Source: a virus (Duplodnaviria > Caudoviricetes). From it: a stretch of 62,139 nt of DNA. A model generated the notes under the pieces. It worked only from the letters and a program-made list of their open reading frames with translations. It was not told where the DNA came from and did not search any database. The stretch is taken from positions 1 through 62,139 of the IMG/VR virus record IMGVR_UViG_3300023179_000110; one strand, written 5' to 3'. The position numbers and the translations under genes are program-made. Within the stretch, counting starts at the first letter, position 1. The number at the start of each line of letters is the position of its first letter. Shown here piece after piece: positions 1 to 62,139 of the stretch.

Positions 1-950
1 CGGAACCTGAGTCCAGAGCAGGTGCTTGTAGCCACACACAGCCACCCCAATCGGCTTGACGCAAATGATGGTAGTGACCAGTCACAAGAATGTCAGAATT
101 GCCTATGTGCTGTTTACCGCCAGCCATCTTGTTGTACCAAGCATGCAATTTGGACTCAGCCGTACCACCTGAACGAGCGACATGCCCATGGGTCAAACCA
201 AGAATCCAACCAGCAATTTCCACCGTAATTGTTAAATGGTCTTTCGGCAGTACAAACTCAACATGTCCGTACGCCTCTTTATTTGACGCTAAAATTTCAG
301 CAACTTGTTCCACCACAGCCAAATCATCGTTATCACCAAAAGTTGTAAACGCTTTTCCAGCACCACCACGATTTTCGCCATGGTTGCCAGCAACTGCCAC
401 CACAACCACTTTGTCAAACAATTTTGACCAGCGAATTAAGGAATCACGCAACAATCTACGGGTCAATTTAACTTGGTCACGCCTGTCTAGTTCGGTGGTG
501 AATGTCTGCATCTCATAATGCCCCACACAGCCCTCTACGCTGTCACCAGTCCACAAAACAAACAAAGTACCTAGTGGGCGACCTATCTTACGCAATTCCT
601 TTACACGGGCTTCTACAGCGTCTATGCCTTGCAAAACCCTGTGAACTGTGCCGTTCGTGCCTTCTTTACCAATTTGCCAATCTGCAAGAACTACACAAAA
701 AGCCCCATCGCCAACGGGTAATTTTTTGGCAGGTTTGTGTTTTTTGATTTCATCAATTAATTCGCTAATGTCCACTCGTTCATGTTGAACTCGGCGGATA
801 ATTTTGGCTTTCCATTGCCTAAAAAGTTGTGGACCCTCAGCCGTGGCACCATGCCAAGCGTTGAATAAAACAGGCTCTACCACCTGATACTCGTCAGGAT
901 TTAACTCAAAAACGGATAATACGGCACCCCACTCAGGGGCATCAGTCCCA
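1..950. repeat. Terminal overlap copy 1 (circular permutation / assembly overlap)
   Basis: 1-950 aligns to 61190-62139 (offset 61189) with roughly 20 substitutions, e.g. at 128, 188, 272, 314, 401. Confidence 0.97.
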
Positions 951-1096
951 GCAATCGGGTCAGTCGTGACTGTTCCAGCACTACCATCCCAAGTTATTCC
1001 AGAACGCCACTCAGCATCTTTTTTACGGGTCGGCTCCATTGTTTTGCCATTTTCAACTGGCTCCAACAACTGCTGAATGTCGTCATCAAGATTCAC
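1..1096 (-). CDS. Calcineurin-like metallophosphoesterase, 5' part; the full gene (about 397 aa) runs 1096 to 1 and across the circular join to 61092
   Basis: GTG at 1096 overlaps the upstream stop (GTGA) and is in frame with the 61092-61964 ORF after the 61189 offset. N-terminus NLDDDIQQLLEPVENG. Not in the supplied track because it runs off the edge. Confidence 0.85.
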   Translation of the reverse strand, partial: MNLDDDIQQLLEPVENGKTMEPTRKKDAEWRSGITWDGSAGTVTTDPIAGTDAPEWGAVLSVFELNPDEYQVVEPVLFNAWHGATAEGPQLFRQWKAKIIRRVQHERVDISELIDEIKKHKPAKKLPVGDGAFCVVLADWQIGKEGTNGTVHRVLQGIDAVEARVKELRKIGRPLGTLFVLWTGDSVEGCVGHYEMQTFTTELDRRDQVKLTRRLLRDSLIRWSKLFDKVVVVAVAGNHGENRGGAGKAFTTFGDNDDLAVVEQVAEILASNKEAYGHVEFVLPKDHLTITVEIAGWILGLTHGHVARSGGTAESKLHAWYNKMAGGKQHIGNSDILVTGHYHHLRQADWGGCVWLQAPALDSGS

Positions 1097-1461
1097 TTAG
1101 GGCACCTGCACCCTGAACCGCTTTTAAACCGTTTACGATGACGCAAAATGCTTTGATACGAAATGGTAAATCCGTGACGAGCCATCATTTCAGAAATTTT
1201 AGTGGCTTGAACTGACGAATTATCAAAAATTGCTGACAATTTTTCTTGTTGGTCAGCAGGGATTCGCTCCAAAACCCAAGCAACTTTACATTGTGAAGGT
1301 GGACGAAAATCCAAATTCATTAAATTTTCAATGTCGTCACTGAGCGTTATTGGCTTTGCATCTTGAACATCTGATGCTCCAAGGTCGGGTGACTTTGAGG
1401 GCAAGAATTCTGTTGCATCGCCAACACCTTGGGAGTTCGTCTGTTTTGATACCCCTGCCAT
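1093..1461 (-). CDS. Small HTH-like/Zn-binding phage protein (true start possibly 1320)
   Basis: CKVAWVL...ISEMMARHGFTISYQSILRHRK...CRC pattern, typical of small actinophage genes upstream of the phosphoesterase. Confidence 0.6.
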   Translation of the reverse strand: MAGVSKQTNSQGVGDATEFLPSKSPDLGASDVQDAKPITLSDDIENLMNLDFRPPSQCKVAWVLERIPADQQEKLSAIFDNSSVQATKISEMMARHGFTISYQSILRHRKRFKSGSGCRCPK

Positions 1462-1501
1462 AAGCGTCTGGTTTCCCTTCGGTCACTGTGGTGGCTCCCA
1501 T
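1337..1501 (-). CDS. Com-like zinc-ribbon protein
   Basis: RCWRCNRIL...IRCSRCKANN (CxxC...CxxC) resembles the Mu Com family; ATG at 1501. Confidence 0.6.
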   Translation of the reverse strand: MGATTVTEGKPDAYGRGIKTDELPRCWRCNRILALKVTRPWSIRCSRCKANNAQ

Positions 1502-1731
1502 TGCAAGTCGCAATCTAAGCACAAGGACACTTTTCTTCCACCCATCATTTCAAAATTTTGTATTGAATTATGGGAACAAGCACCTTCTGGCGTGTCGCTA
1601 TTTGCAACTTCAGTGGTGTTTTCAACCACAGAACTTACAAGAGCAAGTCTAATGGCTTGCAGTTGCATAATCGCTGAGTCAATAGCCTTGATAGAAGCCA
1701 ACTCTTTTGGGGTCATGACTGAATAATACAC
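1483..1731 (-). CDS. Hypothetical protein with C-terminal CxH...CxxC
   Basis: In operon order; overlaps both neighbours. Confidence 0.6.
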   Translation of the reverse strand: MYYSVMTPKELASIKAIDSAIMQLQAIRLALVSSVVENTTEVANSDTPEGACSHNSIQNFEMMGGRKVSLCLDCDLQWEPPQ

Positions 1732-2108
1732 CTGAAGTTGGCACTAACATGGGGACGGTCATTTGTGTCATCACCCATAGGTAAAATTGAGCCAACAGGA
1801 GCAATTCTAAGCACTGTAATTCCTGACAAGGTGGTATTGGCTACTTGAGCCAACAAAAGCCGAATGGACTGTGCTGTGTCCCTTGCAGTGGGATAATCTT
1901 CGATGCCAGCCCGAACGATGATTTGAATAGCAGGATTGTCCAGCAAAACAGTTCCCATAGTGAAATCGGGAACCCCACCTTCGTTTTCATAAATACCAAT
2001 GCAGACATCAGGTTTATTTGGCATTTTGCCAAGAAAAATGTTAGTACCTAGCGTTCCGTAGCCCTGAGCCACAAGATAATCGCCAATAGCCTCAAGAATT
2101 GTACTCAT
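1713..2108 (-). CDS. Tail terminator / minor capsid-type neck protein
   Basis: IFLGKMP...P.IQIIVRA...DTNDRP..SANF pattern; position after HK97 gp10-like gene. Confidence 0.8.
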   Translation of the reverse strand: MSTILEAIGDYLVAQGYGTLGTNIFLGKMPNKPDVCIGIYENEGGVPDFTMGTVLLDNPAIQIIVRAGIEDYPTARDTAQSIRLLLAQVANTTLSGITVLRIAPVGSILPMGDDTNDRPHVSANFRCIIQS

Positions 2109-2509
2109 TTGCCAGCCCACAATCTACGCAACATGTCATTCATACGAATAGCAATGTTTTTCTGCAAGAACCTAGAACGCTCGTTTACAGGACGCTCCAA
2201 GTATTTACGCTGAGTTGGCTCAGTGTGTTTTGCAAAAGATTCGTGAACCCACATTGCATAACTGGCCGCAGGTCCACCATAACCAATGTCCTGATAACTG
2301 ACATCCCCAGAACGCTTGACTGGTGTTACATAACCAGAACCTTTTAAAACGCCCGTGGCAACTGGTACAAGCATTTGTGAACGAGCAAAAATTACTGCCG
2401 ATTCTTCAGCCAAAGCCATTTCAAAAATGTCCGTCAAGTAGGGTGGCGAGTTTTTTAGGGCAAATTTCAACTCATCTAACCCTTCCCATTCAATTCCAGT
2501 TTTAGCCAT
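2105..2509 (-). CDS. HK97 gp10-like neck protein
   Basis: VPVATGVLKGSG, YAMWVHE and KYLERP motifs. Confidence 0.8.
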   Translation of the reverse strand: MAKTGIEWEGLDELKFALKNSPPYLTDIFEMALAEESAVIFARSQMLVPVATGVLKGSGYVTPVKRSGDVSYQDIGYGGPAASYAMWVHESFAKHTEPTQRKYLERPVNERSRFLQKNIAIRMNDMLRRLWAGK

Positions 2510-2511
2510 GA

Positions 2512-2841
2512 TTATCTACCAAACCTAATAACTGCATGGTGATACACGGCAGTTTCATCAGAAATAACGGACACAGAAACAATTGGCGGAGTTGAACCAT
2601 CAGGCAACAGCAACTTAGAATCTACGGTTACGGTAGATACATCGTCAGCCGTTATGATGCGACCAGACGACAACACATCACGCCCATCTTTATCTTTGTT
2701 TAACTGCGTATCGTAAATAAGACGACATTTAAATTTTTTACCCGAACCCCTAGAACGCTTACCATAAGCATCAGTAGTTGTGTACGGATAGATGGTAACG
2801 GAATCAACCATTAACTCAACAAGTTCAGCATCAATAGCCAT
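2512..2841 (-). CDS. Head-to-tail stopper
   Basis: DAYG, LLLPDG, beta-rich 109 aa; synteny. Confidence 0.7.
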   Translation of the reverse strand: MAIDAELVELMVDSVTIYPYTTTDAYGKRSRGSGKKFKCRLIYDTQLNKDKDGRDVLSSGRIITADDVSTVTVDSKLLLPDGSTPPIVSVSVISDETAVYHHAVIRFGR

Positions 2842-3263
2842 TAGAACGACCTGTTATCAGTCATGCCTTCAAAGAAATCAGTCCTACGAGGGGAACTAAA
2901 ATCACGGTCAGAAGTAGCAAGCAAATTATTGCGAGCAACCACAGGAGTAGCAGGGAACAATCTAGCCCTTTGTTCAGCCAACTCATCGGACAATTTGGTG
3001 TATTCGTCAGCCTTAGCAGTGTAAGACTTAGAAATTGTTAAATCGCCAACAGTACGAGTAATGTGGTCAGCCTGACGGGTAAACTTGGCCGCAATTCGTT
3101 CAGCACAAGCCCTACCAGCCTCATACACATTGCCCCAAGTAGCCAACATGTAGGTGTACTCTTCATCCGACATCAACACATCAGTGCTGTCTGTATCCCA
3201 TAGCAAAAACCGAATCAAATCCAAATCAGAATTTGCTGGGTCGCCAGTGTAAGTAAAAGACAT
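2841..3263 (-). CDS. Head-to-tail adaptor
   Basis: FTYTGDP...IRFLLWDT....MSDEE...VGDLTIS pattern; synteny after capsid. Confidence 0.75.
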   Translation of the reverse strand: MSFTYTGDPANSDLDLIRFLLWDTDSTDVLMSDEEYTYMLATWGNVYEAGRACAERIAAKFTRQADHITRTVGDLTISKSYTAKADEYTKLSDELAEQRARLFPATPVVARNNLLATSDRDFSSPRRTDFFEGMTDNRSF

Positions 3264-3279
3264 AATGACTCCTTAAAGT

Positions 3280-3305
3280 AAAAGAGCGACCCTTTCAGGT
3301 CGCTA
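3280..3305 (-). terminator. Intrinsic terminator after the capsid genes
   Basis: Inverted repeat agcgacc/ggtcgct followed by a T-rich tract on the minus strand. Confidence 0.6.
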
Positions 3306-3308
3306 CTT

Positions 3309-3557
3309 CTACTCTACTTCTGTAGTAGGTTTGGCAACCTTTTTGGTTGCTGTAGTTTTTTTAGGCTCTTCAGCCTTGGCTTTTTGAGGTTCGTTCTGCT
3401 CCTGCTTGACGAGGAAGGAACTCAAGTACCGAGTAGCCACTAATTTGTGAGCATGTTTCCATGTTGACACCTCAACGATGTCGCCAATCTGGTAACGAGT
3501 TCCGTTCCCGTCAAACGGACGCAGTACCTCTCGGTACTGCTTAGTCATGTTATGCAA
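3309..3557 (-). CDS. Small capsid-associated hypothetical protein with Lys/Ala-rich tail
   Basis: Directly after the major capsid gene; YREVLRPF...YQIGDIV. Confidence 0.65.
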   Translation of the reverse strand: MHNMTKQYREVLRPFDGNGTRYQIGDIVEVSTWKHAHKLVATRYLSSFLVKQEQNEPQKAKAEEPKKTTATKKVAKPTTEVE

Positions 3558-4527
3558 CCACCGAAGCGAAGTAAACGCCTAGGTCAGCACCGATAACCTT
3601 GTTATCGAAAGCCATTTCAGCCTCAACACGGGTAGCCTTGATGCTTTCCATGCGGAACTGTGAAGTACCGATGGTCTGACCAAGACCGCCTGAAACACCA
3701 TTCCAAGCGAAGGTGTAACCAGCCGAAGGAGTTAGGAGGCCTGGGTTGGTAGCAACATGGCAAAGTAGAGCAGACTTACCAACATTGAACGCATAGGCAC
3801 CAGTGGCACCTTCGTTGTTGGTTGCCTTTACTGACTTAGCAACAAGCACACGGTCAACGCCAAACATACGAGCAATCATGTCTTCGGTGATGACATTTGA
3901 AGAGGTGTACTTGATACGGTCAACCAAATCAGGGTGATTCTTCAACTTACGGAATACCTGATAGCCAAGAACAAGAGTGTTTGCCTCAAAACCAGTGGTT
4001 GAAAGAATGGTTTCTTTTGCAAGTTCCATGTCTTCCAATGGGTCAGAGTTAGTGAAATCACTCCACTGAATGAACTGATTGGTAGTAGCATTTGAAGCAA
4101 CACCAGTTAGGTCGGTACCCCAAACACCAGTCTTGATGTAATCGGTAACAAACTGAATTTCCTTGCGAAGAAGCATACGATTTGTTACGAACTCAGCGGC
4201 CTCACGAAGAGGTGACAAAGGTGCGTCAGAGTTAGCGATGGTCTGGTCGCCGACATCCTTGTGGAATGCGAATACATCTGCACTGTAGGTATCAGTGTTC
4301 AGGCTGTAGCCAGAACCTGCTGATTCAGTAGCATCTGCACGGCGTTGTGCCTCATCACGGAACCAGTCGTTCTTGGTGTAAGTGAAGAACTTATTGCTCT
4401 TCTTATCTACAGGAACAACAGGGAAAACCTTGTCGGCAATGTAATTCTCAGCCTTCTGCATGTAAGCAACTGAGATGTTGGTGAGAATAGCGTCAATGTG
4501 AACGCTATTAATGGATGGCTGTGGCAT
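3550..4527 (-). CDS. Major capsid protein (HK97 fold, lambda gpE-like)
   Basis: LTNISVAY...IADKVFPVVPV...SDPLED...NTLVLG...LKNHP; 325 aa; synteny. Confidence 0.92.
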   Translation of the reverse strand: MPQPSINSVHIDAILTNISVAYMQKAENYIADKVFPVVPVDKKSNKFFTYTKNDWFRDEAQRRADATESAGSGYSLNTDTYSADVFAFHKDVGDQTIANSDAPLSPLREAAEFVTNRMLLRKEIQFVTDYIKTGVWGTDLTGVASNATTNQFIQWSDFTNSDPLEDMELAKETILSTTGFEANTLVLGYQVFRKLKNHPDLVDRIKYTSSNVITEDMIARMFGVDRVLVAKSVKATNNEGATGAYAFNVGKSALLCHVATNPGLLTPSAGYTFAWNGVSGGLGQTIGTSQFRMESIKATRVEAEMAFDNKVIGADLGVYFASVVA

Positions 4528-4540
4528 GTGTTAACTCCTC

Positions 4541-4933
4541 TTAGTTAGCCCGTGTAGCGTTGGCACAGTTGATAACGGCTGTAACAACATTTCCGTCTGC
4601 TCCAGAAGCAGTAATCAATGAACCGACAACATACTTGGTGGTATCTGTTGTGGTCAAAGCAACTGCTTTACCTGTAGCACCAGTACCGATTGCACTTGGA
4701 AGCGTGATTGAAGCACCAGCGACAACCTTGGTTCCACCTACAATTAGAACTTCTGCTTCTTGACCTGAAATTGGTGCGTTCTGAAGAACTCCAACAGGAA
4801 CATCGGTAGCGGCCGCAACGGCAATAGCCTGACCACTTGAATTCAACTTAACAAAGTTGTACTGCTTTGCGGAAAGGTCTTCACCTGCAACAAGTGTCAC
4901 CTTTACGCTGTAATTACTGAACTCGTATGCCAT
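4541..4933 (-). CDS. Capsid decoration/cement protein (DUF2190-like)
   Basis: AGEDL..YNFVKL...PVGVLQN...GQEAEV...GTKVVAG; immediately before the capsid gene. Confidence 0.8.
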   Translation of the reverse strand: MAYEFSNYSVKVTLVAGEDLSAKQYNFVKLNSSGQAIAVAAATDVPVGVLQNAPISGQEAEVLIVGGTKVVAGASITLPSAIGTGATGKAVALTTTDTTKYVVGSLITASGADGNVVTAVINCANATRAN

Positions 4934-4938
4934 GGTAA

Positions 4939-5706
4939 TTAGGCACCTTTCTCGTTTAGGTACTGTGCGTACAGTGATGGTTCGGCAGATGCTACTTCAG
5001 CAAAAGCCTGTTCAAATGTGTTTGCTTCACCAGCAGAAACCATGGACTTAGCCATTGCTTCCATCTGAGAAAAAGCATTTCCCGTATTGGCTGAAGTGCG
5101 ACCAATTTCGGCAAAAATGTTTGCTGATTCAGCCTGAGAATTAACACTCTCAAGAACTGCTTCAACTGATTTTGCAAGAACAGCATCGGTTTCTGCCAAC
5201 TTACGAAGGGCAGGTCCAACATGTTCTGCGTCTAGTGAAAGGTGTGTCCATGAGCGAGCCTTAGCAACAGCCTCTGCATCTGCACGGGCATCACGCTCTG
5301 ACTTCAAAACGGCTTCAACTTCTTCAGCCTTAGCAACTGCTTCTTCCGCTTGCTTACGCAAAACTTCAAAAGCCTTCTGCACAGGCTCTGGGGCTGACTT
5401 AATTACTTCATCGGCTTCATCAGCAGGAGCCTTAACTTCTGCGTCAACCTCTGTTGCTTCCTCAAGTTCAGCAATTCTTTCTTCTGCCTTTTGAAGCAAA
5501 TCCATTGCTTCTTCAAGACGGTTTTCAATGGTTTCCGACATTGATTCCTCCTGTTTGATAACGGATGATTCAAGAATTTCACGAACAGCATCTGAATCGG
5601 CTGATTTCATAACTAGCCAACCATCATGCAAATGTGCAGGACGGTCAACTCCACTGGTTTCCTCAATGTCGAGATTAACCATCTTGCGAGTTGTGGTGCG
5701 AGCCAT
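4939..5706 (-). CDS. Scaffolding protein with XkdF-associated N-terminal motif
   Basis: LDIEETSGVDRPAH...VMKS N-terminus, acidic coiled coil, C-terminal PSLYAQY; many hydrophobic-x-K-(A/S) sites. Confidence 0.75.
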   Translation of the reverse strand: MARTTTRKMVNLDIEETSGVDRPAHLHDGWLVMKSADSDAVREILESSVIKQEESMSETIENRLEEAMDLLQKAEERIAELEEATEVDAEVKAPADEADEVIKSAPEPVQKAFEVLRKQAEEAVAKAEEVEAVLKSERDARADAEAVAKARSWTHLSLDAEHVGPALRKLAETDAVLAKSVEAVLESVNSQAESANIFAEIGRTSANTGNAFSQMEAMAKSMVSAGEANTFEQAFAEVASAEPSLYAQYLNEKGA

Positions 5707-5809
5707 AACATCCTCTGTTCCGAACATGCAGGTTTAACTGCAAATCTTGACTTGCTCAAAATTAACACAAATCAATTACACTGAGGGTTCGACTTTCGGC
5801 GTGTCTTAT

Positions 5810-6004
5810 TTATCTACCTTGGTAAAAACCAGTGGTTGCACCAGTTGGATTAACTTTAGTAGCACCAGTAATTGTTCTTTTTGTGGCACCATTACCAATG
5901 CGTAAATTTAAAGTTGTTTGATTTGTAACCGCAGTAACAATCGCATGATACACACGACCAGATTCACGATAACGAACTGAAGTGCCAGCCTGAAAAACTT
6001 GCAT
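5810..6004 (-). CDS. Small hypothetical protein
   Basis: TAATG-coupled to dps; 64 aa. Confidence 0.6.
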   Translation of the reverse strand: MQVFQAGTSVRYRESGRVYHAIVTAVTNQTTLNLRIGNGATKRTITGATKVNPTGATTGFYQGR

Positions 6005-6501
6005 TACATCCCCAAACTAGAACGAAGTTGCCAATCCCATTTTTTATGCATGTCAATGCGTTCAGCAAGAAAATTTGCAATTCCTTGCTCATTAGATGAG
6101 TTTGCAGAAGCGAAAGCCATGTTTAATGTGTTAATAAGTTGAAGGTTTGCCTTCTGCAAATCTGATGCCATGGAACGGGGGTCATCAGCAGAACCAATGG
6201 TGGTTTCTGGCAGGGTTCGGTAAGCAATAAAATCTGACAACTTAAATGGTGCATCAACGCCAAGTTTCAACATGTTTTCAGCCATAGGGTCAATTGAACT
6301 GTAAACATCTTCATAAATAGATTCAAAAAGTTCGTGGTATTGAGCAAAATCCGAACCTTTAACATTCCAATGAAAGCCATGAGCACGAGTGTAAAAAGTG
6401 ACAACATCAGCCAAGGCTGTACGCAATAACGAGGCAACATCGCCAACGGCTTTATTCATCGCTCCAAAAGGAACATAATCACTATCGTTAGTCAGAAACA
6501 T
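6004..6501 (-). CDS. dps: Dps family ferritin-like DNA-protecting protein
   Basis: HGFHWNVKGSDFAQYHELFESIYE...IDPMAE and ERIDMHKKWDWQL are Dps signatures. Confidence 0.9.
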   Translation of the reverse strand: MFLTNDSDYVPFGAMNKAVGDVASLLRTALADVVTFYTRAHGFHWNVKGSDFAQYHELFESIYEDVYSSIDPMAENMLKLGVDAPFKLSDFIAYRTLPETTIGSADDPRSMASDLQKANLQLINTLNMAFASANSSNEQGIANFLAERIDMHKKWDWQLRSSLGM

Positions 6502-7267
6502 CTTCGTCAGACACCTTTACATCTTTTTTGGGCTTCTTCTTTTGCCCACCCATAACAGTATCCACATGAACAGTGTTCACTGTAGGACCCGACACGGTAG
6601 ATGAACTGTCTTCTTTAGCAACTGGCAAATCAACTTCAAGACGCTGGGCACGACCACCAATCGAATAACCCATCAACTTTCCAGCCTTGACCATTTCCCA
6701 AGCCCAAGGTTCCCAAACAACGCCAAGGAAAACTGTGTCTTTAGGAAAAGTTACATCTTCCATGGTTCCGTCAGATTTCTGCATGGGAACTGATACTTCG
6801 TAAGGCCACGCCATTACTTCAACCCATTCACCAGCAACGATGTCTTTATTGTGCTGTAAACGAATACGGCGGTCATCTTTACGCACATAATCCCAAACTG
6901 ATTTCTGCAACTCAGCAGAATCTGTCCATTCACCATGAGCATCAACACGGTCAGGAACATACATTGGACCTAGGGTGTATCGGTTTTCGTTGACAGCCTT
7001 GGAAACCAAAGACATTTTTTTAACTGGTGTTTCGATAAATTGGTCAAAAAATCCTTCGCTGTAGGAATCCTCAATGTCATAGTCGGCATCGCCCCATTCA
7101 GCAGGAATAGCCATAGCAATGTCGTAATTTTTTAAAGATTGATAAGTTTCTACAAGGTCATTGTAAATTTTTTTTGTTTCTTCGTTAGAAACATACTTAC
7201 TATTAGACGCTTCAATTCCTGCACAAACTTCCTGCGTCATTAAATCAATAATGCGAGCATCAATCAT
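6488..7267 (-). CDS. XkdF-like putative prohead serine protease with ~85-aa N-terminal extension
   Basis: RYTLGPMYVPDRVDAHGEW...RLQHN...WEMVKAGKLMGYSIGG is the XkdF pattern. Confidence 0.85.
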   Translation of the reverse strand: MIDARIIDLMTQEVCAGIEASNSKYVSNEETKKIYNDLVETYQSLKNYDIAMAIPAEWGDADYDIEDSYSEGFFDQFIETPVKKMSLVSKAVNENRYTLGPMYVPDRVDAHGEWTDSAELQKSVWDYVRKDDRRIRLQHNKDIVAGEWVEVMAWPYEVSVPMQKSDGTMEDVTFPKDTVFLGVVWEPWAWEMVKAGKLMGYSIGGRAQRLEVDLPVAKEDSSSTVSGPTVNTVHVDTVMGGQKKKPKKDVKVSDEDVSD

Positions 7268-9327
7268 TATTTAACTCCCCCTTTCTTAGTTGATGCAATC
7301 AAAACTGGCGGTGCCCCTTCGGGGCGAGTGTCATGATTTGTGTCGAATAACACAAAATTATCAAACTCTTTTGACATCTTTGGCATTATTGAAGACACAG
7401 ATTTGTGATTAGCCAAAAAATTATTTGCTGGAACTAATCCACGATTAGGGTCTTCAATCGCCCTTTGCATGTTTTGTTTCCAAGCCAAATCAATACTTGC
7501 ACTTACATAACAACCGTTAACTTTGTATCCAGCGTTTCTCGCTTTAGCAATTTTTTTGCCCAAACTGGCTTCACTTGAATTTCCAGTTCCATCTAAGAAA
7601 ATGTCCATGCCAGCCTTGGTAGCGGCCGCATCAATTGCTTTACCCAAATCAGATGATTCTTCGTGCGTCCAACCTGCAACATCCAATTTTCTGCCATTGT
7701 CAACAAATACTTGAAAATCTGGCAATTTTGCTTTTAACTCATCCGCATCAATAATAACAGCCTTGCCTTTTTCTGGCAAAATTACACCATGTTCTTTGGC
7801 TAACTCAAGGGCTTGTTGATTCCTTCTAATCGTTCCTTTTCCAGAACCGCCACCGCCACCCATCATGGTAAAAGTTGGGTCACTAGAACGAGGAATTCCT
7901 TTTAAGGCTTCTTTAATAATTTCGGCGTGTAAAGCCTCACGCTCAGGAGTGTAAATGTAATTACCATTTCCATCGTCCATCAAATAATGCCAAAGACCAG
8001 TTGTGTCAGCCGAAATTTCCTCGCCTTTGTATGTAATAGTGCGAGGTTTCGCCAAAACTTCTGGACGATTGCTTCCGTAACCCCAATCGTAGGTTTCAGG
8101 GTCAAAAGATTCGTTTCTTTTAACCTCAACTACATTTTGAGTTTTTAAAAATTCAGCCCATCGGTTATTTAAATCAGAAACAGTTGTTCTATCAACTGAT
8201 TTATTAATAAAATTTTGCCAAGCAGTGCTGTCGTGAATTTCAAGACCGTCAGCAAAGTTTTCACTTGCACCGCCATGTGCCCAGTTTCCGTGCGTTTTTT
8301 GGTCGTGATGTCCATGTTTCAACAATGGAACCGTGCTTAACTGAGGTATTACTGGGTCAACTAAAAGACGGCGATACCTGCGTTTTGCACCATTTAAAGC
8401 ATCAAAAAATCCTGCGTCTGTAACAATTTGGTCAGCATAAACTGGGCTGGTTGACCAATGCTGATTTTTACGGAATTCGTCTAACAATCCATGCAATTCT
8501 TCATGTCGTTTCATGACAGCAGGAATGGCAAAAGGGTTTGAATTCGTGCGTTTTAACTCAAGTCCTTGACCGTAGCCCTCGTTGTAAGACAACCGAATAG
8601 ATTTTTTACTTAAAGTTTTGCCAATCATTTGAAAATCAGAAGCACTTACAGAAGAGCCATGTGCCCAATCGCCGTGAGTTGATTGGTCGTGTTTGCCTTG
8701 CATGTGCTTAGACATGCCATTTAACAAATCTTCAGGAATCACCCAGAACTTGCACAAAGCCATGTGGTCAATTTGACCTTCAACAATCTCACAACCGCCA
8801 CCGCCTTCATAAAAAATGCAGTTGGCACACATCAAACCTTCATCAACAAACGGGTTATCTTCCATGTAATGTGCCCCGTTAGCATCTGAACTCTGATTAA
8901 ATTTGCCAACCGCTTCGGTTAAAGATTCCAAAAACTCGTAAATAGCATTTTGCGTGGGGTTTAATCTATCTTCGGGTTCGCCCTCTTTTTTAACGGTATC
9001 AAACTTTAGGGTGTAGCCATCAACCGTCAAAATAGTGGTTTTTGAAACTAAATCGGGATAACCCAACTCAGCATTGACCGTATCAACTACATCAGCAGGA
9101 ATTCCGTTAAAAGCCTTATTTACGGGGACATTGTTTTCAACGCCTACCTCAATAACAGCCCGATTCCATTCGTCCCCACTATGCCCATGGTCTAAACCAC
9201 GAACCAACAATTCCGTTGTAACAAGGTGGTGGGCTTGAACTTTTACGGGGTCATAAACATCCGCATGCAATGATTTATGCAATTCCTCTAATTGAGCATT
9301 GCTTAATTTGTTTAAATCAAATGACAT
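7267..9327 (-). CDS. Tagged polyprotein: His-rich N-domain, HiPIP-like domain, tag + unknown domain, tag + Zeta-toxin-like P-loop kinase
   Basis: CANC...C...C HiPIP pattern; two HDQxTHGxW tags; GGGGGSGKGT, IIDADELK, HEESS, LDGT Zeta motifs. Confidence 0.85.
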   Translation of the reverse strand: MSFDLNKLSNAQLEELHKSLHADVYDPVKVQAHHLVTTELLVRGLDHGHSGDEWNRAVIEVGVENNVPVNKAFNGIPADVVDTVNAELGYPDLVSKTTILTVDGYTLKFDTVKKEGEPEDRLNPTQNAIYEFLESLTEAVGKFNQSSDANGAHYMEDNPFVDEGLMCANCIFYEGGGGCEIVEGQIDHMALCKFWVIPEDLLNGMSKHMQGKHDQSTHGDWAHGSSVSASDFQMIGKTLSKKSIRLSYNEGYGQGLELKRTNSNPFAIPAVMKRHEELHGLLDEFRKNQHWSTSPVYADQIVTDAGFFDALNGAKRRYRRLLVDPVIPQLSTVPLLKHGHHDQKTHGNWAHGGASENFADGLEIHDSTAWQNFINKSVDRTTVSDLNNRWAEFLKTQNVVEVKRNESFDPETYDWGYGSNRPEVLAKPRTITYKGEEISADTTGLWHYLMDDGNGNYIYTPEREALHAEIIKEALKGIPRSSDPTFTMMGGGGGSGKGTIRRNQQALELAKEHGVILPEKGKAVIIDADELKAKLPDFQVFVDNGRKLDVAGWTHEESSDLGKAIDAAATKAGMDIFLDGTGNSSEASLGKKIAKARNAGYKVNGCYVSASIDLAWKQNMQRAIEDPNRGLVPANNFLANHKSVSSIMPKMSKEFDNFVLFDTNHDTRPEGAPPVLIASTKKGGVK

Positions 9328-9364
9328 TTGAACTCCTCACCGAAAGAATAGCAAACAAGGTTGA

Positions 9365-9436
9365 CTATTGAGGTTCCATCGGCTCAGGCAATTTTCTTGG
9401 GTCAATAATGTCCACTATTTCGTCTTTTTCGGTCAT
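9365..9436 (-). CDS. 23-aa peptide MTEKDEIVDIIDPRKLPEPMEPQ, putative zincin inhibitor
   Basis: Translated by hand; ATGA overlap with the stop of the 9433-10224 zincin. Confidence 0.55.
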   Translation of the reverse strand: MTEKDEIVDIIDPRKLPEPMEPQ

Positions 9437-10224
9437 ACTGGTATTCCTTTGTCTAAATAACCCTGTCTTAAATTATCAGCAACTTCTTTACCTGCCACAT
9501 GCTCCCAAATAAATAATTGATTACGAGCAAATTCAACTCCGTGACCTTCGTATTTATTATCCGCTTTTAACATGGTTGCATAGTGAGCAAGTTCATGAAT
9601 TAAGGTTGATTCATCTTTTGCATAATTTTTGTGAATCAAAATTTCATTAATTTCTTGATAACCTTTACTGCCACTTATTTTTATGCCCCAGCGATGCCTA
9701 CCAGCAAAACTGCCAGACTTTCTTACTGCTATTTTTAACTCAGGAACACGAGAACCATCGCCAAATTCAGCAATAAACCAATCACTGCTGGTAATTTCTT
9801 TGTAAAGATTTTTAATACCTTTTACTGTTCCATCAATGTGTTTTTTACCTAATTCTGAAACTTGTAAATCGTTTGCTGAAGACTGCCAATCGTCAAAATT
9901 TTTACTGTATTGCGTCCACGCCTTTTCGTATGCCTCATAAGAATCAAAATTTTCTCGTTTGGGTGCAACTGGAGGAGTTCCACTATCACGGTCAAATACT
10001 TCAGATTCAGCCTTGTAAATGTCACTTTGATAACGGTCTGAACCCAATTGCAAATCAACTCTGTCCCGAAAAACCAAATTACTACCAGAATCATTGACAG
10101 TTATGTCGTTGTTAGCCCAGTTGCCATGAGTCCTTTGGTCATGTTTGCCAGCAAGATGCTTGAAAACATTATTATTTTCTTCATCTATTAAAAACAAAGA
10201 CATTCTTTCTTTTAATTCACTCAT
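9433..10224 (-). CDS. Tagged SprT-like HExxH metallopeptidase
   Basis: Tag VFKHLAGKHDQRTHGNWA; LIHELAH...HGVEF. Confidence 0.85.
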   Translation of the reverse strand: MSELKERMSLFLIDEENNNVFKHLAGKHDQRTHGNWANNDITVNDSGSNLVFRDRVDLQLGSDRYQSDIYKAESEVFDRDSGTPPVAPKRENFDSYEAYEKAWTQYSKNFDDWQSSANDLQVSELGKKHIDGTVKGIKNLYKEITSSDWFIAEFGDGSRVPELKIAVRKSGSFAGRHRWGIKISGSKGYQEINEILIHKNYAKDESTLIHELAHYATMLKADNKYEGHGVEFARNQLFIWEHVAGKEVADNLRQGYLDKGIPV

Positions 10225-11129
10225 TTAATAAAAACGCCTTCTTCTTCTGTATTAAAATTTTTTGATGCAACAATTAACGGGTCATAAGGCAACTGATTTT
10301 GAATCACTGTTACTTCATAAAAATTATCGTTGATTTTTTCAACTTTTGAAACCGTGTATGTACCAGAAGCAATAACTTCATTGCCGTTTGACACTTCTTC
10401 GCTTTTATTGCTTGTATGTGGAACTAATGGTATTCCACGCAATCCATCAATTTTCATTAAAATGGATGTTTCTGCTGGGTTGCCATAATAATCTTTTGCA
10501 AAAGTTGTTGCCAGTTCTTCATCAGGAGTCCAAGATGCAATTCCTTCTTTAAATGTGGAACCAACCGTTGTTAATTTTTTAACTTGTTCAGAACCCCATT
10601 TACTGAAAGACAAACCTCTGTACATTTTTTCATTTAATGGTTTAGCGGTTGTCAAGGCTAAAAGAATTTGTTTAGTTGAATCAAAAATTTCTTTGTAGTC
10701 AACATCTCTTCTTATTTTGCCATCTTCATCTAATTTTGGATAATAATTGTCTGAAACATTAGTTAATACTCTGTAAGCACTACGAATGTTGTCAACATTG
10801 GCGTATGGGTATTTATTTGTTCCGCCTATCCAAGCATCAGCAAAAGCATTAATCATTGGAATTTGAGAATTATCAGCCCAGTTGCCGTGAGTTGACTGGT
10901 CGTGCTGACCTGCAAGATGTTTTTGAATTTTTTGCGTATCAAGCCAATCTAAAACATCCCCATTGGTCAAAGTAATAATTGAACTCAAAGACACTTTGCG
11001 ACCATCAGCCAATTGAAGCATGGTTTCAGGGGTCAATTCTCCGTCCCAAGACCAAGAACCGCCAAAATCAGGTGCAAGCAACTTAAACATAGTAACCCTT
11101 TTCAATGTGTTCCCCGACAACAACTTCAA
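10221..11129 (-). CDS. PDFGG domain + tag + R-S-E type ADP-ribosyltransferase-like domain (start probably ATG ~11090)
   Basis: MYRGL...IASWT...A..FA...NEVI..G..TV is the VIP2/exotoxin-type ART pattern. Confidence 0.8.
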   Translation of the reverse strand: MKLLSGNTLKRVTMFKLLAPDFGGSWSWDGELTPETMLQLADGRKVSLSSIITLTNGDVLDWLDTQKIQKHLAGQHDQSTHGNWADNSQIPMINAFADAWIGGTNKYPYANVDNIRSAYRVLTNVSDNYYPKLDEDGKIRRDVDYKEIFDSTKQILLALTTAKPLNEKMYRGLSFSKWGSEQVKKLTTVGSTFKEGIASWTPDEELATTFAKDYYGNPAETSILMKIDGLRGIPLVPHTSNKSEEVSNGNEVIASGTYTVSKVEKINDNFYEVTVIQNQLPYDPLIVASKNFNTEEEGVFIK

Positions 11130-14100
11130 TGCCTTTGCCAGCCAACATTTCCTTAGTAGCCTTAGTCAAACTTGTTGATTTTGGAATAACAATTGTGGCA
11201 ACATCATCCAACGATAAACCGCCATGAATTTGAGTTTCAACATAACCGTAAGTAGCAATTTCTCTTAAATCAGCCTTGCCACTGTATCCAGTTATTCCAC
11301 CCCACTCTGGTTTTCCAGTACTAATGCTGTTTTTCCAATTGTAAGTTTTGCCAGAACGATTTGAATTGTTAAAAGTGTTAATTAATAAGCCAAAATGAGT
11401 GTCCCATAAATCATTTACAGAAACTTTGCCATTAGCGTAATCTTCCAGCCAATGAGTTCCATTAAGAAATCCGTCTAAAGAATCGCCAATTGTTGCTGTT
11501 GTTCTATGTTTTACCGAATCTTTAAAAATTACTTGGGCATCGCCATAAGTTGATTCTTTAGAACTGCGTCCTATGACTCCGTAAACGGGACGCTTATCGT
11601 TAGGTGTTTCGCTCGGAATGCCCATAATGTCAAATTCAAATTCATTTCTTCTTTCCATGTATTTTTGCCTAGTAGCCCCTTTTCCAGACAAAGTGGTTTC
11701 ACTAGCAGTTCGATAATGGTCTTCAGTTATGAATTTTTTTAATTTACCTGTACTCATGGTTAAAGAAACATCATTATTATTTGCAATTTCTTGCATTTGG
11801 TCTAACAAACTTTGAGCCACGCCATCTATGACTTCGCCAACAGTTTGCCCACTTGGAAATTTAATTTGACGAATTTTATTTTGAACAAATTTATTTTCCG
11901 CAACAAGATAAGCCCGTGCTGATTGAAAATCTTGTTCAGCCCAAACATTTATGGCTTTTCTTCTCAACTCATCAATGTTTGAATCAGAAAATTCTTTGTT
12001 TTGTTCAATAATTTGTTTTGCCCACCAAGTATTTGCAATAGCCGTATCCATAAATTTTTTAGGGATTTGAGGATAATTTGGGTCGTTAAAAATGGTTTTT
12101 GTCAATTTTTTTATTGCGTCTAAACCCGAAAAATTTTCGGAACTTTTGGATGAATTTTTTAATGCTAAAACCGCATAATAAAATTCTGCTGTGGAAACAG
12201 GTGTTCCAACCCAACTTGTAGAATCTGTTTGCAAAATTCTTGCAATAGGTCCGAAACTGTTAGCAACATCTTCTTCATAAGACATAGCAGGAATTGAAGA
12301 AAAACTTTTTTTTCGCCCTGAAAAATCTAACTCATAAGGTCTGTCGGTTGAATGACCGTGTGCCCAGTTGCCATGACTGGACTGGTCGTGTTGTCCTGCA
12401 AAATGTTTAAAAAAAAACGAATTTACTGGAACCTTGACAATTACTGAGGTTTTGGCAACTTCTTGTAAATCTGTTCCGCCCAAGTCATAATTTCCTCGTC
12501 CGTCATCTCGTTTAACGGCTTCGGCGACTGAGCGATGTTGATTATTTCTTTTTTCGACTGTTCCACCAGTACCTCCTGTTTGAATCTCATCAAAGTTGAC
12601 GACATCCCAAATACTGATTTGGTTACGCCTTCTACCTAACGAAATTGCTTGTTTCTTGTCAACGATTTTGTCCGTAACATCCAAATGAACTCGTTGCTGG
12701 TCTTTTGGTATTTCTACCGTAACACCATTAACCGTTTTGGTTGTTTCGTGCCAAACACCGAGATAAGCACGACCAGAACCTAATTCTGCTTTGTTCTTAA
12801 CCAAGAACGCACCCAGAATTTTGGCTCCTTTATCCTCATTAAAGAAGTCTGATGCCATTACAACGGTGCCGAACTTGTCACTGTTTCGAGATACCATGTA
12901 GCCATCTGGGGGCAGTGAGCCGTCCGTTAACTTGATTGATAAACCACCATTTTCGGCTACTTGACTCAAAACATCATGAACAACTTCTGGTGCAACATGG
13001 CTGTTGAACCTGCGTCCGTGAGTTGATTGGTCGTGTTGACCTTGAAGGTGTTTCTCAACCTCGGTTGATTTAATCTTAGCCCGTAATACCGCAATGTCAA
13101 ATGCCAACATTTTCTTCATGTTTTCTTTATTTGACTCACCAAGAGCAATTGGCTTAATTCCAACGGTTTTATTCCAAGCCAAAACAACTTTAATTAATTC
13201 GTCATGAGGCAAATCAACTTTTAAAGCCTTCATTTTCACATTTTTATGTTTTGGTTTTAAACCAAGAAACAAAGCGGCCGCCCAGCGATGGTGTCCGTCA
13301 ATCACATAATCATCTTTAGAAATAGTAATTGGAGTATCACCAACTCCATCTTTTTCCATTGACCGCATAATTTTTCCAGATTTAGAAGCAGAAATTTCAG
13401 CCTGAATTGGGTGTAGTCCAAAGGGAGCAACATCAACCATTTCAACTTTAACTCCACGGTCTTGCATAGCCTTAATAAAATCATTTTGAGTTCCAGCAGG
13501 AATTTGAGGCATTTTGTCACGCATAATTCCAAGATTGTCCCTTGTGAAATACTGCGTTCCTAAAATTTCCAAATTAGTTAAATCGGGATTATCTTTGCGG
13601 TCAGCCATTGCATCCAACCATGCTGGAGCGTCAATTGGGCTAACAATACCTTCTTCGCCAGCAACTACTTTGTCGTAAGCGGTTTGAACTGGATGTGGAT
13701 ACGGATTGCCTTCGGCAGTGTTTTTACGGTCAACAGCATGTCCGTGATGTCCAGCCCAGTTGCCATGCGTGGCTTGGTCGTGCTGACCTGATAAATGTTT
13801 TTGAACTGCTTGCGGATAGTAAGACCATTCGTACAAAGAATTGCCATCAGTGTAAATTTCATTAGCGTGAACTGTGGTGTGCAAAATGTCGTAATCACCA
13901 AAACGAGCAGTCACACTACTTTCGCCATGTAATTTGGCGTATTCTTCGGAAATAGTAACCCAATCACCAGCATTAACTTTAGTAACGCCTTTGGGTACAG
14001 CACGATAAATGGTCACATGAGCATCGGGTTTATTACGAATACTTACAAGCAAATCATGGATTTTTTTATCTTCAGCCCTATTACTGCCACCGTGCCCATA

Positions 14101-14361
14101 AATTCTGGCACCATCAGAATCATAAACATCTTTTGGGTAAATGTTTCCATTGCCAGTTAAATCGTATGCAGGGGCACCATCTTCGGGTTCTGGAGGACGG
14201 TGACTCATTTGATAATCAGTTTCATTGTTGGCACCGCCATGTGCCCAATCGCCGTGTGAACTCTGGTCGTGTTGTCCTGCAAGATGTTTTTCAACTTTCA
14301 CACCATGTTTAACACCCAAATCGGGGTAAACCACATCAAAAGTCACATCATCTAAAATCAT
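11083..14361 (-). CDS. Tagged polyprotein with four cargo domains: ART-like, ParB/Srx-like, putative SAM-lyase-like, DUF3626-like
   Basis: Four tags; VTIYRAVP..GDWVT..YA..HG..EW; IDGHHRWAA; GYMVS..LGVW..LDVT..NQISIWD; RPVYG..YGD..RTT...DSL..YVETQIHGG. Confidence 0.85.
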   Translation of the reverse strand: MILDDVTFDVVYPDLGVKHGVKVEKHLAGQHDQSSHGDWAHGGANNETDYQMSHRPPEPEDGAPAYDLTGNGNIYPKDVYDSDGARIYGHGGSNRAEDKKIHDLLVSIRNKPDAHVTIYRAVPKGVTKVNAGDWVTISEEYAKLHGESSVTARFGDYDILHTTVHANEIYTDGNSLYEWSYYPQAVQKHLSGQHDQATHGNWAGHHGHAVDRKNTAEGNPYPHPVQTAYDKVVAGEEGIVSPIDAPAWLDAMADRKDNPDLTNLEILGTQYFTRDNLGIMRDKMPQIPAGTQNDFIKAMQDRGVKVEMVDVAPFGLHPIQAEISASKSGKIMRSMEKDGVGDTPITISKDDYVIDGHHRWAAALFLGLKPKHKNVKMKALKVDLPHDELIKVVLAWNKTVGIKPIALGESNKENMKKMLAFDIAVLRAKIKSTEVEKHLQGQHDQSTHGRRFNSHVAPEVVHDVLSQVAENGGLSIKLTDGSLPPDGYMVSRNSDKFGTVVMASDFFNEDKGAKILGAFLVKNKAELGSGRAYLGVWHETTKTVNGVTVEIPKDQQRVHLDVTDKIVDKKQAISLGRRRNQISIWDVVNFDEIQTGGTGGTVEKRNNQHRSVAEAVKRDDGRGNYDLGGTDLQEVAKTSVIVKVPVNSFFFKHFAGQHDQSSHGNWAHGHSTDRPYELDFSGRKKSFSSIPAMSYEEDVANSFGPIARILQTDSTSWVGTPVSTAEFYYAVLALKNSSKSSENFSGLDAIKKLTKTIFNDPNYPQIPKKFMDTAIANTWWAKQIIEQNKEFSDSNIDELRRKAINVWAEQDFQSARAYLVAENKFVQNKIRQIKFPSGQTVGEVIDGVAQSLLDQMQEIANNNDVSLTMSTGKLKKFITEDHYRTASETTLSGKGATRQKYMERRNEFEFDIMGIPSETPNDKRPVYGVIGRSSKESTYGDAQVIFKDSVKHRTTATIGDSLDGFLNGTHWLEDYANGKVSVNDLWDTHFGLLINTFNNSNRSGKTYNWKNSISTGKPEWGGITGYSGKADLREIATYGYVETQIHGGLSLDDVATIVIPKSTSLTKATKEMLAGKGIEVVVGEHIEKGYYV

Positions 14362-15059
14362 GAAAACACCCCATTGCCACTTGTGTCATAAGTAAAGAAA
14401 TCCAAAACATTAGCCTGTTTTTCTAACCCTTCATTGCGTAAAAGGTATTTCCAAGTGTCCAAAAATGGCAAATTATGACCGCCGTGACCAGCCTCACCTT
14501 TAATCCAGTTTCCTTCCAAAATGTGCGAAATTTCATGTAACAAAACAAATTGGCTAACACCTGAAGGTTTGTAAATTAATACGGGAATGTTTGCACCATG
14601 CAACGGATGACCTTCTGGGACATCTCCACGGGTAATTCCAGCCTCAATACCGTCAACTAAGTATTGGTCGTTTTCGTCAGGATACGGTTTCCAAACCCTG
14701 TTACCGTAACCGTATTTGGCAAATACTTCATCAACATAAGCCACAAGTTCTTTTGCATCAGTGAAAATTTTTCCTTGCCCAACTGCTTGCAAAGGTGCTG
14801 AATCCAAAGACAACCCTGCACCAAATTCAATGTTTTTATCGTCAGGGGCATCAGTTGGGACAACATCGCTCCAGTCTTTACTGTCTTTCCAAGGTATTGC
14901 TACACCAGTCAAATTATTTGGCTTATGGATAACACCACCATTTTTAGCCCAATTTCCGTGCGAACTCTGGTCGTGCTGTCCCTCTAAATGCTTGATTAAA
15001 ACAGCATCAGAAGATTCAACCACCCCAATGAACTTGGCGAGCCGTGCAATGCGTGACAC
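14358..15059 (-). CDS. Tagged SprT-like HExxH metallopeptidase
   Basis: GTG 15059 follows GGAGG; tag LIKHLEGQHDQSSHGNWA; LLHEISH...GHNLPF. Confidence 0.8.
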   Translation of the reverse strand: MSRIARLAKFIGVVESSDAVLIKHLEGQHDQSSHGNWAKNGGVIHKPNNLTGVAIPWKDSKDWSDVVPTDAPDDKNIEFGAGLSLDSAPLQAVGQGKIFTDAKELVAYVDEVFAKYGYGNRVWKPYPDENDQYLVDGIEAGITRGDVPEGHPLHGANIPVLIYKPSGVSQFVLLHEISHILEGNWIKGEAGHGGHNLPFLDTWKYLLRNEGLEKQANVLDFFTYDTSGNGVFS

Positions 15060-15128
15060 AAAACCTCCTGAAATACTAAACAAGAATACCTCAGAAGCAT
15101 TACCTCAAAAGGTCAACTCGCTTTAGAA

Positions 15129-15314
15129 CTAAACAGTATTTTCATTCCCTTGATTGAGCCACCATTCAAGAGCATCACCATTGGTGCGACTAATTATGTG
15201 ACTAAATAAAGTTTCTGACCCATCAGCAACAATAATTTTAGTTTCAGGAGTCAACTCACCGTCCCAAGACCAAGAACCGCCAAAATCAGGGCAAATAACT
15301 TTATGTTGGCTCAT
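15129..15314 (-). CDS. 61-aa PDFGG protein, putative partner/immunity of the upstream DUF3626-like domain
   Basis: PDFGGSWSWDGELTPET...DG...II..TNGD.L.W, nearly identical to the N-domain of 10221-11129. Confidence 0.8.
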   Translation of the reverse strand: MSQHKVICPDFGGSWSWDGELTPETKIIVADGSETLFSHIISRTNGDALEWWLNQGNENTV

Positions 15315-16843
15315 CCTTCTAACCCGTAACTTTCATAATCGGTTTTTTCAATTTGACTAATGTTAGGTTCAATAATTATTTTAATTCCTTGTTTTGTTAA
15401 CTTATTTTGCAATGCTTTAGGAATCGCCGTTTCGCTAGTAATAATAACTTCAGCAATGTCAGATGCTTTAACACCACCATGAACTTGTGCTTCCACATAA
15501 TTGTACATAGTGCTTTGTTTAAAATCATTTTTAGAACCAGTAATAAATTGGTTAACATCAAGATTTGAATTTGGATTATCATTTTTGACAGAAGTAAAAT
15601 TCAATTCATAATTTCTGTCATAAATTGACCTAGTGGTCATTTCGCCAGAATAATGCCAAAAAGTTTCAGGTGAAATTTTGCCGTCCCTGACTTCGGAAGC
15701 CAAAAAACCACCTTTTGCATTGCCATCTAAAGAATCATCAACAGTTAAAGTGGTTCTACTTTTAACTTCATCTTTTAAAACAATACGAACATCGCCATAA
15801 TTAACAGTATTTGCATTTGCCAAATAGCCGTAAACAGGTCGTTGCTCATTTGGAATGTCTTCTGGAACTCCCATAAGCGTTTCAGCCCGTTTACGAACTG
15901 CAATGTAATCATTTCTTGTACTGCCTTTGCCTACAGATGTAACTTCATAAACTGTTTTAAATCTTCCATCATCTATTAAACGCTTTAATCGTGAAGCAGA
16001 TGTTTGAATTGTAATTGGTTGTTCTGTAGCCATTTTTTTCAATTTACTCAATTGAGATTTAGCCAACCCGTCCATAATTTCTTTAATGGTTTCACCCGAT
16101 TGCATTTTAATTTCGCCAAGTTTTTTAATAACAAAAGCATTTTCTTTTAAAGCATACTGTCGAAATTCTTCCGCAGAAACAACTTTATTTAAATTATGAA
16201 ATTCTAATTCTTGTTCACCGTACATACCGCCTTTAGGCATTGGTGGGTCAACTAAACCTTCATCACGAGTAGCCCATCTGTACTGGATACTATTTCGCCA
16301 TTCTTCAAGTTGCCATTTTTGCCATCTTTCTTCCCATTCTTTAGGCATAGCAGGATAATCAGGGTCAGATTTTATTTTTTCTAAAACCCTATTTTTGTAA
16401 TTTCCCCAATCTCTCCATTTTCCTTCTTCAAGGTAAGTCGCCTCTTCGCCTGTCTGTTGTGCGTAGCGACTATTAGCCAAAGTAAGCATTGAAGCAAAAT
16501 AACCATCATAAGTTCTTTTATTTAAATCTAAAGGTATGGCATGAATGTTTGGGTCGCTTATTTGAAAATAATCATACAAATCTCTGGTAATGCCACCGAA
16601 GGAATAAATTTTGTCATCGTATCTACCTAGTAAAGTTCCTTTATGATAAGCCAAAATCGGTTTAAGTTCATACGGCATTTCGCCATGTGCCCAGTTACCG
16701 TGGGAACTTTGGTCATGCTGACCTGCCAGATGCTTGACCAAACTTAAAGGAGGAACAACAAAAATTGTTTTAGCCACAGGTTTATCTAAGCCAAAAGTAC
16801 AACCAATTTTTTGACCCGAAAACATTGGAGGACTTTGCAACAT
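15311..16843 (-). CDS. Tagged DUF3626-like (putative ART-fold) protein
   Basis: Tag; RFKTVYE...RPVYGYL..YGDVRIVLKDEVKSRTTLTVDDSL...YVEAQVHGG. Confidence 0.85.
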   Translation of the reverse strand: MLQSPPMFSGQKIGCTFGLDKPVAKTIFVVPPLSLVKHLAGQHDQSSHGNWAHGEMPYELKPILAYHKGTLLGRYDDKIYSFGGITRDLYDYFQISDPNIHAIPLDLNKRTYDGYFASMLTLANSRYAQQTGEEATYLEEGKWRDWGNYKNRVLEKIKSDPDYPAMPKEWEERWQKWQLEEWRNSIQYRWATRDEGLVDPPMPKGGMYGEQELEFHNLNKVVSAEEFRQYALKENAFVIKKLGEIKMQSGETIKEIMDGLAKSQLSKLKKMATEQPITIQTSASRLKRLIDDGRFKTVYEVTSVGKGSTRNDYIAVRKRAETLMGVPEDIPNEQRPVYGYLANANTVNYGDVRIVLKDEVKSRTTLTVDDSLDGNAKGGFLASEVRDGKISPETFWHYSGEMTTRSIYDRNYELNFTSVKNDNPNSNLDVNQFITGSKNDFKQSTMYNYVEAQVHGGVKASDIAEVIITSETAIPKALQNKLTKQGIKIIIEPNISQIEKTDYESYGLEG

Positions 16844-16849
16844 ACTAAA

Positions 16850-18529
16850 TCACTTCTTCCATTTGTACTGCATACCCCATTTATCTTCTTTAGCCAAAGC
16901 CTGAACAATAGGAATTTCAGACTTACCATCAGTCATAAACCATTCAGCAAACGCTTCAGCATAACCCTCGCCAGTATTGCTTCTACCATACGGACTTAAC
17001 TGATTTTCATGAGCCATTAACATTAAACCTGTAGTTTGTTCGTTTTTGTAACCGCTTCCAGCCATTGTTCCATTGCCACCTTTATGGAAAAGGGCATCGT
17101 AATTAGTTGCATGACCCCATTCATGAGCCAAAAAGTATTCCATAGCAAAAAATTGTTTGGCATTGGCTGAAGGCATCCAACTCTGACGAGCCGTATCTTC
17201 ATCAGCGTAATGATTCATGTCTTCAGGACGAACAGCAATAATAACTTTGTGAATTGCAGGTTTTACTAATTCACGAACAGTTCTAAGTTGTTTTTCATCA
17301 AATACCGTTTTCATTGTTTCTGGTTGAGATAAATTAACAGTCCAACCTCGTTGCATTTCGGAATCGTAATCAAAATCATTACTTACAACAATTTTTACTT
17401 CAGACATTGGTGACAACGGTGCAATTGTTTGCAAATCATGAACTAAAGCCAACACATCTCGTTTTTGGTCTTCAGTAATGTTGTCCCTGTTGTCAAAAAA
17501 AGTTGCAAAACTAGAACCGTTAATTTTCGATTCATGAACATCAGCGTTTTCAAGTACAAGGTCATTTACGCCAAAAGCATGCCTAAAATTAGTTTTTGTT
17601 TTAGCCCAATTGCCGTGGGTAGATTGGTCATGCTGACCTGCAAGATGTTTACTTACATCAGGCAACTCAATAAAAGAAGGGGGTGGTGTTTTACTAAAAG
17701 TATCAGCAATTAAAATACTTGAACCCATAGTTTTAACTAAATTAAAAACACCAGTATCCCAACCATACTTTGAAGCCATTTCTTGAACATGAGGCAAAGA
17801 GGTTTGTCCAGCCGAAAAAAACCATTCCGCAAAAGCCTCAGCATAAGACTCCATTGTGTTTTCCATCCCATAAGTAGTTTGTCCTTCTTTTTTCCATTTC
17901 CATTCTGATTTGCTTTGAGCAAGATAATTTTTGTATTCATCATGAGCCAACTGGTCATCAACGAGTTGGCTTTGTGTTCTTTTATCAAGAGCGTGACCCC
18001 ATTCGTGGGCTAAAACAGACATGATGTAATTTGCTTTTGAATCTGCACGGGCAGGGTCGCCTCCCCATAAATTATGTTCTTCCTGTATTGCTGTTTCCAT
18101 ACTAAGAACTATTTCGCCTTTACCCAAAGTACAAAAACCTACAACACCAGACAAATGACCTTTGGCTTTGTAGTCTTCCATTTTGCTGTCATCAAATTCA
18201 ACACGCATTCCTTCAATTGGAAAATGCGTTTGCAATTCGGCAATAGTTTGATAAATAAGTTTTTTTGTATCATCACTTATTGTTCCATTTACTTCTTCAA
18301 AACCAACAAAAACTCTAGGAAATTCACCAGAAACGATAACATCGTGAGCAATGCCCACCAGTGTTTCATCAGTTATGTCTTGTACTGTGTATTTTGCTTC
18401 GCCATGTGCCCAGTTTCCGTGCGAACTCTGGTCATGCTGTCCAGCAAGATGTTTATTTACAGATAAAGAACGCAACCAAAAAGCATTAGCACCAGCATCA
18501 ATGTCAATTATCAACTTAACCACCACCAA
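16850..18529 (-). CDS. Tagged polyprotein with two lethal-factor-like HEWGH metallopeptidase domains
   Basis: Two tags; LAHEWGH ... YG..N..E.YAEAFAEW occurs twice. Confidence 0.88.
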   Translation of the reverse strand: MVVVKLIIDIDAGANAFWLRSLSVNKHLAGQHDQSSHGNWAHGEAKYTVQDITDETLVGIAHDVIVSGEFPRVFVGFEEVNGTISDDTKKLIYQTIAELQTHFPIEGMRVEFDDSKMEDYKAKGHLSGVVGFCTLGKGEIVLSMETAIQEEHNLWGGDPARADSKANYIMSVLAHEWGHALDKRTQSQLVDDQLAHDEYKNYLAQSKSEWKWKKEGQTTYGMENTMESYAEAFAEWFFSAGQTSLPHVQEMASKYGWDTGVFNLVKTMGSSILIADTFSKTPPPSFIELPDVSKHLAGQHDQSTHGNWAKTKTNFRHAFGVNDLVLENADVHESKINGSSFATFFDNRDNITEDQKRDVLALVHDLQTIAPLSPMSEVKIVVSNDFDYDSEMQRGWTVNLSQPETMKTVFDEKQLRTVRELVKPAIHKVIIAVRPEDMNHYADEDTARQSWMPSANAKQFFAMEYFLAHEWGHATNYDALFHKGGNGTMAGSGYKNEQTTGLMLMAHENQLSPYGRSNTGEGYAEAFAEWFMTDGKSEIPIVQALAKEDKWGMQYKWKK

Positions 18530-19721
18530 AATGACTCATGATGCCAGCCAAAGCAGACCTAGGTTGACTTACCCAAACATTTGCTTGAATTGTTCCACCA
18601 AGTAAAACATGTTCTTGTTCAACTTCTGCACCTAACCCAGTAGCGTAAGTAGAAAAAACATTTTCTACAGGAACTACAATTTTAGTAACAGCATTGCCAA
18701 AAGTTTTAGCCACACTTTCCTTACTTGTCCAGCAACTCAAAGGTTGCATGCGAATTGTTTGTTTTGATTCTGTTCCATACAAACTTTCATCAAGTAAATC
18801 AAAGCCACGCCATAACTCCACAGCCTTGATGCCTTCGTCAGCAAAAGTTTTTTGAGTTTCCTCATACATAGCCGTAGTAATAGACTGCAAAACATTATGA
18901 TTTTTAACTAAAATTTTTGCAACTTGAGATGCAATTTTTTCAGGATGCCCAGTAACAAAAGTATTTTTCAACCCAAAATCCTCACGGACGACATCATTTA
19001 ACGCATAATACAAAGGATTAGAGTTCTGCAACTTAGCCCATTGTTCCATGACTTCAACAACAGCAAATTGCTTAATCATTTTTTCTTTTTGAGCAACAGT
19101 TTGCGTTTTATTATTAGTTCCATTTAAAGAAGAATTAGTTCTATCAACCCAAAGAGTGTTGTAATAAGACCATTTAAAAACAGCGTTAGGGTCATTGATG
19201 GCTTCTATTATTTGTTGAGGAGTTGTAAAAGTTGCAGTTCCTCCTGTTTTTACCGATTCTTCAGATACATAATTGATGCCATTAGAAAAACCTTCTGGAA
19301 TAATCATTGGTGTATTTAAAAATTCTTCAATAGGAACATCTGTAAGATGTTTTACAACATTGTTGGATGCAATCCATACCGTTTTATCTTTAGATGAAAA
19401 ATTACTGGAATTGCCAACTTGTTCATAAAATTCTTTAGTTGATGGTCTGGGAGCAATACTGTAATAATCTGCTTCAACATCATGTTGTGCCCAGTTCCCG
19501 TGTGAACTCTGGTCGTGTTGTCCTGACATGTGCTTGGCAAAAGCATCAACTACTGTCCAATTACCAACTTTTTGCCATTTATCAAATAGCCCAACTGTGC
19601 TTGTTGTGCCATTTTTCTGGCGTAAATACCCGTATGGATAACCGTCAGCATCAACGAAATCAAAAATCAACTCGGCTCCGTCAGCCCTTACAGCGTAAAC
19701 ACTACCTTTGGTTAGTTCCAT
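18516..19721 (-). CDS. 60-aa N-domain + tag + R-S-E ADP-ribosyltransferase-like domain
   Basis: LWRGF...LSCWTS...A..FG...EQEHVLL (ExE). Confidence 0.82.
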   Translation of the reverse strand: MELTKGSVYAVRADGAELIFDFVDADGYPYGYLRQKNGTTSTVGLFDKWQKVGNWTVVDAFAKHMSGQHDQSSHGNWAQHDVEADYYSIAPRPSTKEFYEQVGNSSNFSSKDKTVWIASNNVVKHLTDVPIEEFLNTPMIIPEGFSNGINYVSEESVKTGGTATFTTPQQIIEAINDPNAVFKWSYYNTLWVDRTNSSLNGTNNKTQTVAQKEKMIKQFAVVEVMEQWAKLQNSNPLYYALNDVVREDFGLKNTFVTGHPEKIASQVAKILVKNHNVLQSITTAMYEETQKTFADEGIKAVELWRGFDLLDESLYGTESKQTIRMQPLSCWTSKESVAKTFGNAVTKIVVPVENVFSTYATGLGAEVEQEHVLLGGTIQANVWVSQPRSALAGIMSHFGGG

Positions 19722-19723
19722 AA

Positions 19724-22700
19724 TTAATACTCTACCACCCTAATTCCCTTGGGAACAAGAGGGCTGATGTCAGCAAAACTGTCGGAAGGAATGTAAACAG
19801 CCTCAACATCACTCAATTTTGCTCCATCGTGAATTTGGGCTTCAAAATAAGAACCTTCATTAAGAAATCCAATTTCATAAGATTCATTGTTCCAGCCTTC
19901 GTCTTTTGCTATGTTGTACAGAATTCTGTCTGAGGCTCGCCAAGCATCGTAAGGGGTAATTTCTTTTTGAGTCATAGAAACAGGAATGCAACCAGTTCCC
20001 AAAGAATCCCCAACTGTCACGGTTGACCGAGGTTTAACATTATCTTTAAAAACTATTCGGATGTCGCCATACTGCCACGGTCCATTAATTAAAACATTTT
20101 CATCTAAATCATCTTCCGAAACATAACCATAAAGAGGGCGTTTAGAAACAGGTTCGTTTATGGGAATACTTTGACAACGCAACTCACTAGCAAGACGGCT
20201 TGCTTTACTAAATAACCCATTGCTTTTTTGTGTTTCAAATTGTGTTTTAAATCTTTGGTCATCGCTTTGTAATAACTCAGTAAACGATTCTTCGTCAATA
20301 GCCATGCAAATTTTTCCATCTGTTTGCATGTTTTTTAAATCATCAGCAATAAAACTTTGATAAAGCAACTCAGAATTATCTAATTTGCGATAAGTGGCTA
20401 ATTTAACTACTTCGTCAGATAATCTACGAAGCATTGCTTCATACATAATGACTGCGGAATTGTCTTGAGTAATAACTAAAGCATTTCTTTCCCCCTTAAA
20501 TGTGTTATCGTCACCACCACCAGTTTTTAAAAAAACAGCATTTGGATAAACTTTTTTAACTTGTTCTTGCAATTCTTTGCAAATTTTAGAATTAGCGAAA
20601 TCATCTGTATGAAAAAATTGCACCAGTATGTCTTCAGATAAACTTCCAGCACTTAACTGATAAGAGTCTGTACTAATTTTGTCAGCCAAATCAATAGAAA
20701 ATTTCTTAACAGCATTTAAAAATGTTGTTGTGTCAGCAAAATCATGTACCGCACCGTGCGACCAATTGCCGTGAGTGGATTGGTCATGTTGTCCTAAATA
20801 ATGTTTTGACAATGAACTTGGATTAGTCAAAACAGAAGTAAACGCATCTACTCGGTCAAACGGAATTGGCAAATTTGTTTTTTCATAGCCATCAAAATCC
20901 AAACGCCAATTGTCAACGGGGTCATAACGAAAACGAACAATTCGATAATTGTCCCCATTGGTAGGAGCGTAAAATGCTCCCGTTGAACGATGACTGGCAA
21001 CTGTTCCTTCGTTATTATCCAAATTCATTCTGGCATCTGATTGAAAAAATCCTCGTTCTTTTGCTTGATTGAACTCGGCTTCCGATACGACACGGTACAA
21101 ATGTTTCAAAGGTTTTCGAGCAATAATTTTTCCGTAAATTGGAGAAGATACTCTTTCGGAATCTGGAACTTTAATCCATTCTTGCGGAGTTACTGCCATT
21201 ACTTCTAAAACTTCAGGAGCAGATTGACCATCCCGTGTAGAAGCCATACGCAATGCAGTTTGTCCTTCAATCAAGTTGCCTCTTGAATCGTATCTTTCAG
21301 GATGTGCATTACGAGGAGATTGTAAAGATTTAGATTCTTCCGTCAAAATAGCATTCCAAGCAGATTCATTATCGGGTGAATTTAATTGAATTTCTTTGCC
21401 ATCAGCCCAATTGCCGTGGGTAGATTGGTCGTGCTGACCAGCCAAATGTTTTTCAACTGAATTAGGATTTTTAACTACTAAAGCACCAGCATTTAAAACA
21501 ACCATTTCTCGGTCAGGCAAACTTGTATCGGCTGGGTCATAAAGCATTGGACTGTCATTAATTGCGTCATAGCCCATTGCCAAAGCCATAAGATTTCTAG
21601 TTGTTAATCTATCAGTAAAAAACCAACTTGTTGGAAAATCTGTTAAAGCCGTATGACGAAGTAAATTAATTTGAGATTCTAGCAATCCACTATTTGCCAA
21701 TACCAAATTTGCTTCAGAAGAAGGAATAGTTAAAATTTTTGCATTAGGTTTAAAAGCCATTTTAACTATTTGTTTTTCATCACTTTTGTAACCCCAAATT
21801 TCAGCCTCTTTTTTCGTATGAGCACCATAAAGACCAATTCCATTTCTACCCATAGAAATGTAAGGCAACTCCGAAGCCATAAATTGTTTGATTTTATCTT
21901 CAGCAGATAATCTAATGTTGTCTGAAGTTTCCAAATCAAAAGCAGAACCTTGCTGAAAAGTTCGCCAAAATTCCATACCCTGTGAAGTATCACCAAAAGT
22001 AGGTTTACCAGTTTTGCCTGTGGCTTTTAAAACATCTTGCAAAGTTTTACGCCAAACATCAAGGCTGTCGTATGGTTTATTCGCGTTAATTATTGACGCA
22101 AGTTGCTGAATGCTAATTTCATTTGACCCATCACCATCAGCCCAGTTACCGTGTGAACTCTGGTCATGTTTACCCTGAAGATGTTTAACCAAAAAAGACT
22201 TAACGGGAACTTTTACAATTACTGAAGATTTAGCAACATTATTTAATAACGCTTCAGTATCAATGTTTGAATACTGTTTAACCCAAGCAAGTTCTTGTTC
22301 ATACTCTGGAATTGGATTTCCGAAAAGTTCAAATTTTCCTCTTTCTCTAGCAAGTTTTATTTTTGTTGCTTTTTGTTCTCTTGTTGCTGGATGAGTACTT
22401 GGAAAATGAACAACAATTCCAGCCTTTGCACCTGCTTGAAGAATTTTTTCTTTATTTATTTTTGAAACTTGTCCGTTAATAATAATTTCTTGAACATCTT
22501 TAGGAGTTAAACCACCAAAAATTTGAAACTCTGGATAATCATCAGAGGTGGTGTAAATAATGTCATTTGGCAAACTTTCTTTGTCCCCTAAAATTTGTTC
22601 ATTAGTAATTTTACCTGTTGCTGAAACAGGAGTTTGCTGATAAAGCAAACTATCTGAATTAGTAAAAGTTGAGCGTTTTTTTACTTCATCTTTTAAAACA

Positions 22701-23113
22701 ACAAGCACCTCACCAAAATGTTCGGTAGCCCCCATCAAAAAAATACCGTTAGGTTCAATGGCAGAAGCAAAAATAGGCCGCATTGAAGCAGGAGCATCAA
22801 GAGGAATCCCCCAAGTTCTTAACTCTGATTGTTTTCTTCTATCAATCCCTAATGAACCTCTAGTTTCACCACTTTCGTGATAATTTTTGAACTTACCTTC
22901 ATTGAGAAAAGCCAAAACTGCTTCTTCTGGCATCTGAATACCCATAGTCGCGTCACGATGTTTTCTAAAATTTTCAAAATACCATTTATGAGATTGCCTA
23001 ATCATTGTTTTTAATTTTTGAGCATTACTATCAGCCCAGTTGCCGTGTGAACTTTGGTCATGTTGACCTGCAAGATGCTTGGATACGGGAACTACAACAT
23101 AAACAGATTTCAT
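19724..23113 (-). CDS. Tagged polyprotein with four cargo domains: DUF3626-like, PARP-like ART, ART-like, DUF3626-like
   Basis: Four tags; RPIF..FGEV..RSTFT.SDS..EFQIFGG; GIGLY..GYDAI..EMVVLN; LYRVVSEAEF; RPLYGY..YGDI..YFEAQIHDG. Confidence 0.85.
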   Translation of the reverse strand: MKSVYVVVPVSKHLAGQHDQSSHGNWADSNAQKLKTMIRQSHKWYFENFRKHRDATMGIQMPEEAVLAFLNEGKFKNYHESGETRGSLGIDRRKQSELRTWGIPLDAPASMRPIFASAIEPNGIFLMGATEHFGEVLVVLKDEVKKRSTFTNSDSLLYQQTPVSATGKITNEQILGDKESLPNDIIYTTSDDYPEFQIFGGLTPKDVQEIIINGQVSKINKEKILQAGAKAGIVVHFPSTHPATREQKATKIKLARERGKFELFGNPIPEYEQELAWVKQYSNIDTEALLNNVAKSSVIVKVPVKSFLVKHLQGKHDQSSHGNWADGDGSNEISIQQLASIINANKPYDSLDVWRKTLQDVLKATGKTGKPTFGDTSQGMEFWRTFQQGSAFDLETSDNIRLSAEDKIKQFMASELPYISMGRNGIGLYGAHTKKEAEIWGYKSDEKQIVKMAFKPNAKILTIPSSEANLVLANSGLLESQINLLRHTALTDFPTSWFFTDRLTTRNLMALAMGYDAINDSPMLYDPADTSLPDREMVVLNAGALVVKNPNSVEKHLAGQHDQSTHGNWADGKEIQLNSPDNESAWNAILTEESKSLQSPRNAHPERYDSRGNLIEGQTALRMASTRDGQSAPEVLEVMAVTPQEWIKVPDSERVSSPIYGKIIARKPLKHLYRVVSEAEFNQAKERGFFQSDARMNLDNNEGTVASHRSTGAFYAPTNGDNYRIVRFRYDPVDNWRLDFDGYEKTNLPIPFDRVDAFTSVLTNPSSLSKHYLGQHDQSTHGNWSHGAVHDFADTTTFLNAVKKFSIDLADKISTDSYQLSAGSLSEDILVQFFHTDDFANSKICKELQEQVKKVYPNAVFLKTGGGDDNTFKGERNALVITQDNSAVIMYEAMLRRLSDEVVKLATYRKLDNSELLYQSFIADDLKNMQTDGKICMAIDEESFTELLQSDDQRFKTQFETQKSNGLFSKASRLASELRCQSIPINEPVSKRPLYGYVSEDDLDENVLINGPWQYGDIRIVFKDNVKPRSTVTVGDSLGTGCIPVSMTQKEITPYDAWRASDRILYNIAKDEGWNNESYEIGFLNEGSYFEAQIHDGAKLSDVEAVYIPSDSFADISPLVPKGIRVVEY

Positions 23114-24117
23114 GCCTGTTCCCCCGAATACCTCATTTGCCCAGTCCTAATCCACTCAGCATCATTCAAACCACGGCTAGGAGGCACCAGAAACGCCGTA
23201 CAGCGACAATGAGGATGGGCAGGTGGCATAAGTAGTCCATTGTCAAAAGCACTGTCCCAACGCACCTGAACTCCATCTAACGGAGCACATTTATCACAAG
23301 GGGGGCCACCAGCATTATTTTTGTAAACCGTTTGCCACTGTTTCATGGAATCACCAGCAACCCAACCACCATCAACAGCCTGTTGCCAAGCCAACTGACG
23401 ACCCATGTTTTGAGCAATCTGAATCTCGGTACGAGCAATCATTGTGGCACGGGCACGAATCAATTTTTGGCGATACTTGTCGGTCAACAAATCTGTTTTT
23501 TCAAGTGCTTTTTCAGGCTTTAACCCTTGCTTTAACAAGTTTTTGTAGGTGCGGTCATAAAACTTGTCAACTGCCTGTGCCCAACGAGGATGCAAACCAA
23601 TAACTTGACGCAATTTCTTAGCCGTGTAGGGAACCGAAATCTCTTTGCTGAAAGAATCGCTAATAATCTGACGAATTGCCAAACGCATTGAATCGTTAAT
23701 CGCTGTCACTAAACGCCCAGCCTGACGCTCTGCATACAAATCCGCCACGGGGTTATGAATGTTAAAAGTGAACTCACCTTTAGGTTTACCCGTCAAAGTG
23801 TTAGCGTTACCCCAATCAGGTGTTGCCTCAATTAACGGTTTTATTTCCTGACCAGCCAAAACACCAGCATTATTGATAACTGCGGTAATCGAATCACGAA
23901 TAATTTGACCAATGGTGTCAACATTAATTGTCAATAATGCTTGCTCAAGCAAATCAGGTTGCAGATTGATAATCGCTGAAGCCAATGCGTCTGCATCTGC
24001 AATTCGCCCAGCACGATACAAAGCATTACGAATAATGTTGTACAACTGCTCTTCAGTTACATTAAAAACTGGAGGTACAGGTACCGAAGATTTGGCTTTC
24101 CTGACTAATGGCATCAA
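23110..24117 (-). CDS. MuF / SPP1 gp7-like head morphogenesis (minor capsid) protein
   Basis: RATMIARTE...KQW...CDKCAPLDG...PPAHPHCRC. Confidence 0.9.
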   Translation of the reverse strand: MMPLVRKAKSSVPVPPVFNVTEEQLYNIIRNALYRAGRIADADALASAIINLQPDLLEQALLTINVDTIGQIIRDSITAVINNAGVLAGQEIKPLIEATPDWGNANTLTGKPKGEFTFNIHNPVADLYAERQAGRLVTAINDSMRLAIRQIISDSFSKEISVPYTAKKLRQVIGLHPRWAQAVDKFYDRTYKNLLKQGLKPEKALEKTDLLTDKYRQKLIRARATMIARTEIQIAQNMGRQLAWQQAVDGGWVAGDSMKQWQTVYKNNAGGPPCDKCAPLDGVQVRWDSAFDNGLLMPPAHPHCRCTAFLVPPSRGLNDAEWIRTGQMRYSGEQA

Positions 24118-24122
24118 AACCC

Positions 24123-25574
24123 CTAGAAAGCATTATCGGATTGTCCAGCATCCTGTTTGCTAGGTGCAGGTTGTTTAGCATTTGGTTGCTGTGCAGGAGG
24201 TTGAACTGCTTGACCTTGCTGTGGTGGTTGACCTGTAGTTAATGGCATTCCCGTAGCAGGGTCAACGGCACCTGTGGTTTGAGCATTGTGTTCAGCAGGT
24301 GGAAGCGAGCCAAGTTCACGCAAATAATCTTCAAGATTCGGGTCAGAAACAATGATTCCTGCATTAGCCAACTTGGTGACATAATCTGCAACTTCGGTCA
24401 AATCAACATGAGCAATGTCACCATAGGTCAACTTAGGAAGGCGTGAAGTATCCATTCCGTTCAAACGCATTAAACGAGTAATGGCATGCTGATTGATAAC
24501 TTCGGCGATGGACTTGGCAATAGCGTCAACTGCCATTGACCACAAATCCATTTTTGCGGTGCCCAATGCAAAAGAACCAACATTTTCATGACCCAACAAA
24601 ATAAAGTCAGATAGCACCGACATCGCAATTCGCTGGTCGTAACGAGAAATAATTTTGTCCGTATCGAACTGACGGGAACCACCAGCCGACAAAAGGGTTA
24701 AATCAAATAGTTTTTTGCCTGATTCGTCATACTGTGCAGGAAAAACTACGCCTTCTTGTTCGTTTCGCTTTATGTTCTGAACAATTTCAACAATGCTATT
24801 TAAAACCGCTTTTTGTGCATCTGTAGCCGTAGATGAAAGAAACTCAGGTGGAACATAAGCGACAGGAAGACCAGCCAAATCACGCTCAATACCAATTGCT
24901 TCGATTTCTTCAACACGCTTTTTAAAGAAATACGGACGGTAAGCGTTCCTAAGCATGGAACGACCTTCAGGATTATTTTTTTGGTTTGTGGTACGGAAAA
25001 GTAATGCTTTTTCGATTGGGACATAATGGGTTCCACCGCCTGAAGGGTCATTTTGAATCATGCAGTTCACGCCACCATCGTCATCAAATTCCCAACGCAT
25101 TAAGGAATCTTGACTACGGATGGCAAATTTACGCCAACCAATTTTGCCGTCTGTGTATTGTGAACGCTTTGTGGGGTCATTTTCGTCAGGTCCAACTCGG
25201 CGTTTGTAAACAATTTCGTGGTATGACCAGCCGAAAGTAAGCATTGACAGGATGCTCGCTAAGGTTGCGTCCCATGAATCGGACATGTCAAAAAGACAAG
25301 ATTCAATAAAATCGGAAACTTCGACATCTTTTTCTTTTGGGTCACCTTCAGCATTTGGCTCAAGATACGGGTCAACTCGCCATTCAAGGCGAACAATTAC
25401 TTTTTCTATTGCGTAAAGGATTGAGCCAATTACGGGGTCGTTATCAGCCATTTCACGGTAAGCACGAATACCGTTCTTGTTGCGTAACGCTGTAAGGAAC
25501 TCTTCAAAAACTGTACCGCCAGCACGGTGAAGCCCTGTGGAGCCTAACTCAGAAAAATCTGGTTTTGGTGCCAT
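24123..25574 (-). CDS. Portal protein (DUF935 / Mu gp29-like)
   Basis: YREMADNDPVIG, NNPEGRSMLRNAY, EAIGIERDLAG, IISRYD, GSFAL. Confidence 0.92.
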   Translation of the reverse strand: MAPKPDFSELGSTGLHRAGGTVFEEFLTALRNKNGIRAYREMADNDPVIGSILYAIEKVIVRLEWRVDPYLEPNAEGDPKEKDVEVSDFIESCLFDMSDSWDATLASILSMLTFGWSYHEIVYKRRVGPDENDPTKRSQYTDGKIGWRKFAIRSQDSLMRWEFDDDGGVNCMIQNDPSGGGTHYVPIEKALLFRTTNQKNNPEGRSMLRNAYRPYFFKKRVEEIEAIGIERDLAGLPVAYVPPEFLSSTATDAQKAVLNSIVEIVQNIKRNEQEGVVFPAQYDESGKKLFDLTLLSAGGSRQFDTDKIISRYDQRIAMSVLSDFILLGHENVGSFALGTAKMDLWSMAVDAIAKSIAEVINQHAITRLMRLNGMDTSRLPKLTYGDIAHVDLTEVADYVTKLANAGIIVSDPNLEDYLRELGSLPPAEHNAQTTGAVDPATGMPLTTGQPPQQGQAVQPPAQQPNAKQPAPSKQDAGQSDNAF

Positions 25575-25646
25575 GTAAACATCCTTACCGTAAAATAAAC
25601 CTCATTGAATGATACATTGAAAAAAGCACTATCTTGAGGTGGCTCG

Positions 25647-26285
25647 CTATTTAATGTACAACCATGCTTCAAAATTCAATGATTTCCAAATCAACTCACC
25701 TTGCTTAAATCCAGCATCGTAAGCCATTTGTTGATTTTGCGATGAAGTGTTTAGTCGCATCAATTTACGCAAATCTGCGTCTTTGTCTAAAATTTCTGTC
25801 GCCTCAAAATAGGGTCGCTTATGCTGATGCAAGGTTGAAGTCAGGATGTCTTGTATTTTTCCCGATTCGGCATAAACTTTTTCAGCCCAAATAAATGCTC
25901 CATTTGGTAGCAGTCCTTGATAAATGCGGTCTAGTAATCCTTGTCGTTTGATGGAATCAATAAACTGCAAAGTAAAAATTGCCGTAATTAGTGAGCAGTT
26001 TTCGTAGCCCCAGTATTTTGTGGCATCGTAATGAAAATACTCAGCAGTTTTGTTTTCGTAATTTCTTGGCAAAATGTTATGCGAGGTGTCAATGCCTATT
26101 TTGACTCCATCATGAGAAATGGTTTCAATTAATTTGCCTGTACTGCAACCAATGTCAATAAAAGTGGTTTCAGGAACCAAGAAATAATCGCTTATTGTGA
26201 CAATCGTTTCAAATAATGTGTCATAGGCAGGTATTGAACTCGCTATGTGCTTGTCAAAATCCTTGACGGTATCAAAAGAAAACAT
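25647..26285 (-). CDS. CmoA-like carboxy-SAM synthase / SAM-dependent methyltransferase
   Basis: F.F....FD.HI..SIPAY, DIGCSTG, FTLQFI, IYQGL.PNGAFI.AEK, NFEAW, all CmoA-like. Confidence 0.8.
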   Translation of the reverse strand: MFSFDTVKDFDKHIASSIPAYDTLFETIVTISDYFLVPETTFIDIGCSTGKLIETISHDGVKIGIDTSHNILPRNYENKTAEYFHYDATKYWGYENCSLITAIFTLQFIDSIKRQGLLDRIYQGLLPNGAFIWAEKVYAESGKIQDILTSTLHQHKRPYFEATEILDKDADLRKLMRLNTSSQNQQMAYDAGFKQGELIWKSLNFEAWLYIK

Positions 26286-27228
26286 TTAATCCCCTGCCTA
26301 TTGCTTCCACAATTGGAACTGTAATTGTTCTGCCTAATCGTTCGTATCTGACATTATCGGAAACCAATGACCCATCTTCGTAATACTTGGTGAACTCATC
26401 TGGCAAACCCTGTAGCCGTTCGCATTCCAATGGCGTTAACCTGCGAATAGTCACAGAATCACCATCACTAATGGCAACTCCATGCCTATCTTGAGCCGTT
26501 AAAGTAAACGATGATTCGTTATGTTCTTTGAATCTGCGTCCATTTTGGCGTTTTTCTGCACGATTAACCGTCAAAACTGGTCGAACTGTTTTTGTTAAAA
26601 TAGTTGAGGTTCCTCTTCCCCATAATTCGTCACTTCTTTGGGTTGATTCAACAATTCCGTTTCCCGATTTGCTTTTGAAATCATTTGTTGAACTTGTTCG
26701 TCCGATAGGAAATACTTTGGGTCGGGGTTTTCCTCTAAGATTTGCGACAAGGAAAATGCGTTCACGGTGTTGTGGGACTCCAAAGTTTTCGCTGTTAAGC
26801 AATTCCCATTGGCAGTCATACCCCATCTCATCCAAGACTCCGAGGATAACTGCGAAAGTTGTTCCATTGTCGTGGTTGAGGAGTCCTTTGACATTCTCAA
26901 AAACGAGGTACGGTATTCGCTTATCTCTGGCAAGTCTGAACATTTCAAAAGCCAAAGTACCTCTTGTGTCTTCCAGAGAGAATCCAGTTCTTTTTCCTGC
27001 AACTGAAAAAGTTGCACAAGGAAATCCTCCAACGATGAGGTCGGCATCAGGGAGGTCGCTGGCGGAAATAGTCCGAACATCTCGTCCATCTGGTTGTTCG
27101 CCGAATTGTCGTTCATAAATCCTTCTTGGTGCTTTTTCCCATTCGTTTGCCCAAACACAGGTATGACCAGTGCGTTCCAGCCCTAGCCGAAACGCACCGA
27201 TACCTGCGAAAAGTTCAATAAACTTCAT
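26272..27228 (-). CDS. DNA cytosine-C5 methyltransferase family enzyme, probable carboxymethyltransferase
   Basis: ELFAGIG, GGFPC, ENVKG, PQHRERIF, RRLTPLECERLQG; motif X reads RYERLGRT instead of GNS. Confidence 0.9.
   Translation of the reverse strand: MKFIELFAGIGAFRLGLERTGHTCVWANEWEKAPRRIYERQFGEQPDGRDVRTISASDLPDADLIVGGFPCATFSVAGKRTGFSLEDTRGTLAFEMFRLARDKRIPYLVFENVKGLLNHDNGTTFAVILGVLDEMGYDCQWELLNSENFGVPQHRERIFLVANLRGKPRPKVFPIGRTSSTNDFKSKSGNGIVESTQRSDELWGRGTSTILTKTVRPVLTVNRAEKRQNGRRFKEHNESSFTLTAQDRHGVAISDGDSVTIRRLTPLECERLQGLPDEFTKYYEDGSLVSDNVRYERLGRTITVPIVEAIGRGLNVFF
26595..27116 (-). CDS. Out-of-frame overlapping ORF, putative second polypeptide of the methyltransferase
   Basis: 173-aa ORF nested in the MTase gene; contains WMRWGM and SLSQILEENPDPKYFLS. 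Confidence 0.6.
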   Translation of the reverse strand: MNDNSANNQMDEMFGLFPPATSLMPTSSLEDFLVQLFQLQEKELDSLWKTQEVLWLLKCSDLPEISEYRTSFLRMSKDSSTTTMEQLSQLSSESWMRWGMTANGNCLTAKTLESHNTVNAFSLSQILEENPDPKYFLSDEQVQQMISKANRETELLNQPKEVTNYGEEEPQLF

Positions 27229-27404
27229 TCGCCTATTTGTTCAATTTTTGTTGCTTGAACTGGTGGCGACCATGTTGACCAAGCATCAGCACGAAACGCA
27301 ATTCGCCCGATGTCATTGCCCCAAGTTGTTACAAGAATTTGTGAACCGTCAACCATGTCGAAAATGTAATTGCGTCCAACTGTTTTTTCTTCTTGTTCGC
27401 TCAT
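27225..27404 (-). CDS. 59-aa hypothetical protein (MSEQEEKTVG...WSTWSPP)
   Basis: Hand-translated; ATGA overlaps at both ends. Confidence 0.6.
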   Translation of the reverse strand: MSEQEEKTVGRNYIFDMVDGSQILVTTWGNDIGRIAFRADAWSTWSPPVQATKIEQIGE

Positions 27405-27571
27405 GCTGTTACCAATCCTGCTTCAATAAGTGCTGTTGCGGTGCGTCCGTAGTGTCCTTGAAGCGTCCATGCTTGACCAGTGTTCACAAGTTTTTGGAAA
27501 AGGGTAACAATTTCGTCTTCGGTTAATTCACCATTTTCATACGCAATAATTTGATTAATTAGTTTCACCAT
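27401..27571 (-). CDS. 56-aa conserved-looking phage protein (IIAYENGEL...WTLQGHYGR)
   Basis: Hand-translated; preceded by GGAAGGACA RBS. Confidence 0.7.
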   Translation of the reverse strand: MVKLINQIIAYENGELTEDEIVTLFQKLVNTGQAWTLQGHYGRTATALIEAGLVTA

Positions 27572-27755
27572 TATTTTTGTCCTTCCTTGTAAAGTTTTAA
27601 CTCATGTTCAATAAGTGAAATTGCTTCTTCAATCGTTATTAAATCTTCTTGCTCTGATTTAATAATGCTTATGACCGTTGGAATCAAATTTGAACTCACG
27701 GCATTTGTCCTTCCTGTTGGGGTTACATTTCAAAGGTAACACACTTGAGGTTTAT

Positions 27756-28010
27756 TTACAACTCTTTAGATTCTGTGTCATTTTTATCCCGACATTTGCA
27801 GTCATCACTATCGCAACTACCTACGATGTCCCAATCAAAATTGTCCCACTCAAAACCCTGTTTTTCACGCTTCGGAAGGCTGTTACGAATCCAACTAATA
27901 GCAGTCATAATCAAAGCAATCCAGCCAAGAATTTGAACGGTGTACTCATGCCAATAAAAAGCCAAACCAACAATTGTGGCGTTAACTATGAATTTGAAAT
28001 AGTTGTACAT
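27756..28010 (-). CDS. Small membrane protein
   Basis: Two hydrophobic segments; ATG at 28010 abuts the ssb stop. Confidence 0.55.
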   Translation of the reverse strand: MYNYFKFIVNATIVGLAFYWHEYTVQILGWIALIMTAISWIRNSLPKREKQGFEWDNFDWDIVGSCDSDDCKCRDKNDTESKEL

Positions 28011-28432
28011 CAGAACGGAAACTCCTCGGTTGGAGCAGGTGTACCCCAAGGGTCAACTTGTTCAGAAACTTGCGAACGACCAGCACCTTTATTGATGCTC
28101 ACTGGGTCACGCTTCAAATCAACTGCAACATTGTAAGCCTGAATTTGCATAGCCCCACCTTTGTTGCCATCTTTGGTTTCCCATTCTTTCCACGATGCTT
28201 TACCAACTACAACAACAGGCGAACCTTTTGCAATTGATTCTGCAACATTTTCAGCCAACTTGTCCCAAGCCGAAACACGCCATGCGGTTACATCGGTTGA
28301 TTCCCAACCAGAATCTGTTTTCTTGGATGTTGAAGTTAAAACTGTAAAAGTTGCTACAGCCTTACCATCTTTTGTAAATCGCAACTCAGGGTCGCCAGCA
28401 AGATTTCCAATCACCGTTACTGTTGCACTCAT
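28010..28432 (-). CDS. ssb: Single-stranded DNA-binding protein
   Basis: VIGNLAGDPELRFT..G.AVA.F, LAENVAES..KG, acidic DPW...EEFPF tail. Confidence 0.95.
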   Translation of the reverse strand: MSATVTVIGNLAGDPELRFTKDGKAVATFTVLTSTSKKTDSGWESTDVTAWRVSAWDKLAENVAESIAKGSPVVVVGKASWKEWETKDGNKGGAMQIQAYNVAVDLKRDPVSINKGAGRSQVSEQVDPWGTPAPTEEFPF

Positions 28433-28761
28433 TCTTTTTCCTTTTCTTTTTGGAGTTCTTTCAATAAAGCCCTTTTTTCACGGGCTTTTATTGCTTGTGG
28501 TGTTGTTGACAAAAACTCAAAAATTGGTTTTGCAACAATTCCTCTAGTCTTTCTTATCACTTTTCGTTGCGGATAGGTAGTACCGCCCCAAATTCCTTGC
28601 ACATCAACTTGAACTGCGTACTCCAAGCATTCCGTAACAAAGTGACATTTTTGACAAATTTTCATGGCATCTCTGTTTGCTCTTATTAAAGAACCTTCGG
28701 GAAACCAAATTTCTGGGTCAACTTGGGCACATAATTGTGACCCATCAAAATCTGGGTACAA
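28429..28761 (-). CDS. whiB: WhiB family transcription factor
   Basis: CAQVDPEIWFP...ICQKC....ECLEYA...GIWGG: four Cys plus GIWGG turn. Confidence 0.93.
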   Translation of the reverse strand: MYPDFDGSQLCAQVDPEIWFPEGSLIRANRDAMKICQKCHFVTECLEYAVQVDVQGIWGGTTYPQRKVIRKTRGIVAKPIFEFLSTTPQAIKAREKRALLKELQKEKEKE

Positions 28762-29025
28762 CTATTCTTCCTCTTCATCTGAAGATAAAATTTCGTCTAA
28801 CTCAGATTGTGATTTTGCCAAAATTCCGACATGGTGCCATGGTGGGGCTTTATCATCGGTAAGCGTTACCGTGTAATACTCACCGTTGATTGCGACCCAT
28901 TCAGTTGCCAAAACCCACGCTGTTGAAATTGCTCCTTCGGGAAACATTTCCTTTTGGATTTCATACAACATGCTGTCCACTGGGGACTTTTGCAATGCTT
29001 CAACTGCATCGTCATCTTTTGGCAT
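28762..29025 (-). CDS. Hypothetical protein
   Basis: Abuts whiB; WVLATEW...PPWHHVGIL. Confidence 0.7.
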   Translation of the reverse strand: MPKDDDAVEALQKSPVDSMLYEIQKEMFPEGAISTAWVLATEWVAINGEYYTVTLTDDKAPPWHHVGILAKSQSELDEILSSDEEEE

Positions 29026-29162
29026 GCCTTTATTCTATTGTTTGTCCTTAGAATTTTTCAGCAACTCGCATGTCGAACATTTGCCAAGTTTCAGCATTGG
29101 TTCCCAAACCCGATGCCCACAATTGGGGCAATTTACAATTTTGGTATCTGGCAATTCAGCCA

Positions 29163-29642
29163 TTAATACCAGCCATTGCGGTTATGGAAATTCAAAGCCG
29201 AACATGGTGTTCCGTAACGATTTTGAATGTAACTAATTCCCCAACGGATTTGGGTTTTTCCATTTGTCAGGTAATCGGCACCAGCCGAACGCATTTTTGA
29301 TGCTGGTAACGCTTGTGGGATGCCATGGGCACCTGAACTGGAATTGTGTGCCCGTGGATTCCAGCCTGATTCCTGATTCCACAATTTCACCAAGCAAGAA
29401 TGTTGGTGTGAACTCCAACCCCGTTTAACGCCCTGAGAACGGGCGTAGGAGCGTAAAGAAACCTTTACTGGTGGCTTTGTGTGGGCAATTACTGAAACTG
29501 CCTGAGATTTGTTTTTAGCATCGTATTTGGCTAGGGCAACTGCATCTGTAAATTCCAATGAGCCACAGAACCCAATTGCCAAAAACACCAAAATTGCATA
29601 AAAAGTGTTTACAACCGCTTTGCCTCGTTTGGTCAATTTCAT
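29163..29642 (-). CDS. Membrane-anchored lytic transglycosylase (SLT domain)
   Basis: CLVKLWNQESGWNPRAHN.SSGAHGIPQALP..KM...QIRWG..YI..RYG.PC.A. Confidence 0.88.
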   Translation of the reverse strand: MKLTKRGKAVVNTFYAILVFLAIGFCGSLEFTDAVALAKYDAKNKSQAVSVIAHTKPPVKVSLRSYARSQGVKRGWSSHQHSCLVKLWNQESGWNPRAHNSSSGAHGIPQALPASKMRSAGADYLTNGKTQIRWGISYIQNRYGTPCSALNFHNRNGWY

Positions 29643-30199
29643 GTTTCCTCCGTGTGTCCACAGTTGCTACATGTGTGAATGCGTTTTTTACGCCCGTGAG
29701 GGCTTGTCTGACGCTCGTTGACGAACTCAGGCAACACATACACCGCAGAGCGACTGCGTTTCTCTGTTAGGCGATTTATTCGGTTTTCTAGGTGTAGAAC
29801 CGACAACACACTTGTTGCTTGACCATGATGCCAGCCAAAGTGGGAAGCCAACTCTTTCCAAGTTAAGCCCAGTTTACCAGCCTTGGCTAATGCCCTGATT
29901 GTGGTTAATTGCCGTCCCTTGGTTGTACCGTCAGAATCTTCAGCAATTGCACGGGCTTTAGAAGTTTCAGAACCTGACCAGCCCGAAGTGTCGGAATACG
30001 GCAAAAATGGAAATTGGTCATCGAAATTGTTGCTGACCCATTTCGATTGTGGAGTCAACACACCAGTCATTTGCTCTAATGCCTCAAGCCGACCACAATC
30101 CGAACAGACATGAGTTTTATTGTCTGTTCGAGATAAGGCAGGATGAACTGTGCTTAATACACCGCATCGGGGACACTTAAATGGATTTGAATGGGACAT
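29639..30199 (-). CDS. Zn-finger + winged-helix-like hypothetical protein
   Basis: CPRC..PALSR.DN...CSDC; GLTWKELA...HHGQATSVLS.LH; C-terminal CSNC. Confidence 0.7.
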   Translation of the reverse strand: MSHSNPFKCPRCGVLSTVHPALSRTDNKTHVCSDCGRLEALEQMTGVLTPQSKWVSNNFDDQFPFLPYSDTSGWSGSETSKARAIAEDSDGTTKGRQLTTIRALAKAGKLGLTWKELASHFGWHHGQATSVLSVLHLENRINRLTEKRSRSAVYVLPEFVNERQTSPHGRKKRIHTCSNCGHTEET

Positions 30200-30200
30200 G

Positions 30201-30362
30201 TTAATTACCTACCGTTCGTAGTTCGTAGCCTTCATACTTAAAAGCCCAATCAGCCGAGTATGAATGGTGTTTGTGGATGTATGCGAGAACACCTAGCCAA
30301 TCATCAAATTGTTGGATAAGTTCCCCGTCACGGAACAAATGAAGTTTTGCTGAATCTGACAT
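30201..30362 (-). CDS. 53-aa hypothetical protein
   Basis: Hand-translated MSDSAKLHLF...ALKYEGYEL; strong RBS. Confidence 0.6.
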   Translation of the reverse strand: MSDSAKLHLFRDGELIQQFDDWLGVLAYIHKHHSYSADWAFKYEGYELRTVGN

Positions 30363-30375
30363 GTTTACCTTCCTT

Positions 30376-30735
30376 TTAGACTTGCTCTACTAATTGACCG
30401 AATTCAGGATGTGAACGAAAACAACTTGCGTAGTAAGCGATTTCGCCAACTTGGTCGAAGTACACACCTTCAACTGAACCCTTGATGTTTTCGCTAATTC
30501 CCTTTTTGGTGTTTTTGACGATTACTCGTTGCACCGTGTAAGTGTCATCCCAATCAAGGAAAATGCGAACTCGGTATCCGTGCGATACTGGCAATTCGAC
30601 TTGTTGGGTCAAACCGTCTTGGTAAGTTTTGCCGTCAATGTAAAAGCGTCCACCAGAAATGGCGAAGATGTTGCCAATTCCGATTTGTGCTTTTAGCACC
30701 TGTGGGTCAAACGGACGGGTTTCTTGCTTTGTCAT
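30376..30735 (-). CDS. Hypothetical protein
   Basis: GGAAGGACA RBS; QIG..NIFAISGG...LDWDDTYTVQR...GVYFDQV. Confidence 0.75.
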   Translation of the reverse strand: MTKQETRPFDPQVLKAQIGIGNIFAISGGRFYIDGKTYQDGLTQQVELPVSHGYRVRIFLDWDDTYTVQRVIVKNTKKGISENIKGSVEGVYFDQVGEIAYYASCFRSHPEFGQLVEQV

Positions 30736-30747
30736 GTTTTGTCCTTC

Positions 30748-31077
30748 CTAGTAGGTTCCGACTGGAGATTGACCAAGTTGCTGACCTGACCAAATGTTTT
30801 GTGCGAACTTGTAGTCATTGATTCGGATTGACCACCAGCCACCGTGCGATTCGTAAATTTTCAACTTTCGTGAGAACGCAATGCCATCAAATTCATCTTC
30901 GACTGGCACCACATAATCGGCGTAACTGGTAGATTCGCCAACAAATTTTTTCGCAAGTTTTCGCAACTTGACGCTTTTTTCGGTGACACCTACGACTTTG
31001 TAGAAATCATAAAATGTCGCATCGTATCCGTATGAGGCATAGAGAATGTCCCCCACTGCTGGCTTTTGAACTTCCAT
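30748..31077 (-). CDS. Hypothetical protein (VGDILYASYGYDAT..DFYKVV)
   Basis: ATG 31077 after GGAAGGACA; upstream promoter motif. Confidence 0.75.
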   Translation of the reverse strand: MEVQKPAVGDILYASYGYDATFYDFYKVVGVTEKSVKLRKLAKKFVGESTSYADYVVPVEDEFDGIAFSRKLKIYESHGGWWSIRINDYKFAQNIWSGQQLGQSPVGTY

Positions 31078-31106
31078 TTTTTGTCCTTCCTTTTTGCTTA
31101 CACTTA

Positions 31107-31131
31107 ATTGTAACACACTTTTGGTTTAGTT
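31107..31131 (-). promoter_or_regulatory. Repeated phage promoter-like motif (AACTAAAC-n-TGTGnTAnAnT)
   Basis: Exact reverse complement of 35830-35854; variants near 32097, 32371, 48729, 60541, 60787, all upstream of gene starts. Confidence 0.7.
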
Positions 31132-31132
31132 T

Positions 31133-32071
31133 TTACCACTCGCCACGCAGACGCTTCCAAGATTCACGGGCTTCCAAAGTTTCCTTAACTCGCTTGGCAA
31201 CCTTTTTATCTAGGTCGGCACGGACATCATCAACTGATACACCATGTTTACCAGCAAGGGCTGACAAAATGTTTTCCAAAGATTCTTGGATAACCGCAAT
31301 CTCATCTTCAGGCTTGTTTTCTTTCCAAAGAGCCAACGATTCGGATTTGTCAACATACCAAATTCGAGCCGTCCGTTCCGTCTTTAACTCTTCAACACGG
31401 AAGTTGCCATTGGACAATTTCCAGCCATCCGAAACCAAAAGCGGTGAACCGTCAACTGTTGGTGCCGATGCAATTCGTTTTGCTTCACGAATTTTTTTGG
31501 CTTCTGCCCGTTCAGCCTTCCGTGCTTCTTTTTCTAATTTTTCCTCGGTGACAATTACCGATGGACGATTCAAAACTTCAGCAGGAGCCGATGGATAACA
31601 CACGGTACAAGCATCTTGACCTGCATCCGAAACGATGTCTTCTTCAGCCGAACCACTGTATTGGGTCAACCACAAATAATTGGTTGATGGAAAACATGTT
31701 GAACAGTCTTGACTTTTGTGAACATGCCCGTTGGTGTTGGTGACAAGGTAAGCCCGTGTCCATTTGTGCTGAAGGTAAATTGCATTCAGCGAATTGATGG
31801 TGGCTCGAATTTGATTTGCGTCAATTCGTGCCTGTCGGTATTTTGCGATAAGTTCCTGAACACGAGTGTTGTCTGGACTCACGCTGTCAATTACGCTTCC
31901 GATTGATTCGCTGTAAACCCGTTCGTATTTGACGATTTCGTATTTGGCATTTGAAGCCCAATAAATTTCTGACTTGTATCGTTCAACTTGAAATTCTGCA
32001 CCAACAAGTTTTGATAGTTCTTCTGCGATTGCTGTGTCTGTCGCAACTGCGAGGGTTTTGATGTCGGTCAT
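31133..32071 (-). CDS. Hypothetical protein with HVH...CSTC / CTVCYPSAP metal-binding motif
   Basis: 312 aa; own promoter motif and RBS. Confidence 0.8.
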   Translation of the reverse strand: MTDIKTLAVATDTAIAEELSKLVGAEFQVERYKSEIYWASNAKYEIVKYERVYSESIGSVIDSVSPDNTRVQELIAKYRQARIDANQIRATINSLNAIYLQHKWTRAYLVTNTNGHVHKSQDCSTCFPSTNYLWLTQYSGSAEEDIVSDAGQDACTVCYPSAPAEVLNRPSVIVTEEKLEKEARKAERAEAKKIREAKRIASAPTVDGSPLLVSDGWKLSNGNFRVEELKTERTARIWYVDKSESLALWKENKPEDEIAVIQESLENILSALAGKHGVSVDDVRADLDKKVAKRVKETLEARESWKRLRGEW

Positions 32072-32126
32072 GTTTTGTCCTTTCTGACAAATTCAGTGTA
32101 ACACAACTTTAGTTTAGTTTTGACAT

Positions 32127-32351
32127 TTAACGCAAACTCACGCCACGCAACGAGAGGCATGGGTACGCTTGCTTCGACTCGACACCGCCGATTATCTGCT
32201 TGCACTGGATACAGAACCCGTCAACATTTTTGTGTCGCTCTAACAGACCTTCTTGAACTTCACGGTAGGTCAGTGGTTTTTCTTTACGCCTTCGTTTTTG
32301 AACCCCGTACTCTAATAGCAGTTGTTCTCTGGACAATTTGGTTTTTGCCAT
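32127..32351 (-). CDS. Small Zn-binding protein (H...CxxC...YPC)
   Basis: Same pattern as the two genes at 43522-44009. Confidence 0.55.
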   Translation of the reverse strand: MAKTKLSREQLLLEYGVQKRRRKEKPLTYREVQEGLLERHKNVDGFCIQCKQIIGGVESKQAYPCLSLRGVSLR

Positions 32352-32479
32352 TGCTACCTCCTACTACCATTCTACCACAACTTTGGTTTAGTTAGAACCA
32401 TTGGTATTAAAGGGTTTTTGGCTGGCTTAAACTAAACCCCCGATTTCATAAATGTCAGTGGACCTGCTACAATGGTTAT

Positions 32480-33283
32480 GTGGGAGGAAACATGACAAAG
32501 CAAGTTCGATGGAAATGTCCATCGTGTAATCATGGTGTCTTGAACTCGTCACGCCCACGCATGAATGATGTCAAGCGATACTGCTTGCCGTGTTCTTCAA
32601 AGTCTGGGGTGCTGGTTCAGCGAATCGCACCTGCACTTGAAAAACAGCGTGACGCATCCAAGGCAAAAACTGTAGCGAAGCAAACTGCCAAGCGGAAAAA
32701 AGAATCTGCCAAACGCAAAAAGCAAAATGAGCGAACTAAAGCCCAACAAGCAAAATGGCGTGAAGAACGATTAACCGCAGAACGGGAACGCAAACGCAAA
32801 CAAGCCGATTTGAAATGGTCTGGCGACTTGAACATTCCTAAAGAAGCCGAACGGCTTTGGAAATTGTTGGAACCGTATCACCGTGGTCGGGCGTTACCGC
32901 CGATTGAGATTCGGGAAAACAATTACAGGGGCAACTTGGGCTGGGCACATGTCGGTCAATCGTGGCGTGGCATCGTGATTAAAAAACAGAGCAATGAAAT
33001 TTGGACTTGGGGAATCTTGCTACACGAACTGACGCACATGGCTGTTGGTGTTCGATACCCCAAAGGTCGGGATGGTCGTTGTTCGGCACACGATGAAAAA
33101 TTCTACAAAGCACAAAAAGATGTAGCCGAACGCCGATGGAAAACTAGAATTTCATTCTACGAAGTCACCAAGTATGGCTACAATGTGGATGGAATAATCC
33201 TGAGCCAGTTACGCAAACAGGGCGTGGTGAAATTCTCACCACGCTACAAGACCAAGAAGCAAATAACGGAAGAGGTAGCATGA
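32480..33283 (+). CDS. Zn-finger + SprT-like metallopeptidase
   Basis: CPSC..CLPC N-terminus; LLHELTH...AHDEKF. Confidence 0.75.
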   Translation: MGGNMTKQVRWKCPSCNHGVLNSSRPRMNDVKRYCLPCSSKSGVLVQRIAPALEKQRDASKAKTVAKQTAKRKKESAKRKKQNERTKAQQAKWREERLTAERERKRKQADLKWSGDLNIPKEAERLWKLLEPYHRGRALPPIEIRENNYRGNLGWAHVGQSWRGIVIKKQSNEIWTWGILLHELTHMAVGVRYPKGRDGRCSAHDEKFYKAQKDVAERRWKTRISFYEVTKYGYNVDGIILSQLRKQGVVKFSPRYKTKKQITEEVA

Positions 33284-33498
33284 GGCTTTATCACGGTGAC
33301 GACATAAATCGAACTCCTCGACAATACGAAGCAAAACCAATCGGCTACAACTTCATGTGCCGATACAATCCCCGAACAAAAACTTGGGCATGTTGGGAAG
33401 TGGATGCTGTCGGCAATCCTGTTCCGCAACTCAACGGGGAAATCGAAAAAGTCTTTAGTACCAAGAGCGAAATGGTTAATTTTGTATTTGGCATGTAG
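33280..33498 (+). CDS. Hypothetical protein
   Basis: ATGA-coupled in the plus-strand block. Confidence 0.65.
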   Translation: MRLYHGDDINRTPRQYEAKPIGYNFMCRYNPRTKTWACWEVDAVGNPVPQLNGEIEKVFSTKSEMVNFVFGM

Positions 33499-33531
33499 CC
33501 GTGGTACCGTAATCACAACAGGAAGGACAAC

Positions 33532-33738
33532 ATGGAAAAGTTCAATGTAAAAGTTGGCGACAAGATTCAATACCGAATCGCATCGGGGGAACTTCGTTCG
33601 ATAGAAGTTACCAGTATTGAAATCGAAAATAGTCAAGGTGTATTTCTTGGCGAAACATTACCTGAATACCACGATGGAAAAGTCGAACTCGTTTGGGGTT
33701 GGGCTGACCAAATCGTAAAAGTTTTAGAAAAGGACTAA
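33532..33738 (+). CDS. Hypothetical protein (SH3/KOW-like VKVGDKI)
   Basis: GGAAGGACAAC-ATG start. Confidence 0.7.
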   Translation: MEKFNVKVGDKIQYRIASGELRSIEVTSIEIENSQGVFLGETLPEYHDGKVELVWGWADQIVKVLEKD

Positions 33739-33740
33739 AC

Positions 33741-33923
33741 ATGAAAAACAAATACGGCATCGAATACGCCGACAGTAAAGAACTGCTAGAACATAACATC
33801 AGCGTTTACAAAATGCGTATTCGTGAATGGGACGGATGCACATGCGAACTTGCAAAATTGGAAGAGCGTTTAAATCAATTGTCGGAAACACTTGACGAAT
33901 TAATTCAAGAGGTTGGTGCGTAA
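33741..33923 (+). CDS. Hypothetical protein
   Basis: Tight packing with neighbours. Confidence 0.6.
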   Translation: MKNKYGIEYADSKELLEHNISVYKMRIREWDGCTCELAKLEERLNQLSETLDELIQEVGA

Positions 33924-34111
33924 TGAATCCTGATGAATGGCGAGGTTCTGGTGTTTTGTCATACGACATTTCGATGAAGGTTTCGTGCCCGAATGAGAAA
34001 TGTGATTTCGATGAAGTAGCAGATGTCCATGTTGATGATTGGAAGAACTATTGGTTCGATTGTCCCAAATGTGATTTCGATGACCAACTGGAAAACGACA
34101 CACCGTTTTAG
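33923..34111 (+). CDS. Small zinc-ribbon protein
   Basis: CPNEKC...CPKC; TAATG coupling. Confidence 0.65.
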   Translation: MNPDEWRGSGVLSYDISMKVSCPNEKCDFDEVADVHVDDWKNYWFDCPKCDFDDQLENDTPF

Positions 34112-34173
34112 GTTGTTGCGGAAAACTAACGCCAATGCTAAATTGGCAACTAACCCCTCATGAAAGGAACCCC

Positions 34174-34581
34174 ATGAAGAAGCCCCTAATAGCCGTAATC
34201 GGCTCTGTACTGTTGGTGCTGACACTTACCGCTTGCGGTGGTGGGTCAACATCGGCAACCGATACAACAGACACCACAACTAGCAGTGATGTTGTTGATA
34301 CTCCCGTTGATAGTGGATTCACAACCAACGAGGATGAATTTTTGTACGATGTGCATGGTGTTGATAATTCGATTATCGAACGAAACACCGATTCAAGAAT
34401 TGTCGAAGTTGGTCACACTGTTTGCGACACATTGGATTCTGGTGAAACCGTCACCACGATTTCAAATTACCTAATGTCAACTGGTGATTACGAAGGCGAT
34501 ACCGCAATCGAATTTGTGGCATCAATGGTTGCTGGTGCAGTAATCAATCTTTGCCCCGAATACAAATACCAGTTGCCGTAA
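34174..34581 (+). CDS. DUF732-like lipoprotein
   Basis: Signal peptide with lipobox LTAC; GHTVC..L..G...AVINLCPEY. Confidence 0.8.
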   Translation: MKKPLIAVIGSVLLVLTLTACGGGSTSATDTTDTTTSSDVVDTPVDSGFTTNEDEFLYDVHGVDNSIIERNTDSRIVEVGHTVCDTLDSGETVTTISNYLMSTGDYEGDTAIEFVASMVAGAVINLCPEYKYQLP

Positions 34582-34734
34582 TGGTGACAAATCAATTTGG
34601 TACAGAGTGCCCACACTTTGTAATCAAAACCGCAGATGCTGTGACGCTGGCAAATGTCACTGGTTCAGTATTTTGCGAATTATGTAAAAACCCCGAAACT
34701 CCACAAACTTTGTGGGAAAGGAAATTTGGTCAAG

Positions 34735-34962
34735 ATGGCGAAAACTAAAAACCTAACTGGTATGAAGTGGCTACGCTCCGAGATGGAACGCAATGGCTAC
34801 ACATCGCTAGAAGCGGTAGCAAGTGAAATGAGCATCAATCGTGGAAATCTCTATCGGTACTTTACTTTTGAGAATCGTCCAAGCATTGACATGTTGCCTG
34901 TAATCGCTGTGGCATTAGACACCACAATTGACGATGTGCTAATTGCCCTAGAAGTGGTTTAA
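34735..34962 (+). CDS. XRE-type HTH DNA-binding protein
   Basis: SLEAVASEMSINRGNLYRY...RPSID....IAVAL. Confidence 0.8.
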   Translation: MAKTKNLTGMKWLRSEMERNGYTSLEAVASEMSINRGNLYRYFTFENRPSIDMLPVIAVALDTTIDDVLIALEVV

Positions 34963-35108
34963 TCAACTCAGGTTGTTTGACCCCATAATCTTGCCGACAA
35001 CAATTTTGCCTCCTATCTCAAATTTGTTGTTCATCAGACTGGGTTGCTCCGCCAGTGGCAAACACGGAGCCTCTAAACTTAAGCAAGAATTTAAAAAAAG
35101 GAACTCGC

Positions 35109-35468
35109 ATGGCTGAAATTGTCGAATTTGGTAAAGAAGATGTTGGTCGCCTAATTGACGCATCGCAGGGCTGGAGAGTAATCGGTGGTGCAATTCGATT
35201 AGCGGTAACTGCTGGATACCAAATCACTGCATCGGACGCAATTGCCGTTGAAGCGTTTGAAAATGAATTTCCTAAATACACTGATGCGTTTGGAATAGTC
35301 CGAGAAACGGCTCAGACGCTTTTTGACGAGAACGGATTGGCTGACCGTGCAATTACATGGCTTAACAAAGAAAAGGCTCCAGAGGGCTGTGTTTTCCATT
35401 TTCATGAAGGTGCTTTTTATTTGTCTGAACTTGAGGAAACGGATTCTAAGGAAGAATCACATGGCTAG
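35109..35468 (+). CDS. Hypothetical protein
   Basis: MAEIVEFG..GRLIDASQGW...AITWLN...APEG..F.F.EG.FYL. Confidence 0.7.
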   Translation: MAEIVEFGKEDVGRLIDASQGWRVIGGAIRLAVTAGYQITASDAIAVEAFENEFPKYTDAFGIVRETAQTLFDENGLADRAITWLNKEKAPEGCVFHFHEGAFYLSELEETDSKEESHG

Positions 35469-35622
35469 TGAAGAAGAACTAAACAAGATTTTTGGTCAAG
35501 CACACAATTCGCTGGTGCAAGGTGCAATTGCAATGCACGAACTTTATTTATCTTTTATCCAAGCAGGATTTACCGAAGAGCAAGCATTAAAACTTGTCGT
35601 TGAGGTCATGAAGGGGAACTGA
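35461..35622 (+). CDS. 53-aa phage protein (MHELYLSF..AGFTEEQAL)
   Basis: AGFTxxQAL motif is common in small actinophage proteins. Confidence 0.65.
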   Translation: MASEEELNKIFGQAHNSLVQGAIAMHELYLSFIQAGFTEEQALKLVVEVMKGN

Positions 35623-35829
35623 TGATTGGTTGGGCTTTTGTCGGCATCATGATTTGGATTCTTGGAATCATTTTATGGATTAACTATGACAGAAATCGGT
35701 AACGAAATTTCCGTTAGATGTAATTGGTGCGACAAGCCAACTCATGAACCTCAAGTTTTCAAGGGCTGGAACATTTTGTGCCCAAAGTGCTTTAAATACG
35801 CCTTTTCTGAGTGGTTTGAGGATGGTAAT

Positions 35830-35854
35830 AACTAAACCAAAAGTGTGTTACAAT
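35830..35854 (+). promoter_or_regulatory. Repeated phage promoter-like motif
   Basis: aactaaaccaaaagtgtgttacaat followed by GGAAGGACAAAATG. Confidence 0.7.
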
Positions 35855-36016
35855 GAAGTGTAGCGATAGGAAGGACAAAATGAAAACCTACAAGATAACA
35901 CTGGAATGCGATGAAGCCACAGCCAAGCAAATTTTGGCAATAGACGGAAAAGTGCTAAATGACAGGTGGCTGAAAATCATCGCTGTCGAAAAAGAAAAAA
36001 AGAAGGCAGGTAAGTA

Positions 36017-36274
36017 ATGGCGACTGTAACTAAGAAGCAAGCAGAAAAAGCCTTTACTCAAATCAAAAACAAATACAAGGGTTATTGGTCGGTTGAAAAT
36101 AATGCACCTAAATTGGTGAAGGATTGGAACTGGTCAGGAACCACTGCACCATACGCAATCATTTGGGAAGAGGGTCCATTTGAATGGGCAATTGACGCAT
36201 CGTTCAGCGTAAAAGTGGAAGGCGTGTTTGCTGAACCTTACACAAGTTGGGCACTAGGAATCTTTAAGGACTAA
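36017..36274 (+). CDS. Hypothetical protein (WEEGPFEW...FAEPYTSWALG)
   Basis: In plus-strand block with start/stop coupling. Confidence 0.7.
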   Translation: MATVTKKQAEKAFTQIKNKYKGYWSVENNAPKLVKDWNWSGTTAPYAIIWEEGPFEWAIDASFSVKVEGVFAEPYTSWALGIFKD

Positions 36275-36276
36275 AC

Positions 36277-36498
36277 ATGAACTGTCAGATTTGTGAACCG
36301 CTACTAGGTCGGGTTGTTCCGATGGAACGAGTCGTGCATAAGAAGCGAGAAGTCACGGGTTACACAAAACGACCTCGTGGTGGTTGGGCATACAAACGCA
36401 AAACCCTTGGTGAGAGTGTTAGTTGGTACTGTCCAAACAGTTTCTCGCATACAATCGTGGAAGAGGAAAATGATGAAACGGATAAAAGCGACACCTGA
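36277..36498 (+). CDS. Hypothetical protein
   Basis: CQIC...WYCP; follows previous gene. Confidence 0.55.
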   Translation: MNCQICEPLLGRVVPMERVVHKKREVTGYTKRPRGGWAYKRKTLGESVSWYCPNSFSHTIVEEENDETDKSDT

Positions 36499-36626
36499 GC
36501 AACTCAAGGCTCGGCTAGAACTTCGGCGTTCATCAGCGTCAGGTGCCCACACATCAAAAAAGGTTTACAAGCGGAAACCCAAACATGCTTGCAATCTTGA
36601 CGATTAGTCCTTAGAATCAGACATAG

Positions 36627-36671
36627 AAAAACCCCTGAAGGTTAATGGGAAGTCACCTTTAGGGGTTTTTT
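36627..36671. terminator. Bidirectional intrinsic terminator at the strand convergence
   Basis: aaaaacccctgaaggt ... acctttaggggtttttt hairpin with A/T tracts on both sides. Confidence 0.8.
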
Positions 36672-36675
36672 GCTG

Positions 36676-37095
36676 TTATTTACCCTTGTAACGGAAAATC
36701 CATTTAGGGTTAACGCCTTTACCAACTTGCCAAAATGGTGTTGGTTGTGCTTCAAAATGTAGATGCGAGCCCGAATGAGCGTTGCCTTCAACTCCGACAT
36801 CTGCAATGTGCTGACCCATCTTTACGAAATCGCCAGCCTTCACATAAACCTTTTTTACATGTGCGTAGGTGCAGTAATAAGTTTTGAAACGGAATTTGTG
36901 TTTGATTGTTGGTGAGAATTTTCCTAGGGCTGAACCTTGGGCACCAACTGATGTAACGATTCCATCGGCAACCGCATAAACGGGTGTTCCAAGCGGTGCC
37001 CCGAAATCTACGCCTTGATGCCATCCCGACATCCACTGCGTACCTTTTACCCCGTATTCACAAGTGACTTTTGGGTTTTTTACTGGGTATGCCAT
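36676..37095 (-). CDS. M23 peptidase endolysin
   Basis: HQGVDFG...GTPVYAVADG...YAH...HLHFE. Confidence 0.9.
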   Translation of the reverse strand: MAYPVKNPKVTCEYGVKGTQWMSGWHQGVDFGAPLGTPVYAVADGIVTSVGAQGSALGKFSPTIKHKFRFKTYYCTYAHVKKVYVKAGDFVKMGQHIADVGVEGNAHSGSHLHFEAQPTPFWQVGKGVNPKWIFRYKGK

Positions 37096-37316
37096 TATTC
37101 TGCACTTCCTCTACCGTATCGGGAATCCTGTGGATTCAAATAATTAATAGCAATGGTCAAAATAGCAATTACAACTGCTGACAGGGCTGGTGACAAATTA
37201 AATGCACTGATGTTATCCAATAACCACACTGCACTAGCACCAAAACCAATTTTTAGGGCTGTGCCAACTGGACTGGTCGCAACCATGTGTAAAAACTTTT
37301 CCCAATACTTTTTCAT
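37095..37316 (-). CDS. Putative holin
   Basis: Two TM segments, NYLNP.D.RYGRG tail, adjacent to the lysin. Confidence 0.7.
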   Translation of the reverse strand: MKKYWEKFLHMVATSPVGTALKIGFGASAVWLLDNISAFNLSPALSAVVIAILTIAINYLNPQDSRYGRGSAE

Positions 37317-37353
37317 GATTTGATGGTACCTCTGTTTTTTGACAATCGGGTTT

Positions 37354-37470
37354 TTAGCCACGGGATTTGCGTAAATGTGCAAGATTAAATTGAATTCCTT
37401 TACAGCAATCTGCGTATGATTCATGGTCTTGTGTTGGACATCCTTCTCTGCAATTTGGATTTCTTTCCAT
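37354..37470 (-). CDS. 38-aa Cys/His peptide (CREGCPTQDHESYADC)
   Basis: Hand-translated; TAATG coupling to the fibre gene. Confidence 0.6.
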   Translation of the reverse strand: MERNPNCREGCPTQDHESYADCCKGIQFNLAHLRKSRG

Positions 37471-39737
37471 TACAACATCACCGTCCAGTTTGTGCCATCT
37501 GTTACCAATAAGGCTGAACTGCCAGCCGTGGCAGGAAGAATTGCGTTACCTAATGTGCGTGAATTTTTAGGGTAAACATTGGATGACGCTGAATTTATTG
37601 CTCCACCGCCAACATTTAAAATACGGATTTCCACACCAGCCAATGCTGTCGGCAATGTTACTGTGCATCCTGTTGCTGAAGTTAAAACAACATTGATGTT
37701 TGTTAATGTAATTGTGTATGTAGTTCCTGCTTGAACGCTTGGTGTTCCGTTTGATAAACGAATGTTTGGCATTACAGGTGTGCCAGTAAAACTTGGTGAA
37801 GCAGACCTTACTGTTGAACCTGTGCCAGTAGATGTCGTTACTCCTGTTCCTCCGTACAAAACTGGAATAACTCCAGCATTCCAAGCACCTGTTGTAATTG
37901 TTCCAACTGTTGTAATGTCTGTTCCAACAAGGGCTGACGCTAGCACCGTACCTGCTGTTAAACCTACACCAGAACCGTAAAATTGGCTTGCTGTTACGCT
38001 TGATGTTGTAGTAATTGTTTGATTGCTTGTGATTTGACCAACATTTAAACTGTTAGCAACAATTCCGCCATCTTTTTGAACATAGGCAACAGGACTTGTA
38101 GCACTGCTACTGCCTTGTTTCCATTCGGTTAAATTGCCAGAAACCGTAATTGCTGTAACTGTTCCATTAACACCGCTTACATTATTACCTCCAGTTAAAA
38201 GTCCAATGGTGCTACCACCCAAGGTACCAATTTGATAAGTACCATTACCTGCTGTCATTCCACTTAAAGTAACCCATTGGTTTACAAATAATCCAGTAGT
38301 AATACCATTTGTTACTTGAACATAACTAAATGGCGTATTGTTATTTAAAAAACTAACAGAATAGGTAATTGTTCCTGTTGGTTGTATTACTAAAGGTGCA
38401 TTTGAACCTGTTGACGATGAATTAACTAAAACCTGACCACTACCACTTTGGGTAATGTTTCCTGTTCCGCTACTTGTAATACTTCCTGAACCAGAAACAT
38501 TTATCGAACCATTGCTGACATTTAATCCAGAACTAGGAATTGATGCTGGCGGTGTACCAATCACCATTCCTTGAACTGAAACGCCACCTGACGCATTGTA
38601 AGCAACAAGGCTTGATGCGGTTTGACCTAATGCACCTTGTAAATTTCCAGCCATAGAACGAGGTGCCCAGTTTGTTGAATCGGCTGATGGTGCTGTAGTA
38701 CCTGCACCAGCAACACGGCGAACATAATAACCCGTTTGATAAAGAACAAGGTCGCCAACTGCATAAGTGGTACCAGAAACCCATGTTGTAGCAACAGGGA
38801 TAGCGGTTTGACCCGTGCCACCATTGCTAACTGGAACCGTACCTAAACCAATTGTTCCCGTAGATGTGATTGTTCCACCTGTTAATGGTGAAGAAGCGGT
38901 AATTGAGGTTACACCCGTAACAGGAAAATTAGTGTTTTTCCATACAGAATTTGCTGAATCGTAAGAAATGGTTTGCCCGTCAGCAAGTGAAGAAATTTGT
39001 ACATTGTGTAATTCTTCCAACTCGAAACCGTTTTGAGGTTTTACATAAATAACGCCATTGTTTTGTTGGGCACGAAGAACATAGCCAACAAAAACCATGT
39101 GTGTTGGGGCTGAAGGTTTATTAGCAATACCAAAAACCATGCCACCAGCCGTAGTCCCAGATAACCAAATTGGGTCGCCATCTGAAGCAGAACCTGTGTT
39201 TATTCCTGTCAAAATTCCTTCGGTGGCAACATAACCAAAAGCGTTAACTGCTAAATCTTGTTCCAATACACCAAGAGTTTTTGATGATGTTGCCTCACTA
39301 TTTGCTTGGGCTAATGCAATAAGGGGATTGGCTCCAACTGCACTGTTGATGTAAACAACTTGACCCTTGGTCATTACTGACCCTGACCCATTTTTTACAT
39401 AAACATGAACTTGTTGGGCTGTGGCACTATTGGTTGCTATGTCGTAAACCGTTTTAACGCTGTTTGGTGTAGCACCCGTTGTGGTGCTTGTGCTGGATAC
39501 GGAATCTTCCAACTGCACTGCACCTTTTTGTGCGGTGGTTGCGTCATTGATAGCCACGGTTTTGGTTGTGCTGTTGTATGTAATTGGGGATGTTGCGTTA
39601 ACAACCCCTGATGGACCCTGTAGCCCAATGTCGGACACGGTAACAGCAACTGGTGATTCTGTAACGCTTACTGCTACAGCATTTTCGGTAGTTGTAATTT
39701 CAACTATTTGTTCAGTGGTACTAATTTCACCAGCCAT
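37470..39737 (-). CDS. Tail fibre / virion fibre protein
   Basis: 755 aa G/S/T-rich; ATTAQKGAVQL, GGTG repeats, carbohydrate-binding-like WVSGTTYAVGDLV.Y, C-terminal TDGTNW. Confidence 0.8.
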   Translation of the reverse strand: MAGEISTTEQIVEITTTENAVAVSVTESPVAVTVSDIGLQGPSGVVNATSPITYNSTTKTVAINDATTAQKGAVQLEDSVSSTSTTTGATPNSVKTVYDIATNSATAQQVHVYVKNGSGSVMTKGQVVYINSAVGANPLIALAQANSEATSSKTLGVLEQDLAVNAFGYVATEGILTGINTGSASDGDPIWLSGTTAGGMVFGIANKPSAPTHMVFVGYVLRAQQNNGVIYVKPQNGFELEELHNVQISSLADGQTISYDSANSVWKNTNFPVTGVTSITASSPLTGGTITSTGTIGLGTVPVSNGGTGQTAIPVATTWVSGTTYAVGDLVLYQTGYYVRRVAGAGTTAPSADSTNWAPRSMAGNLQGALGQTASSLVAYNASGGVSVQGMVIGTPPASIPSSGLNVSNGSINVSGSGSITSSGTGNITQSGSGQVLVNSSSTGSNAPLVIQPTGTITYSVSFLNNNTPFSYVQVTNGITTGLFVNQWVTLSGMTAGNGTYQIGTLGGSTIGLLTGGNNVSGVNGTVTAITVSGNLTEWKQGSSSATSPVAYVQKDGGIVANSLNVGQITSNQTITTTSSVTASQFYGSGVGLTAGTVLASALVGTDITTVGTITTGAWNAGVIPVLYGGTGVTTSTGTGSTVRSASPSFTGTPVMPNIRLSNGTPSVQAGTTYTITLTNINVVLTSATGCTVTLPTALAGVEIRILNVGGGAINSASSNVYPKNSRTLGNAILPATAGSSALLVTDGTNWTVML

Positions 39738-39745
39738 GAAAACCC

Positions 39746-40069
39746 CTATTTGTTGGTGCGGTTGCTTACGGTGATGGTTCCCTGCATAAGTGATGTTGGA
39801 TGACCACTGGTATCTGTGATTTCAAAATCGTACACAAATTCGCCAATACCCATAGCGGTGGCTTGGGCACTTGTAATTGTTATGGTGAAACTGCCGTTAG
39901 CAAGGGTAATGCCATTATTTTTGGTCAGGGCTAATAACACAGATGAATCAAGGTGTGCCCGTACAGTAAATCTGGCTGTGTAATCGGTTAAATTGTATCC
40001 AGCCATGGTGAACTGTTGGCTCCAATAAGAAGCCGTAGGTACCTCAAAATCGTATGTGCCGTATTTCAT
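39746..40069 (-). CDS. Fibre-associated BppU-like adaptor
   Basis: YNLTDYTARFTVR...ITITSAQAT.....VYDFEI.......LMQG.ITV. Confidence 0.7.
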   Translation of the reverse strand: MKYGTYDFEVPTASYWSQQFTMAGYNLTDYTARFTVRAHLDSSVLLALTKNNGITLANGSFTITITSAQATAMGIGEFVYDFEITDTSGHPTSLMQGTITVSNRTNK

Positions 40070-40677
40070 TAATCATCAGCCTCTAAAGATTTTTTTAAAA
40101 GATTTTTAGTAGTAGCAAATTTACGCAAATGGGCTTCCGCATAACCAAATCCAGCCAAATAAGCCGTAGCATAATCGTATGTACCAAAATCATTAGTAAT
40201 TATGTATCGTTTTGGTTTTCGTAAACTACTCAACTTTACAGGTTTTTCACCGTGGCTAGTTTTTTGCTCCCAATACTTAATGCCATCCTCAAACGCTTTA
40301 CGCCCAGTGTTTCTGCTATTACCAACTGATGCATAGGCTCGCATGGCCGCTGTATGTGTTAATTTTTTAAACACTTCAATGTCATCATTTTTTATTGCGT
40401 CTTCAATTTCTTGTGGACTGAATTTGCGTTTTGTTGATGCTGGGCTTACATAATCTGATTTGGGTTTTGTTGTGTTGGTGGTGCTGGGTGCATTATTAGT
40501 GGTGTTAGGTGTTGGATTAGGTGCAACATCAACATTGGAATTGCCACCATTATTGGAACCACCATGTGCCCAATTACCGTGTGCTGATTGGTCGCCTGAA
40601 CCATGCTTCTCTAGTTTTTCTGCTAAAGATTCCATCTGGTCTTCTAGTTCTTGAAGAATTTCGCCAAGATTGCCCAT
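40069..40677 (-). CDS. Tagged protein (coiled-coil leader + tag + unknown domain)
   Basis: LEKHGSGDQSAHGNWAHGG. Confidence 0.8.
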   Translation of the reverse strand: MGNLGEILQELEDQMESLAEKLEKHGSGDQSAHGNWAHGGSNNGGNSNVDVAPNPTPNTTNNAPSTTNTTKPKSDYVSPASTKRKFSPQEIEDAIKNDDIEVFKKLTHTAAMRAYASVGNSRNTGRKAFEDGIKYWEQKTSHGEKPVKLSSLRKPKRYIITNDFGTYDYATAYLAGFGYAEAHLRKFATTKNLLKKSLEADD

Positions 40678-40694
40678 CGTTAACTCCTAAATTT

Positions 40695-41204
40695 TTAATA
40701 ATTATTTGCGTTCGGATGATGCTCTGCAAGATACATGCCAAAATCGTAAGCATTTCTTTCTTCGGGAGTCATGTCTTCAACACCCCAATTGGTGTCATAG
40801 CCCATTGTTGATGCTAAACCTGAATCGTATTTTTTCCCATGATTAATGCCATCTCGCCCCATGTCTATGGCTTGTTTAAATTTTCGACCTCGTTGGCGTT
40901 GTGTTGTTAACCATTTGCCCAATTGTGCATTTGAAGCGGTTGACCAATCTTTCTGGGTAGTGCCAGCAAAAGGTGCTGAAGTTGATGGTTTTACATCTTC
41001 TGAAGTCAATTTTATTTTTTGTCGGGTTGAAACAACGGCTGGACCTGATGTGGGTTTACCGCTAATAATTTTTTTGTCCCCACCTGAACCACCTGTAGCC
41101 CAATTACCATGAGAACTCTGGTCATGAGAACCGCCACCATGTTTTTCTAAACGGGTACGCAAAGATTCAATTTGTGTTTCTAATGCTTTTAATAAATTTT
41201 CCAC
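40695..41204 (-). CDS. Tagged protein (coiled-coil leader + tag + unknown domain)
   Basis: LEKHGGGSHDQSSHGNWATGG. Confidence 0.8.
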   Translation of the reverse strand: MENLLKALETQIESLRTRLEKHGGGSHDQSSHGNWATGGSGGDKKIISGKPTSGPAVVSTRQKIKLTSEDVKPSTSAPFAGTTQKDWSTASNAQLGKWLTTQRQRGRKFKQAIDMGRDGINHGKKYDSGLASTMGYDTNWGVEDMTPEERNAYDFGMYLAEHHPNANNY

Positions 41205-41253
41205 AGCAACTCCTTAGTTTGGTGCGATTTACTTTACCAAACAAAAATAACGA

Positions 41254-42858
41254 TTAGACTACTCGCCACCCGTTTGCTTGACCCAATGACACGGGAACAG
41301 CAGGAATAACGGCTCGACCCTTTGATGGTTCGTACATCGCTAAAAGGATTGCTTCACCACGGTCAGGGGAAGTCATGCCACGGCGTTTCATTTCCACCTT
41401 TGATTCGATTTGGATGCGTCCAGCAGAATCGGATTTGAATGTTGGGGTAGATAATTGGGCTAAGGTTGCTCTATCCGTATCAAGGGCAACATCTTGCTCT
41501 TTAGCGTCATTAGGTTGTAGCAATAATCGCCCGTTCCACCACATTTCGGCTCTTTGATTGCGGAACTTATCAGGGTCATTTGCTCGTTCTGAAACATTCA
41601 CACCAATAATGTTTGCGTTCCACTGTTTTTCGTCACACCACTTTTTGAGCAATGAAACGACACCCCAGCCCACGCCAATGGTGTCAATTTTTACATGTAA
41701 TTTGTCTTGAACTCCACGCTCTTCATGGATTGCTAGGCATTCCTCGATTTCACGGGCTACAACACCTGCAACATCCACGGCGTTATGGTTTTGAATACCA
41801 GAGGATTTGTGGGTGATTTTGACCCTGTAGCCGTCCATACGGGCAATTACGAACTCGTCACCACCATCGGATGCAACATCCACCCCAAGCCTAATACGGG
41901 GCGATTCTAGGGGGTTTTCGTTTTGTGATGCTAAATCAGCCCACATAAACGGAATTACCTTGTTGGCAACTGCTCGTGGGAATCTTGCATGAACACGGGC
42001 TTCCACGAAAGGGGAATCCTCACCGAATTCGCCTACAACATCGTCAACCCACCTTTGGTCAACTAAATGCGTTGCTACAGCATGCGGAGCGATGTGAACA
42101 GGGCAGGATTGGCACATTCCCGTTTCTTCCCCTGTGAAATTGGGTGTGTCATAAGCACCAATGGGAATTGTTTTGTACAAATCGCTATTACAGGCTCGCT
42201 CAAACCATGAATCTTCTTGGTCGGTAGGTGGATTACCCAAAAGTAATAAACGGGTATTTCCACCCGTCATGAGGGCTTCTAATGAGCGTCCTACAACTTC
42301 ACCAATACCGCCAGCCTCATCCACGATAATGAGCAAATTGGGCATGTGAATACCTTGGGCCGCCGACTCATCATAGGGATTTGGGCTAAATCCGTAGGCA
42401 ACGATGTCCCCGTTAACTTTCCATGTCTGGGTCAGCACCTCACCCTTCAATTTCGCTTTTGTGGCGGTTTTGCGAATGTGGGGCCAGATAATGTTGCGTA
42501 CCTGACGGTGTGTTGGAGCGATAGTAACGCATAGCGTTGTACCTACGGGATGAGCCGATACCCACCAAGCGGCCAGACGGGCTGAAAGGTGAGATTTTCC
42601 AGGTCCATGGCATGCTGGAACTGCTACACGCTGGTTTTCTAGGATTGCGTTGGCGATTTCACGCTGTTTTGACCACATGACCTCACCCAAACCTTCGGTG
42701 ATGAAGCCAACTGGGTCTTTTTCCCATTTTGCCCACGGGTTATCAATTTCGGCATCCAGCAGGTTTGATAATGCTAGTCGTTCGTCAGGTTCTAATCCTG
42801 CGTAGATTCGCATGCGTTCCTGTGGGTCGGCTTGGAGCAAACGGTCAACTAAACGCAT
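41254..42858 (-). CDS. terL: Terminase large subunit
   Basis: ACHGPGKS Walker A, IIVDEA Walker B, LGNP, LGVDVA nuclease, SPDRGEA. Confidence 0.95.
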   Translation of the reverse strand: MRLVDRLLQADPQERMRIYAGLEPDERLALSNLLDAEIDNPWAKWEKDPVGFITEGLGEVMWSKQREIANAILENQRVAVPACHGPGKSHLSARLAAWWVSAHPVGTTLCVTIAPTHRQVRNIIWPHIRKTATKAKLKGEVLTQTWKVNGDIVAYGFSPNPYDESAAQGIHMPNLLIIVDEAGGIGEVVGRSLEALMTGGNTRLLLLGNPPTDQEDSWFERACNSDLYKTIPIGAYDTPNFTGEETGMCQSCPVHIAPHAVATHLVDQRWVDDVVGEFGEDSPFVEARVHARFPRAVANKVIPFMWADLASQNENPLESPRIRLGVDVASDGGDEFVIARMDGYRVKITHKSSGIQNHNAVDVAGVVAREIEECLAIHEERGVQDKLHVKIDTIGVGWGVVSLLKKWCDEKQWNANIIGVNVSERANDPDKFRNQRAEMWWNGRLLLQPNDAKEQDVALDTDRATLAQLSTPTFKSDSAGRIQIESKVEMKRRGMTSPDRGEAILLAMYEPSKGRAVIPAVPVSLGQANGWRVV

Positions 42859-42867
42859 AACCGTAGT

Positions 42868-43392
42868 TTACTCTTCCGTTTCTCGCTTGCTTGCTATCTG
42901 AAGGATTTTGCGTTCCAATTCATCTGAGGCAACATCAATTTTGATTGCTCCACCATCGGCTCCTGTAATTTCGGTGTGGTCGGTGCGTCCCCATTTCTTC
43001 GGGTATGAGCGTTCCAGATACCATGCTGATGCTTGCCATGTTCCCGTACTCGCGGCCTGCTGGATTTGCATGACGGCTCGTAATTCGGATTCTGCCCGTA
43101 CCTTTTCGACTGCCACCAAGAATTCTAGAAACACTACCTCGGTTTCATCTGGTTGGCTGTCAGGAAATACCTCTAGCCTGTCCCGTTCTTTCTTTCCACG
43201 GGCTAACCAATTGAATAATGTGGCTTGACTGATTCCTGCGTAACTGGCCGCCGTATCTAGATAACAGCCAGATTTTAGGGCTTCAAGGATGATTTCTGAT
43301 TTTTCTAGCGTTAATTTGGTTTTGCGTCCAACGGTAGGTTTTTTGGCTGTCGCTTTTTTTGCTGGTGTGGCTTTTTTAGGCGTTGCGGTCAT
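42868..43392 (-). CDS. terS: Terminase small subunit
   Basis: GRKTKL...G.YLDTAASYAGIS..TLFNWL..G...WQASAWYLER. Confidence 0.85.
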   Translation of the reverse strand: MTATPKKATPAKKATAKKPTVGRKTKLTLEKSEIILEALKSGCYLDTAASYAGISQATLFNWLARGKKERDRLEVFPDSQPDETEVVFLEFLVAVEKVRAESELRAVMQIQQAASTGTWQASAWYLERSYPKKWGRTDHTEITGADGGAIKIDVASDELERKILQIASKRETEE

Positions 43393-43521
43393 TTTTCTTG
43401 TTCCTACGCTTGTTTGAATTTTTAAAGTCTTCCCATGTCATCAGAAATAAAGTGGCAATGAGCAGAAATGATGTACTCGCTAAAAATACAACTATTGTTC
43501 CTGTAATTATTTCGTCAATGC

Positions 43522-43767
43522 TCACGATTCCTCCAGTAACTCAATTGTTGGGCATGGGTAAATGTATTTGTAATGAAAGCCGTTAGTGCCGATGGTGACA
43601 TTTTGCTCGCTAATCGTCCAGCAATGCTTACACACCGTTAAATCAGCAAATTTCTGTGGTTTGTGTAATTCACGGATTTTGTCTTTGATTTCGTTTTGTG
43701 CTGAAATCCATAATGTTTGTTGCCATTTGTCTAGGCAACTCTTAAAGGTGAAACGGTGTTGAGTCAT
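43522..43767 (-). CDS. Small Zn-binding protein (IRELHKP...CxxC...YPCPTI)
   Basis: Motif shared with the next gene. Confidence 0.7.
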   Translation of the reverse strand: MTQHRFTFKSCLDKWQQTLWISAQNEIKDKIRELHKPQKFADLTVCKHCWTISEQNVTIGTNGFHYKYIYPCPTIELLEES

Positions 43768-44009
43768 TTCTGCTCACCGTCTAACGCTTTGATTGTTGGG
43801 CATGGGTAAGGGGTCAGGTATTCTTCCATTCCTTGCTCTACCGAACATTCGTAACACCAAATTGTTACACCATGAAGCACACTGTCTTTTACATAATGCT
43901 GATTGGTGTCTTCGTATGGTTTGTGCAATTCTCGAATTCGCTCAATTGCTGATTCTGCAATTTTTAAGCGTTCTAGGGCTTTACGCACATACTCGGTAGT
44001 GAATCTCAT
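43764..44009 (-). CDS. Small Zn-binding protein (IRELHKP...CxxC...YPCPTI)
   Basis: Paralogue of 43522-43767; ATG 44009 overlaps the upstream stop. Confidence 0.7.
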   Translation of the reverse strand: MRFTTEYVRKALERLKIAESAIERIRELHKPYEDTNQHYVKDSVLHGVTIWCYECSVEQGMEEYLTPYPCPTIKALDGEQK

Positions 44010-45193
44010 GAATAAATTATGCCCTGCTCTGGTATTTGCAAGCGATAACTGATGTCTTCGTGTGTTAATCCTGCACACCATCTGTTTATGTCTGCTTTAG
44101 GCATACGGAATGCAAATGAGCCAACTTTGCATGTGGTTTTGCCCGTTGTGTCTGGTGCTGGGCTTGGTGCCCCTCCACCCAATAATTCGGCTACATCGGC
44201 TGGTTCGTATCCTGTGCCTTTCCAGTCGGGTAGGGAACTGATTAGGAGCCGTAATGCTTCCCTGTCGTATGTTCCGTGGTCGCTGGTGCGGTTATCTACC
44301 AAAACTATGCGTGAGGCTTCATCGTCTGTGCATTGAATGTAGGTGACAGCGATTTGTTTCCATCCGAGTGCTTTGACGGCTTGGTAGGTGTGGTTTCCTG
44401 CGAGGATTGTTCCGTCTGTTCGGGCTACGATTGGTCGGTATTGTCCGAGTTCTTTGAGGGATTGAGCGATTGCTCCGATGTCCCCTTCTCGTGGGTTTTG
44501 TGGGTATGGGCGTAGGTCTTGAATGTCCACTAGGACTGCTTCTACCCGTTCTGGTGGGCTTAATAATGTCGCTGGGTCGTTGTACATTGGCAATGCAGGT
44601 GTGGGCAACTGGAGCCATTCCTTGATTGTCGCTATGACTCGTGGGCGTTTCTGGTCACAATCTGCCAGCATCGCTTCTTCCCATGCTTCGTAAATCTGTG
44701 CATCTAGAGTCCCCCTGAATTTACCTAGCACCAACTGGTATTCGTCATCTTGTGCTTCACGCATTGGTTTGTCATCTGGAGTGAATGGGCTGTTTAGGAG
44801 TTCGCTGAGATTAGCAAGGTCGTCATCTGTAAATCCTGTCCCTGCGAGGTCGGGAAGTTCACTGAGCATGCCAAAAAGTGCGTCCTCATTGTATGAACTC
44901 AAATCGGAAGTGCGATTATCGGCAATCATGATTTTCTTGGCTGTGGCTTCATCCACATCTACCCAAACCACGGCAACTTTAGTCCAGCGTAGTTTTTTAA
45001 TTGCTTTGTATGTGTGATTACCTGCAAGAATGCACTTGTCACGCTTGTTAACCACAATGGGCTTGTATTGCCCGTGCCTGTCTAGGGACTCAGCAATCTT
45101 GTCAATGTCACCCCGTCTAGCGTTTTGTGGGTGAGGCGTGATTGAGTTGACTGGAACTGTTTCGGTTTCGGCAATCCTGATGTTGTTGCCCAT
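44006..45193 (-). CDS. Tandem double ParB/Srx-like domain protein
   Basis: P.N.R.GDI..IA.SL...GQY.PIV....ILAGNHTY.A.K.L.W...DNRTSD occurs twice. Confidence 0.85.
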   Translation of the reverse strand: MGNNIRIAETETVPVNSITPHPQNARRGDIDKIAESLDRHGQYKPIVVNKRDKCILAGNHTYKAIKKLRWTKVAVVWVDVDEATAKKIMIADNRTSDLSSYNEDALFGMLSELPDLAGTGFTDDDLANLSELLNSPFTPDDKPMREAQDDEYQLVLGKFRGTLDAQIYEAWEEAMLADCDQKRPRVIATIKEWLQLPTPALPMYNDPATLLSPPERVEAVLVDIQDLRPYPQNPREGDIGAIAQSLKELGQYRPIVARTDGTILAGNHTYQAVKALGWKQIAVTYIQCTDDEASRIVLVDNRTSDHGTYDREALRLLISSLPDWKGTGYEPADVAELLGGGAPSPAPDTTGKTTCKVGSFAFRMPKADINRWCAGLTHEDISYRLQIPEQGIIYS

Positions 45194-45197
45194 GGAT

Positions 45198-45404
45198 TTA
45201 CTCCGTGTTTTTCAATGCGTATGACGCACGAACTAGGGCTTCAGCATCTGATTCCCGTCCGTCAGCCATTTCAAGGTTTGCTCGAACCTCTAACCAATGT
45301 GCGAACCATTCGGTTGCTACTTGTGCCACGGTTTCGTCAATGTGGCTGGTTTCCTCGTTGCAAGCAAGTGCTTTTACAAGGCTTTGAGTTGCTGTGTTGG
45401 TCAT
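45198..45404 (-). CDS. Hypothetical protein
   Basis: ATG 45404 after a GAGAGGGG RBS. Confidence 0.6.
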   Translation of the reverse strand: MTNTATQSLVKALACNEETSHIDETVAQVATEWFAHWLEVRANLEMADGRESDAEALVRASYALKNTE

Positions 45405-45417
45405 TTTGTATCCCCTC

Positions 45418-45696
45418 TCAAGGATTTCGTGGTGGTCGTCCAACTCTGGCTTTGCCGTGTTCATCTCTTGGGATTTCATCTTTGATGATTTTGTAAATGT
45501 TCTGGTATGTGGTGCCCATGTACTCAGACATTGTTTTGTAGGTAATTTGTTTTTCTTTAAGTTTCAGGATGAGTTCTTTACGGCGTTTCATGAGCGTTTC
45601 AATCTGGTCGTGGTGTTCTTTCATCATTCCCGAAACCAATCGAAGTTCTTCAAGTTGGCGTTCGGTTTCTTTACCTGCTGGTCGTAAAAATGCCAT
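45418..45696 (-). CDS. HTH DNA-binding protein
   Basis: RRKELILKL...ITYKTMSEYMGTTYQNIYKI; GRPP AT-hook-like end. Confidence 0.7.
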   Translation of the reverse strand: MAFLRPAGKETERQLEELRLVSGMMKEHHDQIETLMKRRKELILKLKEKQITYKTMSEYMGTTYQNIYKIIKDEIPRDEHGKARVGRPPRNP

Positions 45697-46079
45697 TATG
45701 AGGTTCCTGTTCCTTTTATGTGTAGTGTCAATCCGTTTTTTGCTCTTGTGGGTTGTAGAAATGTGATGGAAGTTAAAAATCTTGGCGAGTCGTCCACCAT
45801 CACTCCTGCATCTACAAGTCCGTCAATGGCCGCTTTACATGCTGGGTTGCATGCCCCAACATCTTGAAGTCGTCCTTTTTCTTGCTGTACCGCTACTGTG
45901 ATTTGCACATCCGTCAGTTGCGGTATTTGTTGCTGTTTGGCTAGGTAGTAAAAGGCAGTTCGCCATGTTTTGACATTGTTTGCCCTTTCCCACCTGTTTC
46001 CTGCTCGTTCTGCGTTTGTCGTCCACGGTTTTTGAGCAAAATGGAGCGTGAACTCATGGGTGTGAGTCGTGCTACACAT
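45696..46079 (-). CDS. RusA-like Holliday junction resolvase
   Basis: TTN.ER...D......KAAIDGLVDAGV..DDS. Confidence 0.8.
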   Translation of the reverse strand: MCSTTHTHEFTLHFAQKPWTTNAERAGNRWERANNVKTWRTAFYYLAKQQQIPQLTDVQITVAVQQEKGRLQDVGACNPACKAAIDGLVDAGVMVDDSPRFLTSITFLQPTRAKNGLTLHIKGTGTS

Positions 46080-46109
46080 AAACCGTAGTTTAACAACTCA
46101 AGTTGTGTA

Positions 46110-46496
46110 TTACAAGTCATTTTGAGTGCCTTTTTCTGTGGTTTCTACCCACAAAAACTTGGTTCCATCGTTCAAAATGGTGAACATTTGCCCTTCTTTG
46201 TTGGTAAACGGTACAACTTCAGCGTCTTGTCCCCGTCTTACAAGCAATCCGAGTTCGTATGCTTGCTCACGGTTTGACTCAACCCAACCGTGGCATCCTG
46301 TGGTTCCTGAGCCACATAAAACCAATAAATTTGCTGGTTCATTGATTTCTTTGACTCTTGTACCACCCATTCCTCTTGGAGTTCGGTGATGAATGTTTAG
46401 TGAACTGTTTTTCCAGCCACAGTATTCGCAAGTGAAATAGGCTCGTGCCAAAACTTCACGCCTTGTGTCTGGATGCACTTTTTGAGATTTGCTCAT
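46110..46496 (-). CDS. HNH endonuclease
   Basis: CEYC....IHHR..RGMGG....NL..LCGSGTTGCHG. Confidence 0.88.
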   Translation of the reverse strand: MSKSQKVHPDTRREVLARAYFTCEYCGWKNSSLNIHHRTPRGMGGTRVKEINEPANLLVLCGSGTTGCHGWVESNREQAYELGLLVRRGQDAEVVPFTNKEGQMFTILNDGTKFLWVETTEKGTQNDL

Positions 46497-46843
46497 TTTA
46501 TCCTTCTTAGTTTTGCTAGTGCTTCTTTGAACTCTGGAGTTGGCGGTACGCCTTCTTGGGCACTACGCTCCAAACTTGCTTGTTTTTCGCTCTCAGTACG
46601 CTTGTGAGCCCTCCACGGCACATTCAGGTGGCTGGGCATGATTCTTTCGGTAGAAACGCTGTAGTGGCGTTTAAGGGCTTCTACGGCAAATTCAAAAGTC
46701 AGGTCGTCATCTAAAATGAGTTCCCACGCATAAACACGGGCTTCATCCACAGAAATCCTGTCATCTACGGCTTTAACCATCGTTAGCAATCTGGCGAGGT
46801 CTGAACGCTTCAATTTCTGCCACCATCCCTTCCTGAGCCTCAA
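46493..46843 (-). CDS. Putative replicative helicase loader/inhibitor (start uncertain)
   Basis: D.R......AW..IL......A..A...HY......IMP; directly after the replication initiator. Confidence 0.6.
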   Translation of the reverse strand: MRLRKGWWQKLKRSDLARLLTMVKAVDDRISVDEARVYAWELILDDDLTFEFAVEALKRHYSVSTERIMPSHLNVPWRAHKRTESEKQASLERSAQEGVPPTPEFKEALAKLRRIK

Positions 46844-47537
46844 ACTGGCGAACCAAGTTCAATCCCGTGGCTATGCTGTCATTTCTCGCTGAACTCGTGC
46901 TACGGGTTCCATTCGCAGTCAACCATGCATAAGCCGAGTCCAGCCTTGCATGACCATCTGTTGCACACTTTTTGGCAGATTCTATGAGTCGAGTCGGCTC
47001 AACCCCTTGTTCAAGCATGATTCTCGCTTCACGGGATAATTGACCAATCTGCCGAGCCAATGGTTTTTCCCCATGCAACTCAATCCAAGTATCCACATAA
47101 GCACCTACAACTTCCCTAGCAGTTATGGGAGCATCAACCGCAGGTTGTAGTTCTTTTAATAAGTCTTTTGTATTAGTCTTTTCTAAGGTGCCTGAGTTAC
47201 CGATGACTGGAAATCCGTCTTCGGTGTTATTTGGATTTGCGTACTCTGGGTGGTCGTAGATAGTCCACAAGGTTTCCCAATGACCCAACTCGTTCTGTGA
47301 TTTTGACCTTACGAGATACCCTGCTTCTTCCATCTCAGTCAAACATTTGCGTATGGCATCTCGACCTTCAATTGAGGCTTTTGCAAGGGTTACGGAATCG
47401 GTTCGCCAATTATCTGGCAACGACAAAATGTAAATCAGCAGTCCACGGGCACGGTAGGACAAACGAGAATCTTGAGCGACATCGTTGCGTACTACCGTGA
47501 ACCCTGCATTTGGACGCTGGGCACGGATAATGCTCAT
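46773..47537 (-). CDS. Phage replication initiator (HTH)
   Basis: FTVVRN...D.RLS.RARGLL.YILS.PDNW.......EGRDAI...L.E.E.AGY. Confidence 0.82.
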   Translation of the reverse strand: MSIIRAQRPNAGFTVVRNDVAQDSRLSYRARGLLIYILSLPDNWRTDSVTLAKASIEGRDAIRKCLTEMEEAGYLVRSKSQNELGHWETLWTIYDHPEYANPNNTEDGFPVIGNSGTLEKTNTKDLLKELQPAVDAPITAREVVGAYVDTWIELHGEKPLARQIGQLSREARIMLEQGVEPTRLIESAKKCATDGHARLDSAYAWLTANGTRSTSSARNDSIATGLNLVRQFEAQEGMVAEIEAFRPRQIANDG

Positions 47538-47545
47538 TAAAATCC

Positions 47546-48160
47546 TTACTTGGTGAGTTCAGTAAAGCGTTGAGTGTACACCGTGCGAAGTGATTTTTTC
47601 TCTTTGTCCGTGAAATTGTAGTTGCCAACGGTTTGAGCAATTTCCGTCAATTTTTCTGGAGTTTCGGCTTCCAACAACCCTGCGTGTACCGTGTTGTACT
47701 CTTCCTCGGTTGCTGGTGGCAACGGCTCTGAACGCTCGTAGGACACAGAATCTGGGTCAGGCTCATCAGTTGGCAGTGCCAATGCCTGTAGCAATGCTGT
47801 GCGGAAAGCAACGGACATCGCTTTGGACATTGCTTTGTCACCTGAGTCCATGGCTTCAGACACCACCACGGCTTCAATTGCGTCCCCAGCAATACCAATG
47901 AACTTGTACGACACTTTTAAAATTACATGACTCATCGGTGTGCGGTTTTTGCCAATTTCGACTGTGCCGTATTGATGTTCCAAAACGACAGGCACGACCA
48001 CTACCTTGTGCTTACGCAAGGCTGGTGCAACTGCGTTTACAACTGCATCAATGCCACGGAAACTAAAACCTTGGGCATTGTTGCGGTCTTTTTTAGCGAC
48101 TGCTTGCACATCTTCCATAACGAGAGCAAGCGATTGTTGAATGGTGGGGTTCTCTGACAT
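47546..48160 (-). CDS. ERF family single-strand annealing protein
   Basis: F.FRGID.VVN...PAL......EAMDSGDKA..KAMS.A.R.AL......PT...DPD. Confidence 0.88.
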   Translation of the reverse strand: MSENPTIQQSLALVMEDVQAVAKKDRNNAQGFSFRGIDAVVNAVAPALRKHKVVVVPVVLEHQYGTVEIGKNRTPMSHVILKVSYKFIGIAGDAIEAVVVSEAMDSGDKAMSKAMSVAFRTALLQALALPTDEPDPDSVSYERSEPLPPATEEEYNTVHAGLLEAETPEKLTEIAQTVGNYNFTDKEKKSLRTVYTQRFTELTK

Positions 48161-48161
48161 T

Positions 48162-48704
48162 CTACTCCGATTCGATTGTGATTGAGGTGGACTCTGGCTG
48201 TACGGTTACGCCTTGTACGACTTCGCCTGTAGCCTTAAGGACGACTTTATCGCCCACAATGTCAAACAGTTCCTTAAATACCGAAACTGCTGGTTCTTCT
48301 TTGACTCGTATCAATTCGCTGGACTCGGTAGCCTTTGCCCAACCTAGAAAAACTTCTGCGTCTTCAACTTTTACCTTGGCTGAACTCGCACGAGTCTTAA
48401 TGGTGCCATGAGGCAAGGTAATGGTTTTGCGGTTTTCGGTAGTCCGAACTTGATTGGCGTATTCGGTCAAGATACCAACGAAATAATTCTCGTCTTTTGC
48501 CAATGATTCATCTGCCTTTTCCAGCCAAGATGTAATTCTCGCCAACTCACTTTCAAACAGTTTGCGATTTTCTTTGATTTTTTTTCTCACCGACAACAAT
48601 TGACGCAATGCCCAATTTGCGGAAGAATCGTCCGTTATTCTAAACGCTTGTTTTACAACAAGGTCTTCTGTTTTTGTGTCATCAAATTCATGAATGTTTT
48701 CCAT
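48162..48704 (-). CDS. Mu Gam-like host-nuclease inhibitor
   Basis: FRITDDSSANWALR...KTITLPHG.IK.R...GEVVQGV. Confidence 0.82.
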   Translation of the reverse strand: MENIHEFDDTKTEDLVVKQAFRITDDSSANWALRQLLSVRKKIKENRKLFESELARITSWLEKADESLAKDENYFVGILTEYANQVRTTENRKTITLPHGTIKTRASSAKVKVEDAEVFLGWAKATESSELIRVKEEPAVSVFKELFDIVGDKVVLKATGEVVQGVTVQPESTSITIESE

Positions 48705-48897
48705 GATTAACTCCTAACTTTGAGTCCAGAATACACCTTTGGTTTAGAAAGTCAAATACGGCTTGTATCGTCACAACAAAAAAGAAAAAATAAGAACAGC
48801 AAGATTTTAAATTTCACTTGCGAGAGCAACTGGTAAGGGGTTCCCAGTCGCTCGGCTGGAACTGGAGTGTTTTTTCCCTTTTCACTCCAGTTTCAGT

Positions 48898-49188
48898 CTA
48901 TTGACGATTGGTTAAGAGAGCCTGTAAAAGTTCCCGAATAATGGTAATTTCGCCCGAAATTTCGTTATTAACACGCTCATTTGCGTTAACTTTATCCATC
49001 AAACTAGAGCCACCGTTGGGCCACAATTGGTGTTCAACTCTACCAATACGCTCTGACACGGTGCGACCTTCTCTGTCTAATCCTATGGAGGCATCAATTC
49101 GTTTAGTCAACTGATAGATTTTAACAATCCCACCGAGGATTACAATTATTGAGCAGGTAATTGCCAAATAGGATTGCCAAAGTGTCAC
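48898..49188 (-). CDS. Small membrane protein (possible holin-associated)
   Basis: N-terminal TM, PNGGSSL.D motif; end of tail operon. Confidence 0.7.
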   Translation of the reverse strand: MTLWQSYLAITCSIIVILGGIVKIYQLTKRIDASIGLDREGRTVSERIGRVEHQLWPNGGSSLMDKVNANERVNNEISGEITIIRELLQALLTNRQ

Positions 49189-49242
49189 TTATTCACTCCA
49201 CTAAGTTTGTTTGAACATTAAACTTAGTTTACATAAATAATG

Positions 49243-49998
49243 TTACGGAGTTTCATAGACATAAGTAAAAATTAGACGAGAACCAGATGCCCACCAACTT
49301 GCTGAAGGTATTGTTGAAGTTACGCCACTCAAAGAAGCATAAGTAGAACCAGTGTTTTGAGCATACAAACGAATTGTCGTGTCAGTATCTTGCATAGCCA
49401 CCCCACTAAAATAAGTGGCACCGTTGTACAAAACAACGCCAGTTTGAGCCAAACGATAATTTTGACTGGATGAGGTCACGGGTAAACTTACAGCGAAAAT
49501 GTTGGTGCTACCCGTAGCACTGGCTCCAGTTCCAGCCAACAAATTAAACTTACAAATTACAGTTTTTCCAATTTGAACCCACTTGTAATACTTTGTTGGG
49601 CTTGTACCTTCAGTAAAATTTGTTAAAGTTGGAGTCCAAGTTTGCCAAGAATCCAAAAAAGAAGAAGCGTCAACTCTTTGCTGACCAATGGCTAAATAAT
49701 CCGTGTCAATTTTTAACAACCACACGGCTTTGCCGACAACTGGTTCAAAATTATTGAGCATTTTAATTGGACTGATTGCGGTTGAAGAACCGCCAACATA
49801 GACACTTAAAGTCCCTTTTGTAGAATCAAAAGACGCAATTTTGCCCAATACACATTTTAAATTAGGTAAAGCATTGCTGAATGTGTCAACAAAACTGTCA
49901 AACATGCCAGTTTCAAAATTAAAATTGAATTCTGTGCCGTATTCAACTGAAGTTTCTGTTGAATTTCCAGCCTTTGTGGGCGTTAAATCATCCATCAA
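49243..49998 (-). CDS. Minor tail / fibre protein
   Basis: WQTWTPTLT...QIGKTV...SLPV receptor-binding-type C-terminus. Confidence 0.7.
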   Translation of the reverse strand: MMDDLTPTKAGNSTETSVEYGTEFNFNFETGMFDSFVDTFSNALPNLKCVLGKIASFDSTKGTLSVYVGGSSTAISPIKMLNNFEPVVGKAVWLLKIDTDYLAIGQQRVDASSFLDSWQTWTPTLTNFTEGTSPTKYYKWVQIGKTVICKFNLLAGTGASATGSTNIFAVSLPVTSSSQNYRLAQTGVVLYNGATYFSGVAMQDTDTTIRLYAQNTGSTYASLSGVTSTIPSASWWASGSRLIFTYVYETP

Positions 49999-50639
49999 TT
50001 AAAACCGTAAACTTTGATGGTTCCCGTGTAAACACCTGAAGTTAAATTGAATTTAATGCCATCATAAGAGGTATTTGCCTTGTGCATACCTGCGTAATTT
50101 GCCATGCCCATCATGCCACCACTGCTTTGATTTGGAATAATACCTCGTGCATAAAAATGAGTTTGATTTGCTACTTGTGGTTGCATAATTTCCAAAATTA
50201 AACTTGCATTTTGCCCAGTTACTGAAGTTGCCCCGTAATTCCATGGCATTTTCCAACTTGTGTCAGTTTGACCTTCATCAACTCCAGTTATGCTGGAAAC
50301 AGAGTAGTAAATGTATCTACCTGCCCACGCATAATTTCCTGAAGTTGCTTCAGTGGTACCACCCGAACGCAATTGCACGGTGCAAGTTGACGGTGTGGAT
50401 AATGCACTAATCACCGTGTCAACAATAATTTTGTAATGTTTGTAAGTTGAAGTAAAAATACTGTCAATTACAACACTTGATAGATTTGTGTTAAAAGTCG
50501 TAGTACTGACCAAAAACATGCCAACTTTGTTTGTAACATCATTATTAACATCTGATGCCAAATTTTGTATGTCAGTTGCAATGTTTGGGGTATCCGAATT
50601 AGACGGATAACGATAACCTCTAGATGTTGTGCCAGCCAT
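49995..50639 (-). CDS. Minor tail / fibre protein
   Basis: TT.RG.RYP...D.P....DIQNLA; FTSTYKHYKI...GTIKVYG. Confidence 0.72.
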   Translation of the reverse strand: MAGTTSRGYRYPSNSDTPNIATDIQNLASDVNNDVTNKVGMFLVSTTTFNTNLSSVVIDSIFTSTYKHYKIIVDTVISALSTPSTCTVQLRSGGTTEATSGNYAWAGRYIYYSVSSITGVDEGQTDTSWKMPWNYGATSVTGQNASLILEIMQPQVANQTHFYARGIIPNQSSGGMMGMANYAGMHKANTSYDGIKFNLTSGVYTGTIKVYGFN

Positions 50640-50667
50640 GAAAACTCCTCAATTTTCTAATAGTGTA

Positions 50668-51960
50668 TCAACTCAACGGCAAAAACTTGATAGAACGAGC
50701 CTTAGCCGACATGGACTCATTAGCCCCAAAAGGTATGTTTAATGAGTCAATAATAAGAACAACATTTACTTGTGCCCCAGTATTTTGCACTTGAACTACA
50801 TCGAAAACATCATGAGCAGGGTTTGTTATTGAAGTCCAAGTAATTTCTTCGTTGGCTCCTATGTAACGATACAAACTACGAACTGCCGTAGCATTGCAAA
50901 TAGCCTGTGTCGTAAGCAAATTAGAGGTCAAGAAAATTGGAACTTGTCCAAAACTGCCGTAACGATAAGTGGGCGAACTTGAGTCCTCATCCCACGCCGT
51001 TGCCATAAAAGGCTCAGGCATAGCAGTGCCCGTAGCCGTTAAATGAACGCCGTTGTAAGTGTTGTCTGACGAAATTTTTCTACTGACGCTTAACAAAACA
51101 GCCTCTGAGCCTTCTTGATAAGTCACCATTGGAATCATTGTGGATGCATCTGGAATAGCGTTGAGAGTACAAACACCATCTGCATCAAAATACAAATCGT
51201 AACCGCAAGCATTGGCAATTTCTACTGCTTTTGTCCATGGGTCTTCTCCAATTCCGATGGTAAAAGCGTTAATGTTTAAATCAATAGGCGTAAAATTTAA
51301 TTTAACATCAGCCCATCTGCTTTGTATTAAATTAGTAAGAGCAGTTACTAAATTAATAATTTCAGTGCCAGTTGAACCAGCCGTTCCTCCTGACGAGTAA
51401 TAAGGAGCATCAGTAAATTTATTGCGACTGATACGCAATGAACGGTCAACACCATCTACTTTTACAGTAACGCCATTGTCGTTGGAATCAACCTCAACAC
51501 TGGTGATGAGAAACACGCCAAGCGACACTTCTTCAATTGTTCCGTCATCGTACTCAATGCCACGCCAAACGGTAATTTCATTACCAAAAGGAGTTAAGGG
51601 TGAATAAGCATTGGTTGGAACATAGGTTGGAACTGAAGAACTGATAATGCTGTAAGACAAAATTTGCAGAATAGATGCATAAGTTCCGTAATTGCTTGAA
51701 TACCAAGAATAATTACTACCTAAAGTATTAACATCTGCGTAAGTGTTGTAAACAGGTATGGTGTTGGAAAATTGAGTTCCTTCTTCTGTCAATGTCATAG
51801 TCATAGTACGGCGGAAAGTATTTGACGCATCAACCGTGACATTTCCACTGTTCGGATAAAGTTCTAAAACTTTTTGTCCAAAAGCCCTGACTTCACATCG
51901 GATTGTAGCCTTGTGGCTATGCCGTACCGCATTTAAAAATTTTGATGTAACTGGATACAT
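50668..51960 (-). CDS. Minor tail (baseplate hub, DUF5047-like) protein
   Basis: MYPVTSKF..AVR.SH...PFGNEI...RGI...LGVF.I...DRS. Confidence 0.78.
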   Translation of the reverse strand: MYPVTSKFLNAVRHSHKATIRCEVRAFGQKVLELYPNSGNVTVDASNTFRRTMTMTLTEEGTQFSNTIPVYNTYADVNTLGSNYSWYSSNYGTYASILQILSYSIISSSVPTYVPTNAYSPLTPFGNEITVWRGIEYDDGTIEEVSLGVFLITSVEVDSNDNGVTVKVDGVDRSLRISRNKFTDAPYYSSGGTAGSTGTEIINLVTALTNLIQSRWADVKLNFTPIDLNINAFTIGIGEDPWTKAVEIANACGYDLYFDADGVCTLNAIPDASTMIPMVTYQEGSEAVLLSVSRKISSDNTYNGVHLTATGTAMPEPFMATAWDEDSSSPTYRYGSFGQVPIFLTSNLLTTQAICNATAVRSLYRYIGANEEITWTSITNPAHDVFDVVQVQNTGAQVNVVLIIDSLNIPFGANESMSAKARSIKFLPLS

Positions 51961-51962
51961 GG

Positions 51963-53486
51963 TTACGGCACAACTTCAATGTAATCAATCTTTAAACTAC
52001 GAACTCTACGACCACTTGTACCAGCCAAATCAAGTTCACGAGTAATAAACCGTACATACTTTTGAGTTCCGTAAGGGTCTTGTACCAAAATAATGCACTG
52101 AGATTTCAACACATTTTCCATTGCATTCCATTCGGAATCATTTGTTAATGAAATCTGATAGTGACCATCATTTTGATAAATAGAACCTGCCACTACCACG
52201 GCATTGTCACGATTTAACGGGCGAAAAGTTCCTGTCGTTTCAACAATTGTTTCACTAATGCCATAATTAACTCGAACACCACCAATGTTGTAAGCAGGAA
52301 AAACAATAGGTTTAAACCACCATGTTCCGTCATTTGTAACTACAACCGTGCTTACTGAACTCCAAGCAGATACAAAAACATTAGAACCAACCGTGCCAAT
52401 TGCACGAACTCGGTAATAAACGGTAGTTCGGTAAGCCTCGTAATCAGTTACGGACGCAACATAACTGCCATTTGGCACTAATTCTGAAGCATTTGTAACA
52501 TCAGTCCAAGTAACTTGTGCATCATCTGAACGCTGTATTTGAAAAACTTGAGTGCCAGCAGAGTAAATGGCTCCAGTTGCGGTCAAAGAAACGCTGTTAG
52601 TTGTTGAACTGTAAGAGGCGGATAGAGTCGGAGCAGTTGGCGTAGAAACCGCCATTGTCAAAGCCGTTGAAGTTGTCCAATCTGAATAAAAAATTGACCC
52701 AGCAATTTTTTTGCCAGCCTTGACATAAAATTTGTAAGTTCCGTTTGGAATCAAATCTAGTGCAGTTGCAAACAAATCATAAGATGCAGTTTCACCAGAA
52801 TCATAAAAAGCCGTTGAAGTTTCTGGGTCAAATCCTGATGCAGAATACTGAGCCGTTGTAAAAACTTTCATGCGGTAATACTCTTGAGCATCGCCATCAG
52901 AATCCGTGTAAGTCCATGTAACTTGCGGATACGAAGTTGCAGTCGTTGAAGGATTAGTGACAACAATGGTCGGTTTGTTTGCTACAACAACATCAACATA
53001 CAATTCCAGCAAACTTACGGCGGAAACAGTTCCAGAATTTTCACCGTATTCAGTAACTTGTACAAATAAAGCATCTAAACGGTTTTGATTCCAAACTTGA
53101 CCATCTGGAGCATAAGTAAAGTAACCACCAGAAAAATCTGTTGCACTGGTGTACAAACCACGAATGCTTAATGGTTGAGAATAACTTGCAAGTCCAGATA
53201 CAACGGTTCCAATTTGTAAATCGTATTTACTGCTACTAACGGGTGTAGTTGCCCTTGCACGAACTCTTACATAACGAACCCTTTGAGATGAACTTAAGGT
53301 TGTAGTTGCCATGTTGAAATTCATGCGTTGAGTGCCAGTTACACTGGATTTCTTAATCACGCCAGTTGAGTCAACGGCAGGATTGTCGTCAATTGCTTGC
53401 CATAAATTACTTGTACCGCCAGCCAAAGTCTGAAAAGACGCTACGCCAGCCCCATCGCCATCAGGTCGTAAAACTACAGTTGCCAT
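51963..53486 (-). CDS. Minor tail protein with FN3/Ig-like domains (distal-tail-like)
   Basis: Follows the tape measure; WTYTD.DGD.Q, YYRVRA. Confidence 0.75.
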   Translation of the reverse strand: MATVVLRPDGDGAGVASFQTLAGGTSNLWQAIDDNPAVDSTGVIKKSSVTGTQRMNFNMATTTLSSSQRVRYVRVRARATTPVSSSKYDLQIGTVVSGLASYSQPLSIRGLYTSATDFSGGYFTYAPDGQVWNQNRLDALFVQVTEYGENSGTVSAVSLLELYVDVVVANKPTIVVTNPSTTATSYPQVTWTYTDSDGDAQEYYRMKVFTTAQYSASGFDPETSTAFYDSGETASYDLFATALDLIPNGTYKFYVKAGKKIAGSIFYSDWTTSTALTMAVSTPTAPTLSASYSSTTNSVSLTATGAIYSAGTQVFQIQRSDDAQVTWTDVTNASELVPNGSYVASVTDYEAYRTTVYYRVRAIGTVGSNVFVSAWSSVSTVVVTNDGTWWFKPIVFPAYNIGGVRVNYGISETIVETTGTFRPLNRDNAVVVAGSIYQNDGHYQISLTNDSEWNAMENVLKSQCIILVQDPYGTQKYVRFITRELDLAGTSGRRVRSLKIDYIEVVP

Positions 53487-53488
53487 AC

Positions 53489-56400
53489 TTACTTAGCCTT
53501 ACCTTGACGCACAGCCTCGGCAAACGCCTGTTTAATAGCCTTTGTCATCCACTTGTTCATTTCAACTCTTGTTGCATGGTCAACATTAGCCCCGAAATGG
53601 AACTGGAACGCACCATTTTGGAAAGTTTGAACTGTTGTAGCCTGTACACCTTTAGCCTCAGCCACACCCATGTTGAACTGAGATTTTGCACCAATGTCGC
53701 CAATTGCGTAGGCACCAACATCAATTGCAGATTGCAATGTATTGACTTTTTCTACACCACTTTTACCTGCACCAATCAAGGCTTTAGCCATCTTGTCGCC
53801 AGCCTCAGGTCCTGCTCCAATTAACTCCTGTAAATAAGCATTATTTAATCCCATACCAGCAAGAGTTTTTAAATCTTTGCCAAATTCGGTAATGCGAGCA
53901 AGACGCTGTTGAAGATTTGCGTAAATCATTTCTGCACTTACTGGTGTGTCAGCAGTTGCTTGCAAAGACATTAAACTGCCATAAGAACTAATGTTTTTGC
54001 GTATTTCATCAGCAAAATCTAAAACTTCTTGTGCTTTTCTTTTCATTTCATCTAAAACTGATTTAGCAGTGTCTTTAGCGATTTCTTTTGCACTTTTACC
54101 AAGTTTTTTAAGGTCATTAACCATTTTTTCATTTGCTGTGACAATTGGATTTTTACCCATGTCTTTTGGTTGTTCTGCACCTTTACCAAAAAGGTCGCCA
54201 GCAAGTTCACCAAAATTTTTGGCTGTTTCTTTTAATCTTGAAGCAAAATCATCGTTTGCGTGAGATAAAACTGTGTCACCAGCACTTGTAAGCCAAGCAC
54301 CAGCCTTTAATGCACCGTCAGAAATCGTGTTAACTACAGTATTTACAATACCTTCAACTTTTCCAGCAAAATCAGTGGCTTGGGCACCCCATTTCACTAA
54401 TTGAGTTCCAGCAATTCCAAAAGCCTTGCCTAAAAATTCAGCAACTTTTTCACCAACTGGTGTGTTGCCAACATTTCGCACGGTTTCAGCCCAAGAATCT
54501 AATTTGTCGGCAAATCCAAGCATTTGGTCGCCAATTTTGACTCCCCATTTTTGTGCAGTATCACCTAATTGAGCAGTTGAATCTTCAACTTCAGATTGTG
54601 CCCCAAGAATACCTTTAGCCCAATTTGTTACACCGTTAACTATGCTTTTGCCAAGATTCCAAATTGCCTTACCAACGCCTTTAAAAATTTCAAACAAAAT
54701 GTGACCAAGATTTTTTGCAATTCCAATTAATCCGTTGACAACTTCAGTAAATGATTGACCAAAAGATTGCATTCCAGTCAGCCATTTGCCAAGTCCACGC
54801 AATACCGTAGCAACTCCTTGTAAAATTGCGGAAATGACTGCACTGTAAACTTTTAAAATTCCGTTGACAACGGCTACTATTGCTTTGTAAAGAACCCCAT
54901 GGGCTTTAATGTTTTCTGACATGGCTAATAAAAATCTGCCGTACATAGTCAAAACAAAACCAATTACAGTAAAAATTGCTTTACCGATAGCGGTGTACCA
55001 TTGTCGAATGAATTTACCAAAACCACTGGTTGCACTCATCAATTGCCCGTATCCAGTCACAAGCCAACCCAATGCTTTTAATGCATAGCCAATTGTTGTC
55101 ATTACAATTTTTGCTATCGCATTAAACGCTTTATCCACATTTTTTGCAAATGCAGTAGAATGTTGATACGCATAAATAAACGCACCAACCAAAACAACAA
55201 TTACGGCTGTGGTAGCCAAAATTTGCCAGTTGACTCCAGCCAACATTTTTTTAACAAATTCAGTAGCCTTACCCCACAATTCAGTAGCCTTTGAAACTCC
55301 CTGAGTTCGCAACATGTAAATAGCCAAAATAGCGACAATTGCGTAAACAACAATTCGGTGTTTATCAAGCCATTGAACTCCAACTGCAAGCCATTTAGCC
55401 ATTCTTTCAAGACCCATAGCAACTAGATGCAACGCACCATTTAAAACTTTGCTAAATACGCCAGCAACTTCCATGCCAATGTTAAGTAAAGGTTTCAATG
55501 AAGTCACAATGCTCATTAATGCATGTTGAATTTCTGGACTGGTCAAAATCATGCCGACTAAAGCACCCAAAACAGGATTTAAACTTTCAAGAAATCCACC
55601 GATAAATGGCAAATCGCCCAAGAAAGTATTTCCAGCCTTAATAGCCAAAAATCCTGTTAAAGCAGTAATAAAAGGCATCAACATGGCAAATTTTTGAGCA
55701 AGGTGTTTAGTTTGAGCGTTTAACTCTGCAACTCCTTGAGCAGATTCACGCCATTTTTTGCTCATTTCAAAAAGTTCTTGTTTTTTCTTGAAAAATTCTG
55801 CAATTTTAGCAATCATTTCTGTTGCAGGTTTCATAATGTAAGTAAACACACGACCAATTGCATCAAAAATGTAATTTAAAGCACCACCTTCACGAACAAG
55901 ATGACTAAATGCTTTAGTTGCTTCATAGGCAGTAACAATCAAAGGTCCAAATGCTTTAGTTAGTCCTTGACCAACTGCTTCTTGAATGTCATCAAATAAA
56001 CGAGGAAATGAACGCAAAACTTTTGCAGGTTCTTTCATTGCTTTTTCATAAACGCCAGCAACTTTGGCACCTTCAGCAATAATCATGTTGGTGATGGCCG
56101 CTTTTTTATCCATTTCAGTCATGGATTTAACGCTCATGTGATTGGCAACAGCGTATTCACTAAATGCTTCTGAAGCAGATTTTGTAATACCAACGGAACG
56201 AAGCATTTGCGTATCTTGATTCATGATGGCGTAAGTCAAACGGGTTGCAGTTTCCGTTGAATTGGATTGCGAGATAACAGCCAAATCCTGAGCAACACGA
56301 GAAACTTGTTGAGCCTTAGCCACATCAAGATTTGCTTTTGCATAAAGCAAAACCATTTCTTGGGCCGCATGCATTTCAATACCGTTATCACGAACAGCAA

Positions 56401-56758
56401 GAGTCGCATCTCTTAATTTCAAATAACCAAGACCAGTGGAACGACCAACCGCTTGCATCGCAATGTCAAGTTCGTTAACACGGGCGGCCGCTTCAAAAGA
56501 CTTAACGCCAAAATGAACTAATGCACCGCCAGCAATACCAGCAACAACGCCAAGTGAAGCAAGTCCTTTGTTAATCAACTCGGAACGCATTTGCATGCCT
56601 TCCATGCTTGCGGTCATTCCATTGATTTGTTCAGTTCCACCAGAAACTGCTTGTTGCATACGCTGTGCAGAATCGGCGGCCAGTTGCATGCCACGCACAA
56701 AATTAGCGGAGTCAGCAGAAATCCTCGCAATGACATCGGTTACGATGGATTCGGACAC
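53489..56758 (-). CDS. Tape measure protein
   Basis: 1089 aa Ala/Gly-rich amphipathic repeats; after tail chaperones. Confidence 0.92.
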   Translation of the reverse strand: MSESIVTDVIARISADSANFVRGMQLAADSAQRMQQAVSGGTEQINGMTASMEGMQMRSELINKGLASLGVVAGIAGGALVHFGVKSFEAAARVNELDIAMQAVGRSTGLGYLKLRDATLAVRDNGIEMHAAQEMVLLYAKANLDVAKAQQVSRVAQDLAVISQSNSTETATRLTYAIMNQDTQMLRSVGITKSASEAFSEYAVANHMSVKSMTEMDKKAAITNMIIAEGAKVAGVYEKAMKEPAKVLRSFPRLFDDIQEAVGQGLTKAFGPLIVTAYEATKAFSHLVREGGALNYIFDAIGRVFTYIMKPATEMIAKIAEFFKKKQELFEMSKKWRESAQGVAELNAQTKHLAQKFAMLMPFITALTGFLAIKAGNTFLGDLPFIGGFLESLNPVLGALVGMILTSPEIQHALMSIVTSLKPLLNIGMEVAGVFSKVLNGALHLVAMGLERMAKWLAVGVQWLDKHRIVVYAIVAILAIYMLRTQGVSKATELWGKATEFVKKMLAGVNWQILATTAVIVVLVGAFIYAYQHSTAFAKNVDKAFNAIAKIVMTTIGYALKALGWLVTGYGQLMSATSGFGKFIRQWYTAIGKAIFTVIGFVLTMYGRFLLAMSENIKAHGVLYKAIVAVVNGILKVYSAVISAILQGVATVLRGLGKWLTGMQSFGQSFTEVVNGLIGIAKNLGHILFEIFKGVGKAIWNLGKSIVNGVTNWAKGILGAQSEVEDSTAQLGDTAQKWGVKIGDQMLGFADKLDSWAETVRNVGNTPVGEKVAEFLGKAFGIAGTQLVKWGAQATDFAGKVEGIVNTVVNTISDGALKAGAWLTSAGDTVLSHANDDFASRLKETAKNFGELAGDLFGKGAEQPKDMGKNPIVTANEKMVNDLKKLGKSAKEIAKDTAKSVLDEMKRKAQEVLDFADEIRKNISSYGSLMSLQATADTPVSAEMIYANLQQRLARITEFGKDLKTLAGMGLNNAYLQELIGAGPEAGDKMAKALIGAGKSGVEKVNTLQSAIDVGAYAIGDIGAKSQFNMGVAEAKGVQATTVQTFQNGAFQFHFGANVDHATRVEMNKWMTKAIKQAFAEAVRQGKAK

Positions 56759-56774
56759 TTCAACTCCTCACAAG

Positions 56775-56943
56775 TTAATCTTTAGATTCTTCGGCTTCCA
56801 ATGCGTACAAAGCCTCCCATTGCATTAACTCATAACCAGAAATTGGGGGTTGGTTGGCAGTGCCGTACAGCAACTCACCAACCGTTTTCCCCAACTCTCG
56901 TGCCAGAGTGAATACGAATCTACGATTCGGATACAGCAGGAAA
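56775..56943 (-). CDS. Tail assembly chaperone C-terminal extension (frameshift product)
   Basis: RRFVFTLARELGKTVGEL...EL..W.A.Y..E, lambda gpT-like; +1 frame relative to the chaperone. Confidence 0.7.
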
Positions 56944-57291
56944 CTGCTTACCTGCTTGTTCAACCTCATCATTCGTGAGTCCACCGACCTGCATACCTTC
57001 TTGAGCCAAACGGTCAAGAGCAGTAGCAGATTTCGCCAGCAACAAGTCTTTGTCCTCTGGAGTAAAAATTTGTTCCCCAGTTTCAGGGTCAAAGCACGAA
57101 GCAATAACAATCGCTGGGTACATAATCCGTAAGTCAACTTGACCCGTAGCAGGGTCAACGGCGTTCTCAAGGATTGTGGTACGGTCAGCACCAGTCATTC
57201 CACGGACTTCCACATCAATGCCCCATTCAGGTACATTAACGATTTTCTTTCGTATGTCATCTGTTGCCAGAATCTTGTCACGAAGGGACAT
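56920..57291 (-). CDS. Tail assembly chaperone
   Basis: LRDKIL..DD.....V.VPEWG..V.VRGMTG..R; AGGAG RBS. Confidence 0.85.
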   Translation of the reverse strand: MSLRDKILATDDIRKKIVNVPEWGIDVEVRGMTGADRTTILENAVDPATGQVDLRIMYPAIVIASCFDPETGEQIFTPEDKDLLLAKSATALDRLAQEGMQVGGLTNDEVEQAGKQFPAVSES

Positions 57292-57338
57292 TTTTACTCC
57301 TAGGGTTTGGGGCACTAAGCCACGATTGTTTTATTTAG

Positions 57339-57779
57339 TTATGCTGTTGCACGGGTTACTGCACCAGTAACCTGTAGTTCCAAAGAAAACGCTACTACAT
57401 CAGCCACGCCAGCCTTGACTTCGTATGACTTAATTAATGCAGTACCATTGTATTTTGGATTGGTTGCAGAAGTCGCACCACTATTGGCTTTGTATTCCCA
57501 GTTGAGAACCGAGATAGTTCCACCCTGCAATGCTGTAATTGCGGTCTGAATGTTTGCATCAATAGTTGCGTCAAACTTACCGCTAATTGAAATGCTTGCA
57601 TCCTGCAAACCAGTGATGTAAGCCTTTGCTGAGTTGCCAAGGGCTGTAACTTCACCCATGTCAATTGAGCGTGAAAAACCGACATCTTGAATGTAACTTG
57701 AAATGTCTGTAAGTGTTGGTGATACCGCACCGTCATCTAATTTGAATTGGGCGGATTTACCGTGGCGAAAAGTTGGCAT
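57339..57779 (-). CDS. Major tail tube protein
   Basis: MPTFRHG...DIS....V........EVT..G...K.YI.GL.D..ISISG...VADVV.FS.ELQVTG.VT. Confidence 0.85.
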   Translation of the reverse strand: MPTFRHGKSAQFKLDDGAVSPTLTDISSYIQDVGFSRSIDMGEVTALGNSAKAYITGLQDASISISGKFDATIDANIQTAITALQGGTISVLNWEYKANSGATSATNPKYNGTALIKSYEVKAGVADVVAFSLELQVTGAVTRATA

Positions 57780-57780
57780 G

Positions 57781-58761
57781 TTATCTCCTTGAAAAAGCCA
57801 ATGAGTAGGTGAGGCTACCAGTTCCCGTTGAACTGGTAACTACAGCACGAACATAACGATTAACAGTCGCTGAAGACGATGTTAAACGCTCTGCCGTGAC
57901 AAGCGATGCAGTTGTATTGACAAAAGTAGCCAGAGCAGTCCAATTGGTATTGTCAGTTGAATGTTGAACTACAATTGTCGGATTTGTTGTTAGTGTGTTT
58001 GCAGTCACATGTAAATGTGCTACATAACCTCGTGAAGTGGCACCAAGGGTTGCACCATTGTCTAAAGTTGTGCCATTGTTGGCACCAGAACCACCTGTAA
58101 CAGTTGTAGCACCCTGAAGCACATAACCAGCCTCAATGCCACCATCTGCTTGTAATTCTGCCGATACAGAAACCACATCAGCAACTGCCGATTTAATTTC
58201 ATAACTTTTCATTACGGTGCTTGCCATCAAGCACCGTGTACCTTGAGTCAAACCTTCTTGACATACGGTGACAAAACGGTTGTCGTCAGTGTAAGCACTT
58301 CCACCTGTTGAAGATGCCGTGGCAACTGGGGCTGTGAAAATTAAACTAAAACTGGTTGTGGTTGGTGCAGGTGAAGATGCAACCACGCCAGTAACATTAT
58401 GTGTAGTCTGAGTCGTATTAATTACGCTAACTCGTTGACCAGCAATGAAAGCCCGTTCCATGACTGGAACAACAAAAGCAATGTAGTTAGTTCCGTTGCT
58501 AGTACCTGAAGTAATGTTGCTCGCATTGTCAGCAACTAAAGCACTGCGAAGAACTGGGTCATTTTCAGAACCTTCAAAAAGTCCACTTAAAGAAATACCA
58601 GCATCTTCTATGCCAGTTATGTAAGTTTTTGCATCTACGCCAAAAGTGGTTGTTTCACTAGCATCAATTTGATTGGAAACACCAGCAGAATTCATGTATT
58701 GGGACAAGTTGTTGGCATCAAATAAAATAGCGGTTTTGCGACCATGACGGAAAGTTGGCAT
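57781..58761 (-). CDS. Second tail-tube-like protein with inserted and C-terminal beta domains
   Basis: Same MPTFRHG start and KSYE.K..VADVV...ELQ motif as 57339-57779. Confidence 0.8.
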   Translation of the reverse strand: MPTFRHGRKTAILFDANNLSQYMNSAGVSNQIDASETTTFGVDAKTYITGIEDAGISLSGLFEGSENDPVLRSALVADNASNITSGTSNGTNYIAFVVPVMERAFIAGQRVSVINTTQTTHNVTGVVASSPAPTTTSFSLIFTAPVATASSTGGSAYTDDNRFVTVCQEGLTQGTRCLMASTVMKSYEIKSAVADVVSVSAELQADGGIEAGYVLQGATTVTGGSGANNGTTLDNGATLGATSRGYVAHLHVTANTLTTNPTIVVQHSTDNTNWTALATFVNTTASLVTAERLTSSSATVNRYVRAVVTSSTGTGSLTYSLAFSRR

Positions 58762-59000
58762 TATTCTGACACCTCTTCTTCAATTACGGGTTCATCAATA
58801 ATGGTTTCTTCAGTAACTTCAGGAATCTCAACTGATGCAACATTTTTTGACGATTTTCCGTCTTCAACAAGTTCGATTGCATTTTCAGCAAGAAAGTATT
58901 TAACGCTTTTTGGAGGCAAATCATCAATGATTTCCCCTGCTTGGACATGATTATTTGGTGGGTAACTTATTAAAAAGTTAAGTACCCGATACTTAGCCAT
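58761..59000 (-). CDS. Small tail-associated protein
   Basis: KYRVL...ISYPP....AGEIIDDLP..SVK..L....IE; ATG 59000. Confidence 0.7.
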   Translation of the reverse strand: MAKYRVLNFLISYPPNNHVQAGEIIDDLPPKSVKYFLAENAIELVEDGKSSKNVASVEIPEVTEETIIDEPVIEEEVSE

Positions 59001-59129
59001 TTCCAGTCCCGTCTGTAGGCAAGGCGAAATCCCTGCCATAAGACCACCAAGGGTACGGTAACGGCTGGGGACACCTTGGTCACTTCGTTACCACATAGAA
59101 TACATTTTTTGCGTGACACGCCCATAAAG

Positions 59130-59178
59130 AAACGCCGAGTCATTCCGAAAGCAAGAAAAGAAATGACTCGGCGTTTTT
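59130..59178. terminator. Intrinsic terminator hairpin
   Basis: aaacgccgagtcatt ... aatgactcggcgttt perfect 15-bp stem. Confidence 0.75.
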
Positions 59179-59267
59179 GTTTAGGAAGGACAAACTAACT
59201 AAACAAGCAAACCGTTAGGGAGTTTGCATGTTAGCCAGTTTAACCAGATGAATCATGTTGGTCAACT

Positions 59268-60512
59268 TTACAGTTGCCATTCAATGTTTTTCAAGGCTTC
59301 TTTTTCAGCCTTGGTCAACTTTGGCTTAACCTCGGAGCATCGGGTCAACAGTGTTGAGTTCAAACCTTTGTAATTATCAAATCCCTTGACCGTTCCCTTC
59401 AGGTCAACCACACTGCCAATCTCTGCATCAAAACTGCCAGTTGAGAACCATTTGAATCGGGCACCCTCAGCAACGAAGGTGTAGATGGTTGTCCAGCCGT
59501 AGTCACTAGCGAATCCGAAGATGTCCACCACCTTGGCTTTGTTCAGTACCAACTTGGTGCCAGTTTCAGCAAACTGCGTTTGGATGGTAACTTCGCCTTC
59601 CAACTCAAGACGCTTGTTGGCTTCGGCTTCGGCTTTGGCTTTTTCCCACTCGGCTTTTTTCAAAACCGCAATGACCGAAACCAGCAACCCGACCAAGGAA
59701 GGAAACGCATACTCACTTTTAAGTGCAACCTTCAAGTTGTCGTAGTAACCGCCATGTTTATCGGCTACGAACTCAAGACCCTTGACGATGATGTCTTTGG
59801 CTTCGGCTTCGTATTTGCCAGTGGAGATTGAATCCCGTGCTTGAGTAAAAGGTTTGATGTAAGAGTTTTCGGTTTGTTCCACGGAAACCGAATAATCAAA
59901 ACCCAAAACTTTTTCTTTGGTTGAACCGTATTGACTGGATGGGATGTAGCCACCGTCAATTTCTGCGATAACCGCTAGGGCTTTTTCCAAAGCCCGAACC
60001 GTGGTGTCTGGGTAATCCCGAACGCTTCCGTAGCCACCAAACGCTTCTTCCAACTCATCCTTGGAACTAACAATGCTTGGCGTGAAAACCCAGCCCAAGA
60101 AATCTTTGGTACAGGTAGAGCCAACCACTTTGCGTTCGCCTTCGGCGTTTTCAACTACGACTTGGTAGTTACGCTTACGATTGGTACCACAGTGGTCACA
60201 GGCGTTTTGTTTAACCAGTGAACGGTCAATTTCAGCACCTTCGTAGTTAGGCGAAGATTTAGTGACAAATAAGTTTGTTTCAGGAACCCATTCGATGACC
60301 CCAACAAAAGTCCAACCACCGATTTCATAAGGTGTACCCGTAACAACAATTTCGTAATTGACTGCAAGCGTTTCTGGATTGATTCGCTCAATAAGTTCAA
60401 CGGAATAACCGCCGTTCAAGCCTTTTTTCTTACCACGCTTGACCAGTTTTTGAGCCTTTTCAAGCGATGCTTGGGCTGATAACGGGTCAACTACCCAACT
60501 GAAGATTTCCAT
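59268..60512 (-). CDS. Zn-finger + C-terminal OB-fold-like hypothetical protein
   Basis: CDHC...R.R......VGSTC..DFLG; C-terminal FKWF...LKGTVK....Y.G...T.LTRC. Confidence 0.8.
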   Translation of the reverse strand: MEIFSWVVDPLSAQASLEKAQKLVKRGKKKGLNGGYSVELIERINPETLAVNYEIVVTGTPYEIGGWTFVGVIEWVPETNLFVTKSSPNYEGAEIDRSLVKQNACDHCGTNRKRNYQVVVENAEGERKVVGSTCTKDFLGWVFTPSIVSSKDELEEAFGGYGSVRDYPDTTVRALEKALAVIAEIDGGYIPSSQYGSTKEKVLGFDYSVSVEQTENSYIKPFTQARDSISTGKYEAEAKDIIVKGLEFVADKHGGYYDNLKVALKSEYAFPSLVGLLVSVIAVLKKAEWEKAKAEAEANKRLELEGEVTIQTQFAETGTKLVLNKAKVVDIFGFASDYGWTTIYTFVAEGARFKWFSTGSFDAEIGSVVDLKGTVKGFDNYKGLNSTLLTRCSEVKPKLTKAEKEALKNIEWQL

Positions 60513-60567
60513 TTAGCCTCCCTGTCCTTACAGTTTAAGTTTAACACAACTTGGGTTTAGTTTCAAC

Positions 60568-60756
60568 TTAACGATAACCAGCGTCATGAAGTGCTTCGAA
60601 AATTAAAGCCACATCTTTTCGGGCTTTTTCGTATCGGGCTGGTTCTGCAACTGGGTCGAATACATAAGATTCGTACGCCTGAAGCACTGAATCGAGTTTT
60701 GCTATTTGTTCTGCACTGAATTCAACGGTAATTGTGGTGCCTTTTTGGATTCCCAT
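60568..60756 (-). CDS. Hypothetical protein
   Basis: GGAAGGACA RBS and upstream promoter motif. Confidence 0.65.
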   Translation of the reverse strand: MGIQKGTTITVEFSAEQIAKLDSVLQAYESYVFDPVAEPARYEKARKDVALIFEALHDAGYR

Positions 60757-60789
60757 AAAGTGTCCTTCCTATCTGACACTTTCATCCTA

Positions 60790-61095
60790 TCACACCTTTG
60801 GTTTAGTTTTTGCCATTTCCCGTTCAGCCCGTTCCTCACGAACCATGGCTAAAGTTAAAAAGTATCCAATGCCATCAATTATGGTGTCGGATTTTGGTTT
60901 GTGAACTTCACGAGCAATTTTTACCCCAATCATGCACAAGGCAACTTGTTCAGCACTGACAGGAATCCCCAAAATGGACTCCCAAATTAACCCAGCACGA
61001 GAAAAATCGTCTAGTGGATGCCCGTACTCATCGTTTCTATCCCCACTAACCAGACTGGCCGCATACGAGGCAATGTCATTGGGATGTTGCATCAC
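60790..61095 (-). CDS. DUF6378-like protein
   Basis: A..LV.GDR...YG.P...F......W..ILG......QVALCM...K.AR......D...D..GY. Confidence 0.8.
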   Translation of the reverse strand: MMQHPNDIASYAASLVSGDRNDEYGHPLDDFSRAGLIWESILGIPVSAEQVALCMIGVKIAREVHKPKSDTIIDGIGYFLTLAMVREERAEREMAKTKPKV

Positions 61096-62139
61096 AAAAC
61101 CTCCAAATCAGCAACTCGCTTGTCGGGATACACCGCAAATGTCAAAATTCCAGCATCTGAGTATTCGCCCGACACCAAACGCCACCATTCGGAACCTGAG
61201 TCCAGAGCAGGTGCTTGTAGCCACACACAGCCACCCCAATCGGCTTGACGCAAATGATGGTAGTGACCAGTCACAAGAATGTCAGAATTGCCTATGTGCT
61301 GTTTACCGCCAGCCATTTTGTTGTACCAAGCATGCAATTTGGACTCAGCCGTACCACCTGAACGAGCGACATGCCCGTGGGTCAAACCAAGAATCCAACC
61401 AGCAATTTCCACCGTAATTGTTAAATGGTCTTTCGGCAGTACAAACTCAACATGTCCGTAAGCCTCTTTATTTGACGCTAAAATTTCAGCAACTTGTTCC
61501 ACTACAGCCAAATCATCGTTATCACCAAAAGTTGTAAACGCTTTTCCAGCACCACCACGATTTTCGCCATGGTTGCCAGCAACTGCCACTACAACCACTT
61601 TGTCAAACAATTTTGACCAGCGAATCAGGGAATCACGCAACAATCTACGAGTTAATTTAACTTGGTCACGCCTGTCTAATTCGGTGGTGAATGTCTGCAT
61701 CTCATAATGCCCCACACAGCCCTCTACGCTGTCACCAGTCCACAAAACAAACAAGGTACCTAGTGGGCGACCTATCTTACGCAATTCCTTTACACGGGCT
61801 TCTACAGCGTCTATGCCTTGCAAAACCCTGTGGACTGTGCCGTTTGTGCCTTCTTTACCAATTTGCCAATCTGCAAGAACTACACAAAAAGCCCCATCGC
61901 CAACGGGTAATTTTTTGGCAGGTTTGTGTTTTTTGATTTCATCAATTAATTCGCTAATGTCCACCCGTTCATGTTGAACTCGGCGGATAATTTTGGCTTT
62001 CCATTGCCTAAAAAGTTGTGGACCTTCAGCCGTAGCACCATGCCAAGCGTTAAATAAAACAGGCTCTACTACTTGATACTCGTCAGGATTTAACTCAAAA
62101 ACGGATAATACGGCACCCCATTCAGGGGCATCAGTCCCA
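61092..62139 (-). CDS. Calcineurin-like metallophosphoesterase, 3' part (same gene as 1-1096)
   Basis: DWQIG, GDSVEG, GNHGE, THGH, GHYHH motifs. Confidence 0.9.
   Translation of the reverse strand, partial: GTDAPEWGAVLSVFELNPDEYQVVEPVLFNAWHGATAEGPQLFRQWKAKIIRRVQHERVDISELIDEIKKHKPAKKLPVGDGAFCVVLADWQIGKEGTNGTVHRVLQGIDAVEARVKELRKIGRPLGTLFVLWTGDSVEGCVGHYEMQTFTTELDRRDQVKLTRRLLRDSLIRWSKLFDKVVVVAVAGNHGENRGGAGKAFTTFGDNDDLAVVEQVAEILASNKEAYGHVEFVLPKDHLTITVEIAGWILGLTHGHVARSGGTAESKLHAWYNKMAGGKQHIGNSDILVTGHYHHLRQADWGGCVWLQAPALDSGSEWWRLVSGEYSDAGILTFAVYPDKRVADLEVL
61190..62139. repeat. Terminal overlap copy 2
   Basis: Begins cggaacctgagtccagagca like position 1 and ends atcagtccca like position 950. Confidence 0.97.

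Follow-up and report, generated by a model that had tools for sequence, protein, structure and literature searches.

The window analysed here, a stretch of 62,139 nucleotides taken whole, is the complete ~62-kb genome of a freshwater (lake-water), siphovirus-like phage, whose host is probably an actinobacterium. Besides a WhiB-like gene, it carries a predicted pair formed by CmoA and an HhaI-like carboxymethyltransferase, with Arg at the diagnostic position (Table 1). The best full-length structural relative of the methyltransferase is M.HhaI, specific for GCGC (E 1e-49); the match to M.HaeIII is limited to residues 1–162, and that to SpCmoX (8yf3; E 5e-11) covers residues 91–163 only. The recognition region is modular, with up to 3–4 modules, and its recognition block was remodelled on the window's branch. 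Genes of the DNA-methyltransferase type number one per genome.

Table 1. Nested sites, free GGCC sites and marker genes in the window.
Position	Strand	Feature	Gene or remark
2264..2269	-	Nested GGCCGC, coding GCG GCC Ala-Ala	ORF 2105-2509
3087..3092	-	Nested GCG GCC Ala-Ala	ORF 2841-3263
3738..3744	-	Free GGCC in GGCCTGG, coding CCA GGC C (Pro-Gly-Leu)	Capsid gene; forced CCWGG overlaps GGCC
4196..4201	-	Nested GAG GCC GCT; first G of GGCC from preceding Glu codon	Major capsid gene 3550-4527
4809..4816	-	Nested GCGGCCGC, Ala-Ala-Ala (GCG GCC GCT)	ORF 4541-4933
6804..6807	-	Free GGCC, forced by Trp-Pro (TGG CCT)	
7622..7629	-	Nested GCGGCCGC, Ala-Ala-Ala	ORF 7267-9327, protein with C-terminal zeta-toxin-like domain
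13274..13281	-	Nested GCGGCCGC, Ala-Ala-Ala	ORF 11083-14361
22776..22781	-	Nested ATG CGG CCT (Met-Arg-Pro), sole non-Ala-Ala site	1129-aa ORF
23304..23307	-	Free GGCC, Gly-Pro (GGC CCC)	Alternative GGW CCN creates GGWCC, equally purged
25647..26285	-	CmoA-like carboxy-SAM synthase gene	14-nt overlap with methyltransferase gene
26272..27228	-	C5-cytosine methyltransferase homologue	Arg-300 at M.HhaI Asn-304 position (CmoX-type signature)
28429..28761	-	WhiB-like gene	Actinobacterial-host marker
40345..40350	-	Nested GCG GCC Ala-Ala	ORF 40069-40677
42358..42363	-	Nested GCG GCC Ala-Ala	Large terminase gene 41254-42858; conserved in L008, L015
42482..42485	-	Free GGCC, forced by Trp-Pro (TGG CCC CAC)	Terminase
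42569..42574	-	Nested CTG GCC GCT Ala-Ala	Large terminase gene; conserved in L008, L015
43052..43057	-	Nested CAG GCC GCG Ala-Ala	ORF 42868-43392 (small-terminase-like); overlaps one of three CGCG
43246..43251	-	Nested GCG GCC Ala-Ala	ORF 42868-43392
45828..45833	-	Nested GCG GCC Ala-Ala	ORF 45696-46079; un-nested GCG GCG in G003
49019..49022	-	Free GGCC, forced by Trp-Pro (TGG CCC)	
56096..56101	-	Nested GCG GCC Ala-Ala	Tape-measure gene 53489-56758
56363..56368	-	Nested GCG GCC Ala-Ala	Tape-measure gene
56484..56491	-	Nested GCGGCCGC, Ala-Ala-Ala (GCG GCC GCC)	Tape-measure gene
56676..56681	-	Nested CTG GCC GCC Ala-Ala	Tape-measure gene; ATG GCC GCG in G001
61057..61062	-	Nested GCG GCC Ala-Ala	ORF 60790-61095

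An exhaustive count of the window returned 23 GGCC and 22 GCNGC, the latter made up of 14 GCCGC and 8 GCGGC, with no GCAGC or GCTGC. Fourteen GCNGC sites lie inside GGCCGC and eight inside GCGGCC, so that all 22 are nested. Read along one of the strands, GG-C*-CGC, the first C of GCCGC doubles as the inner cytosine of GGCC. These sites fall at 18 distinct loci, four of which are the longer GCGGCCGC. At 17 loci, the reading frame on the minus strand places the motif in Ala-Ala or Ala-Ala-Ala, spelled GCG GCC or NNG GCC GCN, and both orientations occur. The site at 22776 is out of frame and avoidable, as a synonymous Arg codon would remove it; the ORF that holds it also contains two of the genome's three CGCG. 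The preliminary description had claimed that Ala-Ala is always written as GCGGCC or GGCCGC, a claim that the full count bears out, adding 22776 to the 17 sites listed. The same holds for GCA and GCT as the common Ala codons (GCA 582, GCT 629, GCC 323 and GCG 147 of 1681).

Observed counts were set against a within-gene synonymous-codon shuffle (300 replicates). Shuffled sequences contained 60 ± 5.9 GCNGC, of which 4.7 ± 2.1 overlapped GGCC (mean 7.9%, maximum 20%), compared with 22 of 22 in the window. GGCC reached 104.8 ± 8.4 copies in the shuffle and GCWGC 33.7 ± 4.7, against 23 and 0 in the window, and the control word TGCA was unaffected (314 versus 313.9). GCNGC and GGCC are thus both purged, as first proposed, and unavoidable GCNGC is retained only where its cytosines are shared with GGCC. 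The nested spelling is not forced by other banned words (P about 10^-9.5). Enumeration of the spellings of the 17 Ala-run loci, filtered against every other zero-count word, left 4–10 spellings per locus, 2–6 of them without GGCC; a nested spelling (1–4 available per locus) was chosen at 17 of 17, for which 10^-9.5 is the uniform-choice probability. The nesting rule is confirmed as real and is stronger than first described.

Two relatives with ~86% nucleotide identity follow the rule, sometimes spelling the same Ala-Ala differently: the equivalent of 4196..4201 reads GAA GCG GCC in G001 and G002, still nested. Because different nested spellings occur at the same Ala-Ala, the rule is kept up by selection and not by chance inheritance. 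New Ala-Ala pairs in this lineage appear directly as GCG GCC; the pair at 56096 arose in the window's branch, with Gln-Ala in G001 and G003. Genome-wide counts, partly pseudo-replicated through shared ancestry, gave 22 of 32 GCSGC nested in G001 (null 4.8 ± 1.9) and 29 of 47 in G002 (null 4.3 ± 1.9). Most of the un-nested sites are clustered, 8 of 10 at 19152–20309 in G001, in a patch that is a segment of L008 without alignment to the window, and 13 of 18 within 14169–16878 in G002. The rule does not extend to G003 (1 of 65 nested, null 9.1), which has an un-nested GAA GCC GCT at the 4196 equivalent, or to G004 (48 of 220, null 47).

A genome-wide purge surrounds these sites and has affected the proteome. 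Seven of the 16 four-base palindromes have exactly zero copies (ACGT, AGCT, ATAT, TATA, CCGG, GATC and GCGC), as do several 5–6-mers, GCWGC, CGWCG, GTCTC and CCCGC among them; shuffle nulls for the purged words range from 34 to 220 copies. We take these words to be classic type II specificities. The three most depleted dipeptides (observed/expected: Pro-Gly 2/56, Ala-Ala 21/139, Gly-Pro 14/56) each force an N-containing palindrome, and Trp-Pro is depleted as well (3 versus 14 expected). The Ala-Ala ratio is graded over relatives (1.18, 0.42, 0.33, 0.21, 0.15). Residual CCWGG forms a second partner motif that tends to overlap GGCC (1 of 2 in the window, 3 of 3 in G001, 3 of 4 in G002 and 1 of 3 in G003), against a null of ~15% per site that holds even if GGCC is not purged. 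Of the 168 CCWGG in 82 loci (834 kb) of the wider family that carries the enzyme, however, none has such an overlap, which counts against the shielding proposed below. A non-exhaustive literature search found no earlier paper on dipeptide purging or site nesting.

Five GGCC are free, the minimum that the proteins force. The three Trp-Pro sites named at the outset (6804, 42482 and 49019) stand, but those at 3738 and 23304 had been missed, and Trp-Pro is not the only context. By exhaustive count, then, the window holds no GCWGC and few free GGCC. G001 and G002 share the overlap at 3738, and G003 has it too, within a comparable Pro-Gly-Leu stretch. The terminase Trp-Pro-His site is nested (TGG CCG CAY) in most wider-family relatives and lost its nesting in the window lineage (TGG CCC/CCT CAC), as expected if the GCSGC half is a liability there. 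Since free GGCC is at its forced minimum and Trp-Pro is depleted, a lone GGCC is not safe; together with Gly-Pro being written GGW CCN in 13 of 14 cases, this means that any GGCC protection is partial or population-dependent.

Methylation of GGCC would be expected to protect overlapping sites from enzymes of the GCNGC or CCWGG type. We give a probability of roughly 0.55 to overlap shielding, in which a cytosine mark on GGCC would block other endonucleases at the nested sites; judged from sequence, a shared-cytosine shield appears the most economical explanation of nesting. Numerous type II restriction enzymes would put the phage under very strong pressure, and it would remove their targets by synonymous change, altering its proteins where the code forbids such escape (Ala-Ala imposes GCNGC, Pro-Gly CCNGG, Gly-Pro GGNCC and Trp-Pro GGCC). 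Retained Ala-Ala, written GCG GCC or (G)GCC GCN, would let GCNGC share cytosines with GGCC, and a mark placed on GGCC in most virions would block GCNGC-type (and CCWGG-type) endonucleases there. A lone GGCC would still be costly, and so be retained only where forced or paying. The purge, the nesting rule, its upkeep by selection and the change to the proteome are demonstrated here; we infer restriction enzymes as the selective agent, the protection of the nested site by modification, and the source of the mark. For the last, we slightly favour a GGCC methyltransferase widespread among the hosts, a plausible candidate, over the phage's carboxymethylation module, because each genome has a single methyltransferase gene, relatives' loci with that gene purge GGCC and tolerate GCGC, M.HhaI is its best full-length structural relative and the terminase site was un-nested. 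A host methylase does not explain why GCGGCC is tolerated across the wider family, where GCSGC is not purged: of the 55 GGCC that survive, 27 are part of GCGGCC, some gratuitously (GCG GCC GCA), and nested GGCC stands at ~0.23 of neutral expectation versus ~0.015 for free GGCC.

That tolerance, family-wide and in company with the enzyme, would suit a different source, in which the phage's CmoA/CmoX module itself carboxymethylates GGCC or the hexamer GCGGCC and 5cxmC laid by the phage is the shield; we consider this doubtful. Partial modification would account for the avoidance of free GGCC, and phage S-B43 offers a precedent, with only ~75% of GC sites modified (PMC12783734); a hexamer-directed enzyme would leave only the composite tolerated. 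Both genes of the module are present and constrained (core pN/pS 0.09–0.12). With GCGC at zero in the window, a purely GCGC-directed enzyme would be siteless in its own genome, yet the enzyme is conserved, and its modular recognition region was remodelled in the window. Against this, GGCC ranks with the most strongly purged words, being near absent in 40 of 40 relatives' loci (≥9 kb, carrying the methyltransferase; 0–9 copies versus 12–60 expected), and 35 of the 40 have GCGC at the expected level or higher, which suggests that the phage's own enzyme is probably not GGCC-directed. Two phages with 97% identical enzymes differ completely in GCSGC tolerance (1 versus 16 in 21 kb). The HhaI-aligned recognition stretches of the G003 enzyme (RQNGRR, FTLTAQDRHGV) match those of G001, G002 and the window, yet G003 retains 7 GGCC (null 101) and the single nested GCSGC noted above, with GCGC at 202 (null 158 ± 10). 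The rule is common to the window, with its remodelled recognition block, and to G001 and G002, without it. A hexamer-specific enzyme would explain neither the CCAGGCC overlaps nor the terminase un-nesting. The preliminary description had pointed to GGCC (or GCNGC) as what a phage or host cytosine modifier targets; these data, and free GGCC at its forced minimum, speak against the phage's own enzyme in that role, leaving the earlier interpretation partly supported overall.

It is unlikely, although less far-fetched than a non-restriction cause, that no modification is involved and that the purging endonucleases cut GCGGCC poorly or never, through longer or more degenerate specificities that exclude the hexamer or through a refractory G+C-rich flank. 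Hexamer tolerance in every lineage would then need no marked virion, and Ala-Ala ratios of 1.18, 0.42 and 0.15 approximate the allowed spellings (16/16, 8/16 and ~2/16), as if the hexamer were nearly cost-free. However, we know of no specificity that bans HGCCGC and free GGCC while sparing GGCCGC; the rule is absolute (22 of 22) though flank effects are normally modest, the CCWGG–GGCC overlaps are left unexplained, and so is the hexamer's level, which in the wider family is still ~4-fold lower than neutrality predicts. It is very improbable that the hexamer is favoured for a reason other than restriction, such as an effect of Ala-Ala codon pairs or their translation, or a DNA signal for packaging, recombination or regulation: GCGGCC is ~2-fold above base-frequency expectation (22 versus roughly 10.5) and its sites are conserved in relatives, but Ala-Ala position alone accounts for 17 of 18 sites without common flanks, both spelling orientations are used, G003 and G004 encode the same Ala-Ala by other codon pairs, and the rule is seen only where GCSGC is otherwise purged.

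Lytic dsDNA phages are poor in the short palindromes that type II enzymes target (Sharp 1986; Rocha 2001; Rusinov 2018, via PMC8410138), and, as in the window, these are lost mainly through synonymous codon choice. The accessible text of PMC8410138 treats synonymous avoidance only; the window also changes amino-acid pairs, its purge extending to Ala-Ala, Pro-Gly, Gly-Pro and Trp-Pro. The scale is also larger here, with nearly half of the four-base palindromes and several longer words at zero, and the unavoidable sites obey a nesting rule. Overlapping methylation is known to block restriction sites, as in Dam/Dcm overlap and in the methylase/endonuclease combinations that make rare cutters. There too, methylating a base common to two different recognition sites protects the second as well; that effect is known as a nuisance or a tool in cloning and in vitro work, whereas in the window it would have become a spelling rule evolved across the genome.

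The CmoA–CmoX 5-carboxymethylcytosine system of Synechococcus phage S-B43 (Yang et al. 2025, PMC12783734) resembles the window in the adjoining CmoA-like and C5-methyltransferase-like genes, in Arg replacing M.HhaI Asn-304 and in an encoded ParB-domain protein. The window enzyme differs in motif IV, GFPC instead of the SPPC that defines the 5,615-member CmoX set in that source (PMC12783734), and is structurally closest to M.HhaI and not to SpCmoX; no CmoY-type ligase was detected in the window phage, unlike the S-B43 system. S-B43 modifies GpC globally, according to the same text (PMC12783734). The enzyme of the window phage must have a narrower range, since this phage purges most targets that contain GC.

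Bacillus phages of the SPbeta/phi3T type encode multispecific C5-methyltransferases that recognise GGCC and GCNGC. A related prophage-type enzyme is reported to protect HaeIII, Fnu4HI and Bsp1286I sites (PMC3459991). In such phages, one cytosine modifier with tandem recognition modules copes with both GGCC and GCNGC, which shows that enzyme specificities for the two motifs co-occur as threats. Those phages keep their sites and fully self-methylate, whereas the window removes its sites and nests the rest, and the predicted specificity of its enzyme looks GCGC-like.

Every GCNGC site in the window is nested, i.e. lies over GGCC within GCGGCC or GGCCGC, and this observation is solid. The complete count gives 23 GGCC and 22 GCNGC sites, with no GCAGC and no GCTGC; the 22 nested sites (14 in GGCCGC and eight in GCGGCC) resolve into 18 loci, four of which read GCGGCCGC. 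At 17 of the 18 loci the hexamer encodes an in-frame Ala-Ala or Ala-Ala-Ala on the minus strand, spelled either GCG GCC or GCC GCN after a codon that ends in G; the eighteenth, at 22776, reads ATG CGG CCT. Five GGCC sites are free of nested loci: three at Trp-Pro (6804, 42482 and 49019), one at Gly-Pro (23304, GGC CCC), where the sole alternative spellings would create GGWCC, and one at Pro-Gly-Leu (3738, CCA GGC C). The preliminary description had proposed that Ala-Ala is always spelled in this way despite GCT and GCA being the common alanine codons, and both statements are borne out (GCT 629, GCA 582 and GCG, the rarest, 147 of 1681). Its assignment of the other GGCC sites to Trp-Pro holds for the three positions named, but not for 3738 and 23304, and its list had overlooked three GGCC sites (3738, 22776 and 23304).

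The comparison with a codon-shuffled null, which that description had suggested, agrees with the rule. Synonymous codons were shuffled within genes in 300 replicates, keeping protein sequence and codon usage; the null places 4.7 ± 2.1 of 60 ± 5.9 GCNGC sites over GGCC, a mean of 7.9% and a maximum of 20%, against the 100% observed. GCWGC is found 0 times against 34 expected and GGCC 23 times (five free) against 105, and the control word TGCA occurs 314 times against 313.9. An excess of GCNGC over GGCC above the codon-preserving null was likewise seen among the residual sites of G001 and G002, two whole IMG/VR relatives. When all alanine spellings were enumerated at the 17 loci within their real flanking codons, each locus had 4–10 spellings free of other banned words, 2–6 of them without GGCC; the spelling used was in every case one of the 1–4 nested ones, and the per-locus fractions multiply to 10^-9.5.

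Nesting is set within a wider purge of short words. Seven of the 16 four-base palindromes are absent from the window (ACGT, AGCT, ATAT, TATA, CCGG, GATC and GCGC) and CGCG is present in three copies; CGWCG, GTCTC/GAGAC, CCCGC/GCGGG and GCWGC are also at zero, as are the longer words CTGCAG, CTCGAG, GTCGAC, ATCGAT, ACTAGT and GTGCAC, with CCNGG retained in two copies and GGNCC in 21. For each zero-count word the codon-shuffle null predicts between 34 and 220 copies (ACGT 187, AGCT 220, GATC 140, CCGG 93, GCGC 88). The banned words match known type II specificities, except ATAT and TATA, whose nulls are 183 and 122. ATAT is also missing from G001 and G002, and TATA from six high-GC terminase relatives (L009, L010, L011, L013, L014 and L017); we know of no type II enzyme for either word, and their loss might reflect an endonuclease specificity of the hosts that is yet to be described. 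The flanks of residual GGWCC, TCGA, CTAG and CGSCG sites were inspected and showed no additional shielding context. Residual TCGA is concentrated within 30000–35000 (27 of 74 sites), a bin that includes the plus-strand genes at ~32480–34962, and this region seems less purged of TCGA than the remainder.

Counts so far below a codon-preserving null fit restriction-site avoidance, whose operation through synonymous change is described as established in a review (PMC8410138). In the window the purge extends to amino-acid pairs. The three most depleted dipeptides, Pro-Gly (2 against 56 expected), Ala-Ala (21 against 139) and Gly-Pro (14 against 56), are exactly those that force the palindromes CCNGG, GCNGC and GGNCC, respectively, and Trp-Pro, which forces GGCC, occurs 3 times against 14 expected. 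The depletion of palindrome-forcing pairs indicates that the purge altered protein sequences, beyond codons.

The history of the rule was followed in relatives drawn from IMG/VR, namely four whole records (G001–G004) and 17 terminase-centred loci. G001 and G002 align with the window at ~86% and ~84–88% nucleotide identity over aligned blocks; median protein identity to the window is 56% for G003 and 45% for G004, which has 52% G+C. The idea that the window was derived from a relative by editing is rejected: it differs from the locus L008 by ordinary divergence (~86% nucleotide identity over 8.8 kb).

Site counts and alanine pairs in the window and four whole relatives
Feature	Window	G001	G002	G003	G004
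GCWGC	0	0	0	0	183
GCSGC, nested/total	22/22	22/32	29/47	1/65	48/220
Nested GCSGC, null	4.7	4.8	4.3	9.1	47
Ala-Ala, observed/expected	0.15	0.21	0.33	0.42	1.18

Ala-Ala thus declines from 1.18 to 0.15 of expectation along the graded relatives, roughly in parallel with the number of allowed spellings, which is 16 of 16 in G004, 8 of 16 in G003 and ~2 of 16 in the window. Pro-Gly stands at 0.96 of expectation in G004 and at 0.04–0.07 in the window and G001–G003. Avoidance of AGCT is very old and clade-wide: the word is absent from all five genomes, the 17 terminase loci and 40 methyltransferase loci of at least 9 kb, and the relatives without it include genomes of 52–60% G+C with almost no other purge.

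Aligned codons of orthologous genes are decisive for selection in favour of nesting. The same capsid Ala-Ala reads GAG|GCC GCT in the window, GAA|GCG GCC in G001 and G002, GAA|GCC GCT (un-nested) in G003 and GCT GCA in G004, and further Ala-Ala positions are nested through differing spellings in differing genomes. Pairs new on the window branch, such as that at 56096 (Gln-Ala in G001 and G003), arise directly as GCG GCC. Only eight of 43 Ala-Ala pairs in G003 orthologues are kept in the window, the others now being Gly-Ala, Ala-Gly, Thr-Ala or similar. The un-nested GCSGC sites of the two close relatives are clustered, with 8 of 10 in G001 at 19152–20309 and 13 of 18 in G002 within 14169–16878. 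The G001 patch corresponds to the stretch of L008 left unaligned to the window; the window carries its tail-fibre-like gene at this place, a pattern suggestive of recent recombination. Both patches (G001 19065–20309, G002 ~9800–18800) are rich in words purged elsewhere, including free GCSGC, GCGC, ACGT and CGCG, and look like lately imported host-range modules with their sites still uncleaned.

A second word shows similar overlap. Residual CCWGG lies over GGCC at one of two sites in the window, three of three in G001, three of four in G002 and one of three in G003, i.e. at 7 of 9 sites in the window, G001 and G002 together; across the four genomes these overlaps represent ~4 distinct positions, and the per-site null is ~15% even without the GGCC purge.

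The window is a single contig of 62,139 bases, the entire record, with 42% G+C and genes mostly on the minus strand. Its near-identical ends, which carry one gene in two copies and contain neither GGCC nor GCNGC, reflect either terminal redundancy or overlap in the assembly; the second is the more probable, from a genome with circular permutation or redundant ends and with variants in the population. Structural genes encode a major head protein, large terminase, tape measure, tail proteins, Mu-type portal, MuF-like protein, tail terminator and prohead protease; SSB, WhiB, ERF and Gam are also encoded, and no tRNA genes were found in the window.

Coordinates of window features
Feature	Position	Strand	Remarks
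Direct terminal repeat, 950 nt	1–950; 61190–62139		97.9% identity (20 mismatches)
Duplicated end gene	2–1096; 61092–62138		
Ferritin/Dps-like gene	6004–6501	-	PF00210, E 3e-14; among head genes
Giant-ORF block	7267–23113	-	between head and MuF/portal genes
CmoA-like gene	25647–26285	-	upstream of and overlapping the methyltransferase gene; TIGR00740, E 2e-29, 102.8 bits, below cutoff 193.3
C5-cytosine methyltransferase homologue	26272–27228	-	PF00145, E 8e-72; TIGR00675, 262.8 bits, cutoff 100.65
WhiB-like regulator	28429–28761	-	adjoins SSB
Tail-fibre-like gene	37470–39737		

The giant-ORF block contains six very large ORFs (686, 1092, 510, 559, 401 and 1129 aa) and two of lesser size (263 and 302 aa), with domain matches to a zeta-toxin-like kinase, an SprT-like protease, ParB (PHROG), a DRAT-like ADP-ribosyltransferase, DUF3626 and, weakly, ATLF; these ORFs are reminiscent of the ‘polyvalent’ anti-defence proteins that other phages inject. 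A megablast search of the window against a phage collection returned no match. Among cultured phages, those of Arthrobacter and Microbacterium come nearest (capsid protein at most 61% identity, terminase at most 52%), and together with WhiB and DUF732 they suggest an actinobacterial host; scans of bacterial genomes with terminase and with WhiB, two in all, found no relative. The public runs in which the sequence occurs bear lake or freshwater metagenome labels, and one of them is probably its source. An 18-kb stretch recurs in a run from a second study, at 99% identity or more in 36 of 37 contig pieces, so the sequence is real and not an assembly oddity.

The geometry of the hexamers suggests how nesting might pay. 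In GGCCGC and GCGGCC one strand has a cytosine that serves both as the inner C of GGCC and as the first C of GCCGC; this is the base methylated by both HaeIII-type and Fnu4HI-type methylases, and it is familiar from bench work that methylation at an overlapping site can block another. With a GGCC-directed mark, a nested GCNGC would be modified at its canonical position on at least one strand; in GGCCWGG the mark would also fall on the outer C of CCWGG. If most virions bore such a mark, nested sites would evade GCNGC- and CCWGG-type enzymes; a lone GGCC would still be costly if some virions were unmarked or marking were incomplete, and GGCC would then be retained only where it is forced or pays. 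Such shielding by overlap is plausible, and we lean towards a GGCC methylase of the host population as the marking agent, a combined reading to which we give a probability of about 0.55. The lean towards the host rests on three points: every carrier of the phage enzyme shows the GGCC purge at the same severity; nesting is found whether the recognition block of that enzyme is remodelled or not; and the window lineage has un-nested a forced GGCC, the Trp-Pro-His of the terminase being spelled TGG CCC/CCT CAC in that lineage and TGG CCG CAY in most wider-family relatives, as fits the GCSGC half being a liability.

The alternative that the phage's own enzyme marks GGCC or the hexamer is unlikely, and has to be weighed against the properties of that enzyme. 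The methyltransferase homologue occurs once each in the window, G001, G002 and G003 and not in G004; PF01555 and PF02086 methyltransferases were found in none of the five genomes. A CmoA-like match accompanies it in 75 of 80 family loci, and the best structural matches of the window's CmoA-like ORF, over its full length, are E. coli CmoA (4iwn/4gek, E 6e-24). The catalytic Pro-Cys motif is GFPC (residues 68–71), invariant across the family; motif IV reads GGFPCATF, and an Arg occupies the position of M.HhaI Asn-304, in 67 of 67 distinct family proteins (LGR(300)TI in the window, FGN(304)SV in M.HhaI). The family comprises 7,794 database proteins at E <= 1e-20, among which no name is informative on specificity. 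Purifying selection on the catalytic core is strong (pN/pS 0.09–0.12, comparing the window with G001/G002). By contrast, fast evolution has remodelled the recognition block on the window's branch only, with pN/pS 1.7 there against 0.33 between G001 and G002 and an in-frame loss of 13 residues that takes in most of one PTLLAQMGTGGGNVP-type module; a frameshift is ruled out, the changes being in-frame deletions of 6 and 33 nt plus substitutions. In the structure model the putative recognition region (residues 174–248) is predicted with pLDDT below 50. The window has lost words as well: CGCG stands at 3 copies versus 35 and 34 in G001 and G002, and TATA at 0 versus 25 and 40.

Word statistics point, indirectly, away from GGCC as the target of the phage enzyme and towards GCGC. 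In 40 enzyme-carrying loci of at least 9 kb, GGCC is found in 0–9 copies against 12–60 expected, CCGG, AGCT and GATC are near zero and ACGT mostly so. In 35 of these loci GCGC reaches or exceeds expectation; in three it falls slightly below, and in two, both of the window's own lineage, it is near zero. In G003 it is significantly enriched (202 against a codon-shuffle null of 158 ± 10). The earlier proposal was that GGCC (or GCNGC) is the target of a phage or host cytosine modifier; for the phage's own enzyme, GGCC as target is not supported by these counts. With GCGC tolerated and GGCC purged in carriers, the simplest guess from these words is an HhaI-like GCGC target for the family. It is a puzzle under that guess that the window conserves the enzyme and has zero GCGC; within ~56% protein identity GCGC passes from enriched outside the window's lineage to purged inside it (0, 12 and 27 copies). 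The list of banned words shifts fast between close relatives, and four loci (L074, L098, L099 and L100) have zero TGCA.

Two points favour marking by the phage enzyme: a conserved enzyme needs some substrate, and the hexamer is tolerated across the whole family. In 82 wider-family loci (834 kb) GGCC survives in 55 copies against ~2050 expected, and 27 of the 55 lie inside GCGGCC (~eight distinct positions, some avoidable), which places the tolerance well outside the window's lineage; CCWGG overlaps GGCC at 0 of 168 sites in the same loci. A further unlikely reading is a nesting code in this freshwater lineage. Each protein-forced site would be spelled to have one cytosine in common with a single master motif, and one modification event would then cover the targets of several enzymes. 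The phage itself would lay the mark, by means of an HhaI-like carboxymethyltransferase that had been newly retargeted. That enzyme, from a CmoX lineage of GFPC type not covered by the published SPPC set, had its recognition block remodelled on the window branch, and its ancestral GCGC target would have been erased from the genome. Host restriction enzymes would so have rewritten the codon usage and amino-acid pairs of a whole proteome. A GCSGC-directed phage enzyme is disfavoured, since L093 and L096, whose enzymes are 97% identical, follow opposite middle-base rules (GCSGC 1 versus 16 and GCWGC 41 versus 12, in 21 kb). Modification of all GpC or of GCG is rejected as the shield, as it would mark nested and free GCSGC alike.

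Restriction avoidance is commonly regarded as a weak statistical tendency of synonymous positions. In the window it is near-absolute for at least a dozen words, and protein composition is measurably altered. A non-exhaustive literature search found no report of a purge removing amino-acid pairs from a proteome, nor of unavoidable sites nested in a second motif; this second-order rule implies that phages can use the geometry of overlapping recognition sequences. Were shielding by overlap confirmed, sequence alone would reveal virion modification and host enzymes for uncultured phage–host pairs, a new design principle for restriction-proof DNA would be at hand, and 5-carboxymethylcytosine systems would widen to this large family, in which all 67 proteins examined carry the diagnostic Arg.

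Among known systems, the closest parallel for the cytosine modifier is that described by Yang et al. 2025 (PMC12783734), in which phage CmoA supplies carboxy-SAM to CmoX, a methyltransferase homologue that makes 5-carboxymethylcytosine and binds the Cx-SAM carboxylate through an Arg replacing M.HhaI Asn-304. The set in that report is defined by an SPPC motif, whereas the window family has GFPC in motif IV; the window enzyme matches M.HhaI over its full length (E 1e-49) and is far less close to SpCmoX, for which the match is partial (E 5e-11), and no CmoY-type ligase (PF00733) was found in the five genomes. The recognition region of the family shows 1–4 repeated modules of PTL/TLTA...GG type and may be comparable with that of the multispecific enzymes of Bacillus phages (SPbeta/phi3T type), in which tandem modules each confer one specificity, GGCC included; GGCC is purged in all carriers of the window family.

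Follow-up and report, generated by a model that had tools for sequence, protein, structure and literature searches.

A peptide tag behind a hydrophobic-x-Lys junction opens the cargo cassettes of an uncultivated phage: a putative cutting and packaging signal

What is the role of a short peptide that is repeated ahead of one cargo enzyme after another in a phage head module? The question is raised by the whole stretch of DNA analysed here (the window, 62,139 nucleotides), which is a complete uncultivated phage of 62 kb. Nine 'polyvalent' cargo genes are located inside its head module, and their products presumably travel in the capsid and are injected along with the DNA. About 20 cargo enzymes are carried by the phage, each with the same 16-residue peptide ahead. 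From the ORF translations and Pfam matches, the gene order was found to be portal, MuF, nine cargo ORFs and XkdF protease, and the stop codon of MuF overlaps the start of cargo ORF 1. The genes concerned are as follows.

24123..25574, minus strand: portal protein (PF06074 Portal_Mu, 5.6e-39).
23110..24117, minus strand: MuF-like minor head protein, untagged (PF04233, 1.3e-9).
19724..23113, minus strand: cargo ORF 1, 1129 aa, 4 tags, DUF3626-like at both ends (translation, Pfam).
18516..19721, minus strand: cargo ORF 2, 401 aa, 1 tag, DRAT-like ADP-ribosyltransferase (PF07357, 2.7e-7).
16850..18529, minus strand: cargo ORF 3, 559 aa, 2 tags, two HExxH zincin domains (HEWGH motifs, AF2 model; the PF07737 match is weak and below the Pfam cut-off).
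15311..16843, minus strand: cargo ORF 4, 510 aa, 1 tag, DUF3626-like (translation, Pfam).
14358..15083, minus strand: cargo ORF 5, 241 aa, 1 tag, HEISH zincin-like motif (translation; no Pfam family found).
11083..14361, minus strand: cargo ORF 6, 1092 aa, 4 tags (translation, six-frame scan; no Pfam family at E<=0.01).
10221..11129, minus strand: cargo ORF 7, 302 aa from the longest start, 1 tag (translation, six-frame scan).
9433..10224, minus strand: cargo ORF 8, 263 aa, 1 tag, SprT-like zincin (PF10263, 1.6e-6).
7267..9327, minus strand: cargo ORF 9, 686 aa, 2 tags, zeta-toxin-like kinase (PF06414, 3.6e-20); its N-terminal domain has four Cys and no tag.
6488..7267, minus strand: XkdF-type (assemblin-like) prohead protease (PF14550, 5.6e-12; alignment A2, 29 rows).
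6004..6501, minus strand: Dps/ferritin-like protein, untagged, within the head module (PF00210, 3.3e-14); absent from the corresponding place in locus L087.
4939..5727, minus strand: scaffold protein (phrog_13547, 4.7e-58; 80 homologues kept).
4541..4933, minus strand: head decoration-like protein (weak PF23982 match; position conserved).
3550..4527, minus strand: major capsid protein (phrog_1005, 2.4e-100).
40695..41204, minus strand: small tagged protein adjoining the large terminase, with a helix, a tag (LEK/H) at 41097-41150 and a Gly-rich stretch; no PHROG family.
40069..40677, minus strand: second small tagged protein, tag at 40567-40614 (LEK/HGSGDQ, without the middle His); no PHROG family.

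The cargo ORFs were found to contain several conflict-related enzymatic domains per polypeptide, with lengths of up to 1129 aa and up to 4 tagged modules, as in polyvalent proteins. The repertoire includes a zeta-like kinase, a SprT-like zincin, a DRAT-like ART and DUF3626, the last with a match below the cut-off. The features of the phage type were also present, namely the MuF/portal linkage, the zincins and a terminal assemblin-like peptidase; MuF and the protease are separate, unfused genes.

In our study, 19 tags were found in total by a six-frame scan, by alignment A1 and by searching the record with a profile. Seventeen are located in the nine minus-strand cargo ORFs (7267-23113), and the other two are those of the small proteins. 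Tags 1 to 17 are given below, with a slash at the putative cut; their basis is the six-frame scan and alignment A1, with the profile search for all but tag 4.

23033..23086, minus strand: tag 1, VSK/H.
22139..22192, minus strand: tag 2, LVK/H.
21404..21457, minus strand: tag 3, VEK/H.
20759..20812, minus strand: tag 4, LSK/H, HYLGQ variant, which moves with the DUF3626 cassette (scan, A1, related-locus rows).
19488..19541, minus strand: tag 5, FAK/H.
18407..18460, minus strand: tag 6, VNK/H.
17603..17656, minus strand: tag 7, VSK/H.
16688..16741, minus strand: tag 8, LVK/H.
14946..14999, minus strand: tag 9, LIK/H.
14242..14295, minus strand: tag 10, VEK/H.
13753..13806, minus strand: tag 11, VQK/H.
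13006..13059, minus strand: tag 12, VEK/H, ending HGRRF, without Trp.
12361..12414, minus strand: tag 13, FFK/H.
10875..10928, minus strand: tag 14, IQK/H.
10114..10167, minus strand: tag 15, VFK/H.
8662..8715, minus strand: tag 16, MSK/H.
8278..8325, minus strand: tag 17, short form, LLK/HGHHDQ.

A hydrophobic residue, any residue and Lys ([VILMF]-x-K, hereafter phi-x-K) were found directly before the first His of the tag in 19/19 window tags; the scan, alignment A1 and the profile bear out the residues listed in a sequence-only reading of the window. Alignment A1 (18 rows) contained invariant K, H, G, H, D, Q, H and G columns. Since Lys is one of these columns it belongs to the repeat itself, and all 19 cases represent copies within a single family rather than independent trials. 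The same reading had taken an H-x4-H-x4-H leader as constant, which did not hold for the family: the pattern was present in 17 of the 19 window tags (tag 8278-8325 reads K-H-G-H-H-D-Q and tag 40567-40614 reads K-H-G-S-G-D-Q), the middle His was substituted by Gly in 16/20 tags of the long protein P0001, and Trp was replaced by Arg/Lys in the distant phage G001. Synonymous sites vary freely across 17 aligned tags, with Ser drawn from both codon families; selection therefore acts on the tag peptide. Gly/Ser/Asn-rich or low-confidence segments flank the tags. In the AF2 model of cargo ORF 3, a weak model with a mean pLDDT of 53, the tags were located in segments of pLDDT <50 (residues 1-43 and 270-328) and the zincin cores reached 65-84, so the tag segments are probably flexible.

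Among uncultivated viruses, the tag was found in 899 representative proteins. One of these is P0001 (7059 aa, about 19-20 tags), where phi-x-K was kept in 20/20 tags as read by eye. In the related loci L001-L018, hand counts gave Lys before the tag in 150/150 rows and V/I/L/M/F at P3 in 144/150 rows, the rest being T or A; these are 150 of 478 tag rows, and overlapping loci contribute duplicates. In the complete record of G001 (172.5 kb), the tag profile matched 19 times and an XkdF protease was present, with Lys in 15/15 tags and a hydrophobic P3 in 13/15. The tag had no Pfam match and no PDB match, the motif strings looked for were not found in the literature searched, and the tag was not found among the cultured phages (50,697 records). 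The junction motif is real and undescribed.

The position of the tag was found to be the start of a module. One enzyme domain forms one cassette, which opens with the tag H-x(1-4)-[H/G]-D-Q-x-x-H-G-x-[W/R], and the end of a cassette, or the short gene-start leader before the first one, finishes in phi-x-K. A 245-aa cassette (tag ending NWADGDG) was present behind four unrelated upstream pieces in the window, L001, L002 and L003, one of these pieces being a gene-start leader, and a 354-aa DUF3626 cassette (HYLGQ tag variant) was likewise present behind four. The occurrence of the same cassettes behind unrelated pieces places the module boundary at K/H. In the related-locus rows, the non-homologous upstream pieces each retain phi-x-K, and each tag variant stays with the cassette that follows it. 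A given cassette opens its gene in some phages and lies inside a polyprotein in others, as expected if fused and split forms yield identical end products. A leader was kept before every gene-start tag, the shortest (window ORF 1 and four other ORFs) placing K at residue 11-13, by hand-read positions; a tag whose mere presence sufficed would not need one. The leader, which can be as short as 11-12 residues, ends in a short conserved P3/P1 pattern, as do the leaders of propeptide substrates of the T4 CTS type.

The protease gene closes the cargo array. Its ORF scored 46.2 bits against PF14550 (curated cut-off 24) over residues 86-211. The N-terminal part is variable, K90, H139 and S202 are invariant (A2, 29 rows), and the C-terminal tail is similar to the N-terminus of the capsid protein. 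S202 sits in G-Y-S-I-G-G, and H139 and S202 are candidates for the catalytic pair, by analogy with HK97 gp4; the AF2 model (mean pLDDT 48.9) is too poor for their geometry. Between the window and G001, no BLASTP similarity of the capsid proteins was found, and G001 had no Portal_Mu or Phage_Mu_F match in the same searches in which the window matched both. The XkdF protease was the only tested head component found common to the two phages, and it co-occurs with the tag.

The tag looks like a putative signal for both cutting and packaging. As the prohead matures, the XkdF-type serine protease from the end of the array would cut after the Lys of phi-x-K, with the hydrophobic P3 and the Lys P1 supplied by the upstream piece and the tag serving for recognition or docking on the primed side. 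Such cutting would strip the leaders and resolve the polyproteins to single enzymes, and the tag would stay at the new N-terminus of each enzyme, where it may double as a packaging or retention handle. Cutting of the polyproteins into single enzymes by this protease had been put forward in the sequence-only reading. The cassette boundary at K/H, the unrelated upstream ends in phi-x-K, the lower limit on leader length, the probably flexible tags, the shared protease and the parallel with gp21 and gp245 make cleavage at K/H plausible. The model is partly supported, and we hold it tentatively, at a little under an even chance. Against the model, the primed side of the putative cut shows conservation over about 15 residues. 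This conservation far exceeds that of known assemblin-family sites, so that the tag does more than mark a cut and is possibly left uncut.

Known head proteases give the closest comparison. T4 internal proteins and Alt start with the CTS, a leader of some 10 residues. With the model for the window they share short leaders, head-packed and injected enzymes that include an ADP-ribosyltransferase, a hydrophobic P3, a fixed charged P1 and an assemblin-like protease. The window differs from T4 in that P1 would be Lys and not Glu, the conserved element follows the putative cut and would remain on the product, and the sites recur within polyproteins. According to PMC12991175, T4 gp21 cuts after I/L-x-E. 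PMC10052503 describes cutting after A-x-E by SPN3US gp245, through which head and ejection proteins lose N-terminal propeptides of 20-254 residues, and the giant-phage sites for gp245 (SPN3US) or gp175 (phiKZ) are A/S/G-x-E with Ser preferred at P1'. The removal of N-terminal propeptides by a prohead protease and the fixed P1 are shared with the model for the window, whereas the SPN3US/phiKZ sites are three-residue motifs without a long conserved primed-side tag, in separate proteins and not beads-on-a-string polyproteins. The polyvalent proteins of Iyer, Burroughs, Anand, de Souza and Aravind (2017, PMC5512222) are alike in having zincins, ARTs and kinases beside MuF and portal, assemblin-like peptidases at C-termini and predicted processing; the available part of that paper, supplementary domain files aside, mentions no conserved inter-domain tag or phi-x-K site. 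No description of XkdF cleavage specificity was found in the literature searched. Cutting after Lys by head proteases, which the sequence-only reading called established, likewise found no confirmation there; HK97 cleavage at Lys103/Ser104 is an example of it.

The long conserved core would also suit an uncut cargo-loading or anchoring peptide that binds a prohead component and tethers the domains of the intact polyprotein in the shell, with phi-x-K as a binding motif. Encapsulin cargo-loading peptides and the C-terminal tail of the HK97 protease are short conserved peptides of this kind, which sit on flexible linkers and target diverse enzymes into an HK97-fold shell; each protein usually bears a single one, at its C-terminus, they are not known to be cleavage sites, and they have no sequence similarity to the window tag. 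The flexible or Gly/Ser/Asn-rich flanks and the avidity added by several tags per chain fit such an anchor, as does the N4 virion RNA polymerase, packaged unprocessed according to the available part of PMC5512222. We consider it unlikely, because phi-x-K comes from unrelated upstream pieces, no gene-start tag has a leader shorter than about 11 residues, a 7059-aa polypeptide bearing 19 tags would be awkward to package and eject in one piece, and G001 does not share the capsid protein, Mu-type portal or MuF of the window. If the tag were only a flexible metal-binding linker or shuffling joint with no cutting or packaging role, its His, Asp and His residues and the recombination of cassettes at tags would be accounted for; this is very improbable, since eight invariant residues are not expected of a linker, the middle His is mostly Gly in P0001, and the freely varying synonymous sites indicate that DNA is not the conserved thing.

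Other cuts can also be imagined. Zincins usually read P1', and the at least four zincin peptidase domains of the array are possible alternative processing proteases. These cargo metallopeptidases would cut in the head or after injection, with the His/Asp-rich tag as their recognition site. Zincin domains are present in ORF 3 (two), ORF 5 and ORF 8, two further zincins in P0001 and several in G001, and the available part of Iyer et al. (PMC5512222) proposes zincin peptidases as processing enzymes of polyvalent proteins. The link between zincins and tag is nothing more specific than co-occurrence, most tags precede non-peptidase domains, and a hydrophobic P3 with a fixed P1 is an assemblin-type signature unlike that of zincins, which makes this reading quite unlikely. 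A cut after the tag would make leader plus tag a capsid-targeting propeptide that is removed, as the T4 CTS is, with internal tags left C-terminal on the upstream enzyme or excised. The T4 targeting sequence does lie upstream of its cut, and G001 tags often end in Arg-Arg or Arg-Lys. Against this, tag variants travel with the cassette downstream, the residues following H-G are variable, and no conserved P3/P1 pattern was seen at the distal end; we regard such a cut as highly doubtful. Roles of the T4 propeptide are mentioned in the available part of PMC10052503.

The phi-x-K-[A/S] sites outside the tags are weak evidence for cutting by the XkdF-type protease. P1' is His at the tags, as against Ala/Ser at the candidate sites of the scaffold and protease. 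No weight attaches to the single sites that had been pointed out in Dps and in MuF. In the protease ORF, 4 of 21 Lys lie in phi-x-K-[A/S]; K90 alone is conserved (29/29 rows), the other three varying among homologues, and K90 lies within the Pfam XkdF region (residues 86-211) and may have a structural role. In the scaffold, nine such sites were counted by hand among 15 Lys (six had been listed before); composition alone would give about 0.9 if each position varied independently, a condition that an amphipathic helix, by coupling i and i+3, does not satisfy. The homologous scaffold in L087 contained 6 sites among 23 Lys, and the scaffold N-terminus was found to be conserved as S-G-V-D-R-P-A ... 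L-V-M-K-S.

The tag, a conserved peptide of about 16 residues ahead of the cargo enzyme domains, was found 19 times in the window by a six-frame scan, an alignment and a profile search. The nine cargo ORFs contained 17 of the tags; the other two were found in two small proteins at 40-41 kb, one apiece. The window record is complete by CheckV estimate (62,139 bases), and the genes discussed here were arranged as follows:

41254-43392, minus strand, small and large terminase
40069-41204, minus strand, two small proteins
24123-25574, minus strand, portal (Portal_Mu, 5.6e-39)
23110-24117, minus strand, MuF
7267-23113, minus strand, nine cargo ORFs
6488-7267, minus strand, XkdF-type protease (PF14550, 46.2 bits against a cut-off of 24)
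6004-6501, minus strand, Dps/ferritin-like protein (PF00210, 3.3e-14), untagged and lying between protease and scaffold in the head module
4939-5727, minus strand, scaffold (phrog_13547)
4541-4933, minus strand, decoration-like protein
3550-4527, minus strand, major capsid protein (phrog_1005)

The sequence-only reading had placed a hydrophobic-x-Lys triplet (phi-x-K) before every tag, and this was borne out: [VILMF]-x-K was present in 19/19, with exactly the triplets it had read. The invariant columns in the alignment of 18 tags were K, H, G, H, D, Q, H and G. The Lys therefore belongs to the repeat itself, and the 19/19 represents one conserved family and not 19 independent events. The H-x4-H-x4-H pattern attributed to the tag held in 17 of the 19 and failed in a short form at 8278-8325 and in the tag at 40567-40614, where Gly replaced the middle His; it does not define the family. 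In P0001, a tag-bearing protein of 7059 aa, 20 tags were read by eye, all after phi-x-K, and the middle His was substituted by Gly in 16. The distant phage record G001 (complete, 172.5 kb) yielded 15 tags, with K in all 15 and a hydrophobic P3 in 13; the Trp of these tags was mostly substituted by Arg or Lys. In the sequences compared, the tag is not defined by three histidines, because P0001 mostly contains Gly at the middle position and the core constant across the window, P0001 and G001 is only phi-x-K-H-x(1-4)-[H/G]-D-Q-x-x-H-G. In the related loci, K preceded the tag in 150/150 and P3 was V/I/L/M/F in 144/150 and otherwise T or A, by a hand count of 150 of 478 rows in which overlapping loci were counted repeatedly.

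The tag was found to be widespread. Scanning IMG/VR with a degenerate pattern recovered 70 distinct loci, some with as many as 13 tags within 20 kb. When 1.84 billion cluster representatives were searched with the tag profile, 899 proteins matched at E <= 0.001, and 257 matched at E <= 1e-10. Among the 899, the 7059-aa protein contained 19 matched stretches and another of 3023 aa contained 10. One genome per species from 185,579 species gave 108 pattern matches, among which one locus, in an Actinoplanes MAG, was confirmed. A 36-aa tag segment, searched by tblastn against 50,697 records of cultured phages, returned only chance helicase matches of 28 bits (E 6); the 1129-aa ORF matched three records, at its DUF3626-like end only. 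As a separate observation, P0001, a single predicted protein with 19-20 tags, contained about a dozen paralogous ART-like repeats (Y-R-G ... S-W-A ... E-D-E-F-I), modules of GNAT-like and zincin type and a single decayed tag (V-E-K-R-G-T-G-D-R-S-P).

The domains of the cargo ORFs were a zeta-toxin-like kinase, a SprT-like zincin, two more HExxH zincin domains, a DRAT-like ADP-ribosyltransferase and DUF3626-like domains, the same repertoire as in the available part of the description of polyvalent proteins (Iyer et al., 2017; PMC5512222). The host of the phage is probably an actinobacterium, because the closest cultured relatives of the protease were found in Arthrobacter phages (genus Laroyevirus) and one Microbacterium phage, with 42-67% identity over the domain. 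In those phages the portal, MuF and protease genes adjoin, and the cargo array is absent between them. Directly upstream of the portal gene, at 25647-27228, were a gene for a C-5 cytosine DNA methylase (PF00145, 8.4e-72) and another gene of methyltransferase-like type. Cargo ORF 9, which directly precedes the protease gene, contained an untagged N-terminal part of 204 residues (8716-9327) with four Cys (C-A-N-C ... C ... C), a weak match to phrog_2859, ending in F-W-V-I-P-E-D-L-L; this ending was found at about equal distance before the tag in six related loci (L004, L005, L007, L008, L009 and L013). The two small proteins at 40069-41204 are paralogous and adjoin the large terminase, far from the cargo array. 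Each contained an N-terminal helix ending in L-E-K, the tag, a Gly/Ser/Asn-rich stretch and a C-terminal domain for which no PHROG family was found.

A DNA alignment of 17 tags showed variable synonymous positions for Lys, His, Leu, Gly, Gln and Asn, and both AGT and TCN codons for Ser; selection therefore acts on the peptide. A function at the DNA level (recombination signal, recent gene conversion) was ruled out by the same synonymous differences, and self-cleavage by Asn cyclisation at H-G-N-W was ruled out as S, D or R can stand in place of the Asn. A module of 245 residues, with NWADGDG as the end of its tag and NAGAL...K as its C-terminus, was found behind four unrelated upstream sequences in the window and in three related loci (L001, L002 and L003), following a gene-start leader in L001. 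Similarly, a 354-residue DUF3626 module with an H-Y-L-G-Q tag variant had a different piece upstream in each of four cases, in two of them a gene-start leader. Tag variants move together with the domain that follows them and pre-tag stretches with the domain that precedes them, which places the evolutionary boundary at K|H, within one or two residues. Hydrophobic-x-Lys was kept by each non-homologous upstream piece (leaders and tails of different enzymes), and the repeated constraint on this unprimed side is real. The same cassette was free-standing in one phage and inside a polyprotein in another, as would be expected if both forms yield the same products. Gene-start tags always had a leader, the shortest placing K at residue 11-13 (from window ORF 1, four G001 ORFs and hand calculations on profile-search proteins).

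The XkdF protease was found in both the window and G001 (PF14550, 1.6e-29 in G001), with 27% identity (E 5e-10). The G001 capsid protein showed no BLASTP similarity to that of the window (best E 3.3), and the Portal_Mu and Phage_Mu_F families had no counterpart in G001 at E <= 1, whereas the window matched both in the same searches. Among the head components compared, the protease alone was detectably common to both tag-bearing lineages, in a comparison where the G001 tags are of a variant form and where distant homology can escape the searches. A short N-terminal motif of the scaffold, read by eye, was also common to both. The Dps protein was ruled out as tag partner, being absent from the related locus L087, where an unrelated 134-aa ORF occupies its position.

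The sequence-only reading had also seen phi-x-K-[A/S] in the scaffold, protease, Dps and MuF, and this stood only in part. In the protease, K90 was invariant in 29 aligned proteases, with a hydrophobic P3 in 29/29 and A or S next in 28/29; the other three sites of the protease vary, and the single sites of Dps and MuF carry no weight. The K90 site is the exact meeting point of the variable N-terminal part and the conserved domain, and the protease of Arthrobacter phage Edmundo contained L-T-K-A at the equivalent place, behind a domain with two H-x-T motifs. It could be an autoprocessing site. K90 is also covered by the Pfam match (residues 86-211), and the AF2 model of the protease ORF (mean pLDDT 48.9) was too poor to place it in a strand or a linker. 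In the scaffold, 9 of 15 Lys were in phi-x-K-[A/S] against about 0.9 expected from composition (hand calculation), and in its L087 homologue 6 of 23; the excess is suggestive only, because helical i/i+3 periodicity inflates such counts.

The reading that we consider most likely, still tentatively, is that the XkdF/assemblin-type protease would cut after phi-x-K during prohead maturation. Leaders would thereby be removed and polyproteins resolved; the tag would serve for docking on the primed side, would remain on each enzyme and may in addition load or retain it. The herpesvirus assemblin site V/L-x-A|S and the HK97 site Lys103|Ser104 both parallel this pattern of hydrophobic P3 and fixed P1. 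It is also paralleled by the sites I/L-x-E of T4 gp21 (available part of PMC12991175) and A-x-E of SPN3US gp245, for which propeptides of 20-254 residues are given (available part of PMC10052503). No cleavage specificity for the XkdF family was found in the literature searched, and nothing usable on phage head proteases cutting after Lys; the accessible part of the D3 paper gives no residue. A complex prediction with protease residues 80-245 and the tag peptide, using the alignments of 29 proteases and 18 tags, scored 0.01 against a mark of 0.32; run without controls, it counts neither way as to binding.

Two features weigh against this reading. Conservation on the primed side extends much further than is needed at any known site of the protease superfamily, and P1' is His at the tags versus Ala or Ser at the other candidate sites. 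The uncut packaging of the N4 virion RNA polymerase, as related in the accessible part of Iyer et al. (PMC5512222), also counts against the XkdF reading; beside it stands the hydrophobic-x-Lys kept at the K|H boundary, and an uncut loading or anchoring peptide is judged unlikely. The same part of that paper proposes the zincins of the array as processing enzymes, a further point against XkdF; zincin-mediated processing is nevertheless regarded as quite unlikely. A cut after the tag is improbable, the tag variants going with the domain downstream. Equally improbable is a passive metal-binding or shuffling linker. G001 mostly contained one tag per ORF, so the element there works as N-terminal leader plus tag and not as linker. 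The weak AF2 model of the 559-aa cargo ORF (mean pLDDT 53.3, 20-row alignment), with both tags in segments 1-43 and 270-328 at pLDDT below 50 and zincin cores at 65-84, is weakly consistent with tags as flexible junctions.

A bolder form of the cleavage reading, which we hold as doubtful, is that phi-x-K | H-x(1-4)-[H/G]-D-Q-x-x-H-G-x-[W/R] would work as a portable 'cut-and-load' code: XkdF would dock on the tag and cut before it, and the exposed tag would hold the enzyme in the head until ejection. Any domain fused behind the tag would then become an injected effector, the freedom with which cassettes are shuffled and the polyproteins reaching 7059 aa would be explained, and the code would be a phage counterpart of encapsulin targeting peptides. 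Polyvalent cargo, prohead proteases and targeting or processing signals are already known kinds. The long junction tag before every cargo domain, with constant phi-x-K ahead, appears new relative to Pfam, the PDB sequences and the portions of the literature searched. The 18 tag peptides had no Pfam family (two chance matches, E 0.17 or worse), PDB sequences searched with the profile yielded a single chance match (E 1.3), and no occurrence of seven tag motif strings was found in the literature searched. The tag is not mentioned in the accessible part of PMC5512222, the supplementary files of which could still list it. The resolution and head loading of polyvalent cargo have been no more than predicted since the 2017 description; the motif offers a concrete, sequence-defined site open to mutation and assay, and hydrophobic-x-Lys is assigned to the XkdF family as candidate specificity. 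If the motif is a combined cleavage and loading signal, the mature injected effectors of tag-bearing viral proteins (899 cluster representatives) would be predictable from sequence, the apparent tolerance of gene fusion and fission would be explained, and phage capsids could be loaded with foreign proteins by way of a small tag.

The protease and scaffold showed further features. The protease tail P-T-V-N-T-V-H-V-D-T-V-M (6548-6586) resembles the capsid protein N-terminus P-S-I-N-S-V-H-I-D-A-I-L (4477-4518); the tail motif was kept in most of the 29 proteases, and the pair recurred in L087. Mimicry of the N-arm of the capsid protein may be how the protease gets into the prohead. The scaffold N-terminus (5608-5727) contained conserved E-T-S-G-V-D-R-P-A-H-L-H-D-G-W-L-V-M-K-S, and the otherwise dissimilar G001 scaffold contained V-S-A-V-G-N-P-A-T-G-K-D-F-L-L-Y-K-S in the same place (L233, the G001 locus, 3514-3640). 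We take this motif to resemble the last strand of HK97-type proteases, and the scaffold looks as if a remnant of an ancestral protease-scaffold fusion, with phi-x-K-S at its end, had survived in it. In Edmundo gene 18 (L232, the Edmundo locus, 14293-15405), the XkdF protease was fused behind the two-H-x-T domain, which resembles 2H phosphoesterase/LigT and so accounts for the annotation of these proteases as 'RNA ligase'; the protease may itself bring this 2H/LigT-like enzyme into the head.

Follow-up and report, generated by a model that had tools for sequence, protein, structure and literature searches.

A tagged enzyme array in an actinobacterial phage with small, enzyme-specific partner elements that may keep packaged enzymes inactive

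The array of tagged enzymes encoded between the MuF and prohead protease genes of an actinobacterial phage probably, if by no means certainly, consists of cassettes of an effector and its cognate partner, with enzymes packed into the capsid and kept inactive by the bound partner. Under this scheme, each unit of tag and enzyme would be directly trailed by a small element specific to the enzyme family, namely a peptide of 15-30 aa for the two zincin families and a domain of 55-95 aa for the SopF-like DUF3626, DRAT-like ADP-ribosyltransferase (ART) and Zeta kinase families. The element may lie (i) in frame at the end of the cargo, (ii) in a stand-alone, translationally coupled ORF, (iii) at the N-terminus of the next tagged protein, ahead of that protein's tag, or (iv) behind the last cargo, at the N-terminus of the prohead protease.

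The analyzed window is a stretch of viral DNA of 62,139 nucleotides (IMGVR_UViG_3300023179_000110:1-62139). Its interval of ~16 kb from MuF to the XkdF prohead protease holds minus-strand genes, this being the orientation of all array genes, and lies between the portal and MuF genes at one end and protease, scaffold and capsid genes at the other end. MuF (23110-24117) is a gene of its own, and the cargo is tagged instead of being fused to the C-terminus of MuF. The enzyme domains of the array (SopF-like DUF3626, ARTs, two zincin families and a Zeta kinase) each stand behind a 16-aa KHLAGQHDQSSHGNWA tag; there are 18 such HDQ..HG tags across g01-g10, and a degenerate DNA pattern of the tag gave 11 matches versus 0 in 100 shuffles. 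The cargo units, ~18 in number, are spread over 10 genes, four of which (g01, g03, g07 and g10) encode multi-cargo polypeptides with 2-4 cargo domains apiece, in a late-gene context and with a metallopeptidase present. The features of the array are as follows.

19724-23113, minus strand: g01, first tagged gene past MuF; generic leader MKSVYVVVPVS, 4 tags, 4 cargo domains
19727-20758, minus strand: last cargo of g01, DUF3626/SopF-like
19536-19721, minus strand: N-terminal 62-aa domain of g02 (MELTKGSVYAVRADG...), type A partner of the preceding DUF3626, before the g02 tag
18519-19487, minus strand: g02 cargo, DRAT-like ADP-ribosyltransferase (Pfam PF07357, E 2.7e-07)
18455-18529, minus strand: N-terminal 25 aa of g03 (..KLIIDIDAGANAFWLRSLS), after the ART of g02
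17651-18406, minus strand: g03 cargo 1, HEWGH zincin; in-frame C-terminal tail ILIADTF at 17696-17716
16853-17602, minus strand: g03 cargo 2, second HEWGH zincin, terminating at the stop codon
16736-16843, minus strand: N-terminus of g04, with a zincin-cognate peptide (..GQKIGCTFGLDK), then the generic strand TIFVVPPLSLV, then the tag
15314-16687, minus strand: g04 cargo, DUF3626/SopF-like
15129-15314, minus strand: g05, stand-alone 61-aa PDFGG domain, type B partner, untagged; ATG overlaps the g04 stop (ATGA)
14358-15083, minus strand: g06, with a generic leader (..SRIARLAKFIGVVESSDAVLI), tag and SprT-like zincin (HEISH)
14290-14361, minus strand: N-terminal 24 aa of g07 (MILDDVTFDVVYPDLG...), cognate peptide of the g06 zincin
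11083-14361, minus strand: g07, 4 tags, 4 cargo domains, the last a DUF3626 at 11086-12360
10923-11090, minus strand: N-terminal PDFGG domain of g08, type B partner, before the tag; ATG at 11090
10224-10874, minus strand: g08 cargo, ADP-ribosyltransferase core (YRG / SWT / NEVIASG) by alignment
10162-10224, minus strand: N-terminal 21 aa of g09, acidic (MSELKERMSLFLIDEENNNVF), after the ART of g08
9436-10113, minus strand: g09 cargo, SprT-like zincin (HELAH; Pfam PF10263, E 1.6e-06)
9365-9436, minus strand: 23-aa ORF MTEKDEIVDIIDPRKLPEPMEPQ, SprT-cognate peptide, stand-alone, untagged; overlaps the g09 stop (ATGA)
7267-9327, minus strand: g10, whose N-terminal domain of 206 aa lacks a tag; then 2 tags, with a small cargo and a Zeta-toxin-like kinase
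7270-8277, minus strand: Zeta-toxin-like kinase of g10 (Pfam PF06414, E 3.6e-20; alignment to PezT)
7013-7267, minus strand: first 85 aa of g11, partner domain cognate to Zeta, joined to the prohead protease
6488-7012, minus strand: XkdF-type prohead protease domain of g11 (Pfam PF14550, E 5.6e-12, residues 86-211)

The distances from the end of a stop codon to the next start are +2, -14, +6, -4, +45, -4, -8, -4, -4, +37, -1 and -14; 10 of these 12 junctions fall within -14..+6, in agreement with the original prediction of mostly overlapping or abutting stop and start codons.

That prediction also held that the segment ahead of a gene's first tag depends on the preceding cargo and not on the gene's own. 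In a first comparative set of 24 IMG/VR loci and the window, every gene-ending cargo family has its own element next: SprT (11/11, where the cargo that comes next belongs to one of four families or is absent), DUF3626 (10/10), C01 (12/12), Zeta and C10 (4/4 each), and the g06-type zincin, HEWGH and DRAT-ART families (3/3 each). For a pair test, we drew 2346 pairs from 69 unique junctions and counted segments as similar when they scored above the 99.9th percentile of shuffles. By this measure, 52 of the 142 pairs that share the upstream but not the downstream cargo have similar segments, versus 4 of the 200 pairs with the reverse arrangement, the junction pairs being phylogenetically non-independent; for fused forms only, the corresponding counts are 36/100 and 0/47. 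The association of segment and upstream cargo is real, it is backed more strongly by the comparative data than by the window alone, and the expectation that homologous cargo elsewhere be followed by the same peptide family was borne out well beyond chance in other genomes. These patterns support the view that the pre-tag segment is probably a functional part of the upstream cargo's unit, covarying with it whatever comes next.

The cassettes of enzyme and covarying element do not depend on the tag. Partners persist as stand-alone ORFs where a tagged gene is absent downstream, they form stand-alone ORFs in the window (g05 and the 23-aa ORF after g09), and they are also present in phages without this tag; linkage to the tag therefore fails to explain them. 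The same two untagged ORFs qualify the idea that the partner sits at the start of the next tagged gene, which does describe several cases. Likewise, partners track the upstream cargo, but not every gene begins with a candidate inhibitor of the previous enzyme, since g01, g06 and g10 start with generic or unrelated leaders. Several internal cargo domains of g01 and g07 have no recognisable partner, and the same generic strand, SVIVKVPV, comes after both the internal DUF3626 domain g01_c1 and the unrelated cargo g07_c3.

DUF3626 is followed, as anticipated, by a PDFGG domain twice (g04 by g05, and g07_c4 by the g08 N-terminus) and by a ~60-aa domain once (g01_c4 by the 62-aa N-terminus of g02). 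The two PDFGG partners share 59% identity over 51 aa, and the DUF3626 domains upstream of them (g04_c1 and g07_c4) share 30%. Using partner-family regexes composed after inspection of the data, we found one of three small-domain families directly after DUF3626 in 45 of 61 evaluable loci (type A in 24, B in 15 and C in 6), the other 16 having none of the three families. These 45 partners include 17 solo ORFs, 20 fusions to this tag and one fusion to another tag type. The g02-type domain has the same DUF3626 subtype upstream and three different cargo families downstream, and it forms a solo 58-aa ORF in locus L004. TP901-1 ORF34 and Nodularia phage gp020 each likewise come after a DUF3626 gene.

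The zincins carry HExxH zinc protease motifs (HEWGH twice in g03, HELAH in g09, HEISH in g06), whose H, E and H are invariant in the zincin alignments (A1, A3). Both SprT-like zincins are followed by a peptide, as foreseen: g06 by MILDDVTFDVVYPDLG of g07, and g09 by MTEKDEIVDIIDPRKLPEPMEPQ. An IV(D/E/C)P...P peptide lies at the SprT stop in 58 of 59 evaluable IMG/VR loci, judged by eye, and a stop codon stands between zincin and peptide in all 59. Of 48 independent SprT loci, 30 had a junction match to an HMM of 10 SprT peptides (i-E<0.01), and this HMM matched nothing off the junction in a six-frame translation of 354,203 aa. Although the SprT domains share just 29-39% identity, one column of the peptide is restricted to D or E, apart from a Cys in L028, L031, L037, L045 and L080. 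The cognate peptide of the g06-type zincin is present at 3/3 junctions, with C19 or C23 as the next cargo.

The predicted I(A/G)(D/C)TF motif after HEWGH zincins holds for both copies, in frame as ILIADTF for the first and as KIGCTFG in the g04 N-terminus for the second. The corresponding D/E/C column is seen in ILIADTF, ILVSDTF, FLVKDTF, FIVYDNF, FVVYENF, KIGCTFG and NICDFG, and by eye in small downstream ORFs of distant phages that lack this tag (VIADG, VITDT, ILVTDRF, IIAET, LIR[DE]Q, EVLCAT, IFICST). In both zincin peptide families, the Asp/Glu/Cys column looks like a metal ligand, judging from sequence. A weak in-cis test of the HEWGH tail, an AF2 model from 13 sequences, reached a mean pLDDT of 60.6 and placed a strand in the tail (residues 272-276, pLDDT ~59). 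In relatives, the HEWGH element is mostly an in-frame C-terminal tail of the cargo.

The short acidic peptides proposed to follow ARTs are the weakest item: the 25-aa N-terminus of g03 does follow g02, and the 21-aa N-terminus of g09, which is acidic, follows g08. By eye, the former resembles the start of a 60-70-aa element that L002 and L003 encode after this ART family (3/3 junctions). The latter may be homologous to an in-frame acidic tail (PFI[HR]D..EDV) of g08-cargo relatives, the likeness being weak by eye. The g08 cargo has no Pfam match, and its YRG / SWT / NEVIASG motifs correspond to those of an R-S-E type ADP-ribosyltransferase core. The g08-type element in relatives is mostly an in-frame cargo tail. 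Because the HEWGH and g08-type ART tails are in frame in most relatives, they may be mere parts of the cargo fold or linkers, and the offset of enzyme and partner by one gene, envisaged as general, is one layout among several.

The Zeta kinase of g10 is followed by the 85-aa extension of the XkdF protease g11, as the first reading of the window had noticed. In 21/21 further loci, the ORF after Zeta starts at -31..+2 and has one alignable N-terminal domain, which is fused to the XkdF protease in 12, forms a solo ORF of 69-105 aa in 8 and is located on another protein in one. Co-folding had been suggested as a check, and of the five pair types this pair was modelled: Zeta with residues 1-90 of g11 gave an ipSAE of 0.85 versus 0.00 for the best of 3 controls, although Zeta-antitoxin complexes have been solved (1GVN, 2P5T), so the score may partly reflect memory of those structures. 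A score this high was attained by 58 of 80 solved complexes and by 2 of 110 mismatched pairs; these counts are only approximate because our own alignments were used. The pLDDT of the partner was at least 77 and the contact agreement between runs at least 79%. Contacts are predicted at residues 142-143, in the glycine-rich loop ahead of K147, and at 177-179; in an alignment with PezT, K147 and D179 correspond to its K45 and D66, the Walker A lysine and the catalytic Asp. Binding of the partner is thus supported in silico, and the model supports a placement over the active site (P-loop and catalytic Asp). A PDB search with the partner profile gave no relative (best E 2.6), and the partner matches nothing in Pfam at E<=1 save a chance TPR match. 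The g10 kinase thus departs from the arrangement with an upstream antitoxin resembling epsilon or PezA, the partner being downstream and having no PDB relative.

We infer that each element binds its own enzyme and keeps it switched off both in the producing cell and in the procapsid. The original interpretation of inhibitory pairs is partly supported. The zincin peptide would act as a plug, with an Asp/Glu/Cys side chain placed onto the catalytic zinc, and the Zeta partner as a lid on the ATP and substrate site. That partners would serve as a safety catch keeping toxic enzymes off is a plausible hypothesis. Release is the most tentative step: maturation proteolysis could sever partner and tag or degrade the partner together with the protease, or else the two chains could come apart through unfolding during ejection. 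A co-packaged tight inhibitor would block the enzyme in the next host too unless removed, and such removal is pure conjecture.

The partners could instead be positive factors. They might resemble secretion chaperones, serving as chaperones or adaptors for solubility, procapsid hand-over or ejection, or they might complete the cargo fold in trans as its last structural element. A chaperone would account equally well for the covariation, the solo forms and the predicted binding; the HEWGH and g08-type ART elements mostly continue the reading frame of their cargo; and fusion to the prohead protease, which enters the procapsid, could aid delivery. We nevertheless regard this as unlikely: every cargo already has its own tag, the predicted Zeta contacts are at the P-loop and catalytic Asp and not on a distal surface, the Asp/Glu/Cys column shared by the unrelated peptides of both zincin families is indicative of the metal site, and solo partners, being untagged, have no evident route into the capsid. 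The chance is smaller still that the zincin-adjacent peptides are the zincins' own recognition or cleavage sites, cutting the array into single domains. They are extended, proline-rich and at domain boundaries, and autoproteolytic release was proposed for the metallopeptidase (MPTase) domains of polyvalent proteins by Iyer et al. (2017, PMC5512222). However, the stop codon already parts the SprT zincin from its peptide at all evaluable loci, stand-alone peptide ORFs of 23-52 aa in the window and several relatives have nothing to release, and the partners of DUF3626, ART and Zeta are left uncovered. Hitch-hiking, in which recombination at conserved tag DNA shuffles cassettes and the pre-tag segment is a neutral linker, has hardly any probability and is largely refuted: the 18 tag copies do have similar DNA, and the closest DUF3626 pair (g04_c1, g07_c4) with its PDFGG partners resembles a segmental duplication, but specific motifs are kept despite cargo divergence to 29-39% identity, PDFGG is 59% identical versus 30% for the cargo, solo partner ORFs are intact with coupled starts, and partners occur in phages with a different tag type or none.

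The preferred reading, inhibition by cognate partners, has parallels in several known systems. In zincin zymogens such as matrix metalloproteinases and astacins, latency is maintained by a cysteine- or aspartate-switch propeptide; both systems pair a zinc protease with a short peptide bearing a single conserved Cys, Asp or Glu, whereas the peptide here is C-terminal to the protease or in trans instead of an N-terminal propeptide, and zinc ligation is putative. T4 internal proteins and Alt have an N-terminal capsid targeting sequence that is cut off by the prohead protease. There, as is proposed here, a short N-terminal signal brings enzymes, an ART among them, into the head for later injection, but each T4 protein has one signal, and inhibitor modules are not known among them. 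The AvrRxo1-ORF1 Zeta-type kinase has a small partner from the downstream ORF2. In the epsilon/Zeta and PezAT systems, the antitoxin blocks the ATP site of Zeta (PMC3062530). A Zeta kinase with Walker A lysine and catalytic Asp and a small partner at the nucleotide site (here predicted) are shared with our system, whereas the partner here is encoded downstream and not upstream, lacks detectable similarity to epsilon/PezA or any PDB chain, and is in this lineage an N-terminal extension of the capsid maturation protease.

Polyvalent proteins, which occur in phages and conjugative elements, similarly have several effector domains (ART, ParB-like, Zeta and metallopeptidases) per polypeptide in a late or head context, and these effectors are thought to be delivered with DNA; neither inter-domain cognate partners nor a repeated tag are described in the passages of PMC5512222 concerned. 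Temperate phages encode the toxic enzyme domains of MuF polymorphic toxins (ARTs, peptidases) beside the portal and MuF genes, and a small ORF directly after these domains is taken as immunity (Jamet et al. 2017, PMC5576092). Neutralisation through binding by the small ORF's product is assumed there and, according to PMC11699363 on Bxa/Bsi/BAH, demonstrated for Bsi, a binding protein that blocks the prophage ART Bxa. In our array, too, a small coding element lies directly downstream of the toxin domain and varies with the toxin family; by contrast, MuF is separate, the cargo is carried on a repeated 16-aa tag in ~18 units over 10 genes, and the partner often forms an N-terminal fusion with the next tagged protein or with the prohead protease. 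The system would thus represent a variant of phage toxin-immunity pairs in which the partner is often placed on the next gene or on the capsid protease.

The array lies on the minus strand of the window between the MuF gene and the gene for the prohead protease, in the following setting.

28429-28761, minus strand: WhiB-family gene (Pfam E-value 9.8e-15)
24123-25574, minus strand: portal gene, product 58% identical to portals of Arthrobacter phages
23110-24117, minus strand: MuF gene, adjoining the portal gene and then the array
About 16.6 kb, minus strand: unusual genes g01-g10 (the array), between MuF and g11
6488-7267, minus strand: g11, XkdF-type prohead protease, after g10

Past g11, the gene order continues with a Dps/ferritin-like gene, the scaffold gene and the gene for the major capsid protein. 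The tagged array is absent from Kovu, a cultured Arthrobacter phage among the relatives with 58%-identical portals. The WhiB-family gene suggests that the host is an actinobacterium, despite a G+C content of just ~36-47% in the window. The Dps/ferritin-like gene (6004-6501, minus strand; Pfam Ferritin E-value 3.3e-14) is located between the protease and scaffold genes and overlaps the protease stop by 14 nt; a ferritin-like protein encoded among head-assembly genes is reminiscent of encapsulin cargo.

Genes g01-g10 carry 18 copies of a 16-residue tag with consensus KHLAGQHDQSSHGNWA, each followed by a cargo domain. The degenerate DNA pattern of the tag has 11 matches in the window versus 0 in 100 shuffles. 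Cargo families were assigned by all-against-all BLAST and Pfam, and several further cargo domains of the array have no family. SopF, a Salmonella effector, is an ADP-ribosyltransferase. Its membership in the DUF3626 family is stated in PMC6682159. The families found in the array are as follows.

DUF3626, the family of SopF: four domains
DRAT-like ART: g02
R-S-E type ART core: g08
HEWGH zincin: two domains, both in g03
SprT-like zincin: g06 and g09
Zeta kinase: g10

The tag is also present near the N-terminus, behind a helical leader, in two proteins encoded directly downstream of the large terminase gene and distant from the array (40695-41204 and 40069-40677, both minus strand), as LEKHGGGSHDQSSHGNWATGG and the variant LEKHGSGDQSAHGNWAHGG. 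This brings the copies in the whole window to 20, and the tag is therefore considered a general signal in this phage. In other phages, a different motif occupies its place, after the partner element (the small peptide or domain directly following a cargo) and before the cargo: LLKYNPDQPRDxxGRF, KYAEGQARDSHGRF or EEDHPRDxxGRF (loci L067, L070, L075, L080, L123, L137 and L161; proteins P0060, P0062 and P0074). The spacing of these motifs resembles that of the window tag (KH..GQHDQ..HGNW), which may thus belong, as one of several variants, to a far broader family of motifs. The family phrog_2859 (unknown function, profile length 740) matches the tag region alone, in g09 (residues 14-39, E-value 5e-4) and g03 (residues 291-312, E-value 2e-4); thus, the tag already sits unrecognised in a PHROG family. 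A literature search by the letters of the tag sequence returned no related paper. The opening of g10 (8710-9327, minus strand) is an untagged 206-aa domain with CANCxFYxGGxGC...C, which is kept at the start of the last gene before the protease in many relatives (e.g., MADISSKLINLSAEKL... in L008, L011 and L021) and has a single, weak Pfam match, to HIPIP (E-value 0.03).

According to the original prediction, each gene of the array begins with a putative inhibitor of the enzyme encoded by the preceding gene. All combinations of cargo and downstream segment that it listed are present in the window. At 10 of the 12 junctions, the next start is -14 to +6 nt from the stop of the gene before it. The gene-by-gene layout, however, is less regular than was claimed. 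The PDFGG domain indeed follows g04, but as a stand-alone 61-aa ORF (g05) rather than as the start of a tagged gene, and MxxxDxxVDIIxP indeed follows the SprT cargo of g09, but in a solo 23-aa ORF (9365-9436) that overlaps the g09 stop and not at the start of g10. Genes g01, g06 and g10 begin with generic or unrelated leaders, and a counter-example is provided by the strand SVIVKVPV, which stands before the tag after two unrelated cargo domains. In relatives, the first tagged gene has a similar leader, and SVIVKVPV is therefore probably part of an extended tag. Genes g05 and g06 share one reading frame that is split by TAG, TAA and TGA within 45 nt (15084-15131, minus strand), which may be what is left of a PDFGG-tag-cargo fusion after decay, or else a deliberate split. 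Each class has only two examples in the window and the motifs are 5-13 residues long, which is too little to separate function from segmental duplication, and the cargo domains g04_c1 and g07_c4 with their PDFGG partners look exactly like such a duplication.

A first set of relatives comprised 24 IMG/VR stretches found by the tag pattern; their arrays were cut at the tags, the cargo was clustered by BLAST, and 81 gene junctions (69 unique) were tabulated. In these stretches and the window, every gene-ending cargo family has its own downstream element: SprT in 11/11 cases, with the next cargo drawn from four families or none, DUF3626 in 10/10 junctions, Zeta and the cargo family C10 in 4/4 each, the g06-type zincin, HEWGH and DRAT-ART in 3/3 each, and C01, a family absent from the window, in 12/12. 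Junction segments were classified as similar if they scored above the 99.9th percentile of shuffled scores. On this basis, 52 of the 142 junction pairs with the same upstream and different downstream cargo are similar, versus 4 of the 200 with different upstream and the same downstream cargo, and the fused forms alone give 36/100 versus 0/47, all of these being descriptive counts rather than probabilities, as junction pairs share phylogeny. Two of the four exceptions come from a split cluster and two from protease sequence shared inside the 90-residue comparison window. The downstream segment thus tracks the preceding cargo across genomes, as had been proposed, and homologous cargo elsewhere is mostly followed by a matching element in the SprT, Zeta, DUF3626 and HEWGH loci. 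The element behind C01 (224-650 aa) is a stand-alone acidic ORF of 48-79 aa at each of the 12 junctions (L006-L009, L011, L012, L014, L015, L021 and L023-L025), and the two form another candidate effector-partner pair.

The SprT scan returned 64 loci, 59 of which were evaluable. The SprT peptide was detected by a strict regular expression in 36/59 loci, by a looser one in 56/59 and by eye in 58/59, the remaining locus ending at the junction. Of 48 independent loci, 30 had a junction match at i-E<0.01, and 34 at i-E<1, to an HMM built solely from the first 10 peptides, with no match away from junctions in 354,203 residues of six-frame translation. One column of the peptide is occupied by D or E, replaced by Cys in L028, L031, L037, L045 and L080 (VIVCPDP in L080 versus VITDPIQDP in its near relative L075). 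The HEWGH tail is mostly in frame with the zincin in database relatives; in 14 more distant loci without the window's tag, an ORF of 26-70 aa (longer in L093-L095) overlaps the zincin stop and opens, as judged by eye, with a similar short motif. The variants of its column are ILIADTF, FLVKDTF, FVVYENF, KIGCTFG, NICDFG and EVLCAT. Both zincin peptide families therefore possess one Asp/Glu column that is now and then Cys, an exchange that would be the pattern expected of a metal ligand. It recalls the cysteine-switch and aspartate-switch zymogens that exist among zinc proteases. An AF2 model of g03 residues 1-320 from 13 sequences, which was a weak in-cis test of the tail, had a mean pLDDT of 60.6, which was judged too low for a fold search; the zincin core reached 70-87, and the tail contained a strand at residues 272-276 (about 59, flanks 41-45).

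Two other origins of these junctions were rejected. A programmed frameshift joining cargo and peptide is at odds with offsets in both alternative frames (-1, -4, -8, -11 ...; +2, +6), and assembly errors faking stops are at odds with the recurrence of a stop directly after the SprT domain in 59/59 evaluable contigs.

Among the best 80 of 135 DUF3626 relatives, 12 run off the locus, 4 continue in frame for >200 nt and 3 are without an ORF, leaving 61 loci. One of three small-domain families, defined by regular expressions written after the data were seen, follows DUF3626 in 45 of these 61.

Type A, ..RADG..ARGYW: 24 loci
Type B, ..TNGDxLxW, PDFGG included: 15 loci
Type C, ..KDGSPY: 6 loci

The other 16/61 loci include 3 that are type A by eye, and 17 of the 45 partners in this best-80 set stand alone as ORFs. 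Further examples behind DUF3626 genes are TP901-1 ORF34 and gp020 of a Nodularia phage. A word-based search of a 5.8-billion-protein set (near and longer lengths) for relatives of g05 found g05 and g08 of the window alone, and thus the solo PDFGG form is rare by this search, which missed a relative in L002.

In all 21 Zeta loci, an ORF with its start at -31 to +2 comes next, and its first part is a single alignable domain (about 60-85 residues), which is fused to the XkdF protease in 12 loci, forms a solo ORF (69-105 aa) in 8, and is carried by a protein with another tag type in 1. When C10 precedes the protease, the latter has a different extension (MRYFVK...), which in L003 is a solo 75-aa ORF. 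Because C10 and Zeta upstream go with different extensions, the N-terminal extension of the protease is determined by the upstream cargo. Co-folding of the Zeta kinase (336 aa) with g11 residues 1-90, each with a 20-row alignment, scored 0.84, 0.86 and 0.85, and three controls scored 0.00. The mark was reached by 58/80 solved complexes and 2/110 mismatched pairs, counts that apply just approximately to such custom alignments. The pLDDT of the partner was at least 77 and the contact agreement between runs at least 79%. Part of this score may stem from structures memorised by the model, as Zeta-antitoxin complexes have already been solved. The predicted interface includes residues 142-143 in the glycine-rich loop before K147, residues 177-179 with D179, and the invariant positions 205, 208-209, 231-232 and 282-283 of the Zeta alignment. 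The aligned residues in PezT are K45 (for K147) and D66 (for D179); PMC3062530 proposes that Asp67 serves as catalytic base in zeta and states that antitoxins block the ATP site. The g11 protease domain matches the C-terminal part of two PHROG families named for other functions, phrog_14859 ('RNA ligase', E-value 7e-58) and phrog_1530 ('DNA methyltransferase', E-value 2e-29). N-terminal fusions to XkdF-type proteases seem to be common, and both annotations may describe just the fused part.

Pfam at E<=1 gave chance-level matches alone for 9 partner elements, PHROGs gave no match for g05, g02, g06 and g08, and the ESM Atlas gave unnamed clusters alone, with scores of 0.82-0.84, under the lead level of 0.9. 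The Zeta partner had no relative in the PDB by profile search (best E-value 2.6) and none in Pfam. The literature searched contained neither an antitoxin fused to a prohead protease nor virion-packed MuF effectors with fusions to the prohead protease.

We propose that the array encodes effectors to be packaged and injected, and that translational coupling keeps the synthesis of each cognate partner in step with that of its effector. The partners are most likely inhibitors of their cognate enzymes. This is in line with what is known of MuF toxins, 89.4% of whose 191 genes have a small putative immunity ORF behind them (PMC5576092), with the demonstrated toxin-inhibitor case of Bxa and Bsi (PMC11699363), with the contacts predicted between the Zeta partner and the kinase active site, and with the ligand-like column in the zincin peptides. 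The main rival is that the partners are chaperones or adaptors, with which most of these data would also agree. The view that segments hitch-hike neutrally between recombining tags was rejected, as it leaves unexplained that the motifs are kept though SprT domains fall to 29-39% identity, that a partner is 59% identical where its cargo is 30%, that solo ORFs are intact with coupled starts, and that the same pairs occur in phages that have a different type of tag or lack one.

As to how inhibitory partners might be released, the capsid targeting sequence of T4, a capture and cleavage site during maturation, offers a model for the tag. If the tag were such a site, fusion of a partner upstream of it would tie inhibitor removal to head maturation, and fusion to a self-digesting protease would likewise couple the two; we only infer that release is tied to head maturation. 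It can be speculated, as a rather unlikely extension, that the array represents a general latency system with a cognate plug for each packed enzyme, in which capsid maturation removes the plugs and arms the effectors. The plugs would then be wired to the maturation machinery, either upstream of the next tag or on the self-destroying prohead protease, the whole arsenal would be armed inside the sealed head by capsid maturation, and the protease-fused Zeta partner would be an antitoxin with a lifetime set by virion assembly.

Phages that pack toxic enzymes have to synthesize them late, in large amounts and alongside the structural proteins of the virion, yet need to deliver them active. The window and >200 related loci suggest a widespread answer, namely small cognate partners encoded straight after each effector. 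If true, SopF-like ARTs, Zeta kinases and two zincin families would each gain new families of inhibitors, either small proteins or peptides, which could be located by a simple genomic rule (look past the stop codon, in any frame, even into the next gene). The N-terminal extensions found on XkdF-type prohead proteases would acquire an unexpected role, and there would be a directly testable version of the question of how injected phage effectors stay silent and then get armed. Annotators should be warned that such genes may hold a functional unit of its own in their first 20-90 residues, and that ORFs of 23-50 aa may likewise be functional. Every claim on the partners is directly testable.

In the articles searched, taken without their supplements, we found no cognate partners joined to the capsid protease or to a following tagged gene, no downstream D/E/C peptides for the two zincin families and no small-domain families behind SopF-like domains; the supplementary files of PMC5576092 and PMC5512222 may already contain some of the small ORFs. 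Toxin and immunity pairs beside MuF, polyvalent proteins and Zeta antitoxins are already known, and what is new is the layout, with many partners fused either to the prohead protease or ahead of the tag of the next cargo.
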